Positions 1-64,000 of a stretch of 64,000 nucleotides of DNA are shown piece after piece. The notes beneath the pieces were generated by a model that was not told the DNA's origin, searched no databases, and saw only the letters and a program-made list of their open reading frames with translations. This DNA comes from an uncultured virus (IMG/VR IMGVR_UViG_3300044956_001223) (taxonomy: Duplodnaviria; Heunggongvirae; Uroviricota; Caudoviricetes). Location: IMG/VR virus record IMGVR_UViG_3300044956_001223; one strand, 5' to 3'. The stretch's first letter is position 1. Every line of letters begins with the position of its first letter. The position numbers were made by a program, and so were the translations under genes.

Positions 1-2
1 TC

Positions 3-167
3 ATAGAAGTGCATAATTATTTTGGAAATATCAATGAAATAACAGATAAATTGATGAATAGTGGATTTGATATAGTTACTAGTCAAAATCCAATAATTAA
101 ATTTGAATTTAAGGACTCAATAACTATGCTAAAATGCAAAAGGAATAATAGGTTAAGTTTAGATTAA
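3..167 (+). CDS. 3' end of a gene truncated by the window edge; resembles an FkbM-type methyltransferase C-terminus
   Basis: Manual translation IEVHNYFGNINEITDKLMNSGFDIV...RLSLD*; the IEVH...L...GF pattern is typical of FkbM/Methyltransf_21 C-termini. Confidence 0.4.
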   Translation: MEVHNYFGNINEITDKLMNSGFDIVTSQNPIIKFEFKDSITMLKCKRNNRLSLD

Positions 168-182
168 TTTTAATATTATATA

Positions 183-188
183 GTGTAA
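183..188 (+). promoter_or_regulatory. GTGTAA motif (putative phage late promoter)
   Basis: agtgtaat just upstream of ATG 197; the same hexamer recurs in six other + strand intergenic gaps. Confidence 0.55.
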
Positions 189-196
189 TATCTTAT

Positions 197-712
197 ATGA
201 CAAATAAAATTGTAGATATTGCAGATGAACTTTACCGAGAAATGGCGGAGCCAGAAGATATAAGTATACCTTCTATAGCGCATTGGTTAAGAACAAATAT
301 AGGTGATTTAAATATTACTATAAATAAAAATTATAGCATTAACGAGAATACTTTAGAAATAGAAGTTCCAAATGGCGATACTTTTGGTCCAACAGAAAAA
401 AGCATATTTAAAATGCTTTATAGTATTCATTACTATGAAAGATTATTTAGAGCAGCTTTAGGTGCAGCTAGCGCAGATAGCATAATTGAAATAGATCAAA
501 ATGGATTTAGAGCCAGAAAAATAAACAAAAATGAATTAGCAAAAAATTACGCAGAACTTAGAAAGCAAATTGTTGCCGAGTTAATGGAGCTTACTAAAAA
601 CTATAATCTTAATGAAGCCAGACCATTACAAATTGCAGGAGACGATGTTTATCAAGAAAGTAATAGGCCATTTACTTATAGTTCTTATATTAGAAACTTA
701 GAGAATTTATAA
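197..712 (+). CDS. Putative head-tail adaptor/neck protein
   Basis: 171 aa, helical-looking; first of four small genes before the tail tube gene (synteny only). Confidence 0.4.
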   Translation: MTNKIVDIADELYREMAEPEDISIPSIAHWLRTNIGDLNITINKNYSINENTLEIEVPNGDTFGPTEKSIFKMLYSIHYYERLFRAALGAASADSIIEIDQNGFRARKINKNELAKNYAELRKQIVAELMELTKNYNLNEARPLQIAGDDVYQESNRPFTYSSYIRNLENL

Positions 713-716
713 TTTT

Positions 717-1157
717 ATGGCAACAAGTTTTTTATCAAGCGCTGATAAGTCTTGGTTTGACGACTCGGTTGATGTCTGGTTTGAAACTTTTAAAAGTATA
801 ATTACAATACATAAAGAACCATTAAAAACAATTTCTGTTTTAAATAACCCAAACTATGGATACGAGGAAAATACAAATCTAGAACAAGTTGAGTATACGC
901 CAAGATACGGAAGTTATTATGCTGTAGTTAAATATGAAAATCCAAATGATTTAGAGAATGTTCCAGACATAAAAACTAGATTTACAAATCAAATTATTTC
1001 AATACAAGTAAAACAAAACGCGAGAGATTACATTAAAAATGACAATACTTTAAAAATTGAGTTTCAGGGTAAATCTTTTAATATCATCAGCAATGATGTT
1101 GTAAGAAAATATTTTGATAAGATTTACTATGTTTTTTATTTAGAGGAAACAAAGTAA
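717..1157 (+). CDS. Putative head-closure/stopper protein
   Basis: 146 aa, beta-rich C-terminus (LKIEFQGKSFNII...YYVFYLE) like gp16/FII-type closure proteins; synteny. Confidence 0.4.
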   Translation: MATSFLSSADKSWFDDSVDVWFETFKSIITIHKEPLKTISVLNNPNYGYEENTNLEQVEYTPRYGSYYAVVKYENPNDLENVPDIKTRFTNQIISIQVKQNARDYIKNDNTLKIEFQGKSFNIISNDVVRKYFDKIYYVFYLEETK

Positions 1158-1741
1158 TGAGCTACGTCAATTTAGCCTCTGTTAAAAAAAAGATATCTAA
1201 ATCTGAAAAACTGATTAATCAAACAGAGAAAATCGTACAAAATAGATTTCAAGCTGCACAAAATAGATATTTAAATGAATTTGAATCACATCCAGTCACA
1301 AGAGAAATAGAAGCTGGGCCCAAATCCTCAAATGTATCTAATACTTTGGGTGGGGTAGGAAATTTATTTAGCTTTATTGGCTTTAATAGCGCTGATAATC
1401 CTATACAATCTATTAGAAATTATATTAAGTCTAATTTTAAATTAGGCAAACCAAAAATTTTATCACGCGGAGGTAAAATAAGATTAGATTTTGAAATAAG
1501 TTATCCATCTCTAGAGGACTTAAAGAATATTTCGCCTATGCCATGGGAAGGCGGAAGGAGTTGGGTTTCTTCGATAGAACGAGGGATATCTGGATTTAGC
1601 AATTATATTTACAAAAGATTTGTTGAAGGTAGATCGGGAGAAGCTTTACAATCTAAAAATAAAATTAGAGGAAATGTTTATAGGCCAACAAAATATATGT
1701 CTAGTATTATAAATAATTTTATTAAAGGAATTAGAAAATGA
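1157..1741 (+). CDS. Putative neck/tail completion protein
   Basis: 194 aa basic protein at the position usually held by HK97 gp10-like genes. Confidence 0.35.
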   Translation: MSYVNLASVKKKISKSEKLINQTEKIVQNRFQAAQNRYLNEFESHPVTREIEAGPKSSNVSNTLGGVGNLFSFIGFNSADNPIQSIRNYIKSNFKLGKPKILSRGGKIRLDFEISYPSLEDLKNISPMPWEGGRSWVSSIERGISGFSNYIYKRFVEGRSGEALQSKNKIRGNVYRPTKYMSSIINNFIKGIRK

Positions 1742-2577
1742 AAAGTCATTTCGATAACGATACAATGTCTAGCATGATATTGTTTTTAGATCATGTGATT
1801 TGTAATGAGGGACAAGGTTATACAAATTATTCTGGAAAATTTTATAGCACAAGTAATTTATTTAATAATTTATATACATATAGTCTTCCATTCAAACAAG
1901 TCATTTCTGACTCGTCGGTTTCTGGAGCGAGTATTTTATCTGGAGTTTATTTAAATGGTAGTTTTATTAAAAATGGTCAAAGCAATTTAATATCAATAAA
2001 TCATCATAATGGCCAAGCTTTTTTTAACACCGGCATAAATGTTAGTCAATTAAGTGGATATTACGCAGTTAAAGATTTTAATATATATTTAACGAACAAA
2101 GCTGAAGAGGAGGTATTATTCGAAACTCAATATTATGTTAGACCTAAAATTACTCAAAATATAACAGGTTTAGCGCCTAATACATTAACCGCTCCAGCCA
2201 TATTTATTAAATCAAATAAGAGCGTAAACGAGCCTTTTGCTTTTGGTGGGGTAGTTGACGCTAAAATAGAGATAAGAGCAATAGTTTTAGCTGATAGCTT
2301 ATTTAATCTTGATGCGGTATGCGGTCTATTAAGAGATACGGCCCATAGAAGAATTCCTCTTATAAGAAACAACGATTTGGGAATGAATTATCTAGGTTGT
2401 GTTAATAGTGGATTTTATAATTATGCAAATTTAAGAGATATTAAAATTAATGAGGCAGATAGCTTCTATATAGAAGAAGTGCTTATAAGTAAAAATTTTA
2501 ATTTTATGGATAAGATAAACCAAGCTATATTTCCAGCTTTTGTAGATTTTACTCTTAGTAAAATAAGAAAACTATGA
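1738..2577 (+). CDS. Putative tail terminator/completion protein
   Basis: 279 aa directly before the tail tube gene; PAIFI motif followed by beta strands. Confidence 0.4.
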   Translation: MKSHFDNDTMSSMILFLDHVICNEGQGYTNYSGKFYSTSNLFNNLYTYSLPFKQVISDSSVSGASILSGVYLNGSFIKNGQSNLISINHHNGQAFFNTGINVSQLSGYYAVKDFNIYLTNKAEEEVLFETQYYVRPKITQNITGLAPNTLTAPAIFIKSNKSVNEPFAFGGVVDAKIEIRAIVLADSLFNLDAVCGLLRDTAHRRIPLIRNNDLGMNYLGCVNSGFYNYANLRDIKINEADSFYIEEVLISKNFNFMDKINQAIFPAFVDFTLSKIRKL

Positions 2578-2646
2578 AAAAATTAAATTTCTCTTTAATT
2601 TTTAATAAATGTAATATAATATGAATTTCAAAGGAGAATATAGAAT

Positions 2647-3555
2647 ATGCCAGTAACATACTATCCAGCACAAGTATTAACAGTAACTACTGGAGCCTTA
2701 AATACAGAGGTCCAGATTGAATTAGTCCAAAGCGCGGATGTAGATTTTTCTGTTGGTCGTCAAGACGTTTTTGAATTTGGTAATCTCTACGCCGTAGACA
2801 ATATACAAATAGAACCAGCAACCGTAACGCTTAATTTTTCTTATGCCCTCGCTTCAGGTTCAGCAGTTAACCCCGTAAATGCTGTCAGACTTGGAATGGG
2901 TAATTTTGATACATTTTTAAATGATCAAGGAAGAACTTATGGTATTTCTGGCGCAGGCAGACTTGTTATTACAAGTGGAATTATAAGTTCTTATTCCGTA
3001 GAAGGATCCGTAGGAAATATTCCCACTGTTTCTGTGACTGTAGATGCTACAAATGCGCAATATTTTCCAGCCAATCCTTTATTTAAAGGCACTGCTGGCT
3101 TCGCTGGAAGCGAAACATATGCAAGAGTTATACAGCCAAAAGATATTAACGTCAGAATTGGCGTGCCTCCCTCATATGATCAAAATGCAGTAACTGGTCT
3201 TAGAACTTATGAAGCAAGAAGCTTTACATTTACTTTAGATGTACCAAGAAATAAAATAAATAAACTTGGAACCATCAATCCAATAGCTAATATTTTAGCT
3301 GGCCCTCCTAAAGTTACTGTAGACGCAGAAATTATATTAAACGGAGAAGATAATCCAAAATTTGATCCAGATACACCTCAAACAGTGTTGATAGATTGCG
3401 GAGATAAAGATTTCTCAATCTCCTCAGCCAAGTTGTCTAACTTTACAGTTACTAATACTCTTGATGATATTCAAGTTGCTTCAATAACTTTAGAAGCTCC
3501 AGTAACTGGCGCACAATCTCTTACTCTTGAGGGCGAATCGGCCGTAGCACCATAA
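2647..3555 (+). CDS. Major tail tube protein
   Basis: 302 aa, acidic, V/T/S/G-rich, two VQSADVDFS..RQDV / ARSFTFTL..PR.KI-type segments; strong SD aaggag; lies upstream of chaperones and tape measure gene. Confidence 0.65.
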   Translation: MPVTYYPAQVLTVTTGALNTEVQIELVQSADVDFSVGRQDVFEFGNLYAVDNIQIEPATVTLNFSYALASGSAVNPVNAVRLGMGNFDTFLNDQGRTYGISGAGRLVITSGIISSYSVEGSVGNIPTVSVTVDATNAQYFPANPLFKGTAGFAGSETYARVIQPKDINVRIGVPPSYDQNAVTGLRTYEARSFTFTLDVPRNKINKLGTINPIANILAGPPKVTVDAEIILNGEDNPKFDPDTPQTVLIDCGDKDFSISSAKLSNFTVTNTLDDIQVASITLEAPVTGAQSLTLEGESAVAP

Positions 3556-3562
3556 TATTTTT

Positions 3563-3593
3563 AACTAATAAAAATTAGAAGTTTTTGTTAGTT
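3563..3593 (+). terminator. AT-rich hairpin after the tail tube gene (possible terminator or stabilising stem)
   Basis: aactaataaaaa (3563-3574) pairs with tttttgttagtt (3582-3593), one G-U pair. Confidence 0.3.
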
Positions 3594-3625
3594 TTAGTTA
3601 GTATCTATTATAAGGTAAAAGGTGT

Positions 3626-3841
3626 ATGTCAAAGGAAAAGGACTATATCAAGTTTCAACTTAGAAGAAAAATAACTAATTTATTTAAGAATTTCTTTTTT
3701 ATTTTAGAAGATATTGCTTCAGATAATAAATCTATATCTAATGAGAAATATCAACAAATCAGAAAAAGAGTTCTTGATTATGGTAATGATACAATAAGAG
3801 AAATAGAAGAGGATATAGATAAGTTTAATATATCTTTATGA
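3626..3841 (+). CDS. Hypothetical protein
   Basis: 71-aa ORF with leader motif AGG-TAAA-AGG, coupled to the next gene. Confidence 0.6.
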   Translation: MSKEKDYIKFQLRRKITNLFKNFFFILEDIASDNKSISNEKYQQIRKRVLDYGNDTIREIEEDIDKFNISL

Positions 3842-4098
3842 AAATGAAATTTGCTTTTAATATAGAAAGTATTATTGAAGGTAATCTAGCCCTACAATCT
3901 GTAGCTAGAACTTTGCAAAACGAATATAAAATATATAATCCAAATTTAAAATTATTAACTAGCGAAAAATTTATTAATAGCTACAACAATTGGCCATCTT
4001 CAAAAAAAGAAAACTTTATAAGATTAATTGCTGGAAGAGCGAACTTTAAAAAAGGATTAAATTTTTTCAATAGATTAGGAGAAAATGATGGACTTTAA
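3838..4098 (+). CDS. Hypothetical protein
   Basis: 86-aa ORF with ATGA overlap. Confidence 0.55.
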   Translation: MKMKFAFNIESIIEGNLALQSVARTLQNEYKIYNPNLKLLTSEKFINSYNNWPSSKKENFIRLIAGRANFKKGLNFFNRLGENDGL

Positions 4099-4933
4099 AA
4101 AATTATATACATTCAAAGTAGACCAAGAAGCTTCTATAGAAGAAGTAGAAATTTCCAAGGATGACAAAGGCGAAGAAATAAAAACTATTAAAAAAGTAAA
4201 GAAAAATATTCCTTTAGAATTCGCAATTAAAAAACCAAATAGAGTAATGTTTGAAGATGCAGAATTATTTTATGGAATTAGACTTTCCGAATCAATCAAA
4301 GCTGGCCTTCTTCCAAAAGCTCTCGTTGTTAAAAGATTTGAAAATGACGGAGGAGCACTTTCTAGACAAGAAGAAGCTAGAGTAAAAGAATTAATAGAAA
4401 AATTAGCTATTGCTCAGAAAGAAATATTTTTATATGAAACCAAAGGTGAAAAATCAAGAACAGAAATAGATGAATCAAATTTTCAATCTAATATTGGCAC
4501 AATTCAAAGAATTAGACAAGAACTAATAGAAATAGAAAGAACCAAAAGTGAAATTTTCGAACAAACCGCGGAGAATAGAGCAAGAAATAAAACGATTATG
4601 TGGTGGGTTTTAAATTTAGCTCATAAAAAAGAAGGTGATAAATTTGTTCCATTTTTCGGAGAAGGCACATACGAAGAAAGGTTAAAAAAATATGACGATA
4701 TTGAAGAGTCAGAAAATGAATTTCTTAAGAAGATTCTTGTAAGATTTGCTTATTTAATTACTTTTTGGTACGTAGGAAAAATATCCACAGAAAAAGATTT
4801 CGAAGAAGTAGATCTTCACGATATTGATGCTGTAGAGGAATTAAACTCTAAAATAGAAGATCTTGAAAAAGAAGAAAAGCAAGCCGTAGAATTAAAAGAC
4901 AAAGAAAGTGAAACAGGAAAAGTATCAGAGTAA
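4085..4933 (+). CDS. Putative tail assembly chaperone
   Basis: 282 aa, charged/coiled-coil, between tube and tape measure genes. Confidence 0.45.
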   Translation: MMDFKKLYTFKVDQEASIEEVEISKDDKGEEIKTIKKVKKNIPLEFAIKKPNRVMFEDAELFYGIRLSESIKAGLLPKALVVKRFENDGGALSRQEEARVKELIEKLAIAQKEIFLYETKGEKSRTEIDESNFQSNIGTIQRIRQELIEIERTKSEIFEQTAENRARNKTIMWWVLNLAHKKEGDKFVPFFGEGTYEERLKKYDDIEESENEFLKKILVRFAYLITFWYVGKISTEKDFEEVDLHDIDAVEELNSKIEDLEKEEKQAVELKDKESETGKVSE

Positions 4934-5906
4934 AAGATTATTTTCTGATATTATAAATGGGTTTTCAGAATTTAAAGAACCGGCAGATAAAAATTTATGT
5001 TTTGTTAAGCACTTCAATGAATTAGATTTTGCTAATTTTGAAAGCAAAAAAAATGAATTTTATCAAAAAGCGATAAAATTAAAATTACCAACAAAAGAAG
5101 AAAAAGAAAAATATATTTTTGATGAAGGCCTTTGGACAAAAGAAGCCGATATCGAAATATTCAATAAATCATCCTATCTTGAAAATTTAAGAAAATCAAA
5201 AAGTAAATTATTTTTAATTTCTCAAATAGAACAAATCAATAAAGAAATTGCCACAATTGAAATAGAATTAAAATTAAAAAAAACAGAAAGAGATAATTTA
5301 ATCGGATATACTGCTGAAAAATATGCAGATAACAGAATGAATATCATTCATATATCGAATTCTATATATAAAGATAAAAACTTAACTCAAAAATTATTTT
5401 CTGAGGAAGATTTAGAAGATTTTGATGATAAAAAATTTTATGACTATATTATTGAATACAATCGCGTTATGGATGTATTTAAAGAAGAAACGATCAAAAA
5501 ACTTGCAATAGAAAATAATGTACAAGTTTTAATAGGATTATGTGGAGATAATTTATATTATTTCTATTGTAAACCTTTAGCTTATTTAACGAGTTATCAA
5601 TCTTTATTACTTTTATATGGTAGATATTTCAGAGGAATTATGATGTCGGAAGAATATACTAAAATTCCAGAAAATATCAAAGAAGATCCAGATAAATTAA
5701 TGGATTGGTTTACAGCTAATAAAAATCTTAAAGATAAGACTAGAAAAAACAATAAAACAAGCGGTCCGTCATTTATAATGGGTGCTTCAGATAAAGATAT
5801 GAAAGCAATTGGCGGACAAGAAAATAGTGGAGATATTAATGAAATAGCTAAGCAAAAAGGTGGAGTTTTAGGAGTAGAAGAATTGGCTAAATTTTATAAA
5901 CGTTAA
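4908..5906 (+). CDS. Putative tail assembly chaperone 2 / hypothetical protein
   Basis: 332 aa, GTG start overlapping the previous gene, directly before the tape measure gene. Confidence 0.4.
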   Translation: MKQEKYQSKRLFSDIINGFSEFKEPADKNLCFVKHFNELDFANFESKKNEFYQKAIKLKLPTKEEKEKYIFDEGLWTKEADIEIFNKSSYLENLRKSKSKLFLISQIEQINKEIATIEIELKLKKTERDNLIGYTAEKYADNRMNIIHISNSIYKDKNLTQKLFSEEDLEDFDDKKFYDYIIEYNRVMDVFKEETIKKLAIENNVQVLIGLCGDNLYYFYCKPLAYLTSYQSLLLLYGRYFRGIMMSEEYTKIPENIKEDPDKLMDWFTANKNLKDKTRKNNKTSGPSFIMGASDKDMKAIGGQENSGDINEIAKQKGGVLGVEELAKFYKR

Positions 5907-5927
5907 GAAGATATTTTCTTAGTTATA

Positions 5928-5954
5928 GTGTAATAATCTATAATAGGAAAAAGG
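5928..5954 (+). promoter_or_regulatory. GTGTAA motif plus AGG-AAAA-AGG leader element
   Basis: GTGTAA 5928-5933; agg-aaaa-agg 5945-5954; ATG 5958. Confidence 0.55.
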
Positions 5955-5957
5955 TAA

Positions 5958-8900
5958 ATGAGTGATCTAAGGTTATTAGTAGATGCCGATACAAGGCAAG
6001 CGGAAGGTAAAATATCTAAATTAGCTTCTAGACCATTAAAATTAAATCTAAAGGATGCAATATCTCAGCCTTTGGGTAGAATAACAGGTAAAGTTAGTGA
6101 ATTCAATAAATCATTAGAAGCATCAAATGCCCGCGTTATTGCATTCGGTGCTTCAGCAGGAGCAATATTTACTATTCAAAAAGCCTTATCTGAAACAGTA
6201 AGAGCAGCTATACAAGTAGAAAAAGCTTTACAAGATATTAATGTTGTTTTAAATGTTTCAGGAAAAACTCTTGCAAAATTTGGAGATTCTTTATTTAAAA
6301 TAGCTAAAGATACAGGACAATCTTTTGATGCAGTCGCAGTAGCTGCCACCGAATTAGCTCGTCAAGGTTTGAGCGTAGAACAGACTTTAAAAAGAACAAG
6401 TGACGCATTAATTCTAAGTAGATTATCAGGATTAAGCGCCGCGCAGAGCGTAGAAACATTAACCGCTGCAATAAACAGCTTTAGCAGAGCCTCACTTACA
6501 TCTACTCAAATTATTAATAAATTTGCTAATGTTGATGCTGCGTTTGCAGTGAGTAGCGCAGACCTTGCTGAAGCTATAAGTCGAGTTGGCAGCACTGCTC
6601 AAGATGTAGGAGTTGATATAGATCAATTAATCGCTTTAGTTACTGCCGCACAACAAACTACCGCTAGGGGTGGAGCAGTAATTGGCAACAGCTTTAAAAC
6701 TATTTTTACTAGATTACAAAGATCAGATACACTTGATGCACTAGAAGAAGTCGGAGTTGCCGTAAGAGATTTAGAAGGAAACGCTTTACCTGCCACGGAG
6801 ATATTAGATAAATTAGCTACAAAATTTAATACTTTATCAAAAGCTCAACAAGCTGCTGTAGCAGAAACCGTTGGTGGCGTTTTTCAAATCAATATTCTTA
6901 GAGCGACATTAGGAGACTTGGGAAAAGAATATGGAGTATATGATGGTGCATTAAAAACCTCAATAGGATCAACTGATCAGGCTATTAGAAGAAACGAACA
7001 ATTAAATACTACTCTTGCTGCGTTAGTTAATAAAACATTAGTTAATGCAAATCAAGCTTCAGCAGAAATAGGAAATTTAGTTTTTGCTCCAGCCGTAGGC
7101 AAAAGTTTAAATGCTTTAAATTCAATTTTAGACGCATTTAATCAGCCGCAAGAAACTGAAGGAACAGGCACAAAAATAGCAAAAGGAATTTTAAGTGGAT
7201 TAGGAGATTATCTTTCTGGTCCAGGATTAGCGGTAATTGGCGCAGTAGTAGTTAGATTATTTGCTGGATTAACCACTTTTGGTGGAAATGCATTAAAAAC
7301 TTTACTAGGTATTAGTTCTGGTACAGATAAAATTGCACAAGCGCAAGCAAGAGTAAATGCTTTATTAGCTCAAAACCCACAATTAATCCAAGGGATTCTT
7401 TCTAAAGAATTAAGTTTACTTCAAGTAGAGCAACAAATTCTTGGAGTAATACAGCAACAAAACGCAGCAAGAGGAATTGCAGCTTCTATCGCATCAAGAA
7501 TAGCGCCGAAAGTCCCCGCGCCAAGAGCGTATGGAGGATTTATTCCAAATTTTGCAGATGCAGAAATTGCTGGAGCAAAAGCAGAAGGTTATAATGCTCA
7601 AAGAAGTTTTGCTGTTAATAATCCAGTTTTGGGTGGAGTTATAGTAAATAATAGAGAAAAAACAAATTCTGTCCCTGTAGGTGGATATCCAGCTGGAAGC
7701 TTTATAGTAAATCCAAAACAATTGAACCAAGTAAAAGGTGTTCCATTAATGCCTATAGAAAGAATGAAAAATAAAGGATTTATTCCAAATTTTGCAGATC
7801 CAATTTCACAAAATTATCCAGAAAAAACAAATCCAAGTTCCAAACTATCAATGATATATGCTCAAAAAGCTGAAAAGAGTAAATTTAAAGGAGATGCTGT
7901 TTTCGGTGGAAATGTTATACCAATTACATTTTTTGGTTCAGGATATAGAGCTAGTAAAGTTCGAAAACCTGCGGATGTTGATCTAGAGAAACAATTAGGA
8001 GATTACATAGTAAAATTTACAAACAATTTTGCAGAAAAAATATTTGAACCAAATGAAGAATTAAAAAGAGCAAAAAAATTAAGAAGCGTAGAAGAATTAT
8101 CAAATAAAGGATCATTTAGAAGTATTACTGGAACAGTTTTTGAATCCGCGGTAGACCTAGCCGCAGGTAAACCAAATGAAGGTCGAGGACAAAACGCTGG
8201 AGTTGATTTCGCCACCCCAAATGAATTTATAAAAAGATTATTTAATCGTATGCCTGGCGCATATGAAGCTAAAGTAAATGCGGATAAAGATCAATTAGAT
8301 AGCGTGGCTCAAAAAGCTATTCAAAATGGATTAATATCCTCTCAATTAAAAGAAATTATTACTGATCTTGGAGGAGTTTATCAGACTAAAAAAAGAGCAG
8401 GTGGAGTAAAAACAACAAGTTTAAAAGCTCCATCAAAAGCTCAAGGATTTATACCTAATTTCGCCGCGCTAGAAGATGCTGTAAAAAGAGAAAAAAGCGC
8501 TGGCATAGCATCAAGCATGATAAGAGTCGGCGCAAGTGAAAAATTAATATCAAGCAATAATCCCGCAGGTTTAGGAGTTTATAATACTAGAGATGAACCA
8601 GGAGGATTAAATCAAGGAATTAATAGAAGAAGATCAAAAGGATTTGTGCCGAATTTTGCTAAAGGACGGGATGTGTCAAATGCGATTGATTCAGCTTCAG
8701 GCAAATTAATTGCTTTAAGCTTAGTATTGCCACTTGTTTCAAGTATATTGCAAAAATTTGGAAATTCTAATTCTAAAGCATCTATAGCTTTAGATGGTTT
8801 TACAGAAGGTTTAAGTTTTGCATTAGTTGGACTAATATTACTTTCTGGTCCGGTTGGAAAAGCTCTTGGGCTTTTAGCGGGTGTAGCTGTAGGAGTTTAC

Positions 8901-10886
8901 TCTGCTCTTGAAAAATATGGACAAAAATTAAAAGAAATACAATTGGAATCATTAAAAAATGAAGCAGCGAAAGCAGCAGATGCATTAGCCGCATTAAACG
9001 GTATAGTTTCTAGCGCTACTCCAATTATCAATCAATTAATTGAAGCTCAACAATCTGGTTCTGAAGTAGCAGAAGAATCTTTATTAAGTTTAGCAGATCA
9101 AATCAATAAGTTGCCATTAAGTGTGCAAAAAGGTGCACAAGAACAATTATCTGCTGGTAATTTAAGTGGATTACTAAAAACATTTAATGATGCTGCTGCC
9201 GCACAAAATAGAGCAGCCCAAGCTGCAACTTTAGCAGAAAACATAAGAAAAAAGAATTTAACAGTCTCCGCTACGGAAAGAGGTAGGGGAGCAGCGCAAG
9301 GAGCAGTTATAGATATAGGCGGAGGAGTTACAACAAAAAATGTTGGTAAAGATGCTACACCTTTTGCAAATGATATTTATAAAACTTTTGAAGATGCTGC
9401 TTCAGATTCCCAAGATATAATTAGTACAATATTTTCTGCTTTAAATTCTAAAGAAAGAGAACAAGCTAATCAATTAATACAAGAAAATAAAGATAATTTT
9501 AGTGGTATTTTAGATGTGTTGACTGCAACTGCTAACGCTACAGGAACAAGCACTAAAGCTTTAGACGAATTAAGAATGGCTTTAAATTCTGGAGCGACAA
9601 ACGGCGTTAAAATGAGTGAGGCTCTAAGCAAATTTAGCGCAAATGCAGCCAAAGTAATTGGACTTCTTAAAAAGCAAATAGATCTTTTAAAAGTTTTACC
9701 TCAAACAAAACTAGAGGGCGCAGGAAATATTCTCGGCGGAAAAGAATCTTTTATGAATCCTTCACAAAGATTTACAACTCAATCAGATTTAGCTGCAGGA
9801 GCAAGTTTATATATGGAAGGAAAAAGAAGAGAAGATATTGATACTCAAGGTAGAGGTGCATACCAAATGGCATCAACATTGGTTAAATCTGGCAATTTAA
9901 CACCTGAAGCTGCAATGTCTTCTGGATTAGTAAAACCTGCAGTAGAAGCTAGAAAACAACAAATTATGGAAGGCGGAAAACAAATGGAAGAGATTTATCG
10001 AGCAACTTTAGGTAAAGGCGAAGAAGCTGATCCAGAAATTATAAAACAATTTCAAGATATGCAAGATCCTTTAAAAGCCCAAGAGTTAGCTCAACAATCA
10101 ATAAAAGAATATTTAATGTCAGATGCACAAAAAACTTATGCTGCATTTGCTCCCACATTACAAAGCATGTTGCAAGCTTTAGAAAGCTTAAAAGGAACGG
10201 GCGCGGATGATCCACAATTCATAGAAAAATTTAGCTTATTAAATAAAGCTACATACGATAAAGCAGAAGAAACAAGAAAACAAATGGGCCAAACTCCAGA
10301 AGAATTTTATAATAAAACATTCCCTAAAATGCAAGCAGAAGCAGCTAAAGCTGGTCCAACACCGGAATCTATAATGATTACAGAAAAATTAGACGAAGTA
10401 GTTCCAGCGAGATCTGCAAAACCGGAAGAAAATCGATTAGAGGAGATGGCTATTCCTAAAGGAAAATCTTCGGCTGCAGAGATTAATGCAATTATCGAGG
10501 CTTCAAAAACCTCAGCAGAAAGAATGAACGAGATAATTGATGGGGTTGGTGTTTCAATTTTAGGATTTAGGGACGCTCTTAATCAAGCTGGCGCAGATCT
10601 TTTAAATTGGGTTAAAGGTTTATTTTCTTTTGGCCAACAAAGTCCGGCTGGAGTTACTCCACCAACTGAAGACCAAATGGGCGGACCAGTAACAGCAAGT
10701 ACTAATGTACAAGGAAATGTTACTGCTACAGTTAATTTAGTTAGCGCAGGAAATATAAATGATGAGGCTAAATCTAAAGCATTTGAAGCCGTAATAGCAA
10801 GTTTACAAGAAGAAGTCAGACAGTTGAAGGGGAGAATGGGAGAACGAGTACCACCAACTCAATTTAGTCAACAAGCGGTAGCTTAA
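5958..10886 (+). CDS. Tail tape measure protein (TP901-type core) with four GF(I/V)PNFA motifs and an internal nuclease-like domain
   Basis: 1642 aa, Ala/Gly/Leu-rich; motifs AATELARQG, DAAFAVSSADLAEAISRVG and GAVIGNSFKTIFTRL match the TP901-family core; position in tail operon. Confidence 0.9.
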   Translation: MSDLRLLVDADTRQAEGKISKLASRPLKLNLKDAISQPLGRITGKVSEFNKSLEASNARVIAFGASAGAIFTIQKALSETVRAAIQVEKALQDINVVLNVSGKTLAKFGDSLFKIAKDTGQSFDAVAVAATELARQGLSVEQTLKRTSDALILSRLSGLSAAQSVETLTAAINSFSRASLTSTQIINKFANVDAAFAVSSADLAEAISRVGSTAQDVGVDIDQLIALVTAAQQTTARGGAVIGNSFKTIFTRLQRSDTLDALEEVGVAVRDLEGNALPATEILDKLATKFNTLSKAQQAAVAETVGGVFQINILRATLGDLGKEYGVYDGALKTSIGSTDQAIRRNEQLNTTLAALVNKTLVNANQASAEIGNLVFAPAVGKSLNALNSILDAFNQPQETEGTGTKIAKGILSGLGDYLSGPGLAVIGAVVVRLFAGLTTFGGNALKTLLGISSGTDKIAQAQARVNALLAQNPQLIQGILSKELSLLQVEQQILGVIQQQNAARGIAASIASRIAPKVPAPRAYGGFIPNFADAEIAGAKAEGYNAQRSFAVNNPVLGGVIVNNREKTNSVPVGGYPAGSFIVNPKQLNQVKGVPLMPIERMKNKGFIPNFADPISQNYPEKTNPSSKLSMIYAQKAEKSKFKGDAVFGGNVIPITFFGSGYRASKVRKPADVDLEKQLGDYIVKFTNNFAEKIFEPNEELKRAKKLRSVEELSNKGSFRSITGTVFESAVDLAAGKPNEGRGQNAGVDFATPNEFIKRLFNRMPGAYEAKVNADKDQLDSVAQKAIQNGLISSQLKEIITDLGGVYQTKKRAGGVKTTSLKAPSKAQGFIPNFAALEDAVKREKSAGIASSMIRVGASEKLISSNNPAGLGVYNTRDEPGGLNQGINRRRSKGFVPNFAKGRDVSNAIDSASGKLIALSLVLPLVSSILQKFGNSNSKASIALDGFTEGLSFALVGLILLSGPVGKALGLLAGVAVGVYSALEKYGQKLKEIQLESLKNEAAKAADALAALNGIVSSATPIINQLIEAQQSGSEVAEESLLSLADQINKLPLSVQKGAQEQLSAGNLSGLLKTFNDAAAAQNRAAQAATLAENIRKKNLTVSATERGRGAAQGAVIDIGGGVTTKNVGKDATPFANDIYKTFEDAASDSQDIISTIFSALNSKEREQANQLIQENKDNFSGILDVLTATANATGTSTKALDELRMALNSGATNGVKMSEALSKFSANAAKVIGLLKKQIDLLKVLPQTKLEGAGNILGGKESFMNPSQRFTTQSDLAAGASLYMEGKRREDIDTQGRGAYQMASTLVKSGNLTPEAAMSSGLVKPAVEARKQQIMEGGKQMEEIYRATLGKGEEADPEIIKQFQDMQDPLKAQELAQQSIKEYLMSDAQKTYAAFAPTLQSMLQALESLKGTGADDPQFIEKFSLLNKATYDKAEETRKQMGQTPEEFYNKTFPKMQAEAAKAGPTPESIMITEKLDEVVPARSAKPEENRLEEMAIPKGKSSAAEINAIIEASKTSAERMNEIIDGVGVSILGFRDALNQAGADLLNWVKGLFSFGQQSPAGVTPPTEDQMGGPVTASTNVQGNVTATVNLVSAGNINDEAKSKAFEAVIASLQEEVRQLKGRMGERVPPTQFSQQAVA

Positions 10887-12562
10887 TGAATATTACATTA
10901 AATAATCCTACAATACTAGGAATATCAAATAATTTTGAATTTTCTCCTGGCGGAATAGCAATTCGACGAATCCAAAATATTTCTTTAGAGGGAATTCTTT
11001 TAAGTTTAAATAGCCAGACTGGGGTAGCTGGTATATGGAATCAAATTAAAACTTATAATTCTAGTTCATTTGATGGATTTATAACGATTACGATCAATGG
11101 CGTTACTTATACAAATGCAAAAATAAATTCTTTTAACTTTGGTGAAAGCGTAAATCAGGACGTTTTAACTAAACCTTTTAATTTAGATTTTGAAGTTTAT
11201 TCTGAATTTGGTTTTAGTAGTGATAAAGATTATTTAGATTCATATGCTCTACAAGATGTAGAGGGTATCTCAGATAATTTTTCATTAAATATAACAGAAG
11301 ATAATACAAAAGAATATACTCACTCTTTTAGTATATCATATTTTGATAAGACAGGAAGTAATTTAATTAGCGCTGGACGTACAGTCGCTCAAGGAATACT
11401 CGCAACAAATAAATATGCATTAAGTATGCTTGGTGGAGGATATCAAGATTCACTTAAAAGATATTATAATGAAACATTTGATGTATTTAAGGGTACATAT
11501 TCTTTAGATGAAAATTTTAAATATTTTGGAAATACGCAAAATAATACCTCTGTTTCTTCTGGTATATCTATGCAATTAGGAAACGGCGGAGTTCTTACTT
11601 TAAGTGAAGATGTTCAAATACAAGGATTAGTTGATGATAAATATACAAATGCACTAAATCAATTTAATATTTTATATCCAGGAGCATATACCAGATGCAA
11701 TAATTTTATTAGTTCTTTAAGTGGCGAAATTATTCCTGCAAATACGACATTAAAAAGTATTGCCACCTCTAGATCTGTCGTTAGAAATGAATTTCTTGGT
11801 TCCATTAATTATACAATTCAATTTACAAATGAATTAAGATATAACCCTAATATTATAAAAGATTATACTATAACTTATACAAAAAGTGAAGATGGATTTA
11901 TAGAAGTAGCAGAAGATGGTGGTTTTACAGCTTATGGAAAAAGCAGCATAAATAATGCTTCTTCAAATACAAAATTTATAAATGCTTTAAATAGTTATAG
12001 TTCTGAATATGGAAGTTTATATTCATCTCAAATTTCTACATCAATAAATTCAGCAGGACAAGGACTTTTAACTTTTGGATTAACTCCAGCGAAATTTAGA
12101 TTACTAGGAACGAACACAAGTTTTCTTATAACTGAAGGCAAAATTAATTTTTCTCATAATTATTCAAATAAAAAAATTTATGACGCAGATGACAAATTTA
12201 AATCTATCAGTACTAATTATTCAGAAGATGATGCCGTGCCATCAATACAATTATATCAAGTTCCAGGTTTTGGACCAGCCGGAGGAAAAGAACTCGCTCA
12301 ATTTTTAAGTCAATCTACACCAATAAAACAATCTGTTTCGGTGGAGATTAGAGGAAATAAAACTTTATCTATACAAGACTATATTTCTAAATTTAACACT
12401 TATATTCCTTCTTTAACTCAACCAAATTATCTATTATCTAAAAATTATTCATATGATCCAATAAATAATACTTTTCAAGGTACGGCGGAATGGATTTTAT
12501 TTGATCAAAGAACAAGAACTCGAAACAATTTTATTGTTAACAAAATGCAGGGAGGATATTAA
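10886..12562 (+). CDS. Putative distal tail/hub structural protein
   Basis: 558 aa, beta-rich, internally repeated EDG..V.E.G units; directly after the tape measure gene. Confidence 0.45.
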   Translation: MNITLNNPTILGISNNFEFSPGGIAIRRIQNISLEGILLSLNSQTGVAGIWNQIKTYNSSSFDGFITITINGVTYTNAKINSFNFGESVNQDVLTKPFNLDFEVYSEFGFSSDKDYLDSYALQDVEGISDNFSLNITEDNTKEYTHSFSISYFDKTGSNLISAGRTVAQGILATNKYALSMLGGGYQDSLKRYYNETFDVFKGTYSLDENFKYFGNTQNNTSVSSGISMQLGNGGVLTLSEDVQIQGLVDDKYTNALNQFNILYPGAYTRCNNFISSLSGEIIPANTTLKSIATSRSVVRNEFLGSINYTIQFTNELRYNPNIIKDYTITYTKSEDGFIEVAEDGGFTAYGKSSINNASSNTKFINALNSYSSEYGSLYSSQISTSINSAGQGLLTFGLTPAKFRLLGTNTSFLITEGKINFSHNYSNKKIYDADDKFKSISTNYSEDDAVPSIQLYQVPGFGPAGGKELAQFLSQSTPIKQSVSVEIRGNKTLSIQDYISKFNTYIPSLTQPNYLLSKNYSYDPINNTFQGTAEWILFDQRTRTRNNFIVNKMQGGY

Positions 12563-12564
12563 TT

Positions 12565-14127
12565 ATGGATGTTCAAATCGAACTTAATGGAATTAATAAT
12601 CCATTTGCAAATATTAGTTTTAATCCGCCTTATGTTACAAAAAGCGTCACCCCCGTATTTGGTTCAGCCTTTGATAGATCAGAAATAAAATATACTTTCA
12701 ATGGTCAAATAACTGGATCAAATTTTACTAGTATTAAAAATAAAATTGACACATTATTTAGTAATTTTTCTAAAGGATTTTATCCATATATAAAAATAGA
12801 TGGAATATATAATGAATGCTGTAAATTAGATTCAATTAATATTGATTCTTCAAATTACGTTGGAATTGTTCCATATACTGTAGAATTAAGTTGTTACGAT
12901 AAAACCAATGGTATAAGTAGTGGAGTCAAAAATGTTAGTAGAGAAATTAGTTATCAAGAAGGTGAAGATAAGTTATTGCAAATTGCACATAAAATATCTG
13001 TAGATGGAATAAGAACTACCGAAACAAATAACGCTTTATTAAATGCACGAAATTTTATAATAGGTTTAACCGGAAGAATTTCTGATTTTGGCCCATTTAT
13101 AAATGGTGCTTCTGTGGCAAATCCTACTTTATTAAATCAAAAAGAAACAATTAATCCAATAGAAGGCAATATCTCTATTGAAGAAAATTATGTAGTTGAT
13201 ACGGGTTCTGCTGGAGCCATACTAAGATATACAATAAATATTGATAGCGGAGTAGAAGATGGAAATGTAACGCTCTCAGTCAATGGAGATGTAAGAGGAG
13301 GAAAAACTTATCAATTTTCTTCATTAAAAAGTAAATTATCAAGTATCAGTTTTTCTAATTTACCATATGGATTAAATTTTTCTAGTTTTAAATCTAATGG
13401 CGAAAATTATGAATATAATGGAAATCAAAATGTATTAACTTTTTCTCAATCTTATACAGATGATAATCGTATAGAAAATGGTACTTCAAAATCTTATAGT
13501 ATAGATGTAAACTGTGATTTTATTGAATCTGTTAATAAAATTAATTATAAATCTGATATAAAACCTACAACTAATTTAAATTATTCGAATTCAAAAAGTG
13601 AATTTCAATCTATAAAAGATGGCGCAAGTAGGATTGATAATTTATTAACACAAACATCATTTTTATCTTCAATAGTAGACAAAACCAATTTACATCTTAC
13701 AAGCAAGGCTGTTACTATTGATGAAAATAATGCTACCATTTCTTCGTCAGAAACATATGATGATAAAAATTCCAGATTTGTAGATTTAATAAATATAGAT
13801 TTAAATATAAAAATAACTCCAGCAATTAATAAATATAATTTTACTCCGATTTTAGATGAAAATGGATCATATGTTATTGAGGATTTAAAATATAAAAATC
13901 GCTGTATTTTATCAATAAATGGATCAGCTAGTATAGATGTATCTAAAACTTCTATAGAATCTTTTACATCTGATAAAATAGCAAGTTATGCTAATTTTAT
14001 AAGAAATAAGTATTTTCAAGGAACCTCGGACCTTATTTTAACTAAATCTAATATATCAATTAATAAAGAAAATGCTACTTGTAGTTTTGATGTAGAATAT
14101 ACATCAGAAACCTCGCAATATAATTAA
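12565..14127 (+). CDS. Putative distal tail/hub structural protein, likely paralog of 10886-12562
   Basis: 520 aa with similar repeated units (YQEGED...HKISVDG; YTINIDSGVEDGNVTLSVNG). Confidence 0.45.
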   Translation: MDVQIELNGINNPFANISFNPPYVTKSVTPVFGSAFDRSEIKYTFNGQITGSNFTSIKNKIDTLFSNFSKGFYPYIKIDGIYNECCKLDSINIDSSNYVGIVPYTVELSCYDKTNGISSGVKNVSREISYQEGEDKLLQIAHKISVDGIRTTETNNALLNARNFIIGLTGRISDFGPFINGASVANPTLLNQKETINPIEGNISIEENYVVDTGSAGAILRYTINIDSGVEDGNVTLSVNGDVRGGKTYQFSSLKSKLSSISFSNLPYGLNFSSFKSNGENYEYNGNQNVLTFSQSYTDDNRIENGTSKSYSIDVNCDFIESVNKINYKSDIKPTTNLNYSNSKSEFQSIKDGASRIDNLLTQTSFLSSIVDKTNLHLTSKAVTIDENNATISSSETYDDKNSRFVDLINIDLNIKITPAINKYNFTPILDENGSYVIEDLKYKNRCILSINGSASIDVSKTSIESFTSDKIASYANFIRNKYFQGTSDLILTKSNISINKENATCSFDVEYTSETSQYN

Positions 14128-14128
14128 A

Positions 14129-14159
14129 GTGTAATATTTATATGGTAAAAGGATAAAGG
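14129..14159 (+). promoter_or_regulatory. GTGTAA motif plus AGG-ATAA-AGG leader element
   Basis: GTGTAA 14129-14134; tgg-taaa-agg-ataa-agg 14143-14159; ATG 14163. Confidence 0.55.
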
Positions 14160-14162
14160 AAA

Positions 14163-17100
14163 ATGTCACAAATATCGAATAATTTTGATTATTTTGCAAA
14201 TGATTTAGGCTTAAATTTAAATAATTATGCTATTAATTATGATTTTAAAAGAAATAGAAATATAATTCAAGCTGCAAGATTAACAGGAAATACTCCAGGA
14301 AATCCAGATAGTGATTTTTTTGGATATTCAACTTCACTAAACTCTGCTGGAAATGTTCTATCTGTTGGAGCGCAATTTGCTGATACAAATGGAATAAGCA
14401 GTGCAGGCGCAGTTTATATTTTCACTGGAAATGGTAATTCTTGGGCTCAAGCTGCAAGATTAACAGGAAACACTCTTGGATTAGGAAATCCAGCTAGTAA
14501 TTTTTTTGGAAGTTCAACTTCACTAAACTCTGCTGGAAATGTTCTATCTGTTGGAGCGTACCTTGCTGATACAAATGGAATAAGCAGTGCAGGCGCAGTT
14601 TATATTTTCACTGGAAATGGTAATTCTTGGGCTCAAGCTGCAAGATTAACAGGAAACACTCTTGGATTAGGAAATCCAGCTGGTGATTATTTTGGAAGTT
14701 CAACTTCACTAAACTCTGCTGGAAATGTTCTATCTGTTGGAGCGTACCTTGCTGATACAACTGGAGTAGCTGCAGGCGCAGTTTATATTTTCACTGGAAA
14801 TGGTAATTCTTGGGCTCAAGCTGCAAGATTAACAGGAAATACTCCAGGAAATCCAGCTAGTGATTTTTTTGGAATTTCAACTTCACTAAACTCTGCTGGA
14901 AATGTTCTATCTGTTGGAGCGTACCTTGCTGATACAGATGGAGTAGCTGCAGGTGCAGTTTATGTTTTTACTGGAAATGGTAATTCTTGGGCTCAAGCTG
15001 CAAGATTAACAGGAAATACTCCAGGAAATCCAGCTAGTAATTTTTTTGGAAGTTCAACTTCACTAAACTCTGCTGGAAATGTTCTATCTGTTGGAGCGTA
15101 CCTTGCTGATACAAATGGAATAAGCAGTGCAGGCGCAGTTTATATTTTCACTGGAAATGGTAATTCTTGGGCTCAAGCTGCAAGATTAACAGGAAACACT
15201 CTTGGATTAGGAAATCCAGGTAATGATCATTTTGGATATTCAACTTCACTAAACTCTGCTGGAAATGTTCTATCTGTTGGAGCGTTCTTTGCTGATACAA
15301 ATGGAATAAGCAGTGCAGGCGCAGTTTATGTTTTTACTGGAAATGGTAATTCTTGGGCTCAAGCTGCAAGATTAACAGGAAACACTCTTGGATTAGGAAA
15401 TCCAGATAGTGATTATTTTGGATATTCAACTTCACTAAACTCTGCTGGAAATGTTCTATCTGTTGGAGCGCAATTTGCTGATACAAATGGAATAAGCAAT
15501 GCAGGCGCAGTTTATATTTTCGATACAAATTCATACATCAAAAATCTATCAGTATTTTCTGGTTTTTATTCTGGAGAAATTAAAAATGATCAAGCTATAA
15601 ATTTATTGCAAAATAATGAAATTATTGAATTTAGTGGATCAAATTATCTAGAAGTAAAAAATGCCACAGGATTAAAAAATGATTATTTTACAATATATTG
15701 TGCATACGAAAGAAGTAGCGGTGAAGAGGCAGTTTTATTTTCATCTCTTCATTCAATTGATAACATAAATTATTCTGGATTTAATTTTGGAATAACAAGA
15801 TACAATAATTACTATTACGAATATTATGATCTAGCAGACGGGCCAAAAGTATATATTAGCTCAAAGAAAGCGGACACAAAAGGTATAGTCGCTCTCACGA
15901 AAAATGTAACCACAATAAATATAAATAATTATGACGCAACAGAAGAGATATTTGAATTCGAATCTTTCGAAACTGTCTCCGATACTGATAAACAGAATAA
16001 ATTTTTGATTGGCTTTGGTGATACTTATCCTTTTTTTAGTGGTAAAAATTTTATAGGCAAAATAAATTCTTTAATATATTTAAATGAATCTTTAAATTCT
16101 ACCTATCTAAATGATGCTGCAGATGGATTTATTTATGATATAAATAAAAATATAACTTTAGAAAATATAGAAGAAATCTATAGCTTTACTGGTTTTGAAG
16201 GAAATATCACTGGTGGATTTTTTGATACAACTAGTGGAAATCTGCTTAATTGTTTAAATAATTATTCATTTTATGATTATCCAGGTTTTGTTTCTGGAGT
16301 AATATTTGGTTCGATAACCGGCGGAATACATACAGCTACTGGATATTTTACGGGTTTTATAGCCCAAACATTTAATTATACAAAAGATGTTGAAAGATTT
16401 TTTAGTAATATTGTTATTACTGGAACAAATACAGGATACGAATTATTTATTTCAGGAACTGGCTATACAGGATATGTTAATATTAATGCTGGAGAAATTG
16501 TTAATATTTGCGGCACGGGTTCTCCAATATATTTTATCTCGGGATTAGGAAATGAAACTCTTTCTGGATTAGTAGTTACAGGAGTAGATCAATTAACTGG
16601 CCTTGTAACTGGTATACAATTATTAAAAAATCAATCATTCTTGGAAACTATTAATTTTCCATTTTCAGGTAATATAAATTCTTTATTTAATTCTTTTGTT
16701 AATACGGGCAACTATACATATAAATTTACATTAGAAAATAATGGTACATATATAACAAAAAATGAACAAATAAAATTTTCTAATACTTATTTAACTGGCG
16801 TAGAAATATCTAAGACAACAAATTTATTAATAAATAAATTTACTACAAAAGATAAAAATATCAATTATTTAAATAGTATAGGAGTAGATGAAGTTGTATT
16901 TAATAAAAAATTAGATTCAGAAGATGTTATTGAGGTTTATGCTTTTGATTTTGATCAAGATTATTCTCCCATCATAAATGAAAATGAAAAAATTAATACA
17001 ACAAATAATACATTTAGGATATTTGATAATAAAAATATTTCAGCAATACACAACAATGGGCTTTTGGAGGTAAATAAAATTGAAATTCCATCAAATTTTA

Positions 17101-18701
17101 ATTATTTTATAGATTCTATTGATAGAATTTCTGGAAATTATGATTTAGATGATTTAGTATTGATAGATTTTATAAAAACTGGATTTTCAGGATATTATTA
17201 TGATGGAACAGGATATATGCTATATCCAGACCATAAAGATTTTTTATATTCTTACGGCAAAAAATTAATTAGTGGAATAGATTATTTTCAAAGTGGAGAC
17301 AATAAAACTTATAATATAACAGGTTTGATAATTAAATCACCTAGTCAATTGGCAAGATTAACAGGAAACACTCCAGGAAATCCAGACGGAGATAATTTTG
17401 GTCATTCAACTTCACTAAACTCTGCTGGAAATGTTCTATCTGTTGGAGCATATTCTGCAGATACTAATGGGGTAAGTAACGCTGGAGCAGTTTACATTTT
17501 CACTGGAAATGGTAATTCTTGGGCTCAAGCTGCAAGATTAACAGGAAACACTCTTGGATTAGGAAATCCAAGTAATGATTATTTTGGATATTCAACTTCA
17601 CTAAACTCTGCTGGAAATGTTCTATCTGTTGGAGCGTTCTTTGCTGATACTAATGGGGTAAGTAACGCTGGAGCAGTTTATATTTTCACTGGAAATGGTA
17701 ATTCTTGGGCTCAAGCTGCAAGATTAACAGGAAACACTCTTGGATTAGGAAATCCAGATAGTGATTATTTTGGATATTCAACTTCACTAAACTCTGCTGG
17801 AAATGTTCTATCTGTTGGAGCGTACTTTGCTGATACTAATGGGGTAAGTAACGCTGGAGCAGTTTACATTTTCACTGGAAATGGTAATTCTTGGGCTCAA
17901 GCTGCAAGATTAACAGGAAATACTCCAGGAAATCCAGTTAGTGATTTTTTTGGATATTCAACTTCACTAAACTCTGCTGGAAATGTTCTATCTGTTGGAG
18001 CGTACCTTGCTGATACAGATGGAGTAGCTGCAGGTGCAGTTTATGTTTTTACTGGAAATGGTAATTCTTGGGCTCAAGCTGCAAGATTAACAGGAAATAC
18101 TCCAGGAAATCCAGCTAGTAATTTTTTTGGAAGTTCAACTTCACTAAACTCTGCTGGAAATGTTCTATCTGTTGGAGCGTACCTTGCTGATACAAATGGA
18201 ATAAGCAGTGCAGGCGCAGTTTATGTTTTTACTGGAAATGGTAATTCTTGGGCTCAAGCTGCAAGATTAACAGGAAACACTCTTGGATTAGGAAATCCAG
18301 ATAATGATTTTTTTGGATATTCAACTTCACTAAACTCTGCTGGAAATGTTCTATCTGTTGGAGCGTACCTTGCTGATACAACTGGAGTAGCTGCAGGCGC
18401 AGTTTATCTTTTCGATACAAATTCTTATAAAAAAGAAAAAGAAAAAACCGTTGACGGATATATATATGGATATAACTCAATATTAGATTATAAACTAATC
18501 TCAGGAAATACATATACTTTAAATTTACCCAAAAAATACTCTAGAGATTCTATAAGCGTATATCTAAACGGTATAAAACAAAATCCTATCACAGATTATA
18601 TAGAAAAATCATTATTTGACAAAATATTTGATCCCGTATTTATTGAAAATTTGAGTAAAAATATATATAATACAAATGACGCTTTAGATGTAAATAAATA
18701 A
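14163..18701 (+). CDS. Large tail adhesin with two FG-GAP (integrin-alpha-like) beta-propellers (7 and 6 blades) and a LamG-like domain
   Basis: 13 repeats of FG.S...GNVLSVGA...AGAVYIF; LamG-like segment (EFSGSNYL...FTIY...LFSS...SGFNFGI); TG/SG-rich middle region. Confidence 0.8.
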   Translation: MSQISNNFDYFANDLGLNLNNYAINYDFKRNRNIIQAARLTGNTPGNPDSDFFGYSTSLNSAGNVLSVGAQFADTNGISSAGAVYIFTGNGNSWAQAARLTGNTLGLGNPASNFFGSSTSLNSAGNVLSVGAYLADTNGISSAGAVYIFTGNGNSWAQAARLTGNTLGLGNPAGDYFGSSTSLNSAGNVLSVGAYLADTTGVAAGAVYIFTGNGNSWAQAARLTGNTPGNPASDFFGISTSLNSAGNVLSVGAYLADTDGVAAGAVYVFTGNGNSWAQAARLTGNTPGNPASNFFGSSTSLNSAGNVLSVGAYLADTNGISSAGAVYIFTGNGNSWAQAARLTGNTLGLGNPGNDHFGYSTSLNSAGNVLSVGAFFADTNGISSAGAVYVFTGNGNSWAQAARLTGNTLGLGNPDSDYFGYSTSLNSAGNVLSVGAQFADTNGISNAGAVYIFDTNSYIKNLSVFSGFYSGEIKNDQAINLLQNNEIIEFSGSNYLEVKNATGLKNDYFTIYCAYERSSGEEAVLFSSLHSIDNINYSGFNFGITRYNNYYYEYYDLADGPKVYISSKKADTKGIVALTKNVTTININNYDATEEIFEFESFETVSDTDKQNKFLIGFGDTYPFFSGKNFIGKINSLIYLNESLNSTYLNDAADGFIYDINKNITLENIEEIYSFTGFEGNITGGFFDTTSGNLLNCLNNYSFYDYPGFVSGVIFGSITGGIHTATGYFTGFIAQTFNYTKDVERFFSNIVITGTNTGYELFISGTGYTGYVNINAGEIVNICGTGSPIYFISGLGNETLSGLVVTGVDQLTGLVTGIQLLKNQSFLETINFPFSGNINSLFNSFVNTGNYTYKFTLENNGTYITKNEQIKFSNTYLTGVEISKTTNLLINKFTTKDKNINYLNSIGVDEVVFNKKLDSEDVIEVYAFDFDQDYSPIINENEKINTTNNTFRIFDNKNISAIHNNGLLEVNKIEIPSNFNYFIDSIDRISGNYDLDDLVLIDFIKTGFSGYYYDGTGYMLYPDHKDFLYSYGKKLISGIDYFQSGDNKTYNITGLIIKSPSQLARLTGNTPGNPDGDNFGHSTSLNSAGNVLSVGAYSADTNGVSNAGAVYIFTGNGNSWAQAARLTGNTLGLGNPSNDYFGYSTSLNSAGNVLSVGAFFADTNGVSNAGAVYIFTGNGNSWAQAARLTGNTLGLGNPDSDYFGYSTSLNSAGNVLSVGAYFADTNGVSNAGAVYIFTGNGNSWAQAARLTGNTPGNPVSDFFGYSTSLNSAGNVLSVGAYLADTDGVAAGAVYVFTGNGNSWAQAARLTGNTPGNPASNFFGSSTSLNSAGNVLSVGAYLADTNGISSAGAVYVFTGNGNSWAQAARLTGNTLGLGNPDNDFFGYSTSLNSAGNVLSVGAYLADTTGVAAGAVYLFDTNSYKKEKEKTVDGYIYGYNSILDYKLISGNTYTLNLPKKYSRDSISVYLNGIKQNPITDYIEKSLFDKIFDPVFIENLSKNIYNTNDALDVNK
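14268..15521 (+). repeat. Tandem array of 7 near-identical coding repeats (177-186 nt)
   Basis: Unit starts (caagctgcaagatta) at 14268, 14448, 14634, 14817, 14994, 15174, 15360. Confidence 0.95.
17352..18412 (+). repeat. Second tandem array of 6 near-identical coding repeats of the same family
   Basis: Same nucleotide consensus as 14268-15521; 17958-18224 reads identical to 14877-15143. Confidence 0.95.
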
Positions 18702-18705
18702 ACGT

Positions 18706-21432
18706 ATGCCATCAATATTTAAAAACATAGATACAGTAACAGTTAATGGGTCTAATAAATATTTAGGCGGATACATATATGATGTAAATTTTAAACCATC
18801 TATAGGCCAAGAAGCGGCTACTTTAACAGTTAGTTTAGTTAGCGAGGATGGTAGATATGCCAACCCAATCCTAACCGTAAAACAACCTAGTCAAATTCGC
18901 ATAGGTAACCTTTCATTAAATATGTATCCGATTAAATATACAAAGAAAGATTCTCCACAAGGCAAAATATTAGAAGTAGAATTTACTGATGGAAGTTTTT
19001 ATTTAGATAAAATATATGTAGGATTAATAAAAAAACATTGGAATGTCCCAAGAGGTAATTTTTATCAAAGATTTACAATAAATAAAAATTTTATAATTCT
19101 AGGAAGAGAACTCCACCCATGCGACACAGATAAAGACGGAAGATTAAGCCCGCAGGAAATAAGAGATTCTGATCCTTGCGATCCTTGCCCATCCTGTCCG
19201 CCAGAAAAATTAAATAAACAAACAAAATGTGATGAGCTAAGTTTCCAAAAAATATTCGACGTTGCTTATAATTTTTATGAATTTTTAGATGGCCTTGCCG
19301 CGATGGGAAAATTTTCAGTTCAGAAACCCCAAATTCCAGAATCTCAAATTAAACAATATATAAGAGATTATACAGGTACAGCAAGAACAGTTTTGGATTC
19401 ATGGTGTTCTGATTTGGCATTAAGCTATGTCTACGATTCTTCAAGCAATCTTTTATTTTTTAAAGATATATCAAATGACTTAAAAGTAAATGAATCAGCA
19501 ATTAAAAATTTAGTCGAAAGCGCCTCGACGAAAGTCATTTCTAAAGAAATAGAGGAATCTATGGAAAATACTTTATCTCATGGTTCTTTGTCTTTATATG
19601 AGAGAGATGGTCAGCTTAAGAGTTATAATTGTACAAAATCTCAATCATTAGTTTTACCAATCATAACAGATTTTGATTTTCTTGGAGAAAGAAAAAGAAC
19701 CACCGCAGATAAAAAATTAGATTCTCTTCTTGATACTGTTGGCGCAATTTTAGGGAATTATTCTGAAAGTTTAAGAGAAAGTTTTTGGTTAAGAAAAATT
19801 TATGGGGTTAACAATCCAAAATCCGCAAGAAAAATGGTAGAAAAACTTGAACTTGGTAAAGGATCTCAAGAAAGAGGTTCTGGATATTTTGAAAAAATAA
19901 GTAAAAAAATGCCGGAATTAGGAAATATGATTATTATTGGCGTAATTGAAGATCCCGCCAAAGCTGCTGGAAGTTTAGAAGAAGAAGAAAAGCTAATAAA
20001 TCAACAGTACAATACACTAGTTAATAATATGTCCAATGACATAGAAAGAAATCAATTTTTAAAAGATAAAGGATTTTTTTTAATAGCTTATCATGAAAAA
20101 GATAACTATGAAAAAAGATTACAAACAGAACAACAACTTTTTGAAGCATTGGGAAGATTTTATGTTAGAGAAGGATATGTAAAACTTTGTGGAATAACAG
20201 GTTCTCCAGAAGAAATAATTAGAAATACAGAGATTAATGCTGGAGATGGAGGTAATGCTAACTTTTATTCTAGAGGATTTGAATTATCTAACTTACCAAT
20301 AGCAAAATATCCTTATGAGCCCAATGGATATGTTTCCTGCTTGTTAGCTCCATCAGTAGCTAAAGCAGATTCAACAAAAAATCCCCCTAAAAGTATATTT
20401 GAAAATTTAGAAACTAAAACAACAGATAATGCATCATATTATGGCCCAACAATATTAACGATTGAAAGAGAGCCCGTATGGGATCCAGATCCTAAAAAAT
20501 TAGAAGGTTACAAAGAACTTTTAGACAAATTCCAAGGTTTTATGCTCAAAGAATATGGTAATGACGGAAGAGGTTATGTACCAACTTCTGCATACCCAGA
20601 AAGTATACAAGAAATTTTAAAAACTAATGTTTCTTCAGTGGTATCTCCGGCCGGAGATATACTTCCTGGAAATATAAGAATATACACAATGATTCCTCAA
20701 GATTCTTTGAATATTAACTGGGTTTGGAATGTAGAGCATCCAACAGAAAAGCTTGGAAAAGAAATAAAAGAGAATAAACAAAGAAAAGATCCTACTACTA
20801 TTCCAGGTTTAATAAGTAAAAAAACTTTTAAAATTTCAATAGACGACACTTTCGCTATATATGCTCCACCACTTTCTATCCAAGAAAATCTAAAACCAGG
20901 AAATCAATCGGATGATAACCCATGTGACGATTTTGTTAAAGACAGAAAACCAGCATATCGAGTAATTCTAAATCAAAGTTATAATGTTTCTAAAGAAATA
21001 CCTAAAATACAAAGCGTTCAAGAAAATCTTCCAAATGTTTTTTCAGAAGATACTATGAAATTTGAATTAAATTATTTAAATATTACAGACTCAGATTTTA
21101 GAGTTTTAGGAGCAACTTGTACTCCAAATAATTTGGTATTAAAAGAAATTCACAATAAATTTAATGTAAGACAAACTTCTTCGGTCTTAGAAAGATTTAA
21201 AAAAATAAAATATCAATTAAAAGGTATTCCTAATATTGATTTAAAAACAGCATTAGATTTAGGCCTAGATGAATTAAATTTTTCTTATGCTGCGGATGGA
21301 GGAGTTTGTAATATTTCATTTAGCAATAGTTATGCAAAGACTCCTAGTTTAGATGCAATTCGTGCGGGAATTGCATATAACAAAATACAACATTATTCAT
21401 CATCTTCATCCGCAAAGGAATCTTCAATATAA
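18706..21432 (+). CDS. Putative baseplate hub/tail tip protein
   Basis: 908 aa; N-terminal GYIYDVNF...ATLTVSLVSEDG...LEVEFTD, then a G.AR.VLDSWC segment resembling hub/Tal-type proteins. Confidence 0.45.
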   Translation: MPSIFKNIDTVTVNGSNKYLGGYIYDVNFKPSIGQEAATLTVSLVSEDGRYANPILTVKQPSQIRIGNLSLNMYPIKYTKKDSPQGKILEVEFTDGSFYLDKIYVGLIKKHWNVPRGNFYQRFTINKNFIILGRELHPCDTDKDGRLSPQEIRDSDPCDPCPSCPPEKLNKQTKCDELSFQKIFDVAYNFYEFLDGLAAMGKFSVQKPQIPESQIKQYIRDYTGTARTVLDSWCSDLALSYVYDSSSNLLFFKDISNDLKVNESAIKNLVESASTKVISKEIEESMENTLSHGSLSLYERDGQLKSYNCTKSQSLVLPIITDFDFLGERKRTTADKKLDSLLDTVGAILGNYSESLRESFWLRKIYGVNNPKSARKMVEKLELGKGSQERGSGYFEKISKKMPELGNMIIIGVIEDPAKAAGSLEEEEKLINQQYNTLVNNMSNDIERNQFLKDKGFFLIAYHEKDNYEKRLQTEQQLFEALGRFYVREGYVKLCGITGSPEEIIRNTEINAGDGGNANFYSRGFELSNLPIAKYPYEPNGYVSCLLAPSVAKADSTKNPPKSIFENLETKTTDNASYYGPTILTIEREPVWDPDPKKLEGYKELLDKFQGFMLKEYGNDGRGYVPTSAYPESIQEILKTNVSSVVSPAGDILPGNIRIYTMIPQDSLNINWVWNVEHPTEKLGKEIKENKQRKDPTTIPGLISKKTFKISIDDTFAIYAPPLSIQENLKPGNQSDDNPCDDFVKDRKPAYRVILNQSYNVSKEIPKIQSVQENLPNVFSEDTMKFELNYLNITDSDFRVLGATCTPNNLVLKEIHNKFNVRQTSSVLERFKKIKYQLKGIPNIDLKTALDLGLDELNFSYAADGGVCNISFSNSYAKTPSLDAIRAGIAYNKIQHYSSSSSAKESSI

Positions 21433-24400
21433 TGATTGCATCAGGCTTTAAGAAAATAAATTTTTTAAATCAAACTGAAAACTTTGATTATAATATATTA
21501 TTAAGTATTTCAAATTTTACTGGCTATTTTGAATTTGGTTTAAGCGGAAGCGGAGAAAATTTATCTTTCAATGGTCAACATGGAAAATTAAGAGATAAGA
21601 ACAATAACCTCATGATAGGTTATGTCAAGGATGAACCATTAGATATACAGGGAAAAATATCTTTAAATAAACAATCTTTGTCGATTAATAATTTTTTAAT
21701 TTATCAAAATATAGATCTCACGGGTTACAATTTTAACCATTTTTACTTAAATCCTATCAATGTAAATATCGATTACTCTTTTAGCTTAACTGGAAAAACT
21801 ACAGATTTTAATCTAAGTTTATTAAATAAAAAAATAAAGGATTTTAATATAACTGGTGCAGATGGAACTACTTTCAGTACCAAAACTTTAACTGGATTAA
21901 TTCTTAATTCTAGTCCTGATTTAGAAATAAAAATATTCTCAGGAGAAGTTTTAAATAAAAGCGACTACTATTCGCTTGGAGGATTTCCTACGTCTTTTTA
22001 TAATAGTGGTCAATATTTAATAGATACTCATACGGGAGAAGACGCGTTAATAAATGATGCTTTCGAAGCTAGATTTTATACAAATTTTGGAATAATAGAC
22101 AAAACGATACAGATAAGTGGAGACGAAATTCCTTTATTTTTCTTATTTTTTAATGTTCTTCCGCAAATAAGTGGTTTTCCAAATCTTCAAACTGGATCTG
22201 ATTTAATTTTCGTAAATAATCCTAAAAATTATTATGTTAGTTATGGTTATGTTTCTGGTGCTCAAGTACAAGCAAGTTTGACGTATATTCAAGGACTAAC
22301 TGGAAATGTAACTGGATTTTTAGAAGCAACCGGAGCATTTTCTGGTTATTTAAGTGGATTAATAACTGGATCAGGATTTTTATCAACGTTCATCACTGGG
22401 ACAGGAATAACGTTTAGTGTTTATAATGAATTTTTAAATTCCGTTGAATTTTCAAATGAAACTGGGTTTTTTGCAAAAAAGTTTTTTGAAGCGACAGGTT
22501 ATTCACAAGGAAATTATTATGTAAAAGGTTTTGGTTCTGGCTCTGGAATTTTTCTCAAAGATATATATGCTTCAGGGCTGCAAAACTTTACTTATAGTGG
22601 ACAGGTCCCATATATAGGGGGGATTAATGTTATATTTAATCCTCAATCAATGATCGGAACGGGTAAAGATGTAAATGAAATTGGTCAAACAATTTATCCA
22701 GAAGGGTATTTAGATTATACAGATGTTGCAAACAGTATTAAAATATTATATACTGGATTTCTTACTGGAGTAATTCTAGATACTGGAAAATATGGATTAA
22801 AAACTTTTTTTTACGATCCCCAAAAAACTGGAAAATTTGTATTTGAATCTTTTATACCAGGTACAGGATTAAAATTTAAATCATTTATAACAGGTATAGT
22901 AACTCCTCAATTTTTTGTAGATCTGCCATTTGGGTATTTTCAATTTATTAAAAATGTGACTGGAATAATTAGTGGGGACGCAAGAACATTTGATGATAAT
23001 TCTGTATATACTGGATATAAAAAATTATTAGAATGTTCCGAATCAACTGGATCAAGGAATTATGTAGTTTCTACTACTATTAATTTTACGGGGGAAGAAT
23101 CTATTAAAGTAACTGGATATGCTTTTTTAAGCCCTTGCACCCAAGCTGAAATACCGAGTGGGTTTAGTATTGAATTTACAGGTCTAGGCGATAAACTTTA
23201 TTTAATAGTAGATGAAGATAAATGTAAAATCAATAAAATCCAAGCGGATGAAAATATCCCGAAATGGCTGCTCATTAAACCTTCTGGTGTTTTTGAAATT
23301 TTATTTAAAACAGGAATATCTGGAAATAATTTACCTTTATATTCGGATGATTTATTTTTTAGTCAAAATTCTGGGAAACAATATCAGTTGTTTGCAGATA
23401 ATTCTTCTGGTTATTTTAAAAATATAATTGGTGATAAATGTACAAATGAAGGAATTTGGGAACAATATTTTAAAACTGCAGTGCAAGTAAAAGAGAATTA
23501 TTCAAACTTTTATTTAAAAAACTTTAATGTCAATTTAATTAGTCTTGAAGATAATGGAAGAGATTATCCTTCAGAAGTGTATTTCAATGTAAAAAATAAC
23601 AATGAAAATTATAATTTTCAATTAACTCAAAATAATACAGTTATTAACTCTTCTCCACAAAGGGATTTACATCTAAAATTAATTTTAAGCAAGAAAATCC
23701 TAGATGGATATAGTGGACTTTACGAAACCAGTTATTTTAAATCTAATAATCTTTTTAGTTTTTGCACTGGTCTTTCAATTGGAGATTATCGAGCAAAAAT
23801 AAAATATTTAAATGTAGACAAATCTCCAAAAATTAGAAGTTTATGTCGTATACCTATACAAATAGCAAATATATTAGATAAAAATATTTATAACAAATTG
23901 AATATCGATTTTTTTACTGGATCTGGACAACTATCTCAAGATTTTTATGGATTTAGATATCTTGGAAGCGGCTGGCATCAACAAGCAAATATTTATTATA
24001 CAAAAACAGGAATTTATGGACATGGTTTTATAACTGGTTATACTCAAGTTTATAGAGATATGTTATATACTCCTCCTTATATTGATTCACAAGATAATTT
24101 TACTCCGGACTTAAGATTAATACAAGCTTTCAATCTCGCTTTAACTGGATTAAATTGGAGTGGATACGGAGTAAAAAATATTAATATATTTACAAACAGA
24201 GTTTCTTTATCTGGTGTATATAAAAAAGATTTTTTAAAATATATCAATGACATTTACAATACAGGAAAATTTATTGTAAATGTTTTTGATTATCCAGATG
24301 TTTCTTTTTGGGGCAAACAAAAACTTTGGGTTGAAGGATCTGGAATTTCTGGTATCTTCTATGAAGATGACGGAATATTCAATAAATTAGAAGTTCACTC

Positions 24401-25586
24401 ATTAGATGTTATAGAACCATTTTTAAAAGATATAGCAGAAGTAGGGGGCGGGACATATTATTCATTTACAAATAACACATACGTAGATAAATTATATAGT
24501 AATTATTCTAAAAAAATAGTTCCCATTTTAAATAAAGCAGTACATGTTATTTGCGATGCAAGTTATCCATCGGAACCAACTCAAGATACAACTCCGGGTC
24601 AGACAGGAGTAGATGTTATTATTACCGGCCCTGTTCCTCCTCCACCTATTCCACCTGGACCGTTCCTTCCTGCAGGAATAGATATACCTCCAAGTCCCGA
24701 AGAAGATGCAAAGTTTATAATAGGAGGAGGAGGAGGAGGAGGAGGAGGAGGAGGGTCGTCGGGCAGAACTACATCAGAACCGGGCTGTTTTAGTCCAAAT
24801 AAATTTCCAATAAATAAAAGCGCTTCACCTGTATCGTTTGAAACACAACCTGTTTATAGATTCAGAAACGGCAAATGTCGATGCATTACACCTGGAATAG
24901 CTACAATGAAAGCTACATTGACAAATATAAATTGTGCAGAAAATTCTCTTTATATCGATGCGGTTTTAAAAATAAAAACATTAGATGGCTATAATCTAAA
25001 ATATATTTTAGATGGCGGATATCAAAAAATACCAAAAAATGAGACAAAAGAAATCACTCTTAGGGGAAAAGCTTGTGGTCCAGTAAAAGGAGAATACATG
25101 GAGGTATTTTTTGCAGGAGCAAGACAACAAACTATTTGGGGGACCTATGATTGTCCATGTATTTGTCCTAGTGACATGAAGCCTCCTCTAAAACCTGAAT
25201 ATGATCTAAAAAAATGTCCAAATGACATAGTAACTATTTTTGCTTGGGATTGTGAAAATTATTTAGAAGCAAAAAACAAGCATGGCAATCATCTCCATAA
25301 CTGTCAAAAATGTGCAGGAAATGGCGGATGCACTTGGGACGCCGCCCCAAATTATGATCCAGAAGCATCATTTGATGATGGATCATGTATAACTTGTTTT
25401 AATCAAGGTTTATGCAGATATGGAGATGATTGTAAGGGGGGAGATTGTAATAGCGTAGGAAATGGATGTTGTGATGAAGGTTGTGCTCCATGCAACGGAA
25501 CACCCGATGATTGTTCTCCTACTCGTAATAATAGCGCAGTTAAATATGATTTTGAAGGTAACCCAGTCGTATATTGGGGCTGTTAA
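21432..25586 (+). CDS. Large virion protein: TG/SG-rich region, degenerate VWA-like domain, Pro-rich and poly-Gly linker, Cys-rich C-terminus
   Basis: 1384 aa; IQIANILD...AFNLAL..LNW...KNINIFT...LKDIAEVGGGTY (VWA-like); C.W.AAPNYDPEASFDDGSC motif. Confidence 0.6.
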   Translation: MIASGFKKINFLNQTENFDYNILLSISNFTGYFEFGLSGSGENLSFNGQHGKLRDKNNNLMIGYVKDEPLDIQGKISLNKQSLSINNFLIYQNIDLTGYNFNHFYLNPINVNIDYSFSLTGKTTDFNLSLLNKKIKDFNITGADGTTFSTKTLTGLILNSSPDLEIKIFSGEVLNKSDYYSLGGFPTSFYNSGQYLIDTHTGEDALINDAFEARFYTNFGIIDKTIQISGDEIPLFFLFFNVLPQISGFPNLQTGSDLIFVNNPKNYYVSYGYVSGAQVQASLTYIQGLTGNVTGFLEATGAFSGYLSGLITGSGFLSTFITGTGITFSVYNEFLNSVEFSNETGFFAKKFFEATGYSQGNYYVKGFGSGSGIFLKDIYASGLQNFTYSGQVPYIGGINVIFNPQSMIGTGKDVNEIGQTIYPEGYLDYTDVANSIKILYTGFLTGVILDTGKYGLKTFFYDPQKTGKFVFESFIPGTGLKFKSFITGIVTPQFFVDLPFGYFQFIKNVTGIISGDARTFDDNSVYTGYKKLLECSESTGSRNYVVSTTINFTGEESIKVTGYAFLSPCTQAEIPSGFSIEFTGLGDKLYLIVDEDKCKINKIQADENIPKWLLIKPSGVFEILFKTGISGNNLPLYSDDLFFSQNSGKQYQLFADNSSGYFKNIIGDKCTNEGIWEQYFKTAVQVKENYSNFYLKNFNVNLISLEDNGRDYPSEVYFNVKNNNENYNFQLTQNNTVINSSPQRDLHLKLILSKKILDGYSGLYETSYFKSNNLFSFCTGLSIGDYRAKIKYLNVDKSPKIRSLCRIPIQIANILDKNIYNKLNIDFFTGSGQLSQDFYGFRYLGSGWHQQANIYYTKTGIYGHGFITGYTQVYRDMLYTPPYIDSQDNFTPDLRLIQAFNLALTGLNWSGYGVKNINIFTNRVSLSGVYKKDFLKYINDIYNTGKFIVNVFDYPDVSFWGKQKLWVEGSGISGIFYEDDGIFNKLEVHSLDVIEPFLKDIAEVGGGTYYSFTNNTYVDKLYSNYSKKIVPILNKAVHVICDASYPSEPTQDTTPGQTGVDVIITGPVPPPPIPPGPFLPAGIDIPPSPEEDAKFIIGGGGGGGGGGGSSGRTTSEPGCFSPNKFPINKSASPVSFETQPVYRFRNGKCRCITPGIATMKATLTNINCAENSLYIDAVLKIKTLDGYNLKYILDGGYQKIPKNETKEITLRGKACGPVKGEYMEVFFAGARQQTIWGTYDCPCICPSDMKPPLKPEYDLKKCPNDIVTIFAWDCENYLEAKNKHGNHLHNCQKCAGNGGCTWDAAPNYDPEASFDDGSCITCFNQGLCRYGDDCKGGDCNSVGNGCCDEGCAPCNGTPDDCSPTRNNSAVKYDFEGNPVVYWGC
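24723..24752 (+). repeat. (GGA)10 in-frame microsatellite encoding poly-Gly
   Basis: Ten perfect GGA units followed by GGG (11 Gly). Confidence 0.95.
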
Positions 25587-25588
25587 AA

Positions 25589-26005
25589 TTAAATAAAAAA
25601 TACATCTATATTTTCTTCATCTGCTTTTACTACAGAAAAATTACGAAATTTAGCTTTTTCAAAATTTAACTTCTCTACAAATTTTAACCATTCAGATCTT
25701 TTTACTCTTTCTATTGTCCCTGAATAGTTTTTTGGCGGAGCTATAAAAAATAAGAAATGATTTAAATCAAATGCCCCTGGGTGGGTATTAATAAAATCTC
25801 TAAAAAACAAGTAAGCTTTTTCTTTATTTTTTAATATATAGTCTTTTATTCTATTCCTACATCCACAATTAGGATTATTTATGGCGCTTTCTATGTCTTC
25901 TGCCATTTCTGGCGCCCATTCTTTTGTTAATTCTTTAAATACTGGATTATTTATAAGGTAAAGAAATATTTCACCTAAATAAGGATAGTTTTCATCTATT
26001 GTCAT
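25589..26005 (-). CDS. Hypothetical protein (NPNCGC motif), lone antisense gene in the structural block
   Basis: 138-aa ORF filling the gap between two + strand genes. Confidence 0.65.
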   Translation of the reverse strand: MTIDENYPYLGEIFLYLINNPVFKELTKEWAPEMAEDIESAINNPNCGCRNRIKDYILKNKEKAYLFFRDFINTHPGAFDLNHFLFFIAPPKNYSGTIERVKRSEWLKFVEKLNFEKAKFRNFSVVKADEENIDVFFI

Positions 26006-26059
26006 ATTAATATAATATATATATATATGTATCTTACGTCTAAAAAAAACACATTTTAA

Positions 26060-26102
26060 GTGTAATTTTATGTATATATTAATATTTTAGAAAGGAATAA
26101 GG
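26060..26102 (+). promoter_or_regulatory. GTGTAA motif plus AGG-AATA-AGG leader element
   Basis: GTGTAA 26060-26065; agg-aata-agg 26093-26102; ATG 26124. Confidence 0.55.
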
Positions 26103-26123
26103 CTTAAATATACTTAACAAGTA

Positions 26124-27449
26124 ATGAATATTTTAAATAGCGTAGAATACTTGCAAAAAGGTAAATTTTCTTTTTTTAAAATAAAAACTGCGGGAGATGT
26201 AACGCCAACTGGTTTTCAGATATATAATTTACCACAAGGAATGTTATCGTTCGAGCCAGATGGATGGGTTTATGGAACTCCATCAGAACAAGGTTCTTCT
26301 AAAACTATAATTGTTGCTAAATCAGAATTTCAAGATTCATACAAATTTGTAGATATCATTGTAAAAGATATTGATGAATTGATTAATTTTAAAAATGAAG
26401 TTGTGACCGCAAATTCTTTTGAAGAAGTTGATATTTCAAAAATAGAAAATTTTGATGCAGATAATTATTTTCAAAAATTAAAAACTTCAAATACTACTAA
26501 TTTAGTTCCGAACAATGTTGTTAATTTTCAATATGCAACCGGTCAAAATGTTAATATTAATTTAGGTTTTTTATTAAGTGGTTTTTATAAAATAACCGGA
26601 GGAATATCAAATCCTACTGGGTTTTCTTTTATAAATAATTCATACACTTCTAGTGCATTTTATTTTCAAGTCATTAAAAAAACAGGTATATCAAAAATTA
26701 CAGGGTGGGGAAATAATGATAGCGGGAGAGCTATTGGTGGAAATAAAACAACCGGAGCAATATTAGTCAGCGCAGGTAATGATCATTCTTTGGCATTATT
26801 AGATGGTTTTATTTTAACTGGTTGGGGGAGTAATCAACATAGCAAAGTGTACGGAACACAAAATTTATCAAACATTCAAAATACTCCAATGCGAAAATTA
26901 ACAGGCGTGGCGGGAATTAGCGCGGGATCTGGTCATAGTTTAGCTTTATTGTTTAATAAAAAAGTTACTGGCTGGGGATTAAATGCAAATGGTCAAGTTT
27001 CTGGAAATTTAATTGGTGGAAGTTGGTCCACAAATCCAGTAGCAGTTTTGACTGGCGTCAGACAAGTAAATGCTGGTGGGCTTCATAGCTTAGCTTTATT
27101 ATCTAATAGAAGAGTCACTGGTTGGGGAGATAATACATATAATCAAGCTCTTGGAGGATTAAATATAACTGGAGTTATACAAATTAGCGCCGGACAAGAA
27201 CATAGTCTTGCTCTTCTAAATAATTTTAAAATTACTGGTTGGGGAAGAAATAATTTAAACCAAGTATCTGGTTCAAATTCATTTGCCACATGGGAAGATT
27301 GCCCTCCAGGAAAATTAAGTGGGGTAATTAAAGTCGAAGCTGGAGCTTTTCATAGTTTAGCTTTATTAAGCAATGGAAGTGTTACGGGTTGGGGATTAAA
27401 TAATTTTAATCAAGCAACGAGTTTTTGTGTTAGTGCTGGAGCACTATGA
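26124..27449 (+). CDS. He_PIG (putative Ig) domain plus incomplete RCC1/BLIP-II propeller
   Basis: NLPQG...GWVYGTPSEQG (He_PIG); six TGWG.N and five AG..HS.AL half-repeats. Confidence 0.75.
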   Translation: MNILNSVEYLQKGKFSFFKIKTAGDVTPTGFQIYNLPQGMLSFEPDGWVYGTPSEQGSSKTIIVAKSEFQDSYKFVDIIVKDIDELINFKNEVVTANSFEEVDISKIENFDADNYFQKLKTSNTTNLVPNNVVNFQYATGQNVNINLGFLLSGFYKITGGISNPTGFSFINNSYTSSAFYFQVIKKTGISKITGWGNNDSGRAIGGNKTTGAILVSAGNDHSLALLDGFILTGWGSNQHSKVYGTQNLSNIQNTPMRKLTGVAGISAGSGHSLALLFNKKVTGWGLNANGQVSGNLIGGSWSTNPVAVLTGVRQVNAGGLHSLALLSNRRVTGWGDNTYNQALGGLNITGVIQISAGQEHSLALLNNFKITGWGRNNLNQVSGSNSFATWEDCPPGKLSGVIKVEAGAFHSLALLSNGSVTGWGLNNFNQATSFCVSAGAL

Positions 27450-28333
27450 GCCCAGTAGTAACATCTTTTGATTCAAATGGTTGCCCTATTTATGGATGCC
27501 CTCCTCTTAATCAAGCTATAACAAAAAATTTACCAATAAATTATTATGGAACTGTACAACCTTGGACTACTTCTTTTACTTTTTCATCTGAGACACCAAG
27601 AGAAATTTTAAGTGAAAATATTTTAATTGGTTTTGATGAGGAGGGCTGTCCAATATACTTATGTAGATTTACATTAACAATAAACGGAGGTCGTGGTGTT
27701 AATTTAAGAGAATATTTAAATTATGATCTTAGTGCAATAGGAAATTTAGATTTAATATTTAGATTTGAAGGAAATACAGGAGCAAAAGATAAACCAGATG
27801 CTAGCCCAGCAATAGATACTGGAGATTGGCCCGCAGGAACGACTCTTAAAATTATAAATGGTCCAGTTATTGGAGGAGGATGCAATCCAACAGCAGGAGT
27901 AATTGCTGGAAGAGGAGATGGTTATTGTGGTGGAGGAGGTAAGGGAACGGCAGCAATTCATGTAAGAGCAGGTATACATTTAATTATAGTAAATGATGGA
28001 AAAATTGGAGGCGGAGGAGGAGTTGGAGGAGATACGGGAGGTCCATGTGGAGAAGGTGGTCCAGGAGCAGGTATACCAGCCGGAACAAATAATGGAGGCG
28101 GAGGAGGAAATACTTGTTGTGGAGGAGAAGGTCCAGCTTCTGTATTATGTGGCGGAAATGGAGGAGGTGGTTCTGGTTCTGGAGGAAATCTAGGTAATCC
28201 AGGAGGATGTGGAAGTTATTGTCAAACTAACGCTAATCCAGCAATTAAACTCGGGGCGGGCGCAAGTTTTGCTTTTGATGCAATTTCTTCAAGACCATTT
28301 TTTGAAGGACAAGGAATTGTTACTTCTTTATAA
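27446..28333 (+). CDS. Glycine-rich adhesin resembling T-even gp38 (polyglycine II sandwich)
   Basis: TLKIING...IAGRG.G...AI.....LIIVNDGKIGGGGG.GG pattern; many Gly runs and Cys. Confidence 0.55.
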   Translation: MSPVVTSFDSNGCPIYGCPPLNQAITKNLPINYYGTVQPWTTSFTFSSETPREILSENILIGFDEEGCPIYLCRFTLTINGGRGVNLREYLNYDLSAIGNLDLIFRFEGNTGAKDKPDASPAIDTGDWPAGTTLKIINGPVIGGGCNPTAGVIAGRGDGYCGGGGKGTAAIHVRAGIHLIIVNDGKIGGGGGVGGDTGGPCGEGGPGAGIPAGTNNGGGGGNTCCGGEGPASVLCGGNGGGGSGSGGNLGNPGGCGSYCQTNANPAIKLGAGASFAFDAISSRPFFEGQGIVTSL

Positions 28334-28344
28334 TTTATTTAAAT

Positions 28345-28350
28345 GTGTAA
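28345..28350 (+). promoter_or_regulatory. GTGTAA motif
   Basis: In the 45-nt gap before ATG 28379. Confidence 0.5.
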
Positions 28351-28378
28351 TTTTATGAAAGAAAAAAGAACATAATAT

Positions 28379-30334
28379 ATGAGCTTTCAACCATGTATAT
28401 GTAGCATTATCGATATTTCTGCTGGATCATATCATAATACAGCTTTATCTAGTAATTATAGAATTACTGGTTGGGGAAATAATGATTATTTGCAAAGAGA
28501 TTTTCCAAATAAAGTTAAATATGCTTATAATATTTCTGCTGGAGACGGATATAGTCAAGCTATAGTTCGAACAGGGATAAACACTGGAGTTATAAATGAT
28601 TATGTAAGAATACCTGATGGATATGGCTTATTCGAAAGCGAGAATAAAATTGGAAAAAGCACTATAGTTGCCGGTACTTTTAATTTTCCTTGGATATCAA
28701 CTGGCATTTATAACGAAATTCTAGGATTTAAAGATACAACTCTTACAGGAGCATGTTTGCACCCAATTGGTACCGGAGGACTCAATCCTCAATATTTTGA
28801 TTCTAGCTCTTTAATAGATAATACAGTAGTAGAAGAATTAATTGCGCAACCGTCTACAATAGCGAAACCATTCATTAATATAATATCTATAAATAATTTG
28901 CCTTCCGGTTTATCTTTTACTGGTCTATTAGGACCGATAAATCCTGATATTATAGTTTATGCTCCACAACCTTCTGGAACTAAAATCCCACTTTTTGGAA
29001 TAACTGGTTTGTATGGACCATTGTTTAAAGAATATCAAAAAATATTTTACACAGAACACCAAATCTCTGGGGTAAGTGGTATTTTTGCTACAGGAAGAAA
29101 TGATTATAATCAATCCGAAGTATTTAATTTTACTGGAATTAAATCTGCAATAGCAGGAAAAAATTGCAGTTTTGTAATTTTTAAAAATGGAAAAATTACG
29201 GGTTGGGGAGAATCTTTATATGGAGAAAATTTATCTGATATTCATGATATATTTACTAACGTAGCAGACATATCTAATAAAGGAAGTCATACTTTAGTTT
29301 TATTAAACACAAATAGAGTTAGTGGATTTGGTTTAAATATATATAATCAAGCTACTGGTGGAAATTTAATTACTGGCGTAAGTGGAATTGCCGCAGGATT
29401 AAATCATAGCTTAGCAATATTATATAATGGAAAAGTCACGGGCTGGGGAGATAATAGCCTCGGACAGACTTCAGGTACAACTGGTTTTTATAATTCGTGG
29501 GATCAGTCCCCAGTTGGAATTATAAATAATGCAACAAAAATTTCTGCTGGAGCATATCATAATTTTATATGCTTAGAAAATGGTACGATTACTGGATATG
29601 GGGACAATTTATTTCAAAAAATTACTAAGGGATTATTTTTAACGGGAGTTGTTGAAATTTCTGCTGGAGAAAATCATACGATAGCGTTGTTAAACAATGG
29701 AAGAGTTACCGGCTGGGGAAGTAATCAGTATGGTCAAGTTTCTGGCGCTTTAAATATTGCTGGAAATTGGGAGTCTTCACCAGTTGGTATATTATCTGGC
29801 GTAAAAGCTATAAATACTTCTTATAGTCATAATCTTGCGCTACTTGAAAATGGACTCGTAACTGGCTGGGGATCAAATGATTACAAACAGCATTTTAAAA
29901 TAAATACATTTCCTTTTCTTACTGGAGTAACTAAAATCTCCGCAGGAAACAGTCATAGCATATTTTGTTTACCAAATCCTGTATTTACTTTTTCTGAAAC
30001 CACAAATATTCCATTAAATATAACAGGAAATATTACTGGATTTGGTATAACTGGTTCTGGATTAGGAATTACTGGTTATGCTACCATAAATTCAATATTT
30101 GTAAATAAGCCCACGGGAATTAATAGTCTTTATGCTCCAACAAGTTATTCCATAACTGGGGTTCCAAAATTAGCAGGAAATTATAATACATATATCTTAA
30201 TACATGAACTCGGCGCCGAAACAGAATATGCAGAAAGATATATAAATTTTTCAATATTAGAAACAGGAAGATTTCCTATTATTTTTAAAGTATGTGGAGG
30301 AACAATAGGTTTAATAGATCAAGCTTTAAATTAA
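28379..30334 (+). CDS. RCC1/BLIP-II repeat protein: N-terminal propeller fragment plus a complete 7-blade propeller within a He_PIG-like domain
   Basis: SAG..H / TGWG.N repeats; NNLPSGLSF before and ITGVPKLAGNY after the propeller. Confidence 0.75.
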   Translation: MSFQPCICSIIDISAGSYHNTALSSNYRITGWGNNDYLQRDFPNKVKYAYNISAGDGYSQAIVRTGINTGVINDYVRIPDGYGLFESENKIGKSTIVAGTFNFPWISTGIYNEILGFKDTTLTGACLHPIGTGGLNPQYFDSSSLIDNTVVEELIAQPSTIAKPFINIISINNLPSGLSFTGLLGPINPDIIVYAPQPSGTKIPLFGITGLYGPLFKEYQKIFYTEHQISGVSGIFATGRNDYNQSEVFNFTGIKSAIAGKNCSFVIFKNGKITGWGESLYGENLSDIHDIFTNVADISNKGSHTLVLLNTNRVSGFGLNIYNQATGGNLITGVSGIAAGLNHSLAILYNGKVTGWGDNSLGQTSGTTGFYNSWDQSPVGIINNATKISAGAYHNFICLENGTITGYGDNLFQKITKGLFLTGVVEISAGENHTIALLNNGRVTGWGSNQYGQVSGALNIAGNWESSPVGILSGVKAINTSYSHNLALLENGLVTGWGSNDYKQHFKINTFPFLTGVTKISAGNSHSIFCLPNPVFTFSETTNIPLNITGNITGFGITGSGLGITGYATINSIFVNKPTGINSLYAPTSYSITGVPKLAGNYNTYILIHELGAETEYAERYINFSILETGRFPIIFKVCGGTIGLIDQALN

Positions 30335-30339
30335 AAATA

Positions 30340-30363
30340 GTGTAAATTATGATAGGAATAAGG
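30340..30363 (+). promoter_or_regulatory. GTGTAA motif plus AGG-AATA-AGG leader element
   Basis: GTGTAA 30340-30345; agg-aata-agg 30354-30363; ATG 30371. Confidence 0.55.
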
Positions 30364-30370
30364 TAAATTA

Positions 30371-33106
30371 ATGCAAGATTATTATAAAAAATATAAACTA
30401 TGGACTTTGTATTTTGGAGCATTTTTCTCTGGAAATAGATATTTCTTGTCAGATTTTGAAATTACTCCAATTGAATTTAATAGATTTTTTAGTCCTTATT
30501 ATATTGATTTAATCAATATTCCTTCAGAAGGATATATTTCTTACATAAATTTTTTAAGTCCATTACATGAAAAAAGTTTACCAAATGGCGCAGATAGAAA
30601 TTTCTTTCATCAACAAAGATCTGATACTTTACTTATAAATTTTGCTGAATTAAAAAAATTTTACAGTGAAGATTGTGATAATCAAAGAATTGAAACATGT
30701 CTTTATTATTTTGGAAATAAATTGACCTACAATCATTTAAGTGGAAATTTTAATAAAAGAATATGGACTTCGCCAAAACAACTATATGATATCATGTATG
30801 ATTTAAGTTTAACCTATACCGGAAACATAACTGGTGTGCCGGAAAAAGCAACGAAATTTACTATTTCTGGGATTACGGGAAAAAAAATTGTTTTTTCTGG
30901 AATAGGTTATGGATTACATGAATGTTATGGTTGCGTAGATAATATTTCATATATCGAAACCTCTGGCATTATATCTGGAGATTATTTTCCTAATTGCAAC
31001 ACTCCTTTACAAGAATTAAAAACTGCAACCTTTACTATAGATTATAATACATATAATTTATTTTACAATAATAGCAATCCTACTCAAACCCTTTTAAGTT
31101 TAAATTCAGAAAACATTGATTTAACTGGTATTCCACTAAATAGTTATATAAAACCTAGCTCCGTTAATGCTAATCTATCAAAACAATTCGTGACTGGATA
31201 TTCAATTTCTGCATCAGAACTAGCCAGAACAAAAAATGAGATACCATTATTTTTTAGAACTTTAAATTTTAATTCTCTAAGATTAACTCCAATCTATAAA
31301 GATATATTTTCTGGTAATTATCATTTAAATAAAATATTAAATATTTCAGGTAAAAAAACATCGAGTTATAGATATCTTCCTAATCTGGAATGTGGAGAAA
31401 AAGTTTATGGAAGCAGAATATATAATGTCCCAGATTTTTTATTTAGTAGAGGAGTTTCACCAGAAGATTATGTATATAATATATATAATAGTTTAATTTC
31501 TGGTTCTTCGGTTTATGAATATGAGGTTACTGGTGGAAATTATTTACCGGCTTTACAAAATATAAAAGAAAGAAGATCATACTATATATCAAATACTGGG
31601 TTGCCTGATCCTGAGATAGCAATTACTCAAACTCCTGGAGATAGTGGTATCAAAAAAGATTCACCATTTTTTACAAATATTTCAGGATTAACATTTCATT
31701 TAAACGCTATAGATGATTTATCTTTTCTTACATTTGGAGATTTTGGAACTTCAATAATAAAAAATAAAACTAATTTTAATAAAGATTATTATACCAATCG
31801 ATCTGGTGACTGCGTGGGATTTTATATGGATACAGTATTTACTTTTACTGGTGCCGGAATTAATCAAGATCAACCGTCATTTACATTTTCTATATCTGGA
31901 CAAAATATTAATTTAGAAAATAATTTTATTGGCTCAGGTTATAATTCTTTTTATCCAGGATATTATACAAATTTTAATGCTCCCCCCGGGTTGATAATGA
32001 ATCCAAGATCTACATTTTTATTTACTGGAGGATTTACTGGTGGCTTACCTATTTCTATATTTTTTGTAGAATCTGGTGCTGTATTTTCTGGACAAAAAAC
32101 TATACAATCTTTAAATAGAAGCGGATATATGACAACGAGACATATTAACACTGGAGCATTAATAAATTTTACTGTTGTTCAAAATCCTAGCGGAAGTCTA
32201 TACGTAACAGGTCTTCTAACTTACAATCGTATAAGAAATCCAATATTTCGTAATGATTTTCAAGTTGGAAATTTAATTATGGATACCGGAAGACTTTTAT
32301 ATTACGTAAATAATTCATTAATATATTCTGGAAATACAGGTTTTAATTTAGAATATATGATGCTTGGTAGCAACAATACTAGAATTAATCTTACTGGAAG
32401 TGGCACTTTTATTGGAGATGGTGTTACTGGTCTCGGTGACGAAAGAGCATTTTCTATATTTTTCCCATCTACATATTATAATGATTTATTTGGATTTAGT
32501 GGCTCTATTCATGAAATATTAATATATAATAATTTTATTAATGATAATCATAAAAATGAAGTTTATAGCTATCTAACGAATAAATGGTCTGGTGTATACC
32601 AATATAGTCCTAGTGGAAGAGTTTTTTATTATACAAATAAACCAAACTTTCCAAAATCTTATAAAAAAAACTGTTCTGATTGTGATTCATTAATAGCCAC
32701 TTTCCCAAAAGAAAAAGAAAAACATATTGTTTTATTAGAGTATAATTTATATGGATTTGAAGACACTAGACTAGAAGATTGTGATATAGATATGCATGCT
32801 TATATGCTAAAAACTGGTTTTCACGAAGAAATCGTGAAAAAAGATCCTTTTATAAGTTCTTTTAAAATTAATTTTAATTCTGGAACATCTAAAGAGAGCC
32901 TTGGAAAAATAGAAATAAAGAGTCCAAATATACATAATATATGTGATATGAATTTTAGTTATAATAGTTTATCTACGAATGTGCAGAGGCAAAATTTAAA
33001 AGAAATAAAAAGTGAAATCGTGCTTTATAAACCATCTAAGCAAGATCCAGGGGGATGTTTACCTGATTATATTAAATATGGAAAAATTTATGGCAATCAA
33101 CTTTAA
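30371..33106 (+). CDS. Virion protein with a LamG/concanavalin-like domain
   Basis: 911 aa; ISGLTFHLNA ... FSGSIHEILIYN...EVYSYLTNKW signature; TG/SG-rich. Confidence 0.6.
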   Translation: MQDYYKKYKLWTLYFGAFFSGNRYFLSDFEITPIEFNRFFSPYYIDLINIPSEGYISYINFLSPLHEKSLPNGADRNFFHQQRSDTLLINFAELKKFYSEDCDNQRIETCLYYFGNKLTYNHLSGNFNKRIWTSPKQLYDIMYDLSLTYTGNITGVPEKATKFTISGITGKKIVFSGIGYGLHECYGCVDNISYIETSGIISGDYFPNCNTPLQELKTATFTIDYNTYNLFYNNSNPTQTLLSLNSENIDLTGIPLNSYIKPSSVNANLSKQFVTGYSISASELARTKNEIPLFFRTLNFNSLRLTPIYKDIFSGNYHLNKILNISGKKTSSYRYLPNLECGEKVYGSRIYNVPDFLFSRGVSPEDYVYNIYNSLISGSSVYEYEVTGGNYLPALQNIKERRSYYISNTGLPDPEIAITQTPGDSGIKKDSPFFTNISGLTFHLNAIDDLSFLTFGDFGTSIIKNKTNFNKDYYTNRSGDCVGFYMDTVFTFTGAGINQDQPSFTFSISGQNINLENNFIGSGYNSFYPGYYTNFNAPPGLIMNPRSTFLFTGGFTGGLPISIFFVESGAVFSGQKTIQSLNRSGYMTTRHINTGALINFTVVQNPSGSLYVTGLLTYNRIRNPIFRNDFQVGNLIMDTGRLLYYVNNSLIYSGNTGFNLEYMMLGSNNTRINLTGSGTFIGDGVTGLGDERAFSIFFPSTYYNDLFGFSGSIHEILIYNNFINDNHKNEVYSYLTNKWSGVYQYSPSGRVFYYTNKPNFPKSYKKNCSDCDSLIATFPKEKEKHIVLLEYNLYGFEDTRLEDCDIDMHAYMLKTGFHEEIVKKDPFISSFKINFNSGTSKESLGKIEIKSPNIHNICDMNFSYNSLSTNVQRQNLKEIKSEIVLYKPSKQDPGGCLPDYIKYGKIYGNQL

Positions 33107-34664
33107 TATAAACATGATTTCAGCTTTGCTTAATTCAATTAATTATGTAATTGAATTAAGTGGAAATTCAAACAGTAATAAAACATTTAATGTATTAAAT
33201 AATGAAAGCCTTGAAATAGGTTTTGATAAAAACAAAATTTATAATATAAATGCAAAAAATTTAGAACGTACATTTTCATTATTTAAAATTAACAATGAAT
33301 TAATACAAGGAGCAAATTCTTATGTAGATGAAAATAAATTAACTATAGATTTTACTGAAAATATTCCGCAAAGAAGCATTGAACTTTATACTCCAGATAA
33401 TGAAACTCTTTATATTACTTATCGATTAGATAACGTTAATAATCAAAAATTAAAAGCTTTTACTCTAGATCTTTTTAATTATGAAACAGGAGTTTTAACC
33501 ACGTTAAGAGATCTGCCGCAAGTTTATTATTTACCCTATACTGGAGATAAATATAATACACCCTGTTATCCTTTTATAGAATTTGGACAAATAGATCCAT
33601 GCACAGATATGTTTGTATGTTCAATTTGCAATTCTGCAAAAGGAATATTTATAGAACAAGGTCCAGGCGCTACAATGATTGTTCCTAGGAGTTTATTGCC
33701 TTTCAATATTTATGGCCGAGAGTCAATTTATAATTCTGGTCAACCATATGTTGACTATGATTTTGATTATAGAGTACCCGGAAGCTACAGAATTTTCTTA
33801 AATAATAACCTTTTTAAGTCATGTTGTTGCGAGCCAGATCCAGAAGCCCGCTGTCGCCCTTCCACCACCCCCTCAGATATATCAAGTTATTGCGATAAAA
33901 TAGATAATTATGAATTATCATATTTTAAAAGAATTAAAAAAACTGATTTAATTTTTGACCAAGAAGAAATCTCTATAGCGGATTATCTAGAAAATAAATT
34001 TAATATTTTATTTTTAGATAATATATCTTTCTCAAAAATTAAAGAATCATATTTTTTAAATTATTCTGGACAAATAAATAATACTAAGTCTTTCATAGAA
34101 GGAGACTCAATAGCAATCAGACAGTATTATTATCCCTACGAAGAATGTTTTTCGAAAATATTTTACAGAGATCCAGAATATTCAGAAGTAGATCAAAGAT
34201 TAATATATTCAATAGAAAAAAGTGGTGAAAATTATTTTTCAAATCAAAATGAATTGATACAAAAAATTAATTTAATATATAATTCTAGTGGAATTTATAG
34301 TTGGATACCTCTAGCTTTTAAAGATGAACCAGTGTATGATTTTGGTCCATTACTTTTAGCAGAAGCAATTGATGATAACAATATTTCTATAAAAAGTTTA
34401 AAATCTGGCTTACTTGGAAAACATTTAATCAAATTCGAAAGTGGCCCAGAAAGAAAAGGCATTGCCTCGACTTGGATGCTTCCAAAAAATATTAAATTGC
34501 AGGGTTCAAATAATTTAATTGATTGGGTAAACATTGTTGATACATCTACTGATAAGTCATTAAATGAAATCATCGAAAATATTCCTTTTGCAGGAAAAAT
34601 CCCTTATGATAACGAGAAGGCAGCTAAAGATACCAAGATAACAAAAACTGTAGGAATAAAATAA
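33090..34664 (+). CDS. Virion protein; C-terminus resembles the first part of a discoidin (F5/8 type C) domain
   Basis: Start placed at ATG 33090 (ORF track extends to 33012); PKNIKLQGSNNLIDW motif. Confidence 0.5.
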   Translation: MAINFNINMISALLNSINYVIELSGNSNSNKTFNVLNNESLEIGFDKNKIYNINAKNLERTFSLFKINNELIQGANSYVDENKLTIDFTENIPQRSIELYTPDNETLYITYRLDNVNNQKLKAFTLDLFNYETGVLTTLRDLPQVYYLPYTGDKYNTPCYPFIEFGQIDPCTDMFVCSICNSAKGIFIEQGPGATMIVPRSLLPFNIYGRESIYNSGQPYVDYDFDYRVPGSYRIFLNNNLFKSCCCEPDPEARCRPSTTPSDISSYCDKIDNYELSYFKRIKKTDLIFDQEEISIADYLENKFNILFLDNISFSKIKESYFLNYSGQINNTKSFIEGDSIAIRQYYYPYEECFSKIFYRDPEYSEVDQRLIYSIEKSGENYFSNQNELIQKINLIYNSSGIYSWIPLAFKDEPVYDFGPLLLAEAIDDNNISIKSLKSGLLGKHLIKFESGPERKGIASTWMLPKNIKLQGSNNLIDWVNIVDTSTDKSLNEIIENIPFAGKIPYDNEKAAKDTKITKTVGIK

Positions 34665-34678
34665 AAGGAGATAATACG

Positions 34679-35026
34679 ATGTCTTTGAATTCTACACAAC
34701 AAGATGAAGTCAATCAAGCTATAAAAAAAATAGCAGATTTAAATAAATTTAATTTACGGCCAATTGTAAGTCCAATTATTAGCGGTATATCAAATTTTCC
34801 ATCTGTTGAATGTGCTCCATTTGCTGGTGGATCAGGAAGATATTGCGGTACGGGTTATATTGATATTTATAATTCTTCGATAGAAGAATGTCGTAAGGAG
34901 GAAGAAGAAGAACCTTTTGGACAAGGAGAAGGGGGAGGAGAGGGAGGAGATTCCGAAACCCCTCCTACTCCAACCTATACAATTATTCAAAATAGATTTC
35001 GATGGGGGTATAACGCAGAAGCGTGA
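34679..35026 (+). CDS. Small acidic/Gly/Pro-rich hypothetical protein
   Basis: 115 aa with clear SD aaggag. Confidence 0.55.
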   Translation: MSLNSTQQDEVNQAIKKIADLNKFNLRPIVSPIISGISNFPSVECAPFAGGSGRYCGTGYIDIYNSSIEECRKEEEEEPFGQGEGGGEGGDSETPPTPTYTIIQNRFRWGYNAEA

Positions 35027-35031
35027 TGCTT

Positions 35032-35037
35032 GTGTAA
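35032..35037 (+). promoter_or_regulatory. GTGTAA motif
   Basis: In the 20-nt gap before ATG 35047. Confidence 0.5.
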
Positions 35038-35046
35038 AAAATTAAT

Positions 35047-38000
35047 ATGCCTTATACTACAGGATCATATAAATACGCTAGACTATTAATGAGTGGATTT
35101 CTTTCTTCTCCACTTCCAAAAAGTGTTTTATCCAACCCTGATTTTAAAAATGGAATGGTTCTAAAAAATAATAAATATATGAAAGCTTACAATATTAATT
35201 TATTTGCTGATTATGTTTTTCAAACAGATATTTTAAATTTTAAATCAGCAACAGATATATTTAACTCTTCATATTCTGGTATTACTTTTTCTTCAGAAAC
35301 GGGAATTATTAAAATTATAGATGATATATTTATAGATCAATCAGGAATATATTCAATAAGCGGGGTTCAAACTGGAATTTTCCAAAGTGAAATAATAAAT
35401 ATTATTTCTGCTGGAGATGAACATAGTTTGTATGTTGATCCATTTTATGGAAGATATTTTGGCCTTGGAAATACTGGAGCGGGAAGAATCGGACCTCAAA
35501 ATATCAGTAATGTAATACAAGTTGCCGCAGGAACAGAACATACTTTAATCTTATTAAAAAATAAAAAATTAACAGGTTTTGGAAATAATGCAGATGGTCG
35601 CGTTTCTGGAATAACGGGAAATTTAACCTCCGGATACGGTTGGGATATTTCTCCAGTAGGAAAATTAACCGGTGTTACAAAAATATCTACAAAAAATTCT
35701 TTTTCTTTAGCTTTGCTTGGAGATAATGGCGTTACTGGTTGGGGGAACAATTCTACGGGTCAAATTTCTCCATTTGAAAATAAAGTTTTATATTTAAGTG
35801 GAATAAAAGATATTCAAGCGGGTAGCTCACATGGATTAATATTATTTAATAATGGTACTTTAACCGGATGGGGAAATAGTGGAACAGGTAATTGGATAGG
35901 AGATTGGAAATATCTTACAGGCGTAAAAGAAATTGGTGCAGGAAATGATCATAATGTAGCTTTACTAGAAAATGGAGTTGTTACTGGTTGGGGAAACAAT
36001 ATTTATAATCAAAGCCTTGGCGGTAATAATCTTACTGGGGTTAAAAAAATAAGCGCAGGAAGAGATTTTAATTTAGCTTTATTAAATGATAATACAATTA
36101 CAGGTTGGGGAGATAATACGTTTAATCAATGTTTAGGAGGAACTAATTTAGCTAATGTTAGTGGAGTATACGCGGGTGGAAATTATGGTATAGCAATATT
36201 AAATAATGGAATTATTACTGGTTGGGGCAACAATATTTATAATCAATATTTAATATACAATCCAAGGATTCCACCGAATGGAATCATTTATGATTTTACA
36301 TATTATAAAAAATCGGGCGCAATAAGAATGGTAGGCGGAGATTATAACGTAGGACCGCCGATTGGATATAGAGAACAAACTTATACTGGAATATATACAG
36401 GAATTATTACATTTAATGATTATTTTTATAATCCAGAAAAACAAACTTTATTTTTTATACAAGATGTATTTTATAGAGTTGAAGGACCACAAATTTTTAC
36501 GACTAACCTTACTACTTTAAATGATAAATCTAATAATCAACAGTTGCCTAGTTTAAGTACACTATTAGTAGATTTAGCTGATTTATCAGGATATCAAACT
36601 TCTACGATAACAACTACTGTATATGGTTTTATAAAAAATTATCCTTTAAAAAGATTACAAATTTCCGGATTTGCATATTTAACTGGTACAGTTAGTGGGA
36701 TTGGAACGGGCATAATTAATTTTAATCAACTTGTTTCGGGTTTTCCAGCAATAGCTTATAGCAATCAAGTGTCCGGATATAAAAATGCTACAGGTTTATT
36801 AAATTTTCAAAATTCAGAATTAGGTGATTTTATTATACTAAATAATGATTTTACTGGTAGCAATGTAAGTTTTATATATCAAACTGGTCAAGATTTTTTT
36901 GCTCCAGGATTTTTCAAAGATGCAAAAGATTTAAATAATATAATAAACTCTGGATCAAATGATTATGGGATAAAATCAACTTATTTACCTAATTTTAGTT
37001 TTTCATTAAAAACATTAATTACTGGAGACAATAAATTAGGAAATCCCGAAAATGATTTATTCGGAAGAGCCATACATTATAATGATTTTACTAATACTCT
37101 TTTTATTGGTGCTGCGTCAGACATTAATTCAGTTGCTAATGCTGGCGCTGTATATATTTTCTCTGGATATAGAAATAATTGGAAACAAATAGCGGTTTTA
37201 ACTGGTGATACATTTGGATTATCAAATCCAAATGCAGATAGATTTGGCTATTCTATATCTTCAAATTTTTCAGGAAATATATTAGCAATCGGCGCAATTA
37301 ATGCAGAAACAAATTCTGTTTCTTCAGCTGGTGCAGTTTATATTTTTACGGGCGGCGGAAGTTCTTGGTCTCAAACAGCAAGATTAACTGGAGATACATT
37401 AGGTTTTGGAAATCCAGACGGAGATAATTTTGGTCATTCAATTTCTTTAAATTTTGATGGAAACGTTCTTGCTGTTGGCGCGCAATTAGCTGATTCTAAT
37501 ACCTTGAGCAATGTTGGTGCAGCATATATTTTTACAGGTATACAAAACTCATGGAATCAAATTGCTAGATTAACTGGACAGAGGACAATACCAATTGTTC
37601 CTACGTCTGATCAAGTAGGATTTTCTGTCGCTCTTAATTCGAAGGGTGATACTCTTATTGCTGGAGCACCAATGGCAGATCCTTTTGGTATATCAAATGT
37701 TGGTGTAGCATTTATATTTACAGGTTATAGTGGTAATTGGAATCAATCTGCTTTAATTACCGGAAATACTTCTGGATCACCCTCCAATGACAGATTTGGA
37801 TATTCTATATCTCTTAGTGCAAAAGGAAATACTCTTGCTATTGGAGCATATTCTGCAGATACTAATGGGGTAAGTAACGCTGGAGCAGTTTACATTTTTA
37901 CAGGAAGTGGAAGCTCTTGGTCTCAAACAGCAAGATTAACTGGAGATACATTAGGTTTAGGAAATCCTACGAATCATTTTTTTGGAATTTCAACCTCATT

Positions 38001-38850
38001 AAATGAAATAGGTGATACACTTGCTGTAGGTGCAGATGGTTTACATGTCAATTCAATGCAAGATGTTGGCGCGGCTTATGTTTTTACTGGATATTCTAAT
38101 AGTTGGTCACAAGTGCTTATTATTACCGGAGACACATTGGGATATGGTGTTCCATCTGATGGTAGATTTGGCAATAAAATTATATTAAATAAATATGGAA
38201 ACGAATTATTTGTAGGAGCTTTTGGAGGAATTATTAATGGAATTAATAATGCAGGATATGTTAATTATATAGATTTAAAAGAACGTCTATTTTTAGAATC
38301 ATTAATTTCAGGAGAATTAGGAAATAATTTTAGAATTATTTCTCAAGGTTCAAATGAAGTGCCATTTTTAGAAAATGAATTTTTTAAAGGCGGAGAAGAT
38401 TTTAATGTAAAATTAACTCCATTACAAGGAATTATATTTACAGGAAATTTAAATAGCGGAATGTTTGTTACAGGATATTTTGAAAATCTTATTACAGGTG
38501 CAATTGAAAAAGAAATTACGGGTTTATTAGGATATAGACCTTTTACTGGATTATGGGACTTATATGAATTAACGGACGTTTCATTTATTAATATTAAAAA
38601 TACAGGTTATTTTGAAGAAACTGGTATTTTTACAAATTATACTGGATTTTCAAAAAATTTAACGAACGTTAAAAGATTTGCAGTAAGTTATACAAACCAA
38701 CCAGATTTTGAAAGTACAGATGTAGCATTATTAAATATAAATTTAAATGGTGGTTTGTCCGGATTTAGTTATAATATAATATTAACAGGTGATACGGAAT
38801 TAAATATACCAATAATTCCGCCTACCGGAAATGATTTTGAAATAAATTAA
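35047..38850 (+). CDS. Large tail adhesin with a 7-blade RCC1/BLIP-II propeller and a 7-blade FG-GAP propeller
   Basis: Seven AG..H / G(W/F/L)G.N units and seven NP..D.FG...GA...GA.YIF units. Confidence 0.8.
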   Translation: MPYTTGSYKYARLLMSGFLSSPLPKSVLSNPDFKNGMVLKNNKYMKAYNINLFADYVFQTDILNFKSATDIFNSSYSGITFSSETGIIKIIDDIFIDQSGIYSISGVQTGIFQSEIINIISAGDEHSLYVDPFYGRYFGLGNTGAGRIGPQNISNVIQVAAGTEHTLILLKNKKLTGFGNNADGRVSGITGNLTSGYGWDISPVGKLTGVTKISTKNSFSLALLGDNGVTGWGNNSTGQISPFENKVLYLSGIKDIQAGSSHGLILFNNGTLTGWGNSGTGNWIGDWKYLTGVKEIGAGNDHNVALLENGVVTGWGNNIYNQSLGGNNLTGVKKISAGRDFNLALLNDNTITGWGDNTFNQCLGGTNLANVSGVYAGGNYGIAILNNGIITGWGNNIYNQYLIYNPRIPPNGIIYDFTYYKKSGAIRMVGGDYNVGPPIGYREQTYTGIYTGIITFNDYFYNPEKQTLFFIQDVFYRVEGPQIFTTNLTTLNDKSNNQQLPSLSTLLVDLADLSGYQTSTITTTVYGFIKNYPLKRLQISGFAYLTGTVSGIGTGIINFNQLVSGFPAIAYSNQVSGYKNATGLLNFQNSELGDFIILNNDFTGSNVSFIYQTGQDFFAPGFFKDAKDLNNIINSGSNDYGIKSTYLPNFSFSLKTLITGDNKLGNPENDLFGRAIHYNDFTNTLFIGAASDINSVANAGAVYIFSGYRNNWKQIAVLTGDTFGLSNPNADRFGYSISSNFSGNILAIGAINAETNSVSSAGAVYIFTGGGSSWSQTARLTGDTLGFGNPDGDNFGHSISLNFDGNVLAVGAQLADSNTLSNVGAAYIFTGIQNSWNQIARLTGQRTIPIVPTSDQVGFSVALNSKGDTLIAGAPMADPFGISNVGVAFIFTGYSGNWNQSALITGNTSGSPSNDRFGYSISLSAKGNTLAIGAYSADTNGVSNAGAVYIFTGSGSSWSQTARLTGDTLGLGNPTNHFFGISTSLNEIGDTLAVGADGLHVNSMQDVGAAYVFTGYSNSWSQVLIITGDTLGYGVPSDGRFGNKIILNKYGNELFVGAFGGIINGINNAGYVNYIDLKERLFLESLISGELGNNFRIISQGSNEVPFLENEFFKGGEDFNVKLTPLQGIIFTGNLNSGMFVTGYFENLITGAIEKEITGLLGYRPFTGLWDLYELTDVSFINIKNTGYFEETGIFTNYTGFSKNLTNVKRFAVSYTNQPDFESTDVALLNINLNGGLSGFSYNIILTGDTELNIPIIPPTGNDFEIN

Positions 38851-38851
38851 T

Positions 38852-39562
38852 ATGATCTCCTTAAGAAAATCACTAAGTGTTGGAACACCTGGATCTTTAG
38901 CGGCCCCTTTTAATACAGAAATAACTACAAATAAAAAAGGAGAAATGGTGGCGATTATAGATAAACAGTCAGTTATATATAAATCTTTTAATTTAAAAGA
39001 TATTATGATTGCTAAAGAATATTTAGACAAAGAAACAGAAAGCTTAATTACTAAAGAAGAAAAAAATACAGATCGACATGTTATTAAAAAATTAGGAGAA
39101 GAACTTCCGATTTTTCCAAATTCTGTAATTTACATAGAATTAGAAATAGAAGTCAATTTAATGATTAAAAGCGCGGAAATAAAAGTCGGTCCTGAATCAG
39201 CTAAAAATAATCCACAAAGTTCTGACCCACCCTGGAAATCATATCCAGAAATAATTGGATTTGACCCTCCTTTGGAATATGACAGTGATGGATCAATAAA
39301 AGATAGCTCATTGCCTCGTAGACAAAAATATGCTTATATACCAATTTCTTATTTTTCTCCAAATTTAGAATTAAAAGGAAAAAATGTTAGTTTCTCAAAT
39401 AAAACCGAGCCTGTATCGCAAATTTTAGTTCAAATTTTAAAGGACAATATAATTATGCAAATATTTAATTATGATGGTTATCCAGTTACGTATGGAATTC
39501 CATTTTTTGGTGGAACTTATTTATATTTTCCTCCTGGTTGGAAACCGCCAGAAACTCAATAA
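38852..39562 (+). CDS. Hypothetical (probably virion) protein
   Basis: 236-aa ORF co-oriented in the structural block. Confidence 0.55.
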   Translation: MISLRKSLSVGTPGSLAAPFNTEITTNKKGEMVAIIDKQSVIYKSFNLKDIMIAKEYLDKETESLITKEEKNTDRHVIKKLGEELPIFPNSVIYIELEIEVNLMIKSAEIKVGPESAKNNPQSSDPPWKSYPEIIGFDPPLEYDSDGSIKDSSLPRRQKYAYIPISYFSPNLELKGKNVSFSNKTEPVSQILVQILKDNIIMQIFNYDGYPVTYGIPFFGGTYLYFPPGWKPPETQ

Positions 39563-39572
39563 TATATTTATT

Positions 39573-41120
39573 ATGAAAGACATAAAAGACTATCCAAAAA
39601 TTTTGCAAAGATCTTCAAACCGCTCGGTAAGATTTGGAAATATACCAATAAATCCAGATTTGTATGCGACAAGTCCAGTAGGAAAAAAATATTTACAAGT
39701 AATTAATGAAGCGTTTGATCCTATTCCATATGATGTATATTCTTTTACAAGATTATTCTGGCAAGCTTCTCAACTAAAACTTCAATTCATAGGCTATAAA
39801 AGATCTCCATATAACCAATTTGGAGACATTGCAGACGAAAAAGATGGAAATTTCAAAATTAAAGTTGAACCCATTCAAGAAAAAGATCTAGAAGAAAGAA
39901 AAATACCCATTCAGCGAATCGCTTTAGGTATAGCCGGAGAAGGTTTGGGGAAAACAGCCAGTAAAAATACAATTCAATATTCCCAAAGATATTCAAGAAG
40001 TTTTAGAATACAAAAAAAAGGTTATTTAAATCAAAATTTTAAAACCTCTATCGTTCTTGGTAAACGAGTTCTTCTACCAGAATTTGAAGTAGACGAGAAA
40101 GATAAAAATGAAGAAAAAGTAACGGCAAAATCTTTAAAATTTACCAATTACATAAATCAAATAGAATTTGATAAGATTCAAACAGATTTAGGAAACGCAG
40201 AATTTACTCATCCAAATCATTTAATGGCCGGTGGACCATTAATAACTAACATGTTATCTTTAGCGAGTTCAAAAACTAATAATAGTTTTTTATCATTAAA
40301 TTTAAACAGATCGAAAGAAATTAAAGAAAAAACTAAAGAAAATTATAAAAGTAAAGTTGAAAAAACTTTAAAAGATGAAGAAGCAGAATTTAAAAATAGA
40401 AAAGGTATAGATAAAAAAATAAAAGATAAACAAGGAAAAAATCGAAAAGAATTTTTAGATAATTTAGAAAAAAATATACAAAGTTATGGTCGTGGTATTT
40501 TTATAGATTGTAGTGCTTATCTTTTTCGACCCAATATTGTTTATAATAAAGAAAAAAATAAAATAATGGCAGATCGAGAAGATTATAAAGCTAAAGAAAA
40601 GGGAATTTTAGCGGAATATATTAAAAAAAGATTCGTAAATACAGTTTATTATCCTTTTGTATTCATTTATGTAGCTGGAATTTTAGATGAAAGATTAAAC
40701 CCAATTGGGCAAGGGGCCACAAATTATGGAAAAGGAACAAAGATCGGAGAAGTTTTAATACCGTGGAAAGAGGAGTTAAGTCTTTTGGAACAATCACAAT
40801 CAAAAAAAGATGAAAATAATTCTTCTCCAGGTTTCGAAGAAGATATAGAATATGGATTTTCTATGTATCCAGTAGATCTTAAAGAAGAATTCTTTGTGCC
40901 TCCGACACTACAATTTGAACTTTTTCGACCGCCAGCAAATCTTTTAGAAGCGATTACAGCTAAACCAAACAATATTGAAATGAAATTCCCTCAAACTTTA
41001 AAAATTTCTCCAGTTATAGATGAAGAAAAAAAAGAAGCTATTATACCTGGTGGCGCCGCAGAACTCTTTTTTTCAGAAAAAGATGTTCCAAAAACACAAA
41101 ATAAAAATAAAATAATTTAA
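39573..41120 (+). CDS. Hypothetical protein
   Basis: Start placed at ATG 39573 (MKDIKD); last + strand gene. Confidence 0.55.
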   Translation: MKDIKDYPKILQRSSNRSVRFGNIPINPDLYATSPVGKKYLQVINEAFDPIPYDVYSFTRLFWQASQLKLQFIGYKRSPYNQFGDIADEKDGNFKIKVEPIQEKDLEERKIPIQRIALGIAGEGLGKTASKNTIQYSQRYSRSFRIQKKGYLNQNFKTSIVLGKRVLLPEFEVDEKDKNEEKVTAKSLKFTNYINQIEFDKIQTDLGNAEFTHPNHLMAGGPLITNMLSLASSKTNNSFLSLNLNRSKEIKEKTKENYKSKVEKTLKDEEAEFKNRKGIDKKIKDKQGKNRKEFLDNLEKNIQSYGRGIFIDCSAYLFRPNIVYNKEKNKIMADREDYKAKEKGILAEYIKKRFVNTVYYPFVFIYVAGILDERLNPIGQGATNYGKGTKIGEVLIPWKEELSLLEQSQSKKDENNSSPGFEEDIEYGFSMYPVDLKEEFFVPPTLQFELFRPPANLLEAITAKPNNIEMKFPQTLKISPVIDEEKKEAIIPGGAAELFFSEKDVPKTQNKNKII

Positions 41121-41121
41121 T

Positions 41122-41892
41122 TTATTTTTTAATTCTTTCTATTAATTCAAATATTTTTGATTTTGGTATATCTAAAATATTTTTGATAGACTCAGCATTA
41201 TCAAATTTTTCTTTAACTAATTTTGACTTAAGGTGTTCAAAAGAAATATTTTTTTCTTTCATTATTTTATCTAAAAGAGCATGAGGAGAAGTTGGATTAT
41301 CTTGTTGTGGGAATTCATCTATTAATTTAGCATCTCCTAACTCTTCTTGAGATACAATATTAATTTTCAAAAAATTACGTACACATCTTACGAAGGCTCT
41401 ATTTTCTGCTATTGCGGCCAAAAAGAATTTTGCAAAACTTTTAGTATTATGAGATGATGCGTCCGCCAAGGCTTCAAACGTAACTTTTTGATTTTGAGTT
41501 TCATAGTTGGGCGTCCAGACAATTTTACAACTTGTAGCAAAATAAGAATCCGTTGCTGATACAACATTATAACTTACATCTGTATAGCCTCTAATTTGAG
41601 CTAGTTCTTTAATTCCTCCTAGTAATATCAAAAGATCTTTATCTTCTAGTTTTGATACATCAGTTTCTTGGGTTTTTTGTCTATTAGGCACAAGATATTG
41701 AGTTTTAACCATCGCTCTCCAATTTATTGAGCCATCCTCATTAAATATATATTTAATACTTTCATCCTCTAATAGACCATATGAATTTCTTTTTATATTT
41801 TTTGGAGGGCAATTCAAACAAGGAATTTCTTCTTTTTCATTTGCAAAAAATGAAATATTTGGTGATATTACAGTAGATTTTGTTTCGCTCAT
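41122..41892 (-). CDS. Putative single-strand annealing protein (Rad52/Sak/RecT-like fold)
   Basis: LLGGIKELA...AIAENRAFVRCVRNFLKI..V..EEL resembles the A.AE.RA..RA.R helix of SSAPs. Confidence 0.45.
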   Translation of the reverse strand: MSETKSTVISPNISFFANEKEEIPCLNCPPKNIKRNSYGLLEDESIKYIFNEDGSINWRAMVKTQYLVPNRQKTQETDVSKLEDKDLLILLGGIKELAQIRGYTDVSYNVVSATDSYFATSCKIVWTPNYETQNQKVTFEALADASSHNTKSFAKFFLAAIAENRAFVRCVRNFLKINIVSQEELGDAKLIDEFPQQDNPTSPHALLDKIMKEKNISFEHLKSKLVKEKFDNAESIKNILDIPKSKIFELIERIKK

Positions 41893-41900
41893 TATTAATG

Positions 41901-41929
41901 ATAATAAATGATATTTAAATATTAGTCAA
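41901..41929 (-). promoter_or_regulatory. Sigma70-type promoter
   Basis: TTGACT-17 nt-TATTAT; ATG 41892 lies 8 nt after the -10. Confidence 0.65.
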
Positions 41930-43070
41930 GTCTAAATAAATAATAAGTATCTAGATCTTCCCAAAATAAAGAGTCATCAACCACTTTATTATTATTGATT
42001 TGATTTGTCCATTGATATTTAGATATAAATTGTCCTTTTCCTGATAATAAAATTTTGCTTGATTTATAATAAAGATTATTAATATTTTTAATATCTATAG
42101 AGTTTTTAGTTTGTCTCTTTTTTTCTATAATAAGTCCATAATCCATGTAATCTATTTTATATTCATTTAATTCTTCTGCTTCCATATAGGATATCATACC
42201 AAATTGAATTCCTTTGTTTTTTAAATTTTTAATAAATTTAAAATCATTATTTTTATCTATTATATATATCACTTGTAATATATTATTTTTAAAAGCACTT
42301 AATAAGTCTAGGCTTATTGGTTTATCGGTAATAATAATGCATTGTTTGTGTTGTAGCCAAAACGCTAAAATTTCTTCATTAAAATGGTAATCCATTCTTA
42401 CGATAATATTTGGTATTGGAATTTGATTTGGATCGATTGGTTGATCTGGTATAATTTCTAAAGTTTTATTTTGATAATTTTCTCCGAAATATATACTTTC
42501 TGGTAATTTTTCATTTTTTATATTCAAAAGATTTAGAACGGCTTTAGATATTATTTCTGGTTTTATCGTATTAATGGTTTTTGGATGTTCATCAAAACTA
42601 TAGGTTGGTTTATTTCCTTTTCTATCTGCCTCTATTAAAATATGTTTTGTTTTATTTCCCCAATATGGGCCCATATTATTCGAATTTGTATTTGAATATA
42701 TAGAAACTATATTCTTATCATAAAAAGATGCTAGGTGAACCGGAAAACTATCTACTCCTAAATGCAATAAAGAATTTTTCATTACATATGCAAGTTGATT
42801 AAATGTCGTATGTCCTAATAAAGAAAAAACTCCATTTAAAGGTTTATCCTCATTGGTTCCAATTTGGACTATTTTTATATTTTCTTTTGATAATATTGGC
42901 TCTAATATATCAACTACTTCTTGCCAATATAGATATTGCCTTGATGGATATTTTACTTCTTTATGTATTGTAATAAATTTTCCAATAGTCAAAGGAAAAT
43001 ATTTTTCATATATAAATGGTTTAGATATTTGAAGCCCAGAATTTGCAGCATATGTTTCTATTAATTTCAT
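41922..43070 (-). CDS. Glycosyltransferase, GT9 (heptosyltransferase-like) C-terminal half plus an extra domain
   Basis: KIVQIG...TTFNQLAYVMKNSLLHLGVDSFPVHLAS matches the GT9 DS...HLA motif. Confidence 0.7.
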   Translation of the reverse strand: MKLIETYAANSGLQISKPFIYEKYFPLTIGKFITIHKEVKYPSRQYLYWQEVVDILEPILSKENIKIVQIGTNEDKPLNGVFSLLGHTTFNQLAYVMKNSLLHLGVDSFPVHLASFYDKNIVSIYSNTNSNNMGPYWGNKTKHILIEADRKGNKPTYSFDEHPKTINTIKPEIISKAVLNLLNIKNEKLPESIYFGENYQNKTLEIIPDQPIDPNQIPIPNIIVRMDYHFNEEILAFWLQHKQCIIITDKPISLDLLSAFKNNILQVIYIIDKNNDFKFIKNLKNKGIQFGMISYMEAEELNEYKIDYMDYGLIIEKKRQTKNSIDIKNINNLYYKSSKILLSGKGQFISKYQWTNQINNNKVVDDSLFWEDLDTYYLFRLD

Positions 43071-44986
43071 TTTTTTTCCAGATTAAATGCAATTCTATCT
43101 TTACCATTATGTATATAAGTTAATATTCTTTGAGTATTTACAAATGGAATAAAAGCTATATCAAAATATCCTTTATGATTACCGAATCCTTCTAGCCATA
43201 AAAGTTGATCCATTTGAGGAATATAAGGGATTACTTTATGAATATAAGGATTTCCTTCTAATATAGGAAAAAATTGATTTTTTGTAGCAACATATAAATT
43301 ATATTCCGAATAAGTTTCTTTTAAACTTTCGAATAAGGAAGTTACCATAAAAACATCCCCAGCGCTTTCGGGCATAACATATAATATTCTTTTGCCTTCA
43401 TCATGCTTATCTAAAATGTCTTCAAATGATTGTTGTTTATTTTTTTCATTCTCTTTTAAGGCCACTTCTCTGAAATATCTCTCTACGTCTTCTCTTTTAG
43501 CTCCTTTTCTAAGTTGCTCCATCCAATGTTTGTGTCCATCATCATTTTCATCAACTTCCTGTAGTTTTAAAATTTTATGATATAATTGAGAAATCCATGC
43601 AGAATCTTCTTTAAGATTTTCTATTTGAATATAAGGATCTTTTTGTTCCTCTTTATTTAAATCAAAATCATAATTTATTTCTGGCGCATTATCTATAAAA
43701 TCTTCAATAAATTTTCCAATCGTTTCAACTGAAAAATTTTCTATCGTCCATTCTCTAGCTTTCCTGCCCATTTCTCTTCTCTTGAATGGAGTCATATTAT
43801 ATACTTTATTAAATTGTTTAGCTATTGAATTGGGTTTAGTGGAAGCTTTAATAAATTCTGTTCCATGCTCTCTATATTCGCTCCATTCTAATGGTAAACT
43901 ATAAGCTTCTTCTTTGCACATTTCTTCTCCGCAAGAATAATTAGTAACTAGCGTAATTAGTTCAGTTAATTTCGCCTCTTGTATAGGAATTTCTTGTCCA
44001 CCGCTTGTAAAAGGATGACAATATAAATCCATAAGATTGTATACTTCATTTAATTGATCTTCTGTAACTCCTAACCCTACATTAGTTGTAATCTGTCCTT
44101 TTTTTTCTCCGCATATTGGGCAATCTAAGTCTTGACCTTGAAAAGGTTTAACTTCATAATTTAAACATTTTTTGCATACATAAGTAGTTAGAATTTCATT
44201 TTTAGGAATATTATATTCTTCGGCTAATTTATAAATATTCCAACCTTCGCTCCAATGCGTATGCAAAAGTAGAAAAGTATTTTTAATACTTGGATTAGAT
44301 CTTTTCCAAAGGGCATATCCTTCTAGTAAATTTGGAACGCTTTTTCTAAGTTGGTTTCTAAATACAAATCCTATTATAAATGCATCTAGTGGAATTTTAA
44401 ATTTTTTTCTAAGATTCTGTCTTTCCGATTCTTCTAAACGATAGAAATTTTTAGTTTCAAGTGGACCATGAACAGTTTTTACATTTGAATACCCCATATT
44501 ATTTAAAGCTTTCGTGGCGAAATCACTCCATATCCAATAATTTTTTGCTTTTTTTGCGGCTTCTACCGCTGAAGGCAATATTGGAAGTGAATCTAATGTA
44601 GTCCATAAAACTGAATTTATTTTATTAAACCATTTTTTTGGTATAGCAAAATCTATTCCCCAAATGTCTTGGACAGCAATATAAACATCTGGTTTTTCTT
44701 CAGATATAACTTTATCAAGATAATAACCTCCATATCCTGCTAATCTACCTAAATGTGGATCTTTGTTTAATTGCTCTATTTCTTGAGGATTGTCTGGTAA
44801 AGACCCAATTGATTTCCAAGGAGTTTTTTTAAGCTCTGGATGAGAATATTGTAATCCACAAGCATAATTTACGACTTCATATTTACCAGTTTTATGTAAA
44901 TACGCAAGTATAGCCCTACAAGATCTACCGAATCCAGTTTTAGCTAAACTAAAGTCAGATTGATATAAAATCTTTTTCTTTTTCAT
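43067..44986 (-). CDS. Multidomain glycosyltransferase: GT4 with Zn-ribbon insert, DUF4214-like domain and GT9 N-terminal domain
   Basis: TGFGR, RNQLRKS, YNLMDLYCHPFTSGGQEIPIQEA (GT4); CKKC...CPIC; LYHKIL...DDGHKHWMEQL..G..RE.V; SAGDVFM...LKE.Y...NPYIHKV. Confidence 0.75.
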   Translation of the reverse strand: MKKKKILYQSDFSLAKTGFGRSCRAILAYLHKTGKYEVVNYACGLQYSHPELKKTPWKSIGSLPDNPQEIEQLNKDPHLGRLAGYGGYYLDKVISEEKPDVYIAVQDIWGIDFAIPKKWFNKINSVLWTTLDSLPILPSAVEAAKKAKNYWIWSDFATKALNNMGYSNVKTVHGPLETKNFYRLEESERQNLRKKFKIPLDAFIIGFVFRNQLRKSVPNLLEGYALWKRSNPSIKNTFLLLHTHWSEGWNIYKLAEEYNIPKNEILTTYVCKKCLNYEVKPFQGQDLDCPICGEKKGQITTNVGLGVTEDQLNEVYNLMDLYCHPFTSGGQEIPIQEAKLTELITLVTNYSCGEEMCKEEAYSLPLEWSEYREHGTEFIKASTKPNSIAKQFNKVYNMTPFKRREMGRKAREWTIENFSVETIGKFIEDFIDNAPEINYDFDLNKEEQKDPYIQIENLKEDSAWISQLYHKILKLQEVDENDDGHKHWMEQLRKGAKREDVERYFREVALKENEKNKQQSFEDILDKHDEGKRILYVMPESAGDVFMVTSLFESLKETYSEYNLYVATKNQFFPILEGNPYIHKVIPYIPQMDQLLWLEGFGNHKGYFDIAFIPFVNTQRILTYIHNGKDRIAFNLEKK

Positions 44987-44988
44987 TA

Positions 44989-45528
44989 CTACCAAAGATC
45001 TGCATCTTCGGTTTCTGTAGCTACATTTTTATTCTCTTTATTTGAATTTTTTAATTTTTTAATCATTTCTACTCTTTGAGAATCAAATACAGAAGTTAAT
45101 GCATAACCTAAAAATTCTTTTAAAAGCCTTGCTTCATTAAAATAAAAACCTATAAGGTATGCTTGTTTATTTTCGCTGTTCTGCTTATCTTCTTTAGATA
45201 CCATATATGAATATCCCACTTGTTTCGCGTCTTTAATATAAGGCGCCAGTTTAATTCTTGTTACCTGTTTGTCTGATGTATGATATGCAGAGAATTCAGA
45301 ATTTCTTTCTAAGGCATCTAAAATGCCAGCTGCTTCTGTTAAAGAAAATTTAATTTTAACACTTTTACTTGGATTATTTTGATTTTCAGAAAAAGATCCT
45401 ATTTTCTTAGATTCATTCCAAGAGCTTTGTTTAATTAAAGAACTCCAAATTGATTCGTCTTTAGGATTAACTGAAAAACTACAAGCTGTTCCAGTATTTT
45501 TACTATTAGGTTTATAAAATGATATCAT
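44989..45528 (-). CDS. Putative ssDNA-binding protein, Whirly/PC4-like fold
   Basis: FYK....ACSF ... KFSLTEAAGIL ... FSAYH ... F...EA..L..FL pattern; acidic C-terminal tail (ETEDADLW); next to the polymerase gene. Confidence 0.45.
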   Translation of the reverse strand: MISFYKPNSKNTGTACSFSVNPKDESIWSSLIKQSSWNESKKIGSFSENQNNPSKSVKIKFSLTEAAGILDALERNSEFSAYHTSDKQVTRIKLAPYIKDAKQVGYSYMVSKEDKQNSENKQAYLIGFYFNEARLLKEFLGYALTSVFDSQRVEMIKKLKNSNKENKNVATETEDADLW

Positions 45529-45537
45529 ATATATTGA

Positions 45538-45566
45538 ATATTATTATATATTTAATGTTATGTCAA
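45538..45566 (-). promoter_or_regulatory. Sigma70-type promoter
   Basis: TTGACA-17 nt-TAATAT; ATG 45528 lies 9 nt downstream. Confidence 0.55.
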
Positions 45567-48124
45567 ATATTTTTTACTTCGCTTAATTTCATAAATATCT
45601 GATTATCTTGAATGGCGACTATATCTGCAAATATACAATCATCTTTTCTGGTTCCTTTTACTATAACTATATTATTTTCTTCATAGTTCTTGTTATTTAA
45701 AGTCCTATTATTATCAATATAATCATTAAATAATAATACATTAATCATTCCTGTTTCGTCTGATACTTTAAGTTTAAGGAATTTTGTCTTTTTTTCATTT
45801 CTAGAAACTCCAGAATATACTTCGTATACCTCACCTACTAATGCAACTTTGGAGTTAATTGGTGAATCTAATATTTCACTTACGGACATCAAATTCTCTC
45901 TTTTTTCTTTAAATATTTCTTTAAGAGATTTTTCATATGAATATCCCAAGAGCCTTTTTTCATAATACCAATTTGCAAATCCTTCGGTTTTGCTATTTTG
46001 ATTATATATTTTTAAATATGGTTCATATTTCTTTTTAATAGTTTCTAGTCTAGTACCCTTTATAATGACTTTGCCTTTTTCGTCAGTAAAGGTATTTAGA
46101 TGTTTTATAATTTTAATTAGATCATAATCGAACTTATCAGCAAATGCTATGCAATATTTCTTTTCATTCATTTTTAATATATTCCAAAGTTGCGCTTCTA
46201 AAACGACTTTCGATCTTGATTGCTTAAATCCTGTTAAAGCTCCAGCTTGGATAAGAGAAGAAAGCACCCCTATATTAAGGTCTGCTTCTTCTGCGGCTTG
46301 GAATATTTCAAATTTATTAGAATATTTATTTCTAAAACTATTTAATTTCTCTATTGATTTATCAGAAATACCTTTTACTGAAAGTAAGCCAAATCTAATG
46401 TCATTCCCTTCAATTGAAAAATCCATTTCAGATTTAATTATGTGCGGTTTTAAAAGTTTAATTCCAAACGCAGCCATCTCTTGTTGTATTTTAGAGATTT
46501 CGCCAATAGGATCTGGTTCGTGCCGAGTCATTTTCAGTAGAGACAGAAAGAACTGTTGTGGATAATTAAATTTTAAATAAATTGTAATCGCCGCCAAAGC
46601 TGCATAAGCTATTGAGTGAGATTTATTAAAAGAATAATTCGCGGAATCTTCTAAAATTTTCCAAAGCATATCTCCAACTTCTTTTGGTAATTTATTTTGT
46701 TTAATTTTTAATTCAATTTTTTTCTGCCAAGCTTTAATTTCATCGGTTTTTTTCTTGCCTACGATTCTTCTTAAGATTTCTGCTTCATCTAAAGTAAATC
46801 CAATTTTATGCGCCATCTGCATCAACTGTTCTTGATAAAGCGCGACACCACCAGTATGTTTTAGGATGTCATCAAAGAATGGATGAATACTTTCATATTC
46901 ATTGGTATTAGTATGTTTTGCGTATTTTTCTACAAATTGAAGTGCGCCAGGTCTAGCTAAAGCTAATACGCCGCTTAATTCTTCTAAGTTTTTTGGTTTA
47001 ACTTTTTGGCAAACTCTGAAATTAGTTTCCGCTTCGATCTGGAACAAGCCGTGAGGACTTCTTAAATCTTGCAAATTTCTGTAAATAGACTCATCGTTTA
47101 GATTTATATCTTGTAATTTTATGTTAATATTCTTGCAAACATCATCAACCACAGAGACGCTTCTAAGTCCTAAAATATCTAATTTTATATTAAATAAACT
47201 TGCCCAATTCATATCAAAACTTGAAACTGATTCTTTATCGCTAGAAAATTCGGTTGGACACGCAGATTCTAATTCACTATGAGAAAGCAATACTCCAGAT
47301 GGATGAACGCCTTTATTTTTAATTAGATTTCTTAATTTTAAAGCTATTTCATATATTTCTTTATTTTGATCGCACCATTCTTTGAATTTTGGGACTTCTG
47401 CATAAGCTTCTTCAATATCTTTGACTTGCCCAAATATTTTAGGTATTAAAGATGAGATTTCGGTCATTTCTTGGTCTGTTTTTTCTCCAATTATTTTGCC
47501 ACATTCTTTTATTAATAACTTACCACTTAAAGTATTTAAAGTTAAAATTTTACTAGTTTTGCCCTTGAACTTGTCTTCTAGATATTGAAGTACTTTATGT
47601 CTATTATAATAACAAATATCTAAATCAACATCACACATTAAACTACCATCTAAATAGGTTATTCCATCAACAACCTGCTTTTTAGCGCGAATCTTAGATA
47701 TAAATCTTTCAAAATAAAGGTCATATTTTACTGGGTCTATATTAGTAACCCCGATTAAATATAAGATTAAAGATCCAGCAGCGGAACCTCTACCTAATCC
47801 TACTGGTATATTATTCTCTTTGCAATAATTAATAACATGCCAAACCAATAAAATATAATCAACAAATTCTAATTCTTTAATAGTTTCCAATTCATGTTTT
47901 GCTCGATCTATATATTTTTTATATTCATCTGTGTTTTTCTTTATATTTAATTCTTTGAATTTTTTTAAAGCTAATGCTCTTAAAAAATCATAATTTGACG
48001 AGTCTTCGCTAATTTCAAGTTTATGTTTATAGTGATTTGATATTTCAAATTCTGGTAATCTTACTCCATGAAGCGGAAGATCTATATTAACGAAATTCTT
48101 ATCGAAATTTTTTAAATCAATCAT
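45563..48124 (-). CDS. dnaE: DNA polymerase III alpha, polymerase core lacking the PHP domain
   Basis: GRGSAAGSL, LYFERF, CDVDLD, HPSGV, KLDILGL, YSFNKSH, C-terminal OB fold. Confidence 0.95.
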   Translation of the reverse strand: MIDLKNFDKNFVNIDLPLHGVRLPEFEISNHYKHKLEISEDSSNYDFLRALALKKFKELNIKKNTDEYKKYIDRAKHELETIKELEFVDYILLVWHVINYCKENNIPVGLGRGSAAGSLILYLIGVTNIDPVKYDLYFERFISKIRAKKQVVDGITYLDGSLMCDVDLDICYYNRHKVLQYLEDKFKGKTSKILTLNTLSGKLLIKECGKIIGEKTDQEMTEISSLIPKIFGQVKDIEEAYAEVPKFKEWCDQNKEIYEIALKLRNLIKNKGVHPSGVLLSHSELESACPTEFSSDKESVSSFDMNWASLFNIKLDILGLRSVSVVDDVCKNINIKLQDINLNDESIYRNLQDLRSPHGLFQIEAETNFRVCQKVKPKNLEELSGVLALARPGALQFVEKYAKHTNTNEYESIHPFFDDILKHTGGVALYQEQLMQMAHKIGFTLDEAEILRRIVGKKKTDEIKAWQKKIELKIKQNKLPKEVGDMLWKILEDSANYSFNKSHSIAYAALAAITIYLKFNYPQQFFLSLLKMTRHEPDPIGEISKIQQEMAAFGIKLLKPHIIKSEMDFSIEGNDIRFGLLSVKGISDKSIEKLNSFRNKYSNKFEIFQAAEEADLNIGVLSSLIQAGALTGFKQSRSKVVLEAQLWNILKMNEKKYCIAFADKFDYDLIKIIKHLNTFTDEKGKVIIKGTRLETIKKKYEPYLKIYNQNSKTEGFANWYYEKRLLGYSYEKSLKEIFKEKRENLMSVSEILDSPINSKVALVGEVYEVYSGVSRNEKKTKFLKLKVSDETGMINVLLFNDYIDNNRTLNNKNYEENNIVIVKGTRKDDCIFADIVAIQDNQIFMKLSEVKNI

Positions 48125-48317
48125 TTTCTTTTTCTATTTGGTCTTGAAAAGCTTTTAACCCTTGAGCTAATACTTTAAAAGAATTTTTATCATTTAAGTT
48201 ATAAAATACATCCGCCTTTCCATTCCTTTTACCTTTTTGAATAGTTATTAACAGATATTCTATATTGGATTTATCCATTTTCTCAACAATATCATAAATG
48301 TCATCTAATGAAGCCAT
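48117..48317 (-). CDS. Hypothetical protein within the polymerase cluster
   Basis: 66-aa ORF tightly coupled to both neighbours. Confidence 0.55.
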   Translation of the reverse strand: MASLDDIYDIVEKMDKSNIEYLLITIQKGKRNGKADVFYNLNDKNSFKVLAQGLKAFQDQIEKEND

Positions 48318-48318
48318 A

Positions 48319-48957
48319 TTAAATATTTACCTGCCATTTTAATTTATTCCATATTTTTAAATTCAAGTCAAGATCATTTAAAGCGTCATGAAGTTTTTCG
48401 TAATCATGTTCTATACCATTTTCTTTTCCTAAAACTGTTAAAGAACTTTTTACGTCTTTTCTTTTAGTATGATATATTTTATATTGATAGTCTAATAGAT
48501 TTTCTTCTTTTTTATATGGAATATTATATTTTATTCCTCTTGCAATACAATTTGTATCAATTATTTTATTTAAAAGATGATCCCAATGACAATTCATAGA
48601 TTTATAAAGTTCTTTAATTAAATAAACATCAAATCCTAAAACATTATGCCCGATAATATAATCTGCATGATCTAACCAATCTTTTATTGTTGGAAATGCA
48701 TCTTTAATATCTAAACCTTGTTTTTCCACTTTTTTATGGTCGTATCTTGTGATTTTAGCTGCATCTTGACTAATTTTTAAATCTGTATCCCAATTAATAT
48801 AAAAATTTTTACTATCTACTTTAAAATCTCCTTTTGCTTTAATCATGCCTACTTGCCAAGGTAAATTATGGCAAAAATTCAAACAAAGATTAAATGTTTC
48901 AAAGTCAATTAGAACAAACGTTTTATTCTTATTATATCTTAATAAATGTTCATCCAT
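48319..48957 (-). CDS. DEDDh 3'-5' exonuclease (Pol III epsilon-like)
   Basis: IDFET, GHNVLGFD, IDT, LHDALND; start placed at ATG 48957. Confidence 0.85.
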   Translation of the reverse strand: MDEHLLRYNKNKTFVLIDFETFNLCLNFCHNLPWQVGMIKAKGDFKVDSKNFYINWDTDLKISQDAAKITRYDHKKVEKQGLDIKDAFPTIKDWLDHADYIIGHNVLGFDVYLIKELYKSMNCHWDHLLNKIIDTNCIARGIKYNIPYKKEENLLDYQYKIYHTKRKDVKSSLTVLGKENGIEHDYEKLHDALNDLDLNLKIWNKLKWQVNI

Positions 48958-49714
48958 GATTACTTTTCTCCAACCAATTTTCAAAACAAAATTCTGGGCT
49001 AGTCATGTGTTCTAGTTCGGGTTTATTTAAAGTTGTTCTAGAATTGATGCATCTAAAAGTTAAATATGATTTAAAATCTTTTCTTAGTTTATAATATATA
49101 CTTTTCACTTCCATTGTATCGCACTTATTCTTTTCTGTATAATCCATGACTTTATTTCTTAAAAGTTTATCAAAAGGCATTTGATTATCTTCTAAAAAGA
49201 AAATAGGTTTAGTAAATTCTATTTCAGGCATACATAAATACCCTCTTAAAAGATTATTAAATATAAAAGAGTCGTAAAAAGGGATGCATAATAAAAGATC
49301 TTCTTCTGCCCAATTTTCTTTTAAAGTTTTATAATCAATTCTTGGTTCGTAATAGAATCCTTCTTTTGCAGCTATACTAAATAATTTTATAAGTTTTCTA
49401 TATCCCTTGTCATTTTTAAAAAATATTACTACCTTGGAGTTTTTATTTTTATTTTCTTCTTTTTTTTCTGATATGTTATCCGTTATAGTTAATCTCAACC
49501 CATATCTTAAATTTATATTATATTTTTTTGTATTTGTATAAGCTTGTAGAAAGGATGTCATATTGTCTTCTACAAGATATAATGTTTTAAAATTATTATC
49601 TTTTGCAATTTGAATTATTGAGTCTGGATATTTCTCAGAATACTCCTCATCTTCAAGAGTCAAAATTGATCTGCCTATACTATAATGAGATTTAAATATA
49701 GGTAATATATTCAT
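48950..49714 (-). CDS. Stand-alone PHP domain of Pol III alpha
   Basis: KSHYSIGRS (cf. HS.YS), YGLRL, KNDKGYRKLIKL.S.A..EGFYYEPRID. Confidence 0.85.
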   Translation of the reverse strand: MNILPIFKSHYSIGRSILTLEDEEYSEKYPDSIIQIAKDNNFKTLYLVEDNMTSFLQAYTNTKKYNINLRYGLRLTITDNISEKKEENKNKNSKVVIFFKNDKGYRKLIKLFSIAAKEGFYYEPRIDYKTLKENWAEEDLLLCIPFYDSFIFNNLLRGYLCMPEIEFTKPIFFLEDNQMPFDKLLRNKVMDYTEKNKCDTMEVKSIYYKLRKDFKSYLTFRCINSRTTLNKPELEHMTSPEFCFENWLEKSNHG

Positions 49715-49720
49715 TTTAAT

Positions 49721-49749
49721 ATTTTACTATAAATACTTAATATAATCAA
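49721..49749 (-). promoter_or_regulatory. Sigma70-type promoter, probably giving a leaderless mRNA
   Basis: TTGATT-17 nt-TAAAAT; ATG 49714 lies 6 nt after the -10. Confidence 0.55.
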
Positions 49750-50720
49750 TCTAAAAAGTCATCTGTTTTATTTGTTTTTTCTAAAAATTCATCTTTTTGT
49801 CTACTATTACTATTCCATTTAGGGCATCCTTGATACTTCCTTTTTTCTATTATAAATCCTGTTAAATCTTTAAAATTATTCTGTAGACTTGTTTCAACTA
49901 TTTCATTATTTTTATTTAATTTTACATAATATTCAAAGCCGTCTTTATACGGACATTTCCATCCGCCTATTTGACACATCCATTTATTTTTTTCATTATC
50001 GGCGGCAAAATTTGCTTTTGCTGAATCTTCATTAAAATTATTAATATAATCATTAATGTGTTCTAAATAATGCTCAAACCCATTAATTTGTTCTTCAGTA
50101 AAAGATAATTCTTGTATTGGCTGTTTAGGGAATCTCAAAAATAAGAATTTAACAATTGGTTTTAATTTGGGCCAAAGTTTTTTACTAGCTAAACTGTACA
50201 TCATTGCCTGGATATTCGCTTCCAAATCATCTCCTTTAAACTTATATTTAGAGCTTTTATAATCAATTATATGCATTTCTTTTTTCTTTTTAATAGGCTT
50301 ATCTATAAATCCCTTAATATGATATTTTGGATTATCATTTTTAATTTCAAATGGATATTCTGGTCGAACTATTTTTCCATCCTCTCCAAAAAAGTCGTTT
50401 TTTAAACCCACCAAGATCATCTGATCGAGTAATTGAAAATTAGATTCATCTAATCCAACTTTTGCCTTAAGTCGTTTTACTAATCTCGTTACCGATTTAC
50501 TCCCTTTAATTGAATTCTTTTTTATAATTTTATTAAAATGATGTTTATGTCTAGGATTTAAAAGTAATTCAAATATTGTATGACAAATCGTTCCTCTTAA
50601 AGCTCCATCGTTTTGAGATTGTGGGACTTTAGTATGATAGTTATTCCAATAAACCCAAGAGCAGGTTTCAAGAGTTTTTATTCTAGATGCAGATAATATT
50701 TTTAAATTTTCATTTTCCAT
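49746..50720 (-). CDS. PD-(D/E)XK exonuclease (RecB/AddB/Cas4-like)
   Basis: LSASRI...C, GTICH, GFID, IIDYKS, Q...Y and C-terminal Cys residues. Confidence 0.85.
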   Translation of the reverse strand: MENENLKILSASRIKTLETCSWVYWNNYHTKVPQSQNDGALRGTICHTIFELLLNPRHKHHFNKIIKKNSIKGSKSVTRLVKRLKAKVGLDESNFQLLDQMILVGLKNDFFGEDGKIVRPEYPFEIKNDNPKYHIKGFIDKPIKKKKEMHIIDYKSSKYKFKGDDLEANIQAMMYSLASKKLWPKLKPIVKFLFLRFPKQPIQELSFTEEQINGFEHYLEHINDYINNFNEDSAKANFAADNEKNKWMCQIGGWKCPYKDGFEYYVKLNKNNEIVETSLQNNFKDLTGFIIEKRKYQGCPKWNSNSRQKDEFLEKTNKTDDFLD

Positions 50721-51610
50721 TCGAGAATTTCCTCTGATGTCATTTCTCCAAAATCTTTTTTGATTGGTAGTTTTATGTCAATTTGATTGCGATCAAAATA
50801 TCTTAAGAGTTTATTCTTTGCTTTTTCTGCAGCAAAATTACCAGCATTATTTTTTTCTGAATCATTATTAAATGCAATATAAATTTTATTGGGATCTATT
50901 CTTAGAAGTAAATTTAATACAGAAATACTTATTTCTAGACCAAATGTTACTATAGTATTTTTGATATCATTTTGCCATAAAGATAAGCAATCTCCTATAC
51001 TTTCAATCAAGAATATTTCTTTTTTTTCATTTAAAATATCTAAATTTAAATGACTTGGATAACTCCAAGAGTTTTTATCTCCAAGATGCTTCCATTTTAT
51101 TTTACTTTGATTAGTTATATCTCTTCCAGAAAATCCAACTAAATCTTTATTTAAATTAAATATTGGAAAAACATACCTATTTTTCATTTTACCGCCAGAA
51201 GCTACTCCACCCTGAAATTTTTTTATTACTTCGGTTTTTACTCCTCGATTTATCCAATAGATATGGTCAGGATTTAATTTATTAAGTAACTCTTTATCGA
51301 ATATTTTTTTATCTTTTATTTTAGGTTTATCTTTAATGATATTCACTGGCGTAAAATTTTTTTCCTTTAACCATTTTTTTGCTTCTTCATGGGAATTTAG
51401 CTTAAGACTTAATTTAATTAAGCTTGGTAAATCTCCGCTGGTATTTTCTTTGAAATCTACCCAAAATCCAGAGTCTTTATATATTCTCAATACGGTATCA
51501 TTATCGCTGTCCCTATAGATTGGTTTGGTTCTATACTCTCGACCATAATCTTTTAAAGTATAACCGATATTTGTTAATATTTGATATACGCTATTTATAT
51601 TTTCTTCCAT
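50702..51610 (-). CDS. dnaG: DnaG-like primase (Toprim)
   Basis: RYVFPI...GFSGR...KW, LIESIGD, AFNND, KDFGEM. Confidence 0.8.
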   Translation of the reverse strand: MEENINSVYQILTNIGYTLKDYGREYRTKPIYRDSDNDTVLRIYKDSGFWVDFKENTSGDLPSLIKLSLKLNSHEEAKKWLKEKNFTPVNIIKDKPKIKDKKIFDKELLNKLNPDHIYWINRGVKTEVIKKFQGGVASGGKMKNRYVFPIFNLNKDLVGFSGRDITNQSKIKWKHLGDKNSWSYPSHLNLDILNEKKEIFLIESIGDCLSLWQNDIKNTIVTFGLEISISVLNLLLRIDPNKIYIAFNNDSEKNNAGNFAAEKAKNKLLRYFDRNQIDIKLPIKKDFGEMTSEEILEWKMKI

Positions 51611-52254
51611 TCTAATGCCTCAGATATTGTTGGAAATTTTTTTATAAAAATATTTTTACATTGTTCAGCTAAAATCCTGTGTTCTTTTTGAGTATTTTTT
51701 TCCGTTCTTAATTCTATATAATGAATCCAGCTTCTTAAAGAACCTTTCATATACATTGTGGTCTGAGTCGTCAATGGAAGTACCATTCTCGCCACTTCTT
51801 TGGCGATACCATTTTCAATCATCGTATCATAACAATGTTGCGATAGAGAGATTGACTCCGCTAATAGGTTCGATATTTGATCGTAGGCTTTTGTATTTAT
51901 CGGTAATAGCTGCTCTCCAACTTGTCTATTTTTATCTCCTTGTAATCTTAATTCTATATCTTCATAATCATTTGCCGCGCTATATCTTTGGCTAAATTCT
52001 TGGAAAGAAAATGATCTGTGTCTTAAAATCTGAGCAGCAATAGCTCTGCTAGTTTTTAGTTCTAACGTCATATCAACCATTTCAAATGGCGACCAATGTT
52101 TATGTCTTATTAAAAATTTTAGTAACTTTGGTGCAGTTTCTATATTAATTTGATTATTAGGATTGCTAACGCGAGCACAAAAAGCAATAAGATCTTCAGC
52201 GTTTTTGATTTCATTTATATTAGGACTAGTAATTGATATAAGTTTTACGCTCAT
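51595..52254 (-). CDS. thyX: Flavin-dependent thymidylate synthase
   Basis: ARVS, HWSPFE, RHRSFSFQEFSQRY, EVARMVLP, QKEHR. Confidence 0.95.
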   Translation of the reverse strand: MSVKLISITSPNINEIKNAEDLIAFCARVSNPNNQINIETAPKLLKFLIRHKHWSPFEMVDMTLELKTSRAIAAQILRHRSFSFQEFSQRYSAANDYEDIELRLQGDKNRQVGEQLLPINTKAYDQISNLLAESISLSQHCYDTMIENGIAKEVARMVLPLTTQTTMYMKGSLRSWIHYIELRTEKNTQKEHRILAEQCKNIFIKKFPTISEALEWKKI

Positions 52255-53735
52255 AAAATTTCGCCATCATTGCTATTTCTATCGTCAAGTTGGTATCTTT
52301 CTCTTTGTCTTTCTGCTATCGTATGTAAGGAGCCTCTTTCCTCTATCTTAAAATTATGAACATTATAATTTAAATAGTTTTGCGCCCACACTTCTTTACC
52401 AGCGGCATCTAATCTTCTTACCAAGTCTTGATGCCCAGCGGCTTCTCTTCCTTGGAATCGAGTTTTTGTTGGTATAAGTTTATGAGTTCCAAACTCTTGA
52501 CCATCTAAAGCTAATTCATCCAAAGTTTTTCTTCTAAAGATTGCTACGAATGAGGCAAACCATTGGAGCCTATCTGATAGAGCTATCGCTGAACTATCAT
52601 CTGTGACATTAGATGCGTTTCTATTAAAATTTTCACCAGATCTATTTAATTGCATTGCTGTAATTATAGGGCATCTTATCTCTTCCGAGATTCTTTTTAA
52701 TTTATCAATTTTATCTCCAATAGCTTGATGCTCTGCCCAGTTTTGGCCTACTTTTTCTCCGGTCAATTTTACATAATCATACGCAATTAAAGCTTGATTA
52801 CCTCTACCGACTTTTGACATATACCATCTTCTAATAATAGAGCATATCTGGTCAATATTTTTAGACCCTACATGATAATGATAATATTCATAATTTTTTA
52901 CTAATGCCCAAGCAGCCCTAACTTTTCTAGTCATCTCTTCATTCTTTCTCCAATTTCCTGTTTCAAGATACCACATAGGTACATCAGATAATGAAGAAAC
53001 CATTCTTAATTGAATATCAAAAGTTTGCATTTCTGTATCTAAAATCAATGTTTTCGTTTTATTTTTAGGAGATATTCCTATATTAAAACATATATCATTA
53101 ATCCAAGTTGATTTACCTTGTCCAGGTCTACTAACAATAGCATAAATATTTCCATTTTTTAAACCACCATACAATCTATTAAATTCTGGATATGGTGTTA
53201 TTAATCCTACGTCTTCTTTTGGTAAATTGCCTAATTCCTCTATAACATCTTCAACATCTTTAAATAAATTTATTGGTTCGTCATTTGATACATATGATGA
53301 TATCTTTTGGTTATAAATTGCATCTGCTTCAGAAATAATTCTATCTATATCTTCTTCAGGGCTTTTGTTTACATAAGTTTTTAATTTATCCGCAGTTTCG
53401 CTAATCTCTCTTCTTATTCTTAATTTAATTAATTCTTTACAAGCATCCATTGTCGCTTGTTCTGTGATTTGAGAAAACGAAAGATTATCTATATAATCAT
53501 ATATATTAATTTCATCTTTAAAAGATATTCCTAAATTTTTAATTTTTTCAGCTAAAAGAACTTTATCTACTTTTTCTCCTTTATATTTTGTATTTTTATA
53601 AACTGCATATATTACGGAGTGGACTTCATGAAAAAAATCATTTTCATTTAAAAAAACATCTACATCAGAAAATAAATCTTGATATTTCAAAAGTCCACTT
53701 AAAACGTGTCTTTCTACCTGTAAAGAATATATCAT
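52251..53735 (-). CDS. dnaB: DnaB-like replicative helicase
   Basis: SRPGQGKS Walker A, DTEM, YDY, QLNR, KTR. Confidence 0.9.
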   Translation of the reverse strand: MIYSLQVERHVLSGLLKYQDLFSDVDVFLNENDFFHEVHSVIYAVYKNTKYKGEKVDKVLLAEKIKNLGISFKDEINIYDYIDNLSFSQITEQATMDACKELIKLRIRREISETADKLKTYVNKSPEEDIDRIISEADAIYNQKISSYVSNDEPINLFKDVEDVIEELGNLPKEDVGLITPYPEFNRLYGGLKNGNIYAIVSRPGQGKSTWINDICFNIGISPKNKTKTLILDTEMQTFDIQLRMVSSLSDVPMWYLETGNWRKNEEMTRKVRAAWALVKNYEYYHYHVGSKNIDQICSIIRRWYMSKVGRGNQALIAYDYVKLTGEKVGQNWAEHQAIGDKIDKLKRISEEIRCPIITAMQLNRSGENFNRNASNVTDDSSAIALSDRLQWFASFVAIFRRKTLDELALDGQEFGTHKLIPTKTRFQGREAAGHQDLVRRLDAAGKEVWAQNYLNYNVHNFKIEERGSLHTIAERQRERYQLDDRNSNDGEIL

Positions 53736-53745
53736 TATATATTAT

Positions 53746-53774
53746 ATCTTACCAATTTTTAAAATTAAAGTCAA
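53746..53774 (-). promoter_or_regulatory. Sigma70-type promoter with extended -10
   Basis: TTGACT-17 nt-TAAGAT preceded by TGn; upstream of ATG 53735. Confidence 0.6.
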
Positions 53775-53783
53775 GTTTGCTCT

Positions 53784-54086
53784 TTAAGAGCCTTTTTCGT
53801 CTTCATCTTCGCCATTTAAATCATCTAAATTATCGCTATTATTTCTGTCATCTTGCCTTAAAATTGCGTCCGCTGTTGCGTCCATATTAATTTGATCTAC
53901 GGTACTAATCCAAGATCCAACGTAGTATAATAATGCCATCGCATTCATTTGATTATCAAATTTTGTAAATACTTGTGGGTCTCCTTTTGAGTTAAAATTA
54001 AATAAAATATAGCCGCCAAAACTACATTCATCTAATTGTTTGAGTAGATTATTTGGAAAATTAAATTTTTTCTTATTCGTCACCAC
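53784..54086 (-). CDS. Hypothetical protein with an acidic tail
   Basis: 100 aa, GTG start; GTGTAA motif on the - strand at 54093-54098. Confidence 0.6.
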   Translation of the reverse strand: MVTNKKKFNFPNNLLKQLDECSFGGYILFNFNSKGDPQVFTKFDNQMNAMALLYYVGSWISTVDQINMDATADAILRQDDRNNSDNLDDLNGEDEDEKGS

Positions 54087-54098
54087 AAGCTTTTACAC

Positions 54099-54518
54099 TT
54101 AAATAATAAGTATTCCGCACTTTTCTTCTATATATTGTGGTGTTAAATTTTTGAGGTCACTTTCATACAATTCTAACAATTTAAAATCATTCATTTCCAA
54201 CCATTTTTCTTTTTGAACATCTCTTTTTATGCTTTGAAGATACTTAAGTCTTGAACTTTCATGAAAAAATTCATTAAAGGATTCATGTTGGTTGCCTTGT
54301 ATCTCAACAGCTATCCGTTTTGTTGCATTTAAAAAATCAACTTTAAGCATTGTTCCATATACTGGGAACTCCTCATAAACTATATGGTTTTTCCAATATG
54401 GATAAAAGAATTGTTTGAATTTAAATTGTAATTTGCTCCTGCTCTTTCCTTCCCAACTAATTAAAGTCTTTCTTACGTTTTTATTAACGAGTTTACCGTT
54501 AATATTTAATAATCTCAT
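54099..54518 (-). CDS. Vsr/DUF559-like PD-(D/E)XK endonuclease
   Basis: EEFPV...KVDF...IAVEIQGNQH...RD..K..W. Confidence 0.7.
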   Translation of the reverse strand: MRLLNINGKLVNKNVRKTLISWEGKSRSKLQFKFKQFFYPYWKNHIVYEEFPVYGTMLKVDFLNATKRIAVEIQGNQHESFNEFFHESSRLKYLQSIKRDVQKEKWLEMNDFKLLELYESDLKNLTPQYIEEKCGILII

Positions 54519-55660
54519 GATGCAAGAGTCTTAATAAATTTATCGTAAAAATATTCTGTAATTTGCTTATTTTCTTCTAAATAGGATCTTAAATTATCAA
54601 TACCTTGATGTTGTTTTTTAAGTTCAATATTAGACTTTTTAAGTTCTTCAATAATTTCGTCAGAGAATGTAACCCATGCACCTTTAGCGCTTGCAAATTC
54701 CCAAGATAAAATTTGATCAATTACTTCATATTCTTTCCAAACTGATGAGCCTTCTTTTCTACCATATTTAATTGGATATTGAACTTTAGAATTTGTAGAT
54801 TCATTTGTTGATTTTTTAATAGCAATTTTTACATTATGTCCGATAATTTTATTTTTTACAGCATCATATTTTTCATTTGGTTTTTCGAGAATAAGATCTT
54901 TATTATAACGTGGTTCAAATTCAAGAATCCAATTAGCAAAATGTAATAATGCATTACCGCCCGTAGCTGTAGTTTGCCTTACTTCTTTATTTGCAGCATA
55001 TGGATCAAGTTTGATATCAGAACGAACCTGGCTTATAAATATTGCTATATGTCCACGCTTTGATAATGCAAGTGAAATCTTTTTCATTAACATCGAAGAT
55101 ATAACTGCTCCGCCCGCAACCTTGGTGGCTTCACTTAAAGTCTTTTCTTTATCGCCTTTTGTAATAAGGCCATCAACTGAATCAAGAATAAAAATATATT
55201 TTTTATTTTCATCATTAGATTGAATTAAATCTTTCATTAATTCCGAAACTGTTTCAAATATATTGCATTCAAAAACAAAACACGTTCCATCTACCCATTC
55301 GGATGGATTTGTAACAAATTTTAGTCCTGATCGATCTTTAATTTCTTTACTTAATCTTCCTTCGGCCTTAAAAAGTAAGGCCCTTGAGCCATTGACTGTT
55401 TTGAGAAAATTTTTTGCAACCTCAAGTGCTTCAGAAGTTTTACCCCCTTCATTCATTCCAATAAACCTATGTAACCCTGGAGATAAGCCACCGCCTGTTG
55501 CAATATCTAAATTAAGGCTTCCAGTTGATACTTTATAATAAACTTCATCTTCAAAATTATAATGATCTTCTTTATTTTCCTTTAAAAAGGAAAGAAGTCT
55601 ATCTGATGCGCTAGGGCCAGCAGATTCTTGTTGAACTTCTTCTTTAGGTTTTCTTCCCAT
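54515..55660 (-). CDS. RecA/UvsX-like recombinase
   Basis: STGSLNLDIATGGG, GMNEGGKTS, ILDSV, IFISQVR, TGGNALLH. Confidence 0.9.
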   Translation of the reverse strand: MGRKPKEEVQQESAGPSASDRLLSFLKENKEDHYNFEDEVYYKVSTGSLNLDIATGGGLSPGLHRFIGMNEGGKTSEALEVAKNFLKTVNGSRALLFKAEGRLSKEIKDRSGLKFVTNPSEWVDGTCFVFECNIFETVSELMKDLIQSNDENKKYIFILDSVDGLITKGDKEKTLSEATKVAGGAVISSMLMKKISLALSKRGHIAIFISQVRSDIKLDPYAANKEVRQTTATGGNALLHFANWILEFEPRYNKDLILEKPNEKYDAVKNKIIGHNVKIAIKKSTNESTNSKVQYPIKYGRKEGSSVWKEYEVIDQILSWEFASAKGAWVTFSDEIIEELKKSNIELKKQHQGIDNLRSYLEENKQITEYFYDKFIKTLAS

Positions 55661-55982
55661 ATCTTATAAATTCTAGCACATTTTTTGGTTTTTGGCAAAC
55701 TTTTTTATCTTCTAAAACTTTAATTTTATTTAATTTAAATTTAATTCTTTTTATATCTAATTGTTCTTTTTTCTTTTCTATCGCTAGAAAATTTTCTCCA
55801 TCCTTCGTTAAGAACCAAGCTAAACTTGGTAAGTTTATAACTTTTAAACTATTCCAAAATATATATTCTGGATAATTTTTGATTAATTTTTGAGCTATCT
55901 TTATTTCTCTAGGCCAATCAATGTTTTTGGTAATAAATTTCTTAACTATAAATTGACATAATTTATGGTTCGTAATTTTCAA
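55644..55982 (-). CDS. Hypothetical protein
   Basis: 112-aa basic ORF overlapping both neighbours. Confidence 0.55.
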   Translation of the reverse strand: MKITNHKLCQFIVKKFITKNIDWPREIKIAQKLIKNYPEYIFWNSLKVINLPSLAWFLTKDGENFLAIEKKKEQLDIKRIKFKLNKIKVLEDKKVCQKPKNVLEFIRYGKKT

Positions 55983-57015
55983 TATCTGATATTACCATTC
56001 TTTCAATTAATTTGTCAAATGAAACTTTTGGTAGCCAGCCCAAATCTTTTTTGGCTTGGGTTGCATCTCCTAGTAGTAAATCTACTTCTGCTGGTCTATA
56101 AAATTTAGGATTTGTTTTCATTAATATATCGTGCATGCCATCTTTATTTTCTATACAAAAAATTTCGCCCGCGTCTCCGTCATCAACATATACCCATTTG
56201 CCATTAATTCCAGCTTTTGAAAAAGCTTTTTCCACAAATTCTCTTACCGTATGTGTTTCTCCAGAAGATAGAATATATTCTTTAGGTTTTTCTTGATTTA
56301 GCATTAACCATATTCCTTTCACAAAATCTTCTGCATGACTCCAATCTCTTTTTGCGTCCAAATTTCCTAATTCAAGTGGTTCGAATTTTAAATTATTATC
56401 TATAGCAAATTTTATTCTTGCTACATTTCTTGTAATTTTTCTTGTTACAAATTCCTCTCCCCTTCTTTCACTTTCATGATTATAAAGTATCGAATGGATG
56501 GCAAAAAGATTATAAGATTCTCTATAAACTTTAGTGATATGCCTTGCTGCTGCTTTCGCCGCACCATAAGGACTTCTTGGCCTAATGGGATGTTCAAGAT
56601 TTTGCGGGCTATATAAAACATCTCCCATTTCTTCACTAGATCCAGCAGAATAGAATCTACATTTTGGAGCATATTTTCTTATAGCTTCTAAACATCTTAA
56701 AACTCCTAACGCCGTAGCATCAAATGTTTGAAGAGGAATTTGCCAGCTGCTTCCGACAAATGATTGGGCTGCAAAATTAATAAAATAATCTGGTTTTATT
56801 TCTTTTACTATTTCATCTATAGAATTACTATCTGAAAGATCTGCCGTAATAAATTTAAATCTTGGGTTTTCTATATTACGTTTTACATTTATTAAATTTG
56901 GATTTGAAGATCTGCGTCTAACTCCATAAATCATATAATTCGTATTCTTTAACAAAAAATCTACCATGTAAGATCCATCTTGCCCTGTTACTCCAGTTAT
57001 GATTATTTTTTTCAT
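55963..57015 (-). CDS. gmd: GDP-mannose 4,6-dehydratase
   Basis: ITGVTGQDGSY, AAQSFV, PRSPYGAAK, NHESERRG, FVTRKI, LGNLDAKRDW, RPAEVD. Confidence 0.95.
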   Translation of the reverse strand: MKKIIITGVTGQDGSYMVDFLLKNTNYMIYGVRRRSSNPNLINVKRNIENPRFKFITADLSDSNSIDEIVKEIKPDYFINFAAQSFVGSSWQIPLQTFDATALGVLRCLEAIRKYAPKCRFYSAGSSEEMGDVLYSPQNLEHPIRPRSPYGAAKAAARHITKVYRESYNLFAIHSILYNHESERRGEEFVTRKITRNVARIKFAIDNNLKFEPLELGNLDAKRDWSHAEDFVKGIWLMLNQEKPKEYILSSGETHTVREFVEKAFSKAGINGKWVYVDDGDAGEIFCIENKDGMHDILMKTNPKFYRPAEVDLLLGDATQAKKDLGWLPKVSFDKLIERMVISDIENYEP

Positions 57016-58175
57016 AATTTATTTAATTCCTTTACAAAGTCTATTATACGCTTTTCTTTAAGATCAGAATATAAACCTACATAAAAACCATAATTATGTA
57101 AATATATAGAATTTTTATATTTATTATGATTTTTTATAAATTTCTTATAACATGTTTGATATCCAAGAAAGCCAGAAATAATTGGTCTATACTCGATGCC
57201 TTTTTGTTTGCATAAATTAAATGCTTTTTCGTATAAAGATTTATTTTGATTTTTGACTATAATAGGTAAGCAAAAAGCTACATCTTGGCAATGTTGTCTT
57301 TCTGATGGTAGATAAAATTTATTTTTATCTAATAATGATTTATATAAATTATATAGGCTAATTCTTTTTTCTTTATATATATTTATTCTATTAATATCTA
57401 GTAACCCAATAAAAGCATTTAAATCTGTATTCCTGAAATTATTTCCTAAGTTATAAAAATCAAATAATTTATCAACATTTTTATTAATATAGTTCGTGTC
57501 GTCTAATTCATAGGATTTTAAACTTCTTGTCATTCCGTGATTTCTTTGCATTAAGAAATATTCATACTCTTTCAATGAATTAGTAAAAATGAATCCTCCT
57601 TCAATAGATTGAATTTGATGACCAAAATATGATGAAGTAGTAGATGTAAAATATGAAGAAATATTTTTGTTTTTGAAGTCTCCTAAAGTATTTTCACAAT
57701 TATCAAACATAACTTTTATGTTATATTTATTTTCTAATTCTAAATAAAAATCTATGTCTGGACAAAACCCAATTAAAGAAGTTGGAAAAATACAGGCTAT
57801 TTTTTTATGATTTTTTTCTACAAATTTTAATAATTCTTTTTTATTAATTGAGAAATCATCTAAAGAAATATCTATAAAATGCGGCATAAATCCTTCTCTT
57901 ATCCATGGAGAACATGAGGTCTGCCATGTTGTTGATGGAAAAACTACTATGTTTTTATTTATTGTATCTTTAATATATTGACTTAATATTGTATTTGCTG
58001 TTGATCCGTTAGAAACAAAAACCGCATATTTAGAATTTACAAAATTTGCCATAGCTTTTTCTATCTTTTTTACTTGAACATCTTGTGTCCATCTATTTTT
58101 AGGATTTAATATAAATTGACATATTTTTAATCTGTCAAGGAATGTAAAATTATTTATATTTAGAGGCCAATTCAT
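57012..58175 (-). CDS. DegT/DnrJ/EryC1/StrS-fold PLP enzyme, ColD-like (probable 3-dehydratase)
   Basis: VSNGSTAN, DNCE, SSYFGHQIQSIEGG with His at the usual catalytic Lys position; adjacent to gmd. Confidence 0.75.
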   Translation of the reverse strand: MNWPLNINNFTFLDRLKICQFILNPKNRWTQDVQVKKIEKAMANFVNSKYAVFVSNGSTANTILSQYIKDTINKNIVVFPSTTWQTSCSPWIREGFMPHFIDISLDDFSINKKELLKFVEKNHKKIACIFPTSLIGFCPDIDFYLELENKYNIKVMFDNCENTLGDFKNKNISSYFTSTTSSYFGHQIQSIEGGFIFTNSLKEYEYFLMQRNHGMTRSLKSYELDDTNYINKNVDKLFDFYNLGNNFRNTDLNAFIGLLDINRINIYKEKRISLYNLYKSLLDKNKFYLPSERQHCQDVAFCLPIIVKNQNKSLYEKAFNLCKQKGIEYRPIISGFLGYQTCYKKFIKNHNKYKNSIYLHNYGFYVGLYSDLKEKRIIDFVKELNKL

Positions 58176-58457
58176 TGTGGTATTAAAATTAAATTTTGCG
58201 CCCTTTGATGGAATTCATCTGGTCCTGTTTTTTGAAAATTATCATCTCTGATTGAATTATAGTTTATTTGATTAATTATATCAAATATATTCTCTCCAAC
58301 TAATTTTGCTAAAACCAGGGTAGTGTCTCCTACAGCTGCCCCGATATCTATAGCCCAATAATTATCTTTTACATATTTAGAAAAATATGTTATAAAAATT
58401 TGTTAATTCATTTAAATAACTTCCATGTATTGGATGATAAAAATTAATATCAATCAT
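58172..58457 (-). pseudogene. FkbM-type methyltransferase remnant (frameshift plus internal deletion)
   Basis: Frame 1 MIDINFYHPIHGSYLNELT...*; shifted frame FSKYVKDNYWAIDIGAAVGDTTLVLAKLVGEN then directly IFDIINQINY...NLILIPQ*. Confidence 0.7.
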
Positions 58458-59490
58458 ATTTTTGTAATATTTTAAATAAATTTTTCGCTGTATATCTCCA
58501 TTTCCAATTGTTGATAATTGGTAGCCTTGTGTTTATCTTAGAATAAAAATCCCAATTTAAATATACTTTAGCTAAAAGATTTGCATATTCCTCGACATTA
58601 AAATCATAAAATCTAGGCTCTTCTGAATACCCAAATTCACCGTAACAATTTAATAACCCCCAATAATTTATTAATTCATTTAATTTTTCGCTTATATTTA
58701 TTTCCTGTGATGGTTTTAATAATATTCCATAATCATTATTTATTAATACATTAGTTGGTGCAAAATCTCCTGTAACGCACAAACAGTTACATGCAGACAT
58801 TTCATGCAAAGGGAATCCCCATGATGTCATTCTTAATATATTTAATCCAACATGTGATCTAGAATATAAATCTCTTACTTCTTGTTTGGTGGATCTATTA
58901 GTTATATATTCTATATTAGAGCCTTTATCTTTTAATTCTTGAATTCTTGATTTAAGTATATCTACATTAGTATTTGTATCTTTTACTATTAGTCTTACAT
59001 TTTTATTATTCTGAAATGCTAAATGAAAAGCTTGTAATGTCAAATCTAGTCCAGATCTTACATTGCTGCTATTTATATGAATAAATGTAAATATTTGATC
59101 TTTAGGTAAAGTTTGATGCCAAAAATTAGTATCGCAACCGCAATGAAGAGTTTTGCATTGTATCCCTTCCTTTAAATATAGATTAGTTATTTGATCGCTC
59201 ATACCAAAAAGAATCTTATTTTTGTCTTTTAGCATTTGGATATGGAAATCTGTTAGTTTATTTATTGTTTCCCAAACTGTTATATAAAAAGATTGCTTAT
59301 CTTTATATTGTTGATGAAAGTTGAGACTTGATGCAAACCCTATATATTTTGCTAAATCTGGTTCAGAATATAATCCAAGTTCTTTCAAGCCTTCATTAAT
59401 TCCATAATTAATAACAGAAAAGGAACCATGATTATCTTTAAATGTAGGATCAGAATAATATCTTGGATCTTCTTCGAATAAATGTATCAT
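58450..59490 (-). CDS. GT4-like (GT-B) glycosyltransferase
   Basis: WET, GCDT.FW, RSGLD..LQAF, SWGFPLHEMSAC, WKW...A. Confidence 0.8.
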   Translation of the reverse strand: MIHLFEEDPRYYSDPTFKDNHGSFSVINYGINEGLKELGLYSEPDLAKYIGFASSLNFHQQYKDKQSFYITVWETINKLTDFHIQMLKDKNKILFGMSDQITNLYLKEGIQCKTLHCGCDTNFWHQTLPKDQIFTFIHINSSNVRSGLDLTLQAFHLAFQNNKNVRLIVKDTNTNVDILKSRIQELKDKGSNIEYITNRSTKQEVRDLYSRSHVGLNILRMTSWGFPLHEMSACNCLCVTGDFAPTNVLINNDYGILLKPSQEINISEKLNELINYWGLLNCYGEFGYSEEPRFYDFNVEEYANLLAKVYLNWDFYSKINTRLPIINNWKWRYTAKNLFKILQKYD

Positions 59491-60506
59491 TTGATTATAT
59501 TATTAACTATAGTATATAGATTAGCCGCACTTTTCTCCCAAGTAAATTTTTGCGCAGAATTTGATCCATAAATACTTATTTTTTCTCTTAAAGAATCGTC
59601 TTCTAAAATCTTTCTCATAGCCTGTCTAACGCTTTCCTTTTTTGCTATTGCCCAATAAGGTTGTTTAGGATGCATAGATGGATTAAATAAATGATTTCTT
59701 ATACCAATGCTATTCAAATAATTTATATCTGATTCTTGAAATGGCTCTAAATTAAAATCTACATTTATTGCGGAAAAATTATTCATTGTATAGTCTCTCG
59801 GCCCTGCATATGGAATAACGATCAAGGGTGTGCCTGTGCTCATACATTCAATTGTTCTTAAATTCCATGTACTAGTTTTATTTAAACATATCGCCGCATC
59901 TGCGTTGTAATATATTTGTTTTTCATCTTCAAAGTTTTCTAAATGTCTATCATCATGAATAATTTCAACATTATATTCTATGCTTTTTGTTCTTACCCAA
60001 GATTTAAAGATTTCGCTCGCTTCTCTATCTCTTAAGTACAAAGCTATAGATTTTGTATTTTTAAATTCTTCGCAAAAATTTTCAACAATTAACTCTAATC
60101 CTCCTCGTGAATTTGATTCTCCAATTCCTAGTAGAATAAACTTTTTCTTTTTGTTCTTTTTTCTATATTCCCATACTTTAGAATCAACTCCCAATGGAAA
60201 GTAATCGCACAATTCATTTGGATATCCTGCCTCTAGAATAAAATTTAAATTATCTCTTGATACTCCTAGTATAGGTTTTGGATAAACGTTATTAAATATG
60301 AAATGTGGGAATATTAATTCATAAACAATAATCATAGCATCAGGATTATAGCCATGCTTATTACCTATACAGTCATATATTATTTTATATCCCTCTTCTG
60401 AGTAGATGCCTAATTTTTTTGCAGCATTATTTAAATTAGAAATAATTATGTTACTACTTCTAAAAGGTTTATTATTTGGATCACCAAGGACTATTATTTT
60501 TTTCAT
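59487..60506 (-). CDS. GT4-like (GT-B) glycosyltransferase, paralog of 58450-59490
   Basis: PLGVD..VW, RGGLE, TWNLRTIECMSTGTPLI, FTWEKSA. Confidence 0.8.
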   Translation of the reverse strand: MKKIIVLGDPNNKPFRSSNIIISNLNNAAKKLGIYSEEGYKIIYDCIGNKHGYNPDAMIIVYELIFPHFIFNNVYPKPILGVSRDNLNFILEAGYPNELCDYFPLGVDSKVWEYRKKNKKKKFILLGIGESNSRGGLELIVENFCEEFKNTKSIALYLRDREASEIFKSWVRTKSIEYNVEIIHDDRHLENFEDEKQIYYNADAAICLNKTSTWNLRTIECMSTGTPLIVIPYAGPRDYTMNNFSAINVDFNLEPFQESDINYLNSIGIRNHLFNPSMHPKQPYWAIAKKESVRQAMRKILEDDSLREKISIYGSNSAQKFTWEKSAANLYTIVNNIIK

Positions 60507-60672
60507 TTTATATTTTTTAAATTGTCATCGTCTCCTTTAAAAGATTTAATATTAACAAATCTTTTTTTTGAAATAGGTAAGATTAATTGATTGATTAAGA
60601 TGATTTATTGTTATCTTATAATCAGATGTTCTTTCATATCTAGAATTGGTAGAAATAAAGACGCATAAATCT

Positions 60673-61605
60673 TCATGTTAAATTATTTCTTGGGTTTTCT
60701 TTTAGATATTTATTATTCCATGTTGGTGAACACACAAATGTTTGACCTTCTGGGACAATCATTCCATTTACTCCACCACCACAAATATGTTCTGATATGC
60801 TATAATCACATATGCTTAAAAATGGAAAATTTTTAGATATATCTATGTTATTTAATTCTAGGTTCATTTCTCCGTATTTTGATACTGTACTACTCATCCA
60901 ACCATCTGAGGCGTTTTTTCTTGTATCATGTGATATGTTTTTATTAAAAGCTCTATCCATTCTCCTCCAAAAATCATTATATTCTATTTTTTTAGATTGT
61001 TCAAGATTTTTTATTACCTGTTTAAATTTTTTCCAATATAATATTGTACATCCACAAGAGTTGCTTACTCCTTGGACTTTAATTTTACCAGATTTTGTTT
61101 CAAGATCGAACGGTATATAAAGGCTATTTCTTGATTTCAAATCTTCCCCAAAGCACTCTTTCATTATTTCTGGAAATGTTTCGTGCGTCTTTTTTCTATC
61201 ATACATATCTGGATGATCTGTTCCAGCTATCGCTAAAGTATTTTCTGAAGCCTCAAAAACATCTACACAATCTTTAAGCCAATCTTTTCTCCAAACATAA
61301 TCTGATTCTAAAATGCATGCTATATCTAGCTCATCATTTTGACGCATCAAGTTATAAAGCCTTTCAAAAGAATAACCTATACCATAATTTTTGCCATGTA
61401 AAAGTAAATTAATAGGAAATTTATCGGAATATTTTAATGAAAAATCTAATAATGCATTTTTCATATTTGGTAAAGATCCATCATCTATAACCCAAACTTC
61501 ATTGGGCTTAATATTTGTATTATTTAAAGCTGAATAAATAGATTCTCCTAAGATTTTTGGTCTATTATAAGTTAAAAAATAGAAAGCTATATTTAAATTT
61601 TCCAT
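60673..61605 (-). CDS. GT2-like (GT-A) glycosyltransferase
   Basis: LTYNRP, VWVIDDGS, LESDY. Confidence 0.75.
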   Translation of the reverse strand: MENLNIAFYFLTYNRPKILGESIYSALNNTNIKPNEVWVIDDGSLPNMKNALLDFSLKYSDKFPINLLLHGKNYGIGYSFERLYNLMRQNDELDIACILESDYVWRKDWLKDCVDVFEASENTLAIAGTDHPDMYDRKKTHETFPEIMKECFGEDLKSRNSLYIPFDLETKSGKIKVQGVSNSCGCTILYWKKFKQVIKNLEQSKKIEYNDFWRRMDRAFNKNISHDTRKNASDGWMSSTVSKYGEMNLELNNIDISKNFPFLSICDYSISEHICGGGVNGMIVPEGQTFVCSPTWNNKYLKENPRNNLT

Positions 61606-61606
61606 A

Positions 61607-62590
61607 TTAATTATTATATATATCTTGAAGAGATTTTACAACTAATTCAACCATCTTATCTTCTGAGTGATTTAATGCTAAATTATAACAATTTTCTTGT
61701 TTAATTGCGTGAAGATTATTCCAAGAATTTATAAAATCTTCTTCATTTTTAATAAAAAATCCATTTATTCCATGTTTTATATAATTTTTCCACCCTCCAA
61801 TTTCAGAAGCCATTATTGGTACTCCATAACTTCCAGCTTCTTTTCCTGTTAAGGTCGCGGAGATTGGATAAGTTTGAATTTGTACATTTGCTTTAGCTTT
61901 TTTAAAAAAATCTCTTTTTAATTCTTGAGAAATAGAGCCTAAATAAAAACTATTTTGATTGTTGATAAATTCTAATAATGGATATCCCGAAACTATTGGA
62001 CCAGAAAAATAAATATTAATTTTATATTTATTACATAATTGAGCAAGTTGTATTGATTGATATTCATTACAATGTCTTGAGCATTGAAAAATAAAATCTT
62101 CTTTTTTATATTCTTGAAACTTTTCAAATCTAGGCCCAATCACTATCTTATATATTTTTGCAAATTCTGAATATTTTGCCGCCTGAACTTCTGGATCAAA
62201 CAATAAAATATTCTTTGTTTTTGGATGCACTGTCTCTGCCCAACCAACCGGCCACACGGCTTGTTTTTGACTTTTGCAATTTTCTAAATTTAAAAAAACG
62301 TCGGCATGGTGATGAAAAAATATATCATATTCGTCTGCATTTTTTATATAATTTTTTAGTGGTAAACCAGACTTAATTGCTCTCCTAGAGTTTAAGTCTA
62401 AACCTAAACATTGATTTTTTTTATTAAAATCTATATTATCGAATGATTTAATGTTAGAGTATATAAAAAAATCTTTTAATTTATCTAAAAGACTTGCAGC
62501 GATAATTCTTCCTCCTCCATATTTATTTGGAGTTAGTGAATAATCTTCTATGAAATCATCTTCATTTAAATCTAAATAAGCTATTTTCAT
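61607..62590 (-). CDS. GT4-like glycosyltransferase
   Basis: YGGG near N-terminus, YLGSI, EAGSYGVPIMA, IKHGINGF. Confidence 0.7.
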   Translation of the reverse strand: MKIAYLDLNEDDFIEDYSLTPNKYGGGRIIAASLLDKLKDFFIYSNIKSFDNIDFNKKNQCLGLDLNSRRAIKSGLPLKNYIKNADEYDIFFHHHADVFLNLENCKSQKQAVWPVGWAETVHPKTKNILLFDPEVQAAKYSEFAKIYKIVIGPRFEKFQEYKKEDFIFQCSRHCNEYQSIQLAQLCNKYKINIYFSGPIVSGYPLLEFINNQNSFYLGSISQELKRDFFKKAKANVQIQTYPISATLTGKEAGSYGVPIMASEIGGWKNYIKHGINGFFIKNEEDFINSWNNLHAIKQENCYNLALNHSEDKMVELVVKSLQDIYNN

Positions 62591-63234
62591 TTTATTTGTT
62601 TTTTAGATAGATCCATAATAATATTATTTGGATTTTCTTTTAGATAATATAAATTTTCTATATTTTTAATATTGAACTCATTTATATATTTTATATTAAT
62701 AAACCAATCTTCCAGATATTTTTTGCCATCATAAACTAAGCCTACATCTTCAGCTAGAATTTTATAATCTTTTAAAATTTCATTTTTAAAAAAATTCGTT
62801 AATGCTGGTTTTTGAAATTTTCCTACTTCTGTATTATACAAATCATGTTCAATTGTTATAATTTTAAAATCATACTCTCGCCAAGGAAGAAAGCTTAATA
62901 TTTGTACATTTGAAATTTGTGAATACCAAGGATCAATATCAACCGAAAGATAATCTATCGCCTTGGGTGTGTTAAAATATCTAAACATATTTCTATAATC
63001 AATTGCATATGCATCACCTTGAATAACTATAGAGTTTTTCCTAAATTTTTTTGCATGATCGCAATATTTTTTTTCATATTCTAATAAAATACCTTTCCAC
63101 CCTAATTCTTCTAGCCAAGCAGTATTCGTTTGACATGGAAGAGTTTCTCCGTCGCCCGCGCCAATATCTAAAAAAAAACCATTTTTATTTGGAAGCAGTA
63201 AATTTACAAATAAATCTTGTTGTGAAATAGCCAT
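62587..63234 (-). CDS. FkbM/Methyltransf_21-like SAM-dependent methyltransferase
   Basis: QDLFV, GFFLDIGAGDG, NT..LEE.GWKGILLE, IDYLSVDID, ITIEHD, EDWF. Confidence 0.85.
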   Translation of the reverse strand: MAISQQDLFVNLLLPNKNGFFLDIGAGDGETLPCQTNTAWLEELGWKGILLEYEKKYCDHAKKFRKNSIVIQGDAYAIDYRNMFRYFNTPKAIDYLSVDIDPWYSQISNVQILSFLPWREYDFKIITIEHDLYNTEVGKFQKPALTNFFKNEILKDYKILAEDVGLVYDGKKYLEDWFINIKYINEFNIKNIENLYYLKENPNNIIMDLSKKQIK

Positions 63235-63237
63235 ATA

Positions 63238-63999
63238 TTAGCCATTATGCCCTATGACCTCAAATTTTGGTAAAGGAAAAATAAATTTTATTCCTTGAAC
63301 AAGAGCTTCCTTTTCTCTATTTAATATTTCCCTTTTAAAATGCCAAGGTCCGACTAAATAATAATCAGGATCTAATTCTCTGCTGTGCTTCTCTGAGACA
63401 ATTTCTATCCCACTTAAAGTTTTTGAACCAAATTTTTCCTCACTTCTTTCGGCTGCATATTGGATGTATTTTAATATATCATCACCAAAACAATAACCCA
63501 ATAATGTATTTACTTTAGTAGATGCACCATAAAGATGAACGGTCTTTTTATTTTTTATTACTTCTTCATTAAAAAATTTAACTAATTCATATTTTTGCGC
63601 TACGATTCTATTTTTAAAATCTTCGTAGATTTTTGATTCGTCTAAAGCTAAGTCAAATTCCTTAAATCTTAAATTCATCAATGCTTTAGTTTTATCTTCG
63701 GAGTCATATTTAAAATTAGATTTTTTAACAGCATAACAACATATGCTTCCTCCGTTTATGTCATTTAATTCAGCGTATATTAATCTTAGTCCAGCCTTTT
63801 CTAATAAATATTCAACTGGCGCAAGATGATAATGCTCTAAATGTTCGCTGCAAAATGTATCGTAACACAAGTTATCTATTATAAATGGTAAATATGCCAT
63901 CTCAAAAATCCAAATTCCATCTTCCGAAAGAAATTTATTTATATTCAAACAGAAATCTAGTGGGTCATCTAGATCATAAAAACATGCGATTGAAGTGAT
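63238..63999 (-). CDS. NDP-sugar C-methyltransferase (5' end beyond the window)
   Basis: Frame stays open to the edge (ITSIACFYDLDDP); YDTFCSEHLEHY, NGGS, YGASTK, PDYYLVGPWHF, FIFPLP. Confidence 0.85.
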   Translation of the reverse strand: MTSIACFYDLDDPLDFCLNINKFLSEDGIWIFEMAYLPFIIDNLCYDTFCSEHLEHYHLAPVEYLLEKAGLRLIYAELNDINGGSICCYAVKKSNFKYDSEDKTKALMNLRFKEFDLALDESKIYEDFKNRIVAQKYELVKFFNEEVIKNKKTVHLYGASTKVNTLLGYCFGDDILKYIQYAAERSEEKFGSKTLSGIEIVSEKHSRELDPDYYLVGPWHFKREILNREKEALVQGIKFIFPLPKFEVIGHNG

Positions 64000-64000
64000 T

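Follow-up and report, generated by a model that had tools for sequence, protein, structure and literature searches.

Outer tail proteins of an aquatic phage clade have gained hundreds of Thr-Gly and Ser-Gly pairs beyond the requirements of their folds: probable sugar attachment sites

Introduction

The tail genes of one uncultured phage raise the question of why proteins with unrelated folds are rich in Thr or Ser followed by Gly ([S/T]-G), and whether this dipeptide marks sites of sugar attachment. The DNA analyzed, called the window below, is the 64,000-nucleotide stretch IMGVR_UViG_3300044956_001223 from an uncultured Caudoviricetes phage of a lake; genes are named by coordinate. The initial annotation of the window proposed that [S/T]-G is an O-glycosylation sequon that gives exposed tail proteins a dense glycan coat. 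Glycosylation of virions by phage-encoded enzymes has precedent in the available portions of PMC12619734 and PMC11256854.

Results

Enrichment of [S/T]-G in tail-side proteins

Enrichment was determined as the ratio of observed to expected pairs (O/E), using 1000 shuffles per protein. Eight tail-side proteins were enriched and together contained 312 [S/T]-G pairs. These proteins and two untagged controls are listed here.

1738..2577, + strand: probable tail terminator, judged from its position and a weak lead in the atlas (score 0.85); 7 sites, O/E 3.06
14163..18701, + strand: tail-tip protein, 1512 aa, 13 stretches matching Pfam FG-GAP_2; 62 sites (45 T-G), O/E 1.88
16179..16715, + strand: densest stretch cited in the initial annotation (179 aa), by count, with Ser or Thr before 20 of 28 Gly
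21432..25586, + strand: tail-tip protein, 1384 aa (predicted model and fold search); 66 sites, O/E 3.18
26124..27449, + strand: RCC1/BLIP-II-like propeller protein; 21 sites, O/E 2.28
28379..30334, + strand: RCC1/BLIP-II-like propeller protein; 37 sites, O/E 2.65
30371..33106, + strand: tail-side protein, 911 aa, without known family; 41 sites, O/E 3.35
33012..34664, + strand: tail-side protein, 550 aa; 9 sites, O/E 2.81
35047..38850, + strand: RCC1 plus FG-GAP propeller protein, 1267 aa; 69 sites, O/E 2.49
5958..10886, + strand: tape measure (PF10145), untagged control; O/E 1.06
18706..21432, + strand: tail-tip protein, 908 aa, untagged control between two tagged genes; O/E 0.39

In the shuffle test p was at most 0.001 for each of the six large proteins (14163, 21432, 26124, 28379, 30371, and 35047) and at most 0.002 for 1738. 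All seven proteins previously listed as tag-rich were therefore enriched (O/E 1.88–3.35), and 33012, absent from that list, was enriched as well. The earlier hand count for the stretch at 16179 was exact, and the two peptides quoted as examples were located in 21432 (residue 288) and in 28379 (residue 547). The tag had also been described as rarer in the tape measure, 18706, 39573 (39471 here), and the replication proteins, and it was: no enrichment was found in the tape measure, 18706, 10886 (0.43), 12565 (0.79), 27446 (0.60), or 39471 (0), and the replication block had 24 pairs vs. 19.1 expected (p 0.16).

When the six large proteins were pooled, T-G was observed 186 times vs. 54.3 expected and S-G 110 times vs. 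62.4, far above what composition alone predicts. The reverse pair G-T was depleted (29 vs. 54.3), as were N-G (46 vs. 72.9) and D-G. For 14163 the reported saturation applied to T-G (45 vs. 15.0) but not to S-G (17 vs. 18.2). The excess peaked outside the propellers (3.33), where T-G reached 3.7-fold over composition (116 observed, 31 expected) and S-G 3.0-fold (102 observed, 34 expected). In the tails of phages lambda, T5, and S-CBS4, O/E was 0.78–1.14 for T-G and mildly raised, 1.17–1.50, for S-G. A generic requirement for Gly in turns was rejected as the cause, given the depletion of N-G and D-G and the lack of a T-G excess in the tails of other phages.

The residues flanking the tag favored Ile, Val, Phe, Leu, and Tyr, and acidic residues were under-represented: Asp at −1 was found 3 times vs. 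11.6 expected, Glu at −1 7 times vs. 9.7, and Asp at +2 7 times vs. 11.6. The 8-residue contexts of 290 of the 312 sites were distinct. The prokaryotic glycosylation sequons N-x-S/T and D-S/T showed no excess in the six large proteins (97 vs. 102 and 49 vs. 48, respectively), and both were rejected as the sequon because their counts are close to expectation. The [S/T]-G excess on the outer tail proteins is real and lies at the protein level.

The tagged proteins differ in architecture. In 14163 a non-repeat middle is flanked by two FG-GAP propellers. The N-terminus of 21432 is a galectin/ConA-like sandwich in the predicted model and fold search; residues 1–1000 hold 63 of its 66 sites, and its Cys-rich last 184 residues hold none. 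In 30371, 55% of the Gly residues belong to [S/T]-G. Orthologues resembled the window proteins, with O/E of 2.9–4.3 for 21432 (14 segments), 2.8–3.9 for 33012 (6 segments), and a pooled 2.17 for 1738 (48 segments), compared with 0.96 for the tape measure (50 segments) and 0.21–1.01 for 18706 (11 segments). Capsid orthologues were untagged (0.66), and the tail tube was barely tagged (1.24). Two terminators that are 66% identical had 9 tag sites vs. 1, and one site of 1738 was also present in untagged homologues. Orthologues keep the fold whether or not they carry the tag.

Gained and inherited positions in the propeller blades

The tag had been said to occupy fixed positions in unrelated repeat families. 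At the FG-GAP YxF-TG position, TG was found in 16 of 18 cases here vs. 4 of 507 in homologues outside the clade, and two further blade positions gave 17/17 vs. 4/404 and 16/16 vs. 3/105. The RCC1 motif VTGWG stands where BLIP-II has V-[I/L/V]-[A/G]-WG. The remaining position, RCC1 LTGV, is a family inheritance; BLIP-II reads SGV there, and it is common to untagged homologues. The alignments thus indicate that the tag is derived, not inherited, at three of the four propeller positions, and the earlier description stands for those three. At equivalent positions the same folds outside the clade carry T-R, K-A, or V-A. Across the clade, the tag has been gained on unrelated folds at sites occupied by other residues in homologues. 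Within the FG-GAP and RCC1 propellers the blades are nearly identical copies, and the tail genes share modules.

Exchange of Ser and Thr before Gly

Exchange of Ser for Thr or the reverse, as opposed to loss, was scored in pairs of existing sequences, a comparison that does not give the direction of change. Before a shared Gly, the ratio of Ser/Thr swaps to losses was 74/147, vs. 76/834 elsewhere (odds ratio 5.5). The same folds outside the clade showed no preference (odds ratios 0.87 and 1.14), and non-virion proteins showed a smaller effect (odds ratio 1.96). These comparisons indicate that selection keeps any hydroxyl residue before Gly. The dipeptide alone cannot confer specificity, because non-virion proteins do not avoid it and show this smaller swap effect themselves.

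At the DNA level, Ser codons at the tag were of both the AGY and TCN types, the DNA word matching the tag occurred 256 times in frame vs. 8 out of frame, the hexamers differed at shared sites in 141 of 162 comparisons, and the trait spanned 28% to 49% G+C. A DNA-motif or codon cause was rejected because of the in-frame bias, mixed codons, and differing hexamers.

Distribution among related phages

The tag signal was present in all 11 relatives fetched. Tail-tip T-G was 1.52–3.22 in 10 of the 11 contigs of this tagged (core) clade vs. 0.82–1.28 in eight sister contigs without a GT9 glycosyltransferase module; S-G in the sister clade was 1.16–1.81. Two sister contigs have GT9 lobes: G034 had T-G of 0.88 and S-G of 2.11, and G033 had no enriched proteins.

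Among 50,697 phage records, DnaE matches were about 33% identical or less, and cultured relatives were found neither for 2647 and 41922 nor for residues 1–723 of 21432. Homologues of the glycosyltransferases (GTs) in GTDB genomes were confined to 18 MAG contigs of mixed taxa, which are probably binned phage DNA, and therefore these matches give no host.

Glycosyltransferases and sugar genes

The window encodes six GT-like genes, Gmd, a DegT/ColD-like enzyme, and a C-methyltransferase, in agreement with the earlier inventory, in which the last was given as methyltransferases. No family match was found for 62587.

41922..43070, − strand: split-GT9 C-lobe plus a C-terminal domain (about residues 190–382), by family searches
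43067..44995, − strand: clade-conserved GT-B (GT4) enzyme, by family searches and fusions in relatives
55963..57015, − strand: GDP-mannose 4,6-dehydratase (Gmd), by family searches
57012..63999, − strand: variable sugar cassette (DegT/ColD-like enzyme, three GT4, one GT2, C-methyltransferase), by family searches

The 43067 protein consists of a GT4 part with a CxxC-x14-CxxC insert, a DUF4214-like linker, and a GT9 N-lobe; the CxxC..CxxC pattern was also found in 74 of 96 full-length representatives. Its best Foldseek match was the GT4 enzyme of chlorovirus NY2A (3oy2, E 6.6e-18, 15% identity). The C-terminal domain of 41922 was found only in the tagged clade and had no counterpart among known families or natural structures. 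The two genes are fused in P0262 and P0293, and relatives carry GT4-GT9 and GT4-GT9-GT2 single chains. The GT9 lobes best matched LPS heptosyltransferase models in NCBIfam, far below cut-off; the GT4 part was generic, and no match of the window GTs to a known protein O-GT was found. In tblastn searches of the 50,697 phage records (E 1e-3), 41922 had no match and 43067 matched only Synechococcus phage S-CBS4, whose weak homologue is accompanied by no tag. The 43067 protein is a candidate initiating or extending enzyme.

The 43067/41922 pair was present in 11 of 11 contigs and in all 71 loci that were selected by dnaE and extended 4 kb or more downstream; no member of the tagged clade without the pair was found among those 71. 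Gmd was present in 9 of 11 tagged contigs and also in the untagged sister clade, which has a GT4 homologue and a distant second GT4 as well. The four cassette GTs were conserved no further than one near-identical phage and therefore are not the common reader of the tag. Co-occurrence of the tag with GTs thus held for the GT4-GT9 module, since T-G is not in excess in the sister clade that lacks this module. It did not hold for four of the six GTs or the ColD-like gene, which are not conserved with the motif. Even for the module, the apparent link is a single contrast between clades, and the core clade has many further genes confined to it.

The conserved gene 41122 adjoins the GT pair and has a sub-threshold single-strand-annealing lead. 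It was left out of the model because of the weakness of this lead and because sister phages have it too. The TET and dCMP-hydroxymethylase families had no match in the window genes or in 95 further ORFs of G014 (a scan from which short, very long, and boundary-crossing ORFs were excluded), which weakens a role in T4-style DNA glycosylation. G014 has one 2OG-Fe(II) oxygenase. Complex prediction with the GT9 halves and residues 1–232 of 21432 gave a score of 0.00, which weighs neither way.

Discussion

We consider it somewhat better than an even chance that hydrophobic-[Thr/Ser]-Gly is an O-glycosylation acceptor tag on outward-facing tail, terminator, and fiber proteins, used by phage enzymes in the infected cytoplasm. 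The hydroxyl would be the sugar acceptor, and Gly would give the enzyme access to the backbone. The conserved module of 43067 and 41922, perhaps together with a second core GT4 that lies beyond the window, would add the first sugars, and the variable GTs, Gmd/ColD-like, and methyltransferase genes would supply strain-specific outer sugars. The coat might protect the long tail apparatus against proteases, adhesion to particles, or binding to decoys, or might change host contact. The sequon proposed initially thus gains from the excess, its derivation, the hydroxyl selection, and the clade contrast, but the capsid and tape measure are untagged. Of the four refuting conditions set for it initially, the three addressed here did not overturn it. 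Other points against glycosylation are the single clade contrast behind the GT link, the GT9 lobes of G033 and G034 without a T-G excess, and some sites within strands.

Hydroxyls of Ser and Thr cap turns in motifs of the ST-turn type, and the pairs could have an unmodified role, capping turns and strand ends before Gly or forming a bare hydroxyl-rich surface, after drift followed by repeat and module shuffling. Consistent with this, of the 12 sites examined in the model of 21432, 2 were mid-strand and the other 10 in loops or at strand ends (5 at strand ends), LTGV/SGV is ancestral in RCC1, S-G is mildly raised in ordinary tails and the sister clade, and non-virion proteins also show a modest rise in Ser/Thr swaps before Gly. 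We nevertheless judge such a role unlikely: the same folds outside the clade use other residues and show no swap preference, close orthologues drop most sites jointly and retain the fold, and the clade-specific excess is carried by Thr, not Ser. Moreover, Asn and Asp cap turns as well as Ser and Thr do, and they are depleted before Gly. A neutral by-product of repeat homogenization, gene conversion among tail genes, or a spreading DNA-level word would fit the near-identical blades and common modules, but is largely refuted and very improbable, because the excess is highest outside the propellers, nearly all contexts are distinct, codons vary at shared sites, the DNA word shows no enrichment outside the reading frame, and the trait persists across a wide range of G+C.

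The reader of the tag might instead be something other than the phage GT module, either another modifying enzyme of phage or host (phosphoryl, acyl, or other) or an assembly chaperone binding hydrophobic-[S/T]-G strands, and the GTs would then have DNA, host LPS, or different virion sites as their targets. The evidence for a hydroxyl tag is blind to chemistry, many non-GT genes are confined to the tagged clade, the GT9 lobes are closest to LPS heptosyltransferase models, and untagged sister phages also have the GT4 homologue, Gmd, and a distant second GT4. Against it, the annotated core genes included no conspicuous kinase, acyltransferase, or chaperone family, the searches for TET and dCMP-hydroxymethylase gave no match, and multi-GT chains of chloroviruses make virion glycans according to the available part of PMC7826918. 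We regard a different reader as improbable.

The glycosylation reading can be compared with known systems as the available portions of the cited papers describe them. Mycobacteriophages such as Che8 glycosylate their virions with phage-encoded GTs (Freeman et al. 2023, via PMC12619734, PMC10877033, PMC11256854). As in this phage, several GTs are encoded, virion proteins would be glycosylated in the bacterial cytoplasm, and a shielding function is proposed. Their glycans, however, lie on the C-terminal ends of capsid and tail-tube proteins, unlike the hundreds of internal [S/T]-G candidate sites on tail-tip, fiber, and terminator proteins here, and tblastn (50,697 phage records, E 1e-3) found no mycobacteriophage homologue of 43067 or 41922. 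In the bacterial BAHT systems TibC/TibA and AAH/AIDA-I, a cytoplasmic GT-B enzyme hyperglycosylates many hydroxyls of one surface protein (PMC4358343). The catalytic domain of TibC carries an inserted metal finger with four Cys, and a mapped TibA peptide contains Ser-Gly-Gly, with Ser modified and Thr not (PMC4358343). The 43067 protein also has a four-Cys insert, although in the GT4 part and compared by pattern only. Thr dominates here, in contrast to the Ser-only TibA peptide, and the candidate substrates are propellers, sandwiches, and mixed folds instead of beta-helical passengers; NCBIfam scans gave no match to a BAHT family model.

Chlorovirus PBCV-1 encodes the multidomain GT A111/114R and a GMD (PMC7826918, PMC5408694). 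The multi-GT chain (fused in relatives) and Gmd are similar in architecture, not by homology to A111/114R, and the NY2A enzyme matched by 43067 is itself without assigned function. The chlorovirus host is eukaryotic, and its glycans are N-linked to four Asn of the major capsid protein, unlike a tag without Asn. Proteoglycan Ser-Gly, xylosylated by XT1/XT2 near acidic patches (PMC13038410), had been offered as an analogy and shares a hydroxyl residue followed by Gly. The fit is poor: Thr exceeds Ser, the flanks are hydrophobic, Asp and Glu are scarce at −1 and +2, and no xylosyltransferase family was matched in the window. No phage sequon or comparable tail-protein tag was found in the literature covered, most subscription papers being outside its scope.

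A broader picture, to which we give somewhat less than an even chance, is that a widespread clade of 170–200 kb aquatic phages has its own sequon-directed O-glycosylation. A split GT4-GT9 enzyme would be aimed by the clade-specific domain of 41922, recruited tail domains (RCC1, FG-GAP, galectin-like) would have been re-tagged to give about 300 potential sites on eight proteins, swappable GT cassettes would make strain coats, and other clades may have other dipeptide tags and enzymes.

Glycosylation of virions by phage is already known; in the available portions of PMC12619734, PMC10877033, and PMC11256854 it has so far been terminal and on capsid and tail-tube subunits of mycobacteriophages, and a dense sequon-directed tail coat would be a new form. 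If the proposal is true, a tail coat would be predictable from sequence, large aquatic phages would have a testable purpose for their numerous GT and nucleotide-sugar genes that are so far unexplained, and glycoengineering would gain a useful protein O-glycosyltransferase that works in the cytoplasm on a very short sequon. Even without sugar, the hydroxyl-Gly tag that one clade has placed on unrelated folds is a genuine evolutionary pattern and calls for a reader.

Results

The [S/T]-G excess in tail-tip proteins

The 64-kb window (29.7% G+C) derives from an uncultured tailed phage, and the sequencing runs matching it best were lake metagenomes. Homology searches and phage records yielded no cultured relative; complete relatives are 172–203 kb long. 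Genes are named by start coordinate and lie as follows:

Window, + strand: neck, tail, tape measure (PF10145) and tail-tip genes
Window, − strand: two GT genes, DnaE-type replication block, sugar cassette
25589–26005, −: 138-aa gene, the sole opposite-strand one within the tail block; homologues in several relatives, no family match
41122–41892, −: conserved 256-aa orphan directly after the GT pair, in 11/11 core contigs, with weak matches in sister phages; an atlas lead below threshold points to Sak/Rad52-like annealing proteins
41922–44995, −: GT9 split over two overlapping genes (43067 and 41922), its N-lobe fused behind GT4
45563–49714, −: DnaE-type polymerase as three genes (catalytic core, separate PHP domain, separate exonuclease)

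The initial annotation had described the tail-tip proteins as saturated with T-G and S-G. Its hand count for 16179–16715 (20 [S/T]-G and 28 Gly in 179 aa) was exact, and shuffle tests confirmed enrichment beyond composition, with observed/expected ratios (O/E) of 1.9–3.4 in the six large proteins (14163, 21432, 26124, 28379, 30371 and 35047) and 3.1 in 1738; 33012 was enriched too (2.8). These eight proteins carry 312 sites in 6,995 residues, in 290 distinct contexts. In the six large proteins T-G was the top dipeptide (186 versus 54.3 expected), whereas the reverse, G-T, fell below expectation; N-G and D-G were also under-represented, and I, L, V, F or Y preceded the pair at 194/296 sites. 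Excluding the propellers raised the signal (observed/expected T-G 116/31, S-G 102/34), and 218 of the 426 Gly in non-propeller parts followed Ser or Thr. The corresponding T-G/S-G values for tails were 0.79/1.50 in lambda, 1.14/1.25 in T5 and 0.78/1.17 in S-CBS4; thus a mild S-G excess is ordinary in tails, but a T-G excess is not. As anticipated, enrichment was absent from the tape measure (O/E 1.06), 18706 (0.39), 39471 and the replication block (24 observed, 19.1 expected). Shuffle tests of 10886, 12565 and 27446 in the window also gave no enrichment.

The C-terminal third of 21432 (24600–25586, +) is Pro-, Gly- and Cys-rich and nearly tag-free, the last 384 residues holding 3 sites; it looks like a recently added module, because orthologues stop near residue 700.

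The excess lies at the protein level. Where Ser precedes Gly, AGY codons were used in 40/110 cases, the same as elsewhere; the DNA word for ACN/TCN-GG had 256 in-frame and 8 out-of-frame occurrences; and at sites shared by orthologues the hexamer differed in 41/47 and 100/115 comparisons.

Comparison with homologous folds

In FG-GAP blades of the window, [S/T]-G followed YxF in 16/18 matches and the later Leu in 17/17. This is unlike homologues outside the clade: the same positions gave 4/507 (T-R in 200) and 4/404 in 92 homologues (P0029–P0120; the first 28 matches were excluded because 12 were T-G-type proteins, enriched elsewhere too) and 0/77 and 0/59 in 14 named or long-contig bacterial matches. 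Over all relatives' ORFs the count was 11/26, with a pattern that also catches unrelated proteins. For RCC1 this held at one of two positions. VTGWG is derived, VxxWG being of this type in 16/16 cases in the window and 33/38 in relatives, versus 3/105 in 19 named cellular proteins and 58/623 in matches P0131–P0240. LTGV, however, is inherited from the family (12/24 in the window, 33/94 in named proteins; BLIP-II reads SGV). One RCC1 protein (L071:10260–12641) reads VTGWG or VSGWG in 7/7 blade matches with a whole-protein O/E of 0.79, because the remaining half is rich in Thr/Ser but lacks the tag. The modelled N-terminus of 21432 resembles a galectin/ConA-like sandwich (weak fold matches, E ~5e-5), with its first 12 sites in loops (5), at strand ends (5) and mid-strand (2). 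By these comparisons, the tagged folds do not need the pair.

Selection on the hydroxyl residue

Using disjoint pairs of extant orthologues, we followed the fate of Ser/Thr where both members had the same next residue. Across five enriched families (51 pairs), Ser/Thr swaps and losses numbered 74/147 where Gly followed and 76/834 where another residue did, an odds ratio (OR) of 5.5 (3.8–8.0), to be read knowing that families were picked for enrichment, sites are non-independent and alignment programs may tend to pair motifs of this sort. The OR was 6.7 in the three non-repeat families, and 1738 alone (70% identity) gave 13/19 before Gly versus 41/257. Among controls, the OR was 0.37 for non-enriched virion and assembly proteins, 0.87 for FG-GAP outside the clade (46 pairs), 1.14 for RCC1 outside the clade (46 pairs, drawn from the 98/110 matches with O/E below 1.5) and 0.93 for sister terminators and tubes (6 pairs, a weak control). 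Non-virion proteins gave 1.96 (1.3–3.0), so the effect is in part generic. These comparisons indicate that selection keeps a hydroxyl residue before Gly. Of the Thr changes before Gly, 62% led to Ser and 9% to Val or Ile; a purely beta-branching role for Thr would predict the opposite.

Distribution in relatives

Eleven contigs from 24 relative records were surveyed, G009 by its first 60 kb. All 11 (G+C 28–49%) encoded enriched proteins, 2–10 each. Pooled orthologue O/E was 3.50 for 21432 (n=14), 3.28 for 33012 (6), 2.26 for 14163 (25) and 2.17 for 1738 (48), and 1.24 for tube-like 2647 (45), 0.96 for the tape measure (50) and 0.77 for 18706 (11). Capsid-like (0.66) and portal-like (0.49; labelled by gene position) orthologues were not enriched. 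The tag is labile protein by protein, 10886 orthologues spanning O/E 0.2–2.8. Two 1738 orthologues with 66% identity, a pair selected post hoc, had 1 site (G014, L209:8254–9099) and 9 (G011, L258:1064–1903); at 4/8 differing sites Gly was kept and the hydroxyl residue substituted, and the one site kept in the tag-poor copy occurred in 18/18 aligned core and sister copies.

PEP-CTERM and autotransporter-repeat matches in G014 hint weakly at a Verrucomicrobia/Planctomycetes-type host. This relative (L209–L217) carries an extensive set of glycan-related genes, namely three GT10, GT11, several GT2-type, GDP-fucose synthase-like, UDP-glucose dehydrogenase, sulfotransferase and pyruvyl transferase genes. 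Its pilin-type N-methylation gene adjoins the PEP-CTERM/autotransporter-repeat gene.

A sister clade, reached via distant homologues, has low-similarity terminator, tube, tape measure and DnaE in common with the core clade; the two split at 100/100 in the DnaB tree. It has a GT4 homologue of ~555 aa, and a GT9 match was found in only 2/23 sister records searched. We scored the 20 kb that follow the tape measure gene in 10 sister contigs (two tape measures identified by size and position). The eight lacking GT9 gave [S/T]-G 1.07–1.59 and T-G 0.82–1.28, below the 1.70–2.43 and 1.52–3.22 of 10/11 core contigs, window included. The eleventh, G002, had only 427 residues in the scored region (0.70); its four enriched genes lie elsewhere.

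Candidate enzymes

All six GT-like genes reported earlier in the window were recovered. Among 11 contigs (five at least 91% complete), tblastn matched 58450, 60673 and 61607 in the near-identical G001 only and 59487 in none, so these four cannot be a shared reader of the tag. In contrast, 43067 and 41922 were present in 11/11 contigs and in every one of the 71 loci (of 80 selected by dnaE) that extended at least 4 kb downstream. The core set also includes a second GT4 that lies outside the window. The structure predicted for 43067 (pLDDT 84.7) is that of a GT-B enzyme, and among solved structures a functionally uncharacterized chlorovirus GT4 matches it best. The start of GT9 models is matched by the C-terminal end of 43067 and the end by 41922, and relatives P0262 and P0293 carry both parts in a single chain. 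More distant relatives have a GT4-DUF4214-GT9-GT2 chain (GT2 extension in P0370, P0379 and P0385–P0387). In P0371 the extension is a radical SAM domain, and three relatives have inteins in the chain. By these architectures, 43067 plus 41922 is a split multi-GT module.

Discussion

The counts establish the tag and selection on it, and neutral spread of the dipeptide is very improbable. An unmodified structural or surface role is unlikely. Equally unlikely is that something else reads the tag and the GTs act elsewhere. Counting against a simple GT–tag link, the GT pair of sister G034 occurs alongside a T-G of 0.88 and an S-G of 2.11, and sister G033 has GT9 lobes and no enriched protein; moreover, many other genes are core-only too, so the core/sister comparison is one contrast, confounded by ancestry. 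(In G033 the N- and C-lobes of GT9 are encoded by two genes within an ADP-heptose-synthesis-like cluster (L582, 22200–29200; N-termini read by eye), and in its large proteins Pro-Thr repeats abound in place of the tag.) The C-terminal domain of 41922 (41922–42500, −; residues ~190–382), of alternating strand/helix look and matching no known family, follows the trait exactly (12/12 core contigs, 0/10 sister).

We somewhat favor hydrophobic-[T/S]-G as an O-glycosylation acceptor that the conserved 43067–41922 module would recognize; outer sugars would then be added by the variable GTs and deoxy-sugar enzymes. Which sugar is attached, by which enzyme and to what purpose is what we infer here. Because the pair is not avoided in phage proteins of the cytoplasm, such an enzyme would have to rely on folded context, an adaptor or the timing of assembly.

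Literature searches listed no paper on a phage tag of this kind. In mycobacteriophages, glycans sit on the C-terminal ends of capsid and tail-tube proteins (PMC12619734, PMC10877033 and PMC11256854); the proposed system would work like this one and like BAHT hyperglycosylation (PMC4358343), but would belong to neither, as it lacks a homologous GT, has other targets and favours Thr over Ser. The clade's GT architecture resembles that of chlorovirus A111/114R (PMC7826918). The suggested proteoglycan Ser-Gly analogy (PMC13038410) is weak. Judged from sequence, we consider the hydroxyl-Gly tag to be real, clade-specific and under selection, with the 43067–41922 module as candidate enzyme; if glycosylated as proposed, it would be a variant form of known phage virion glycosylation.
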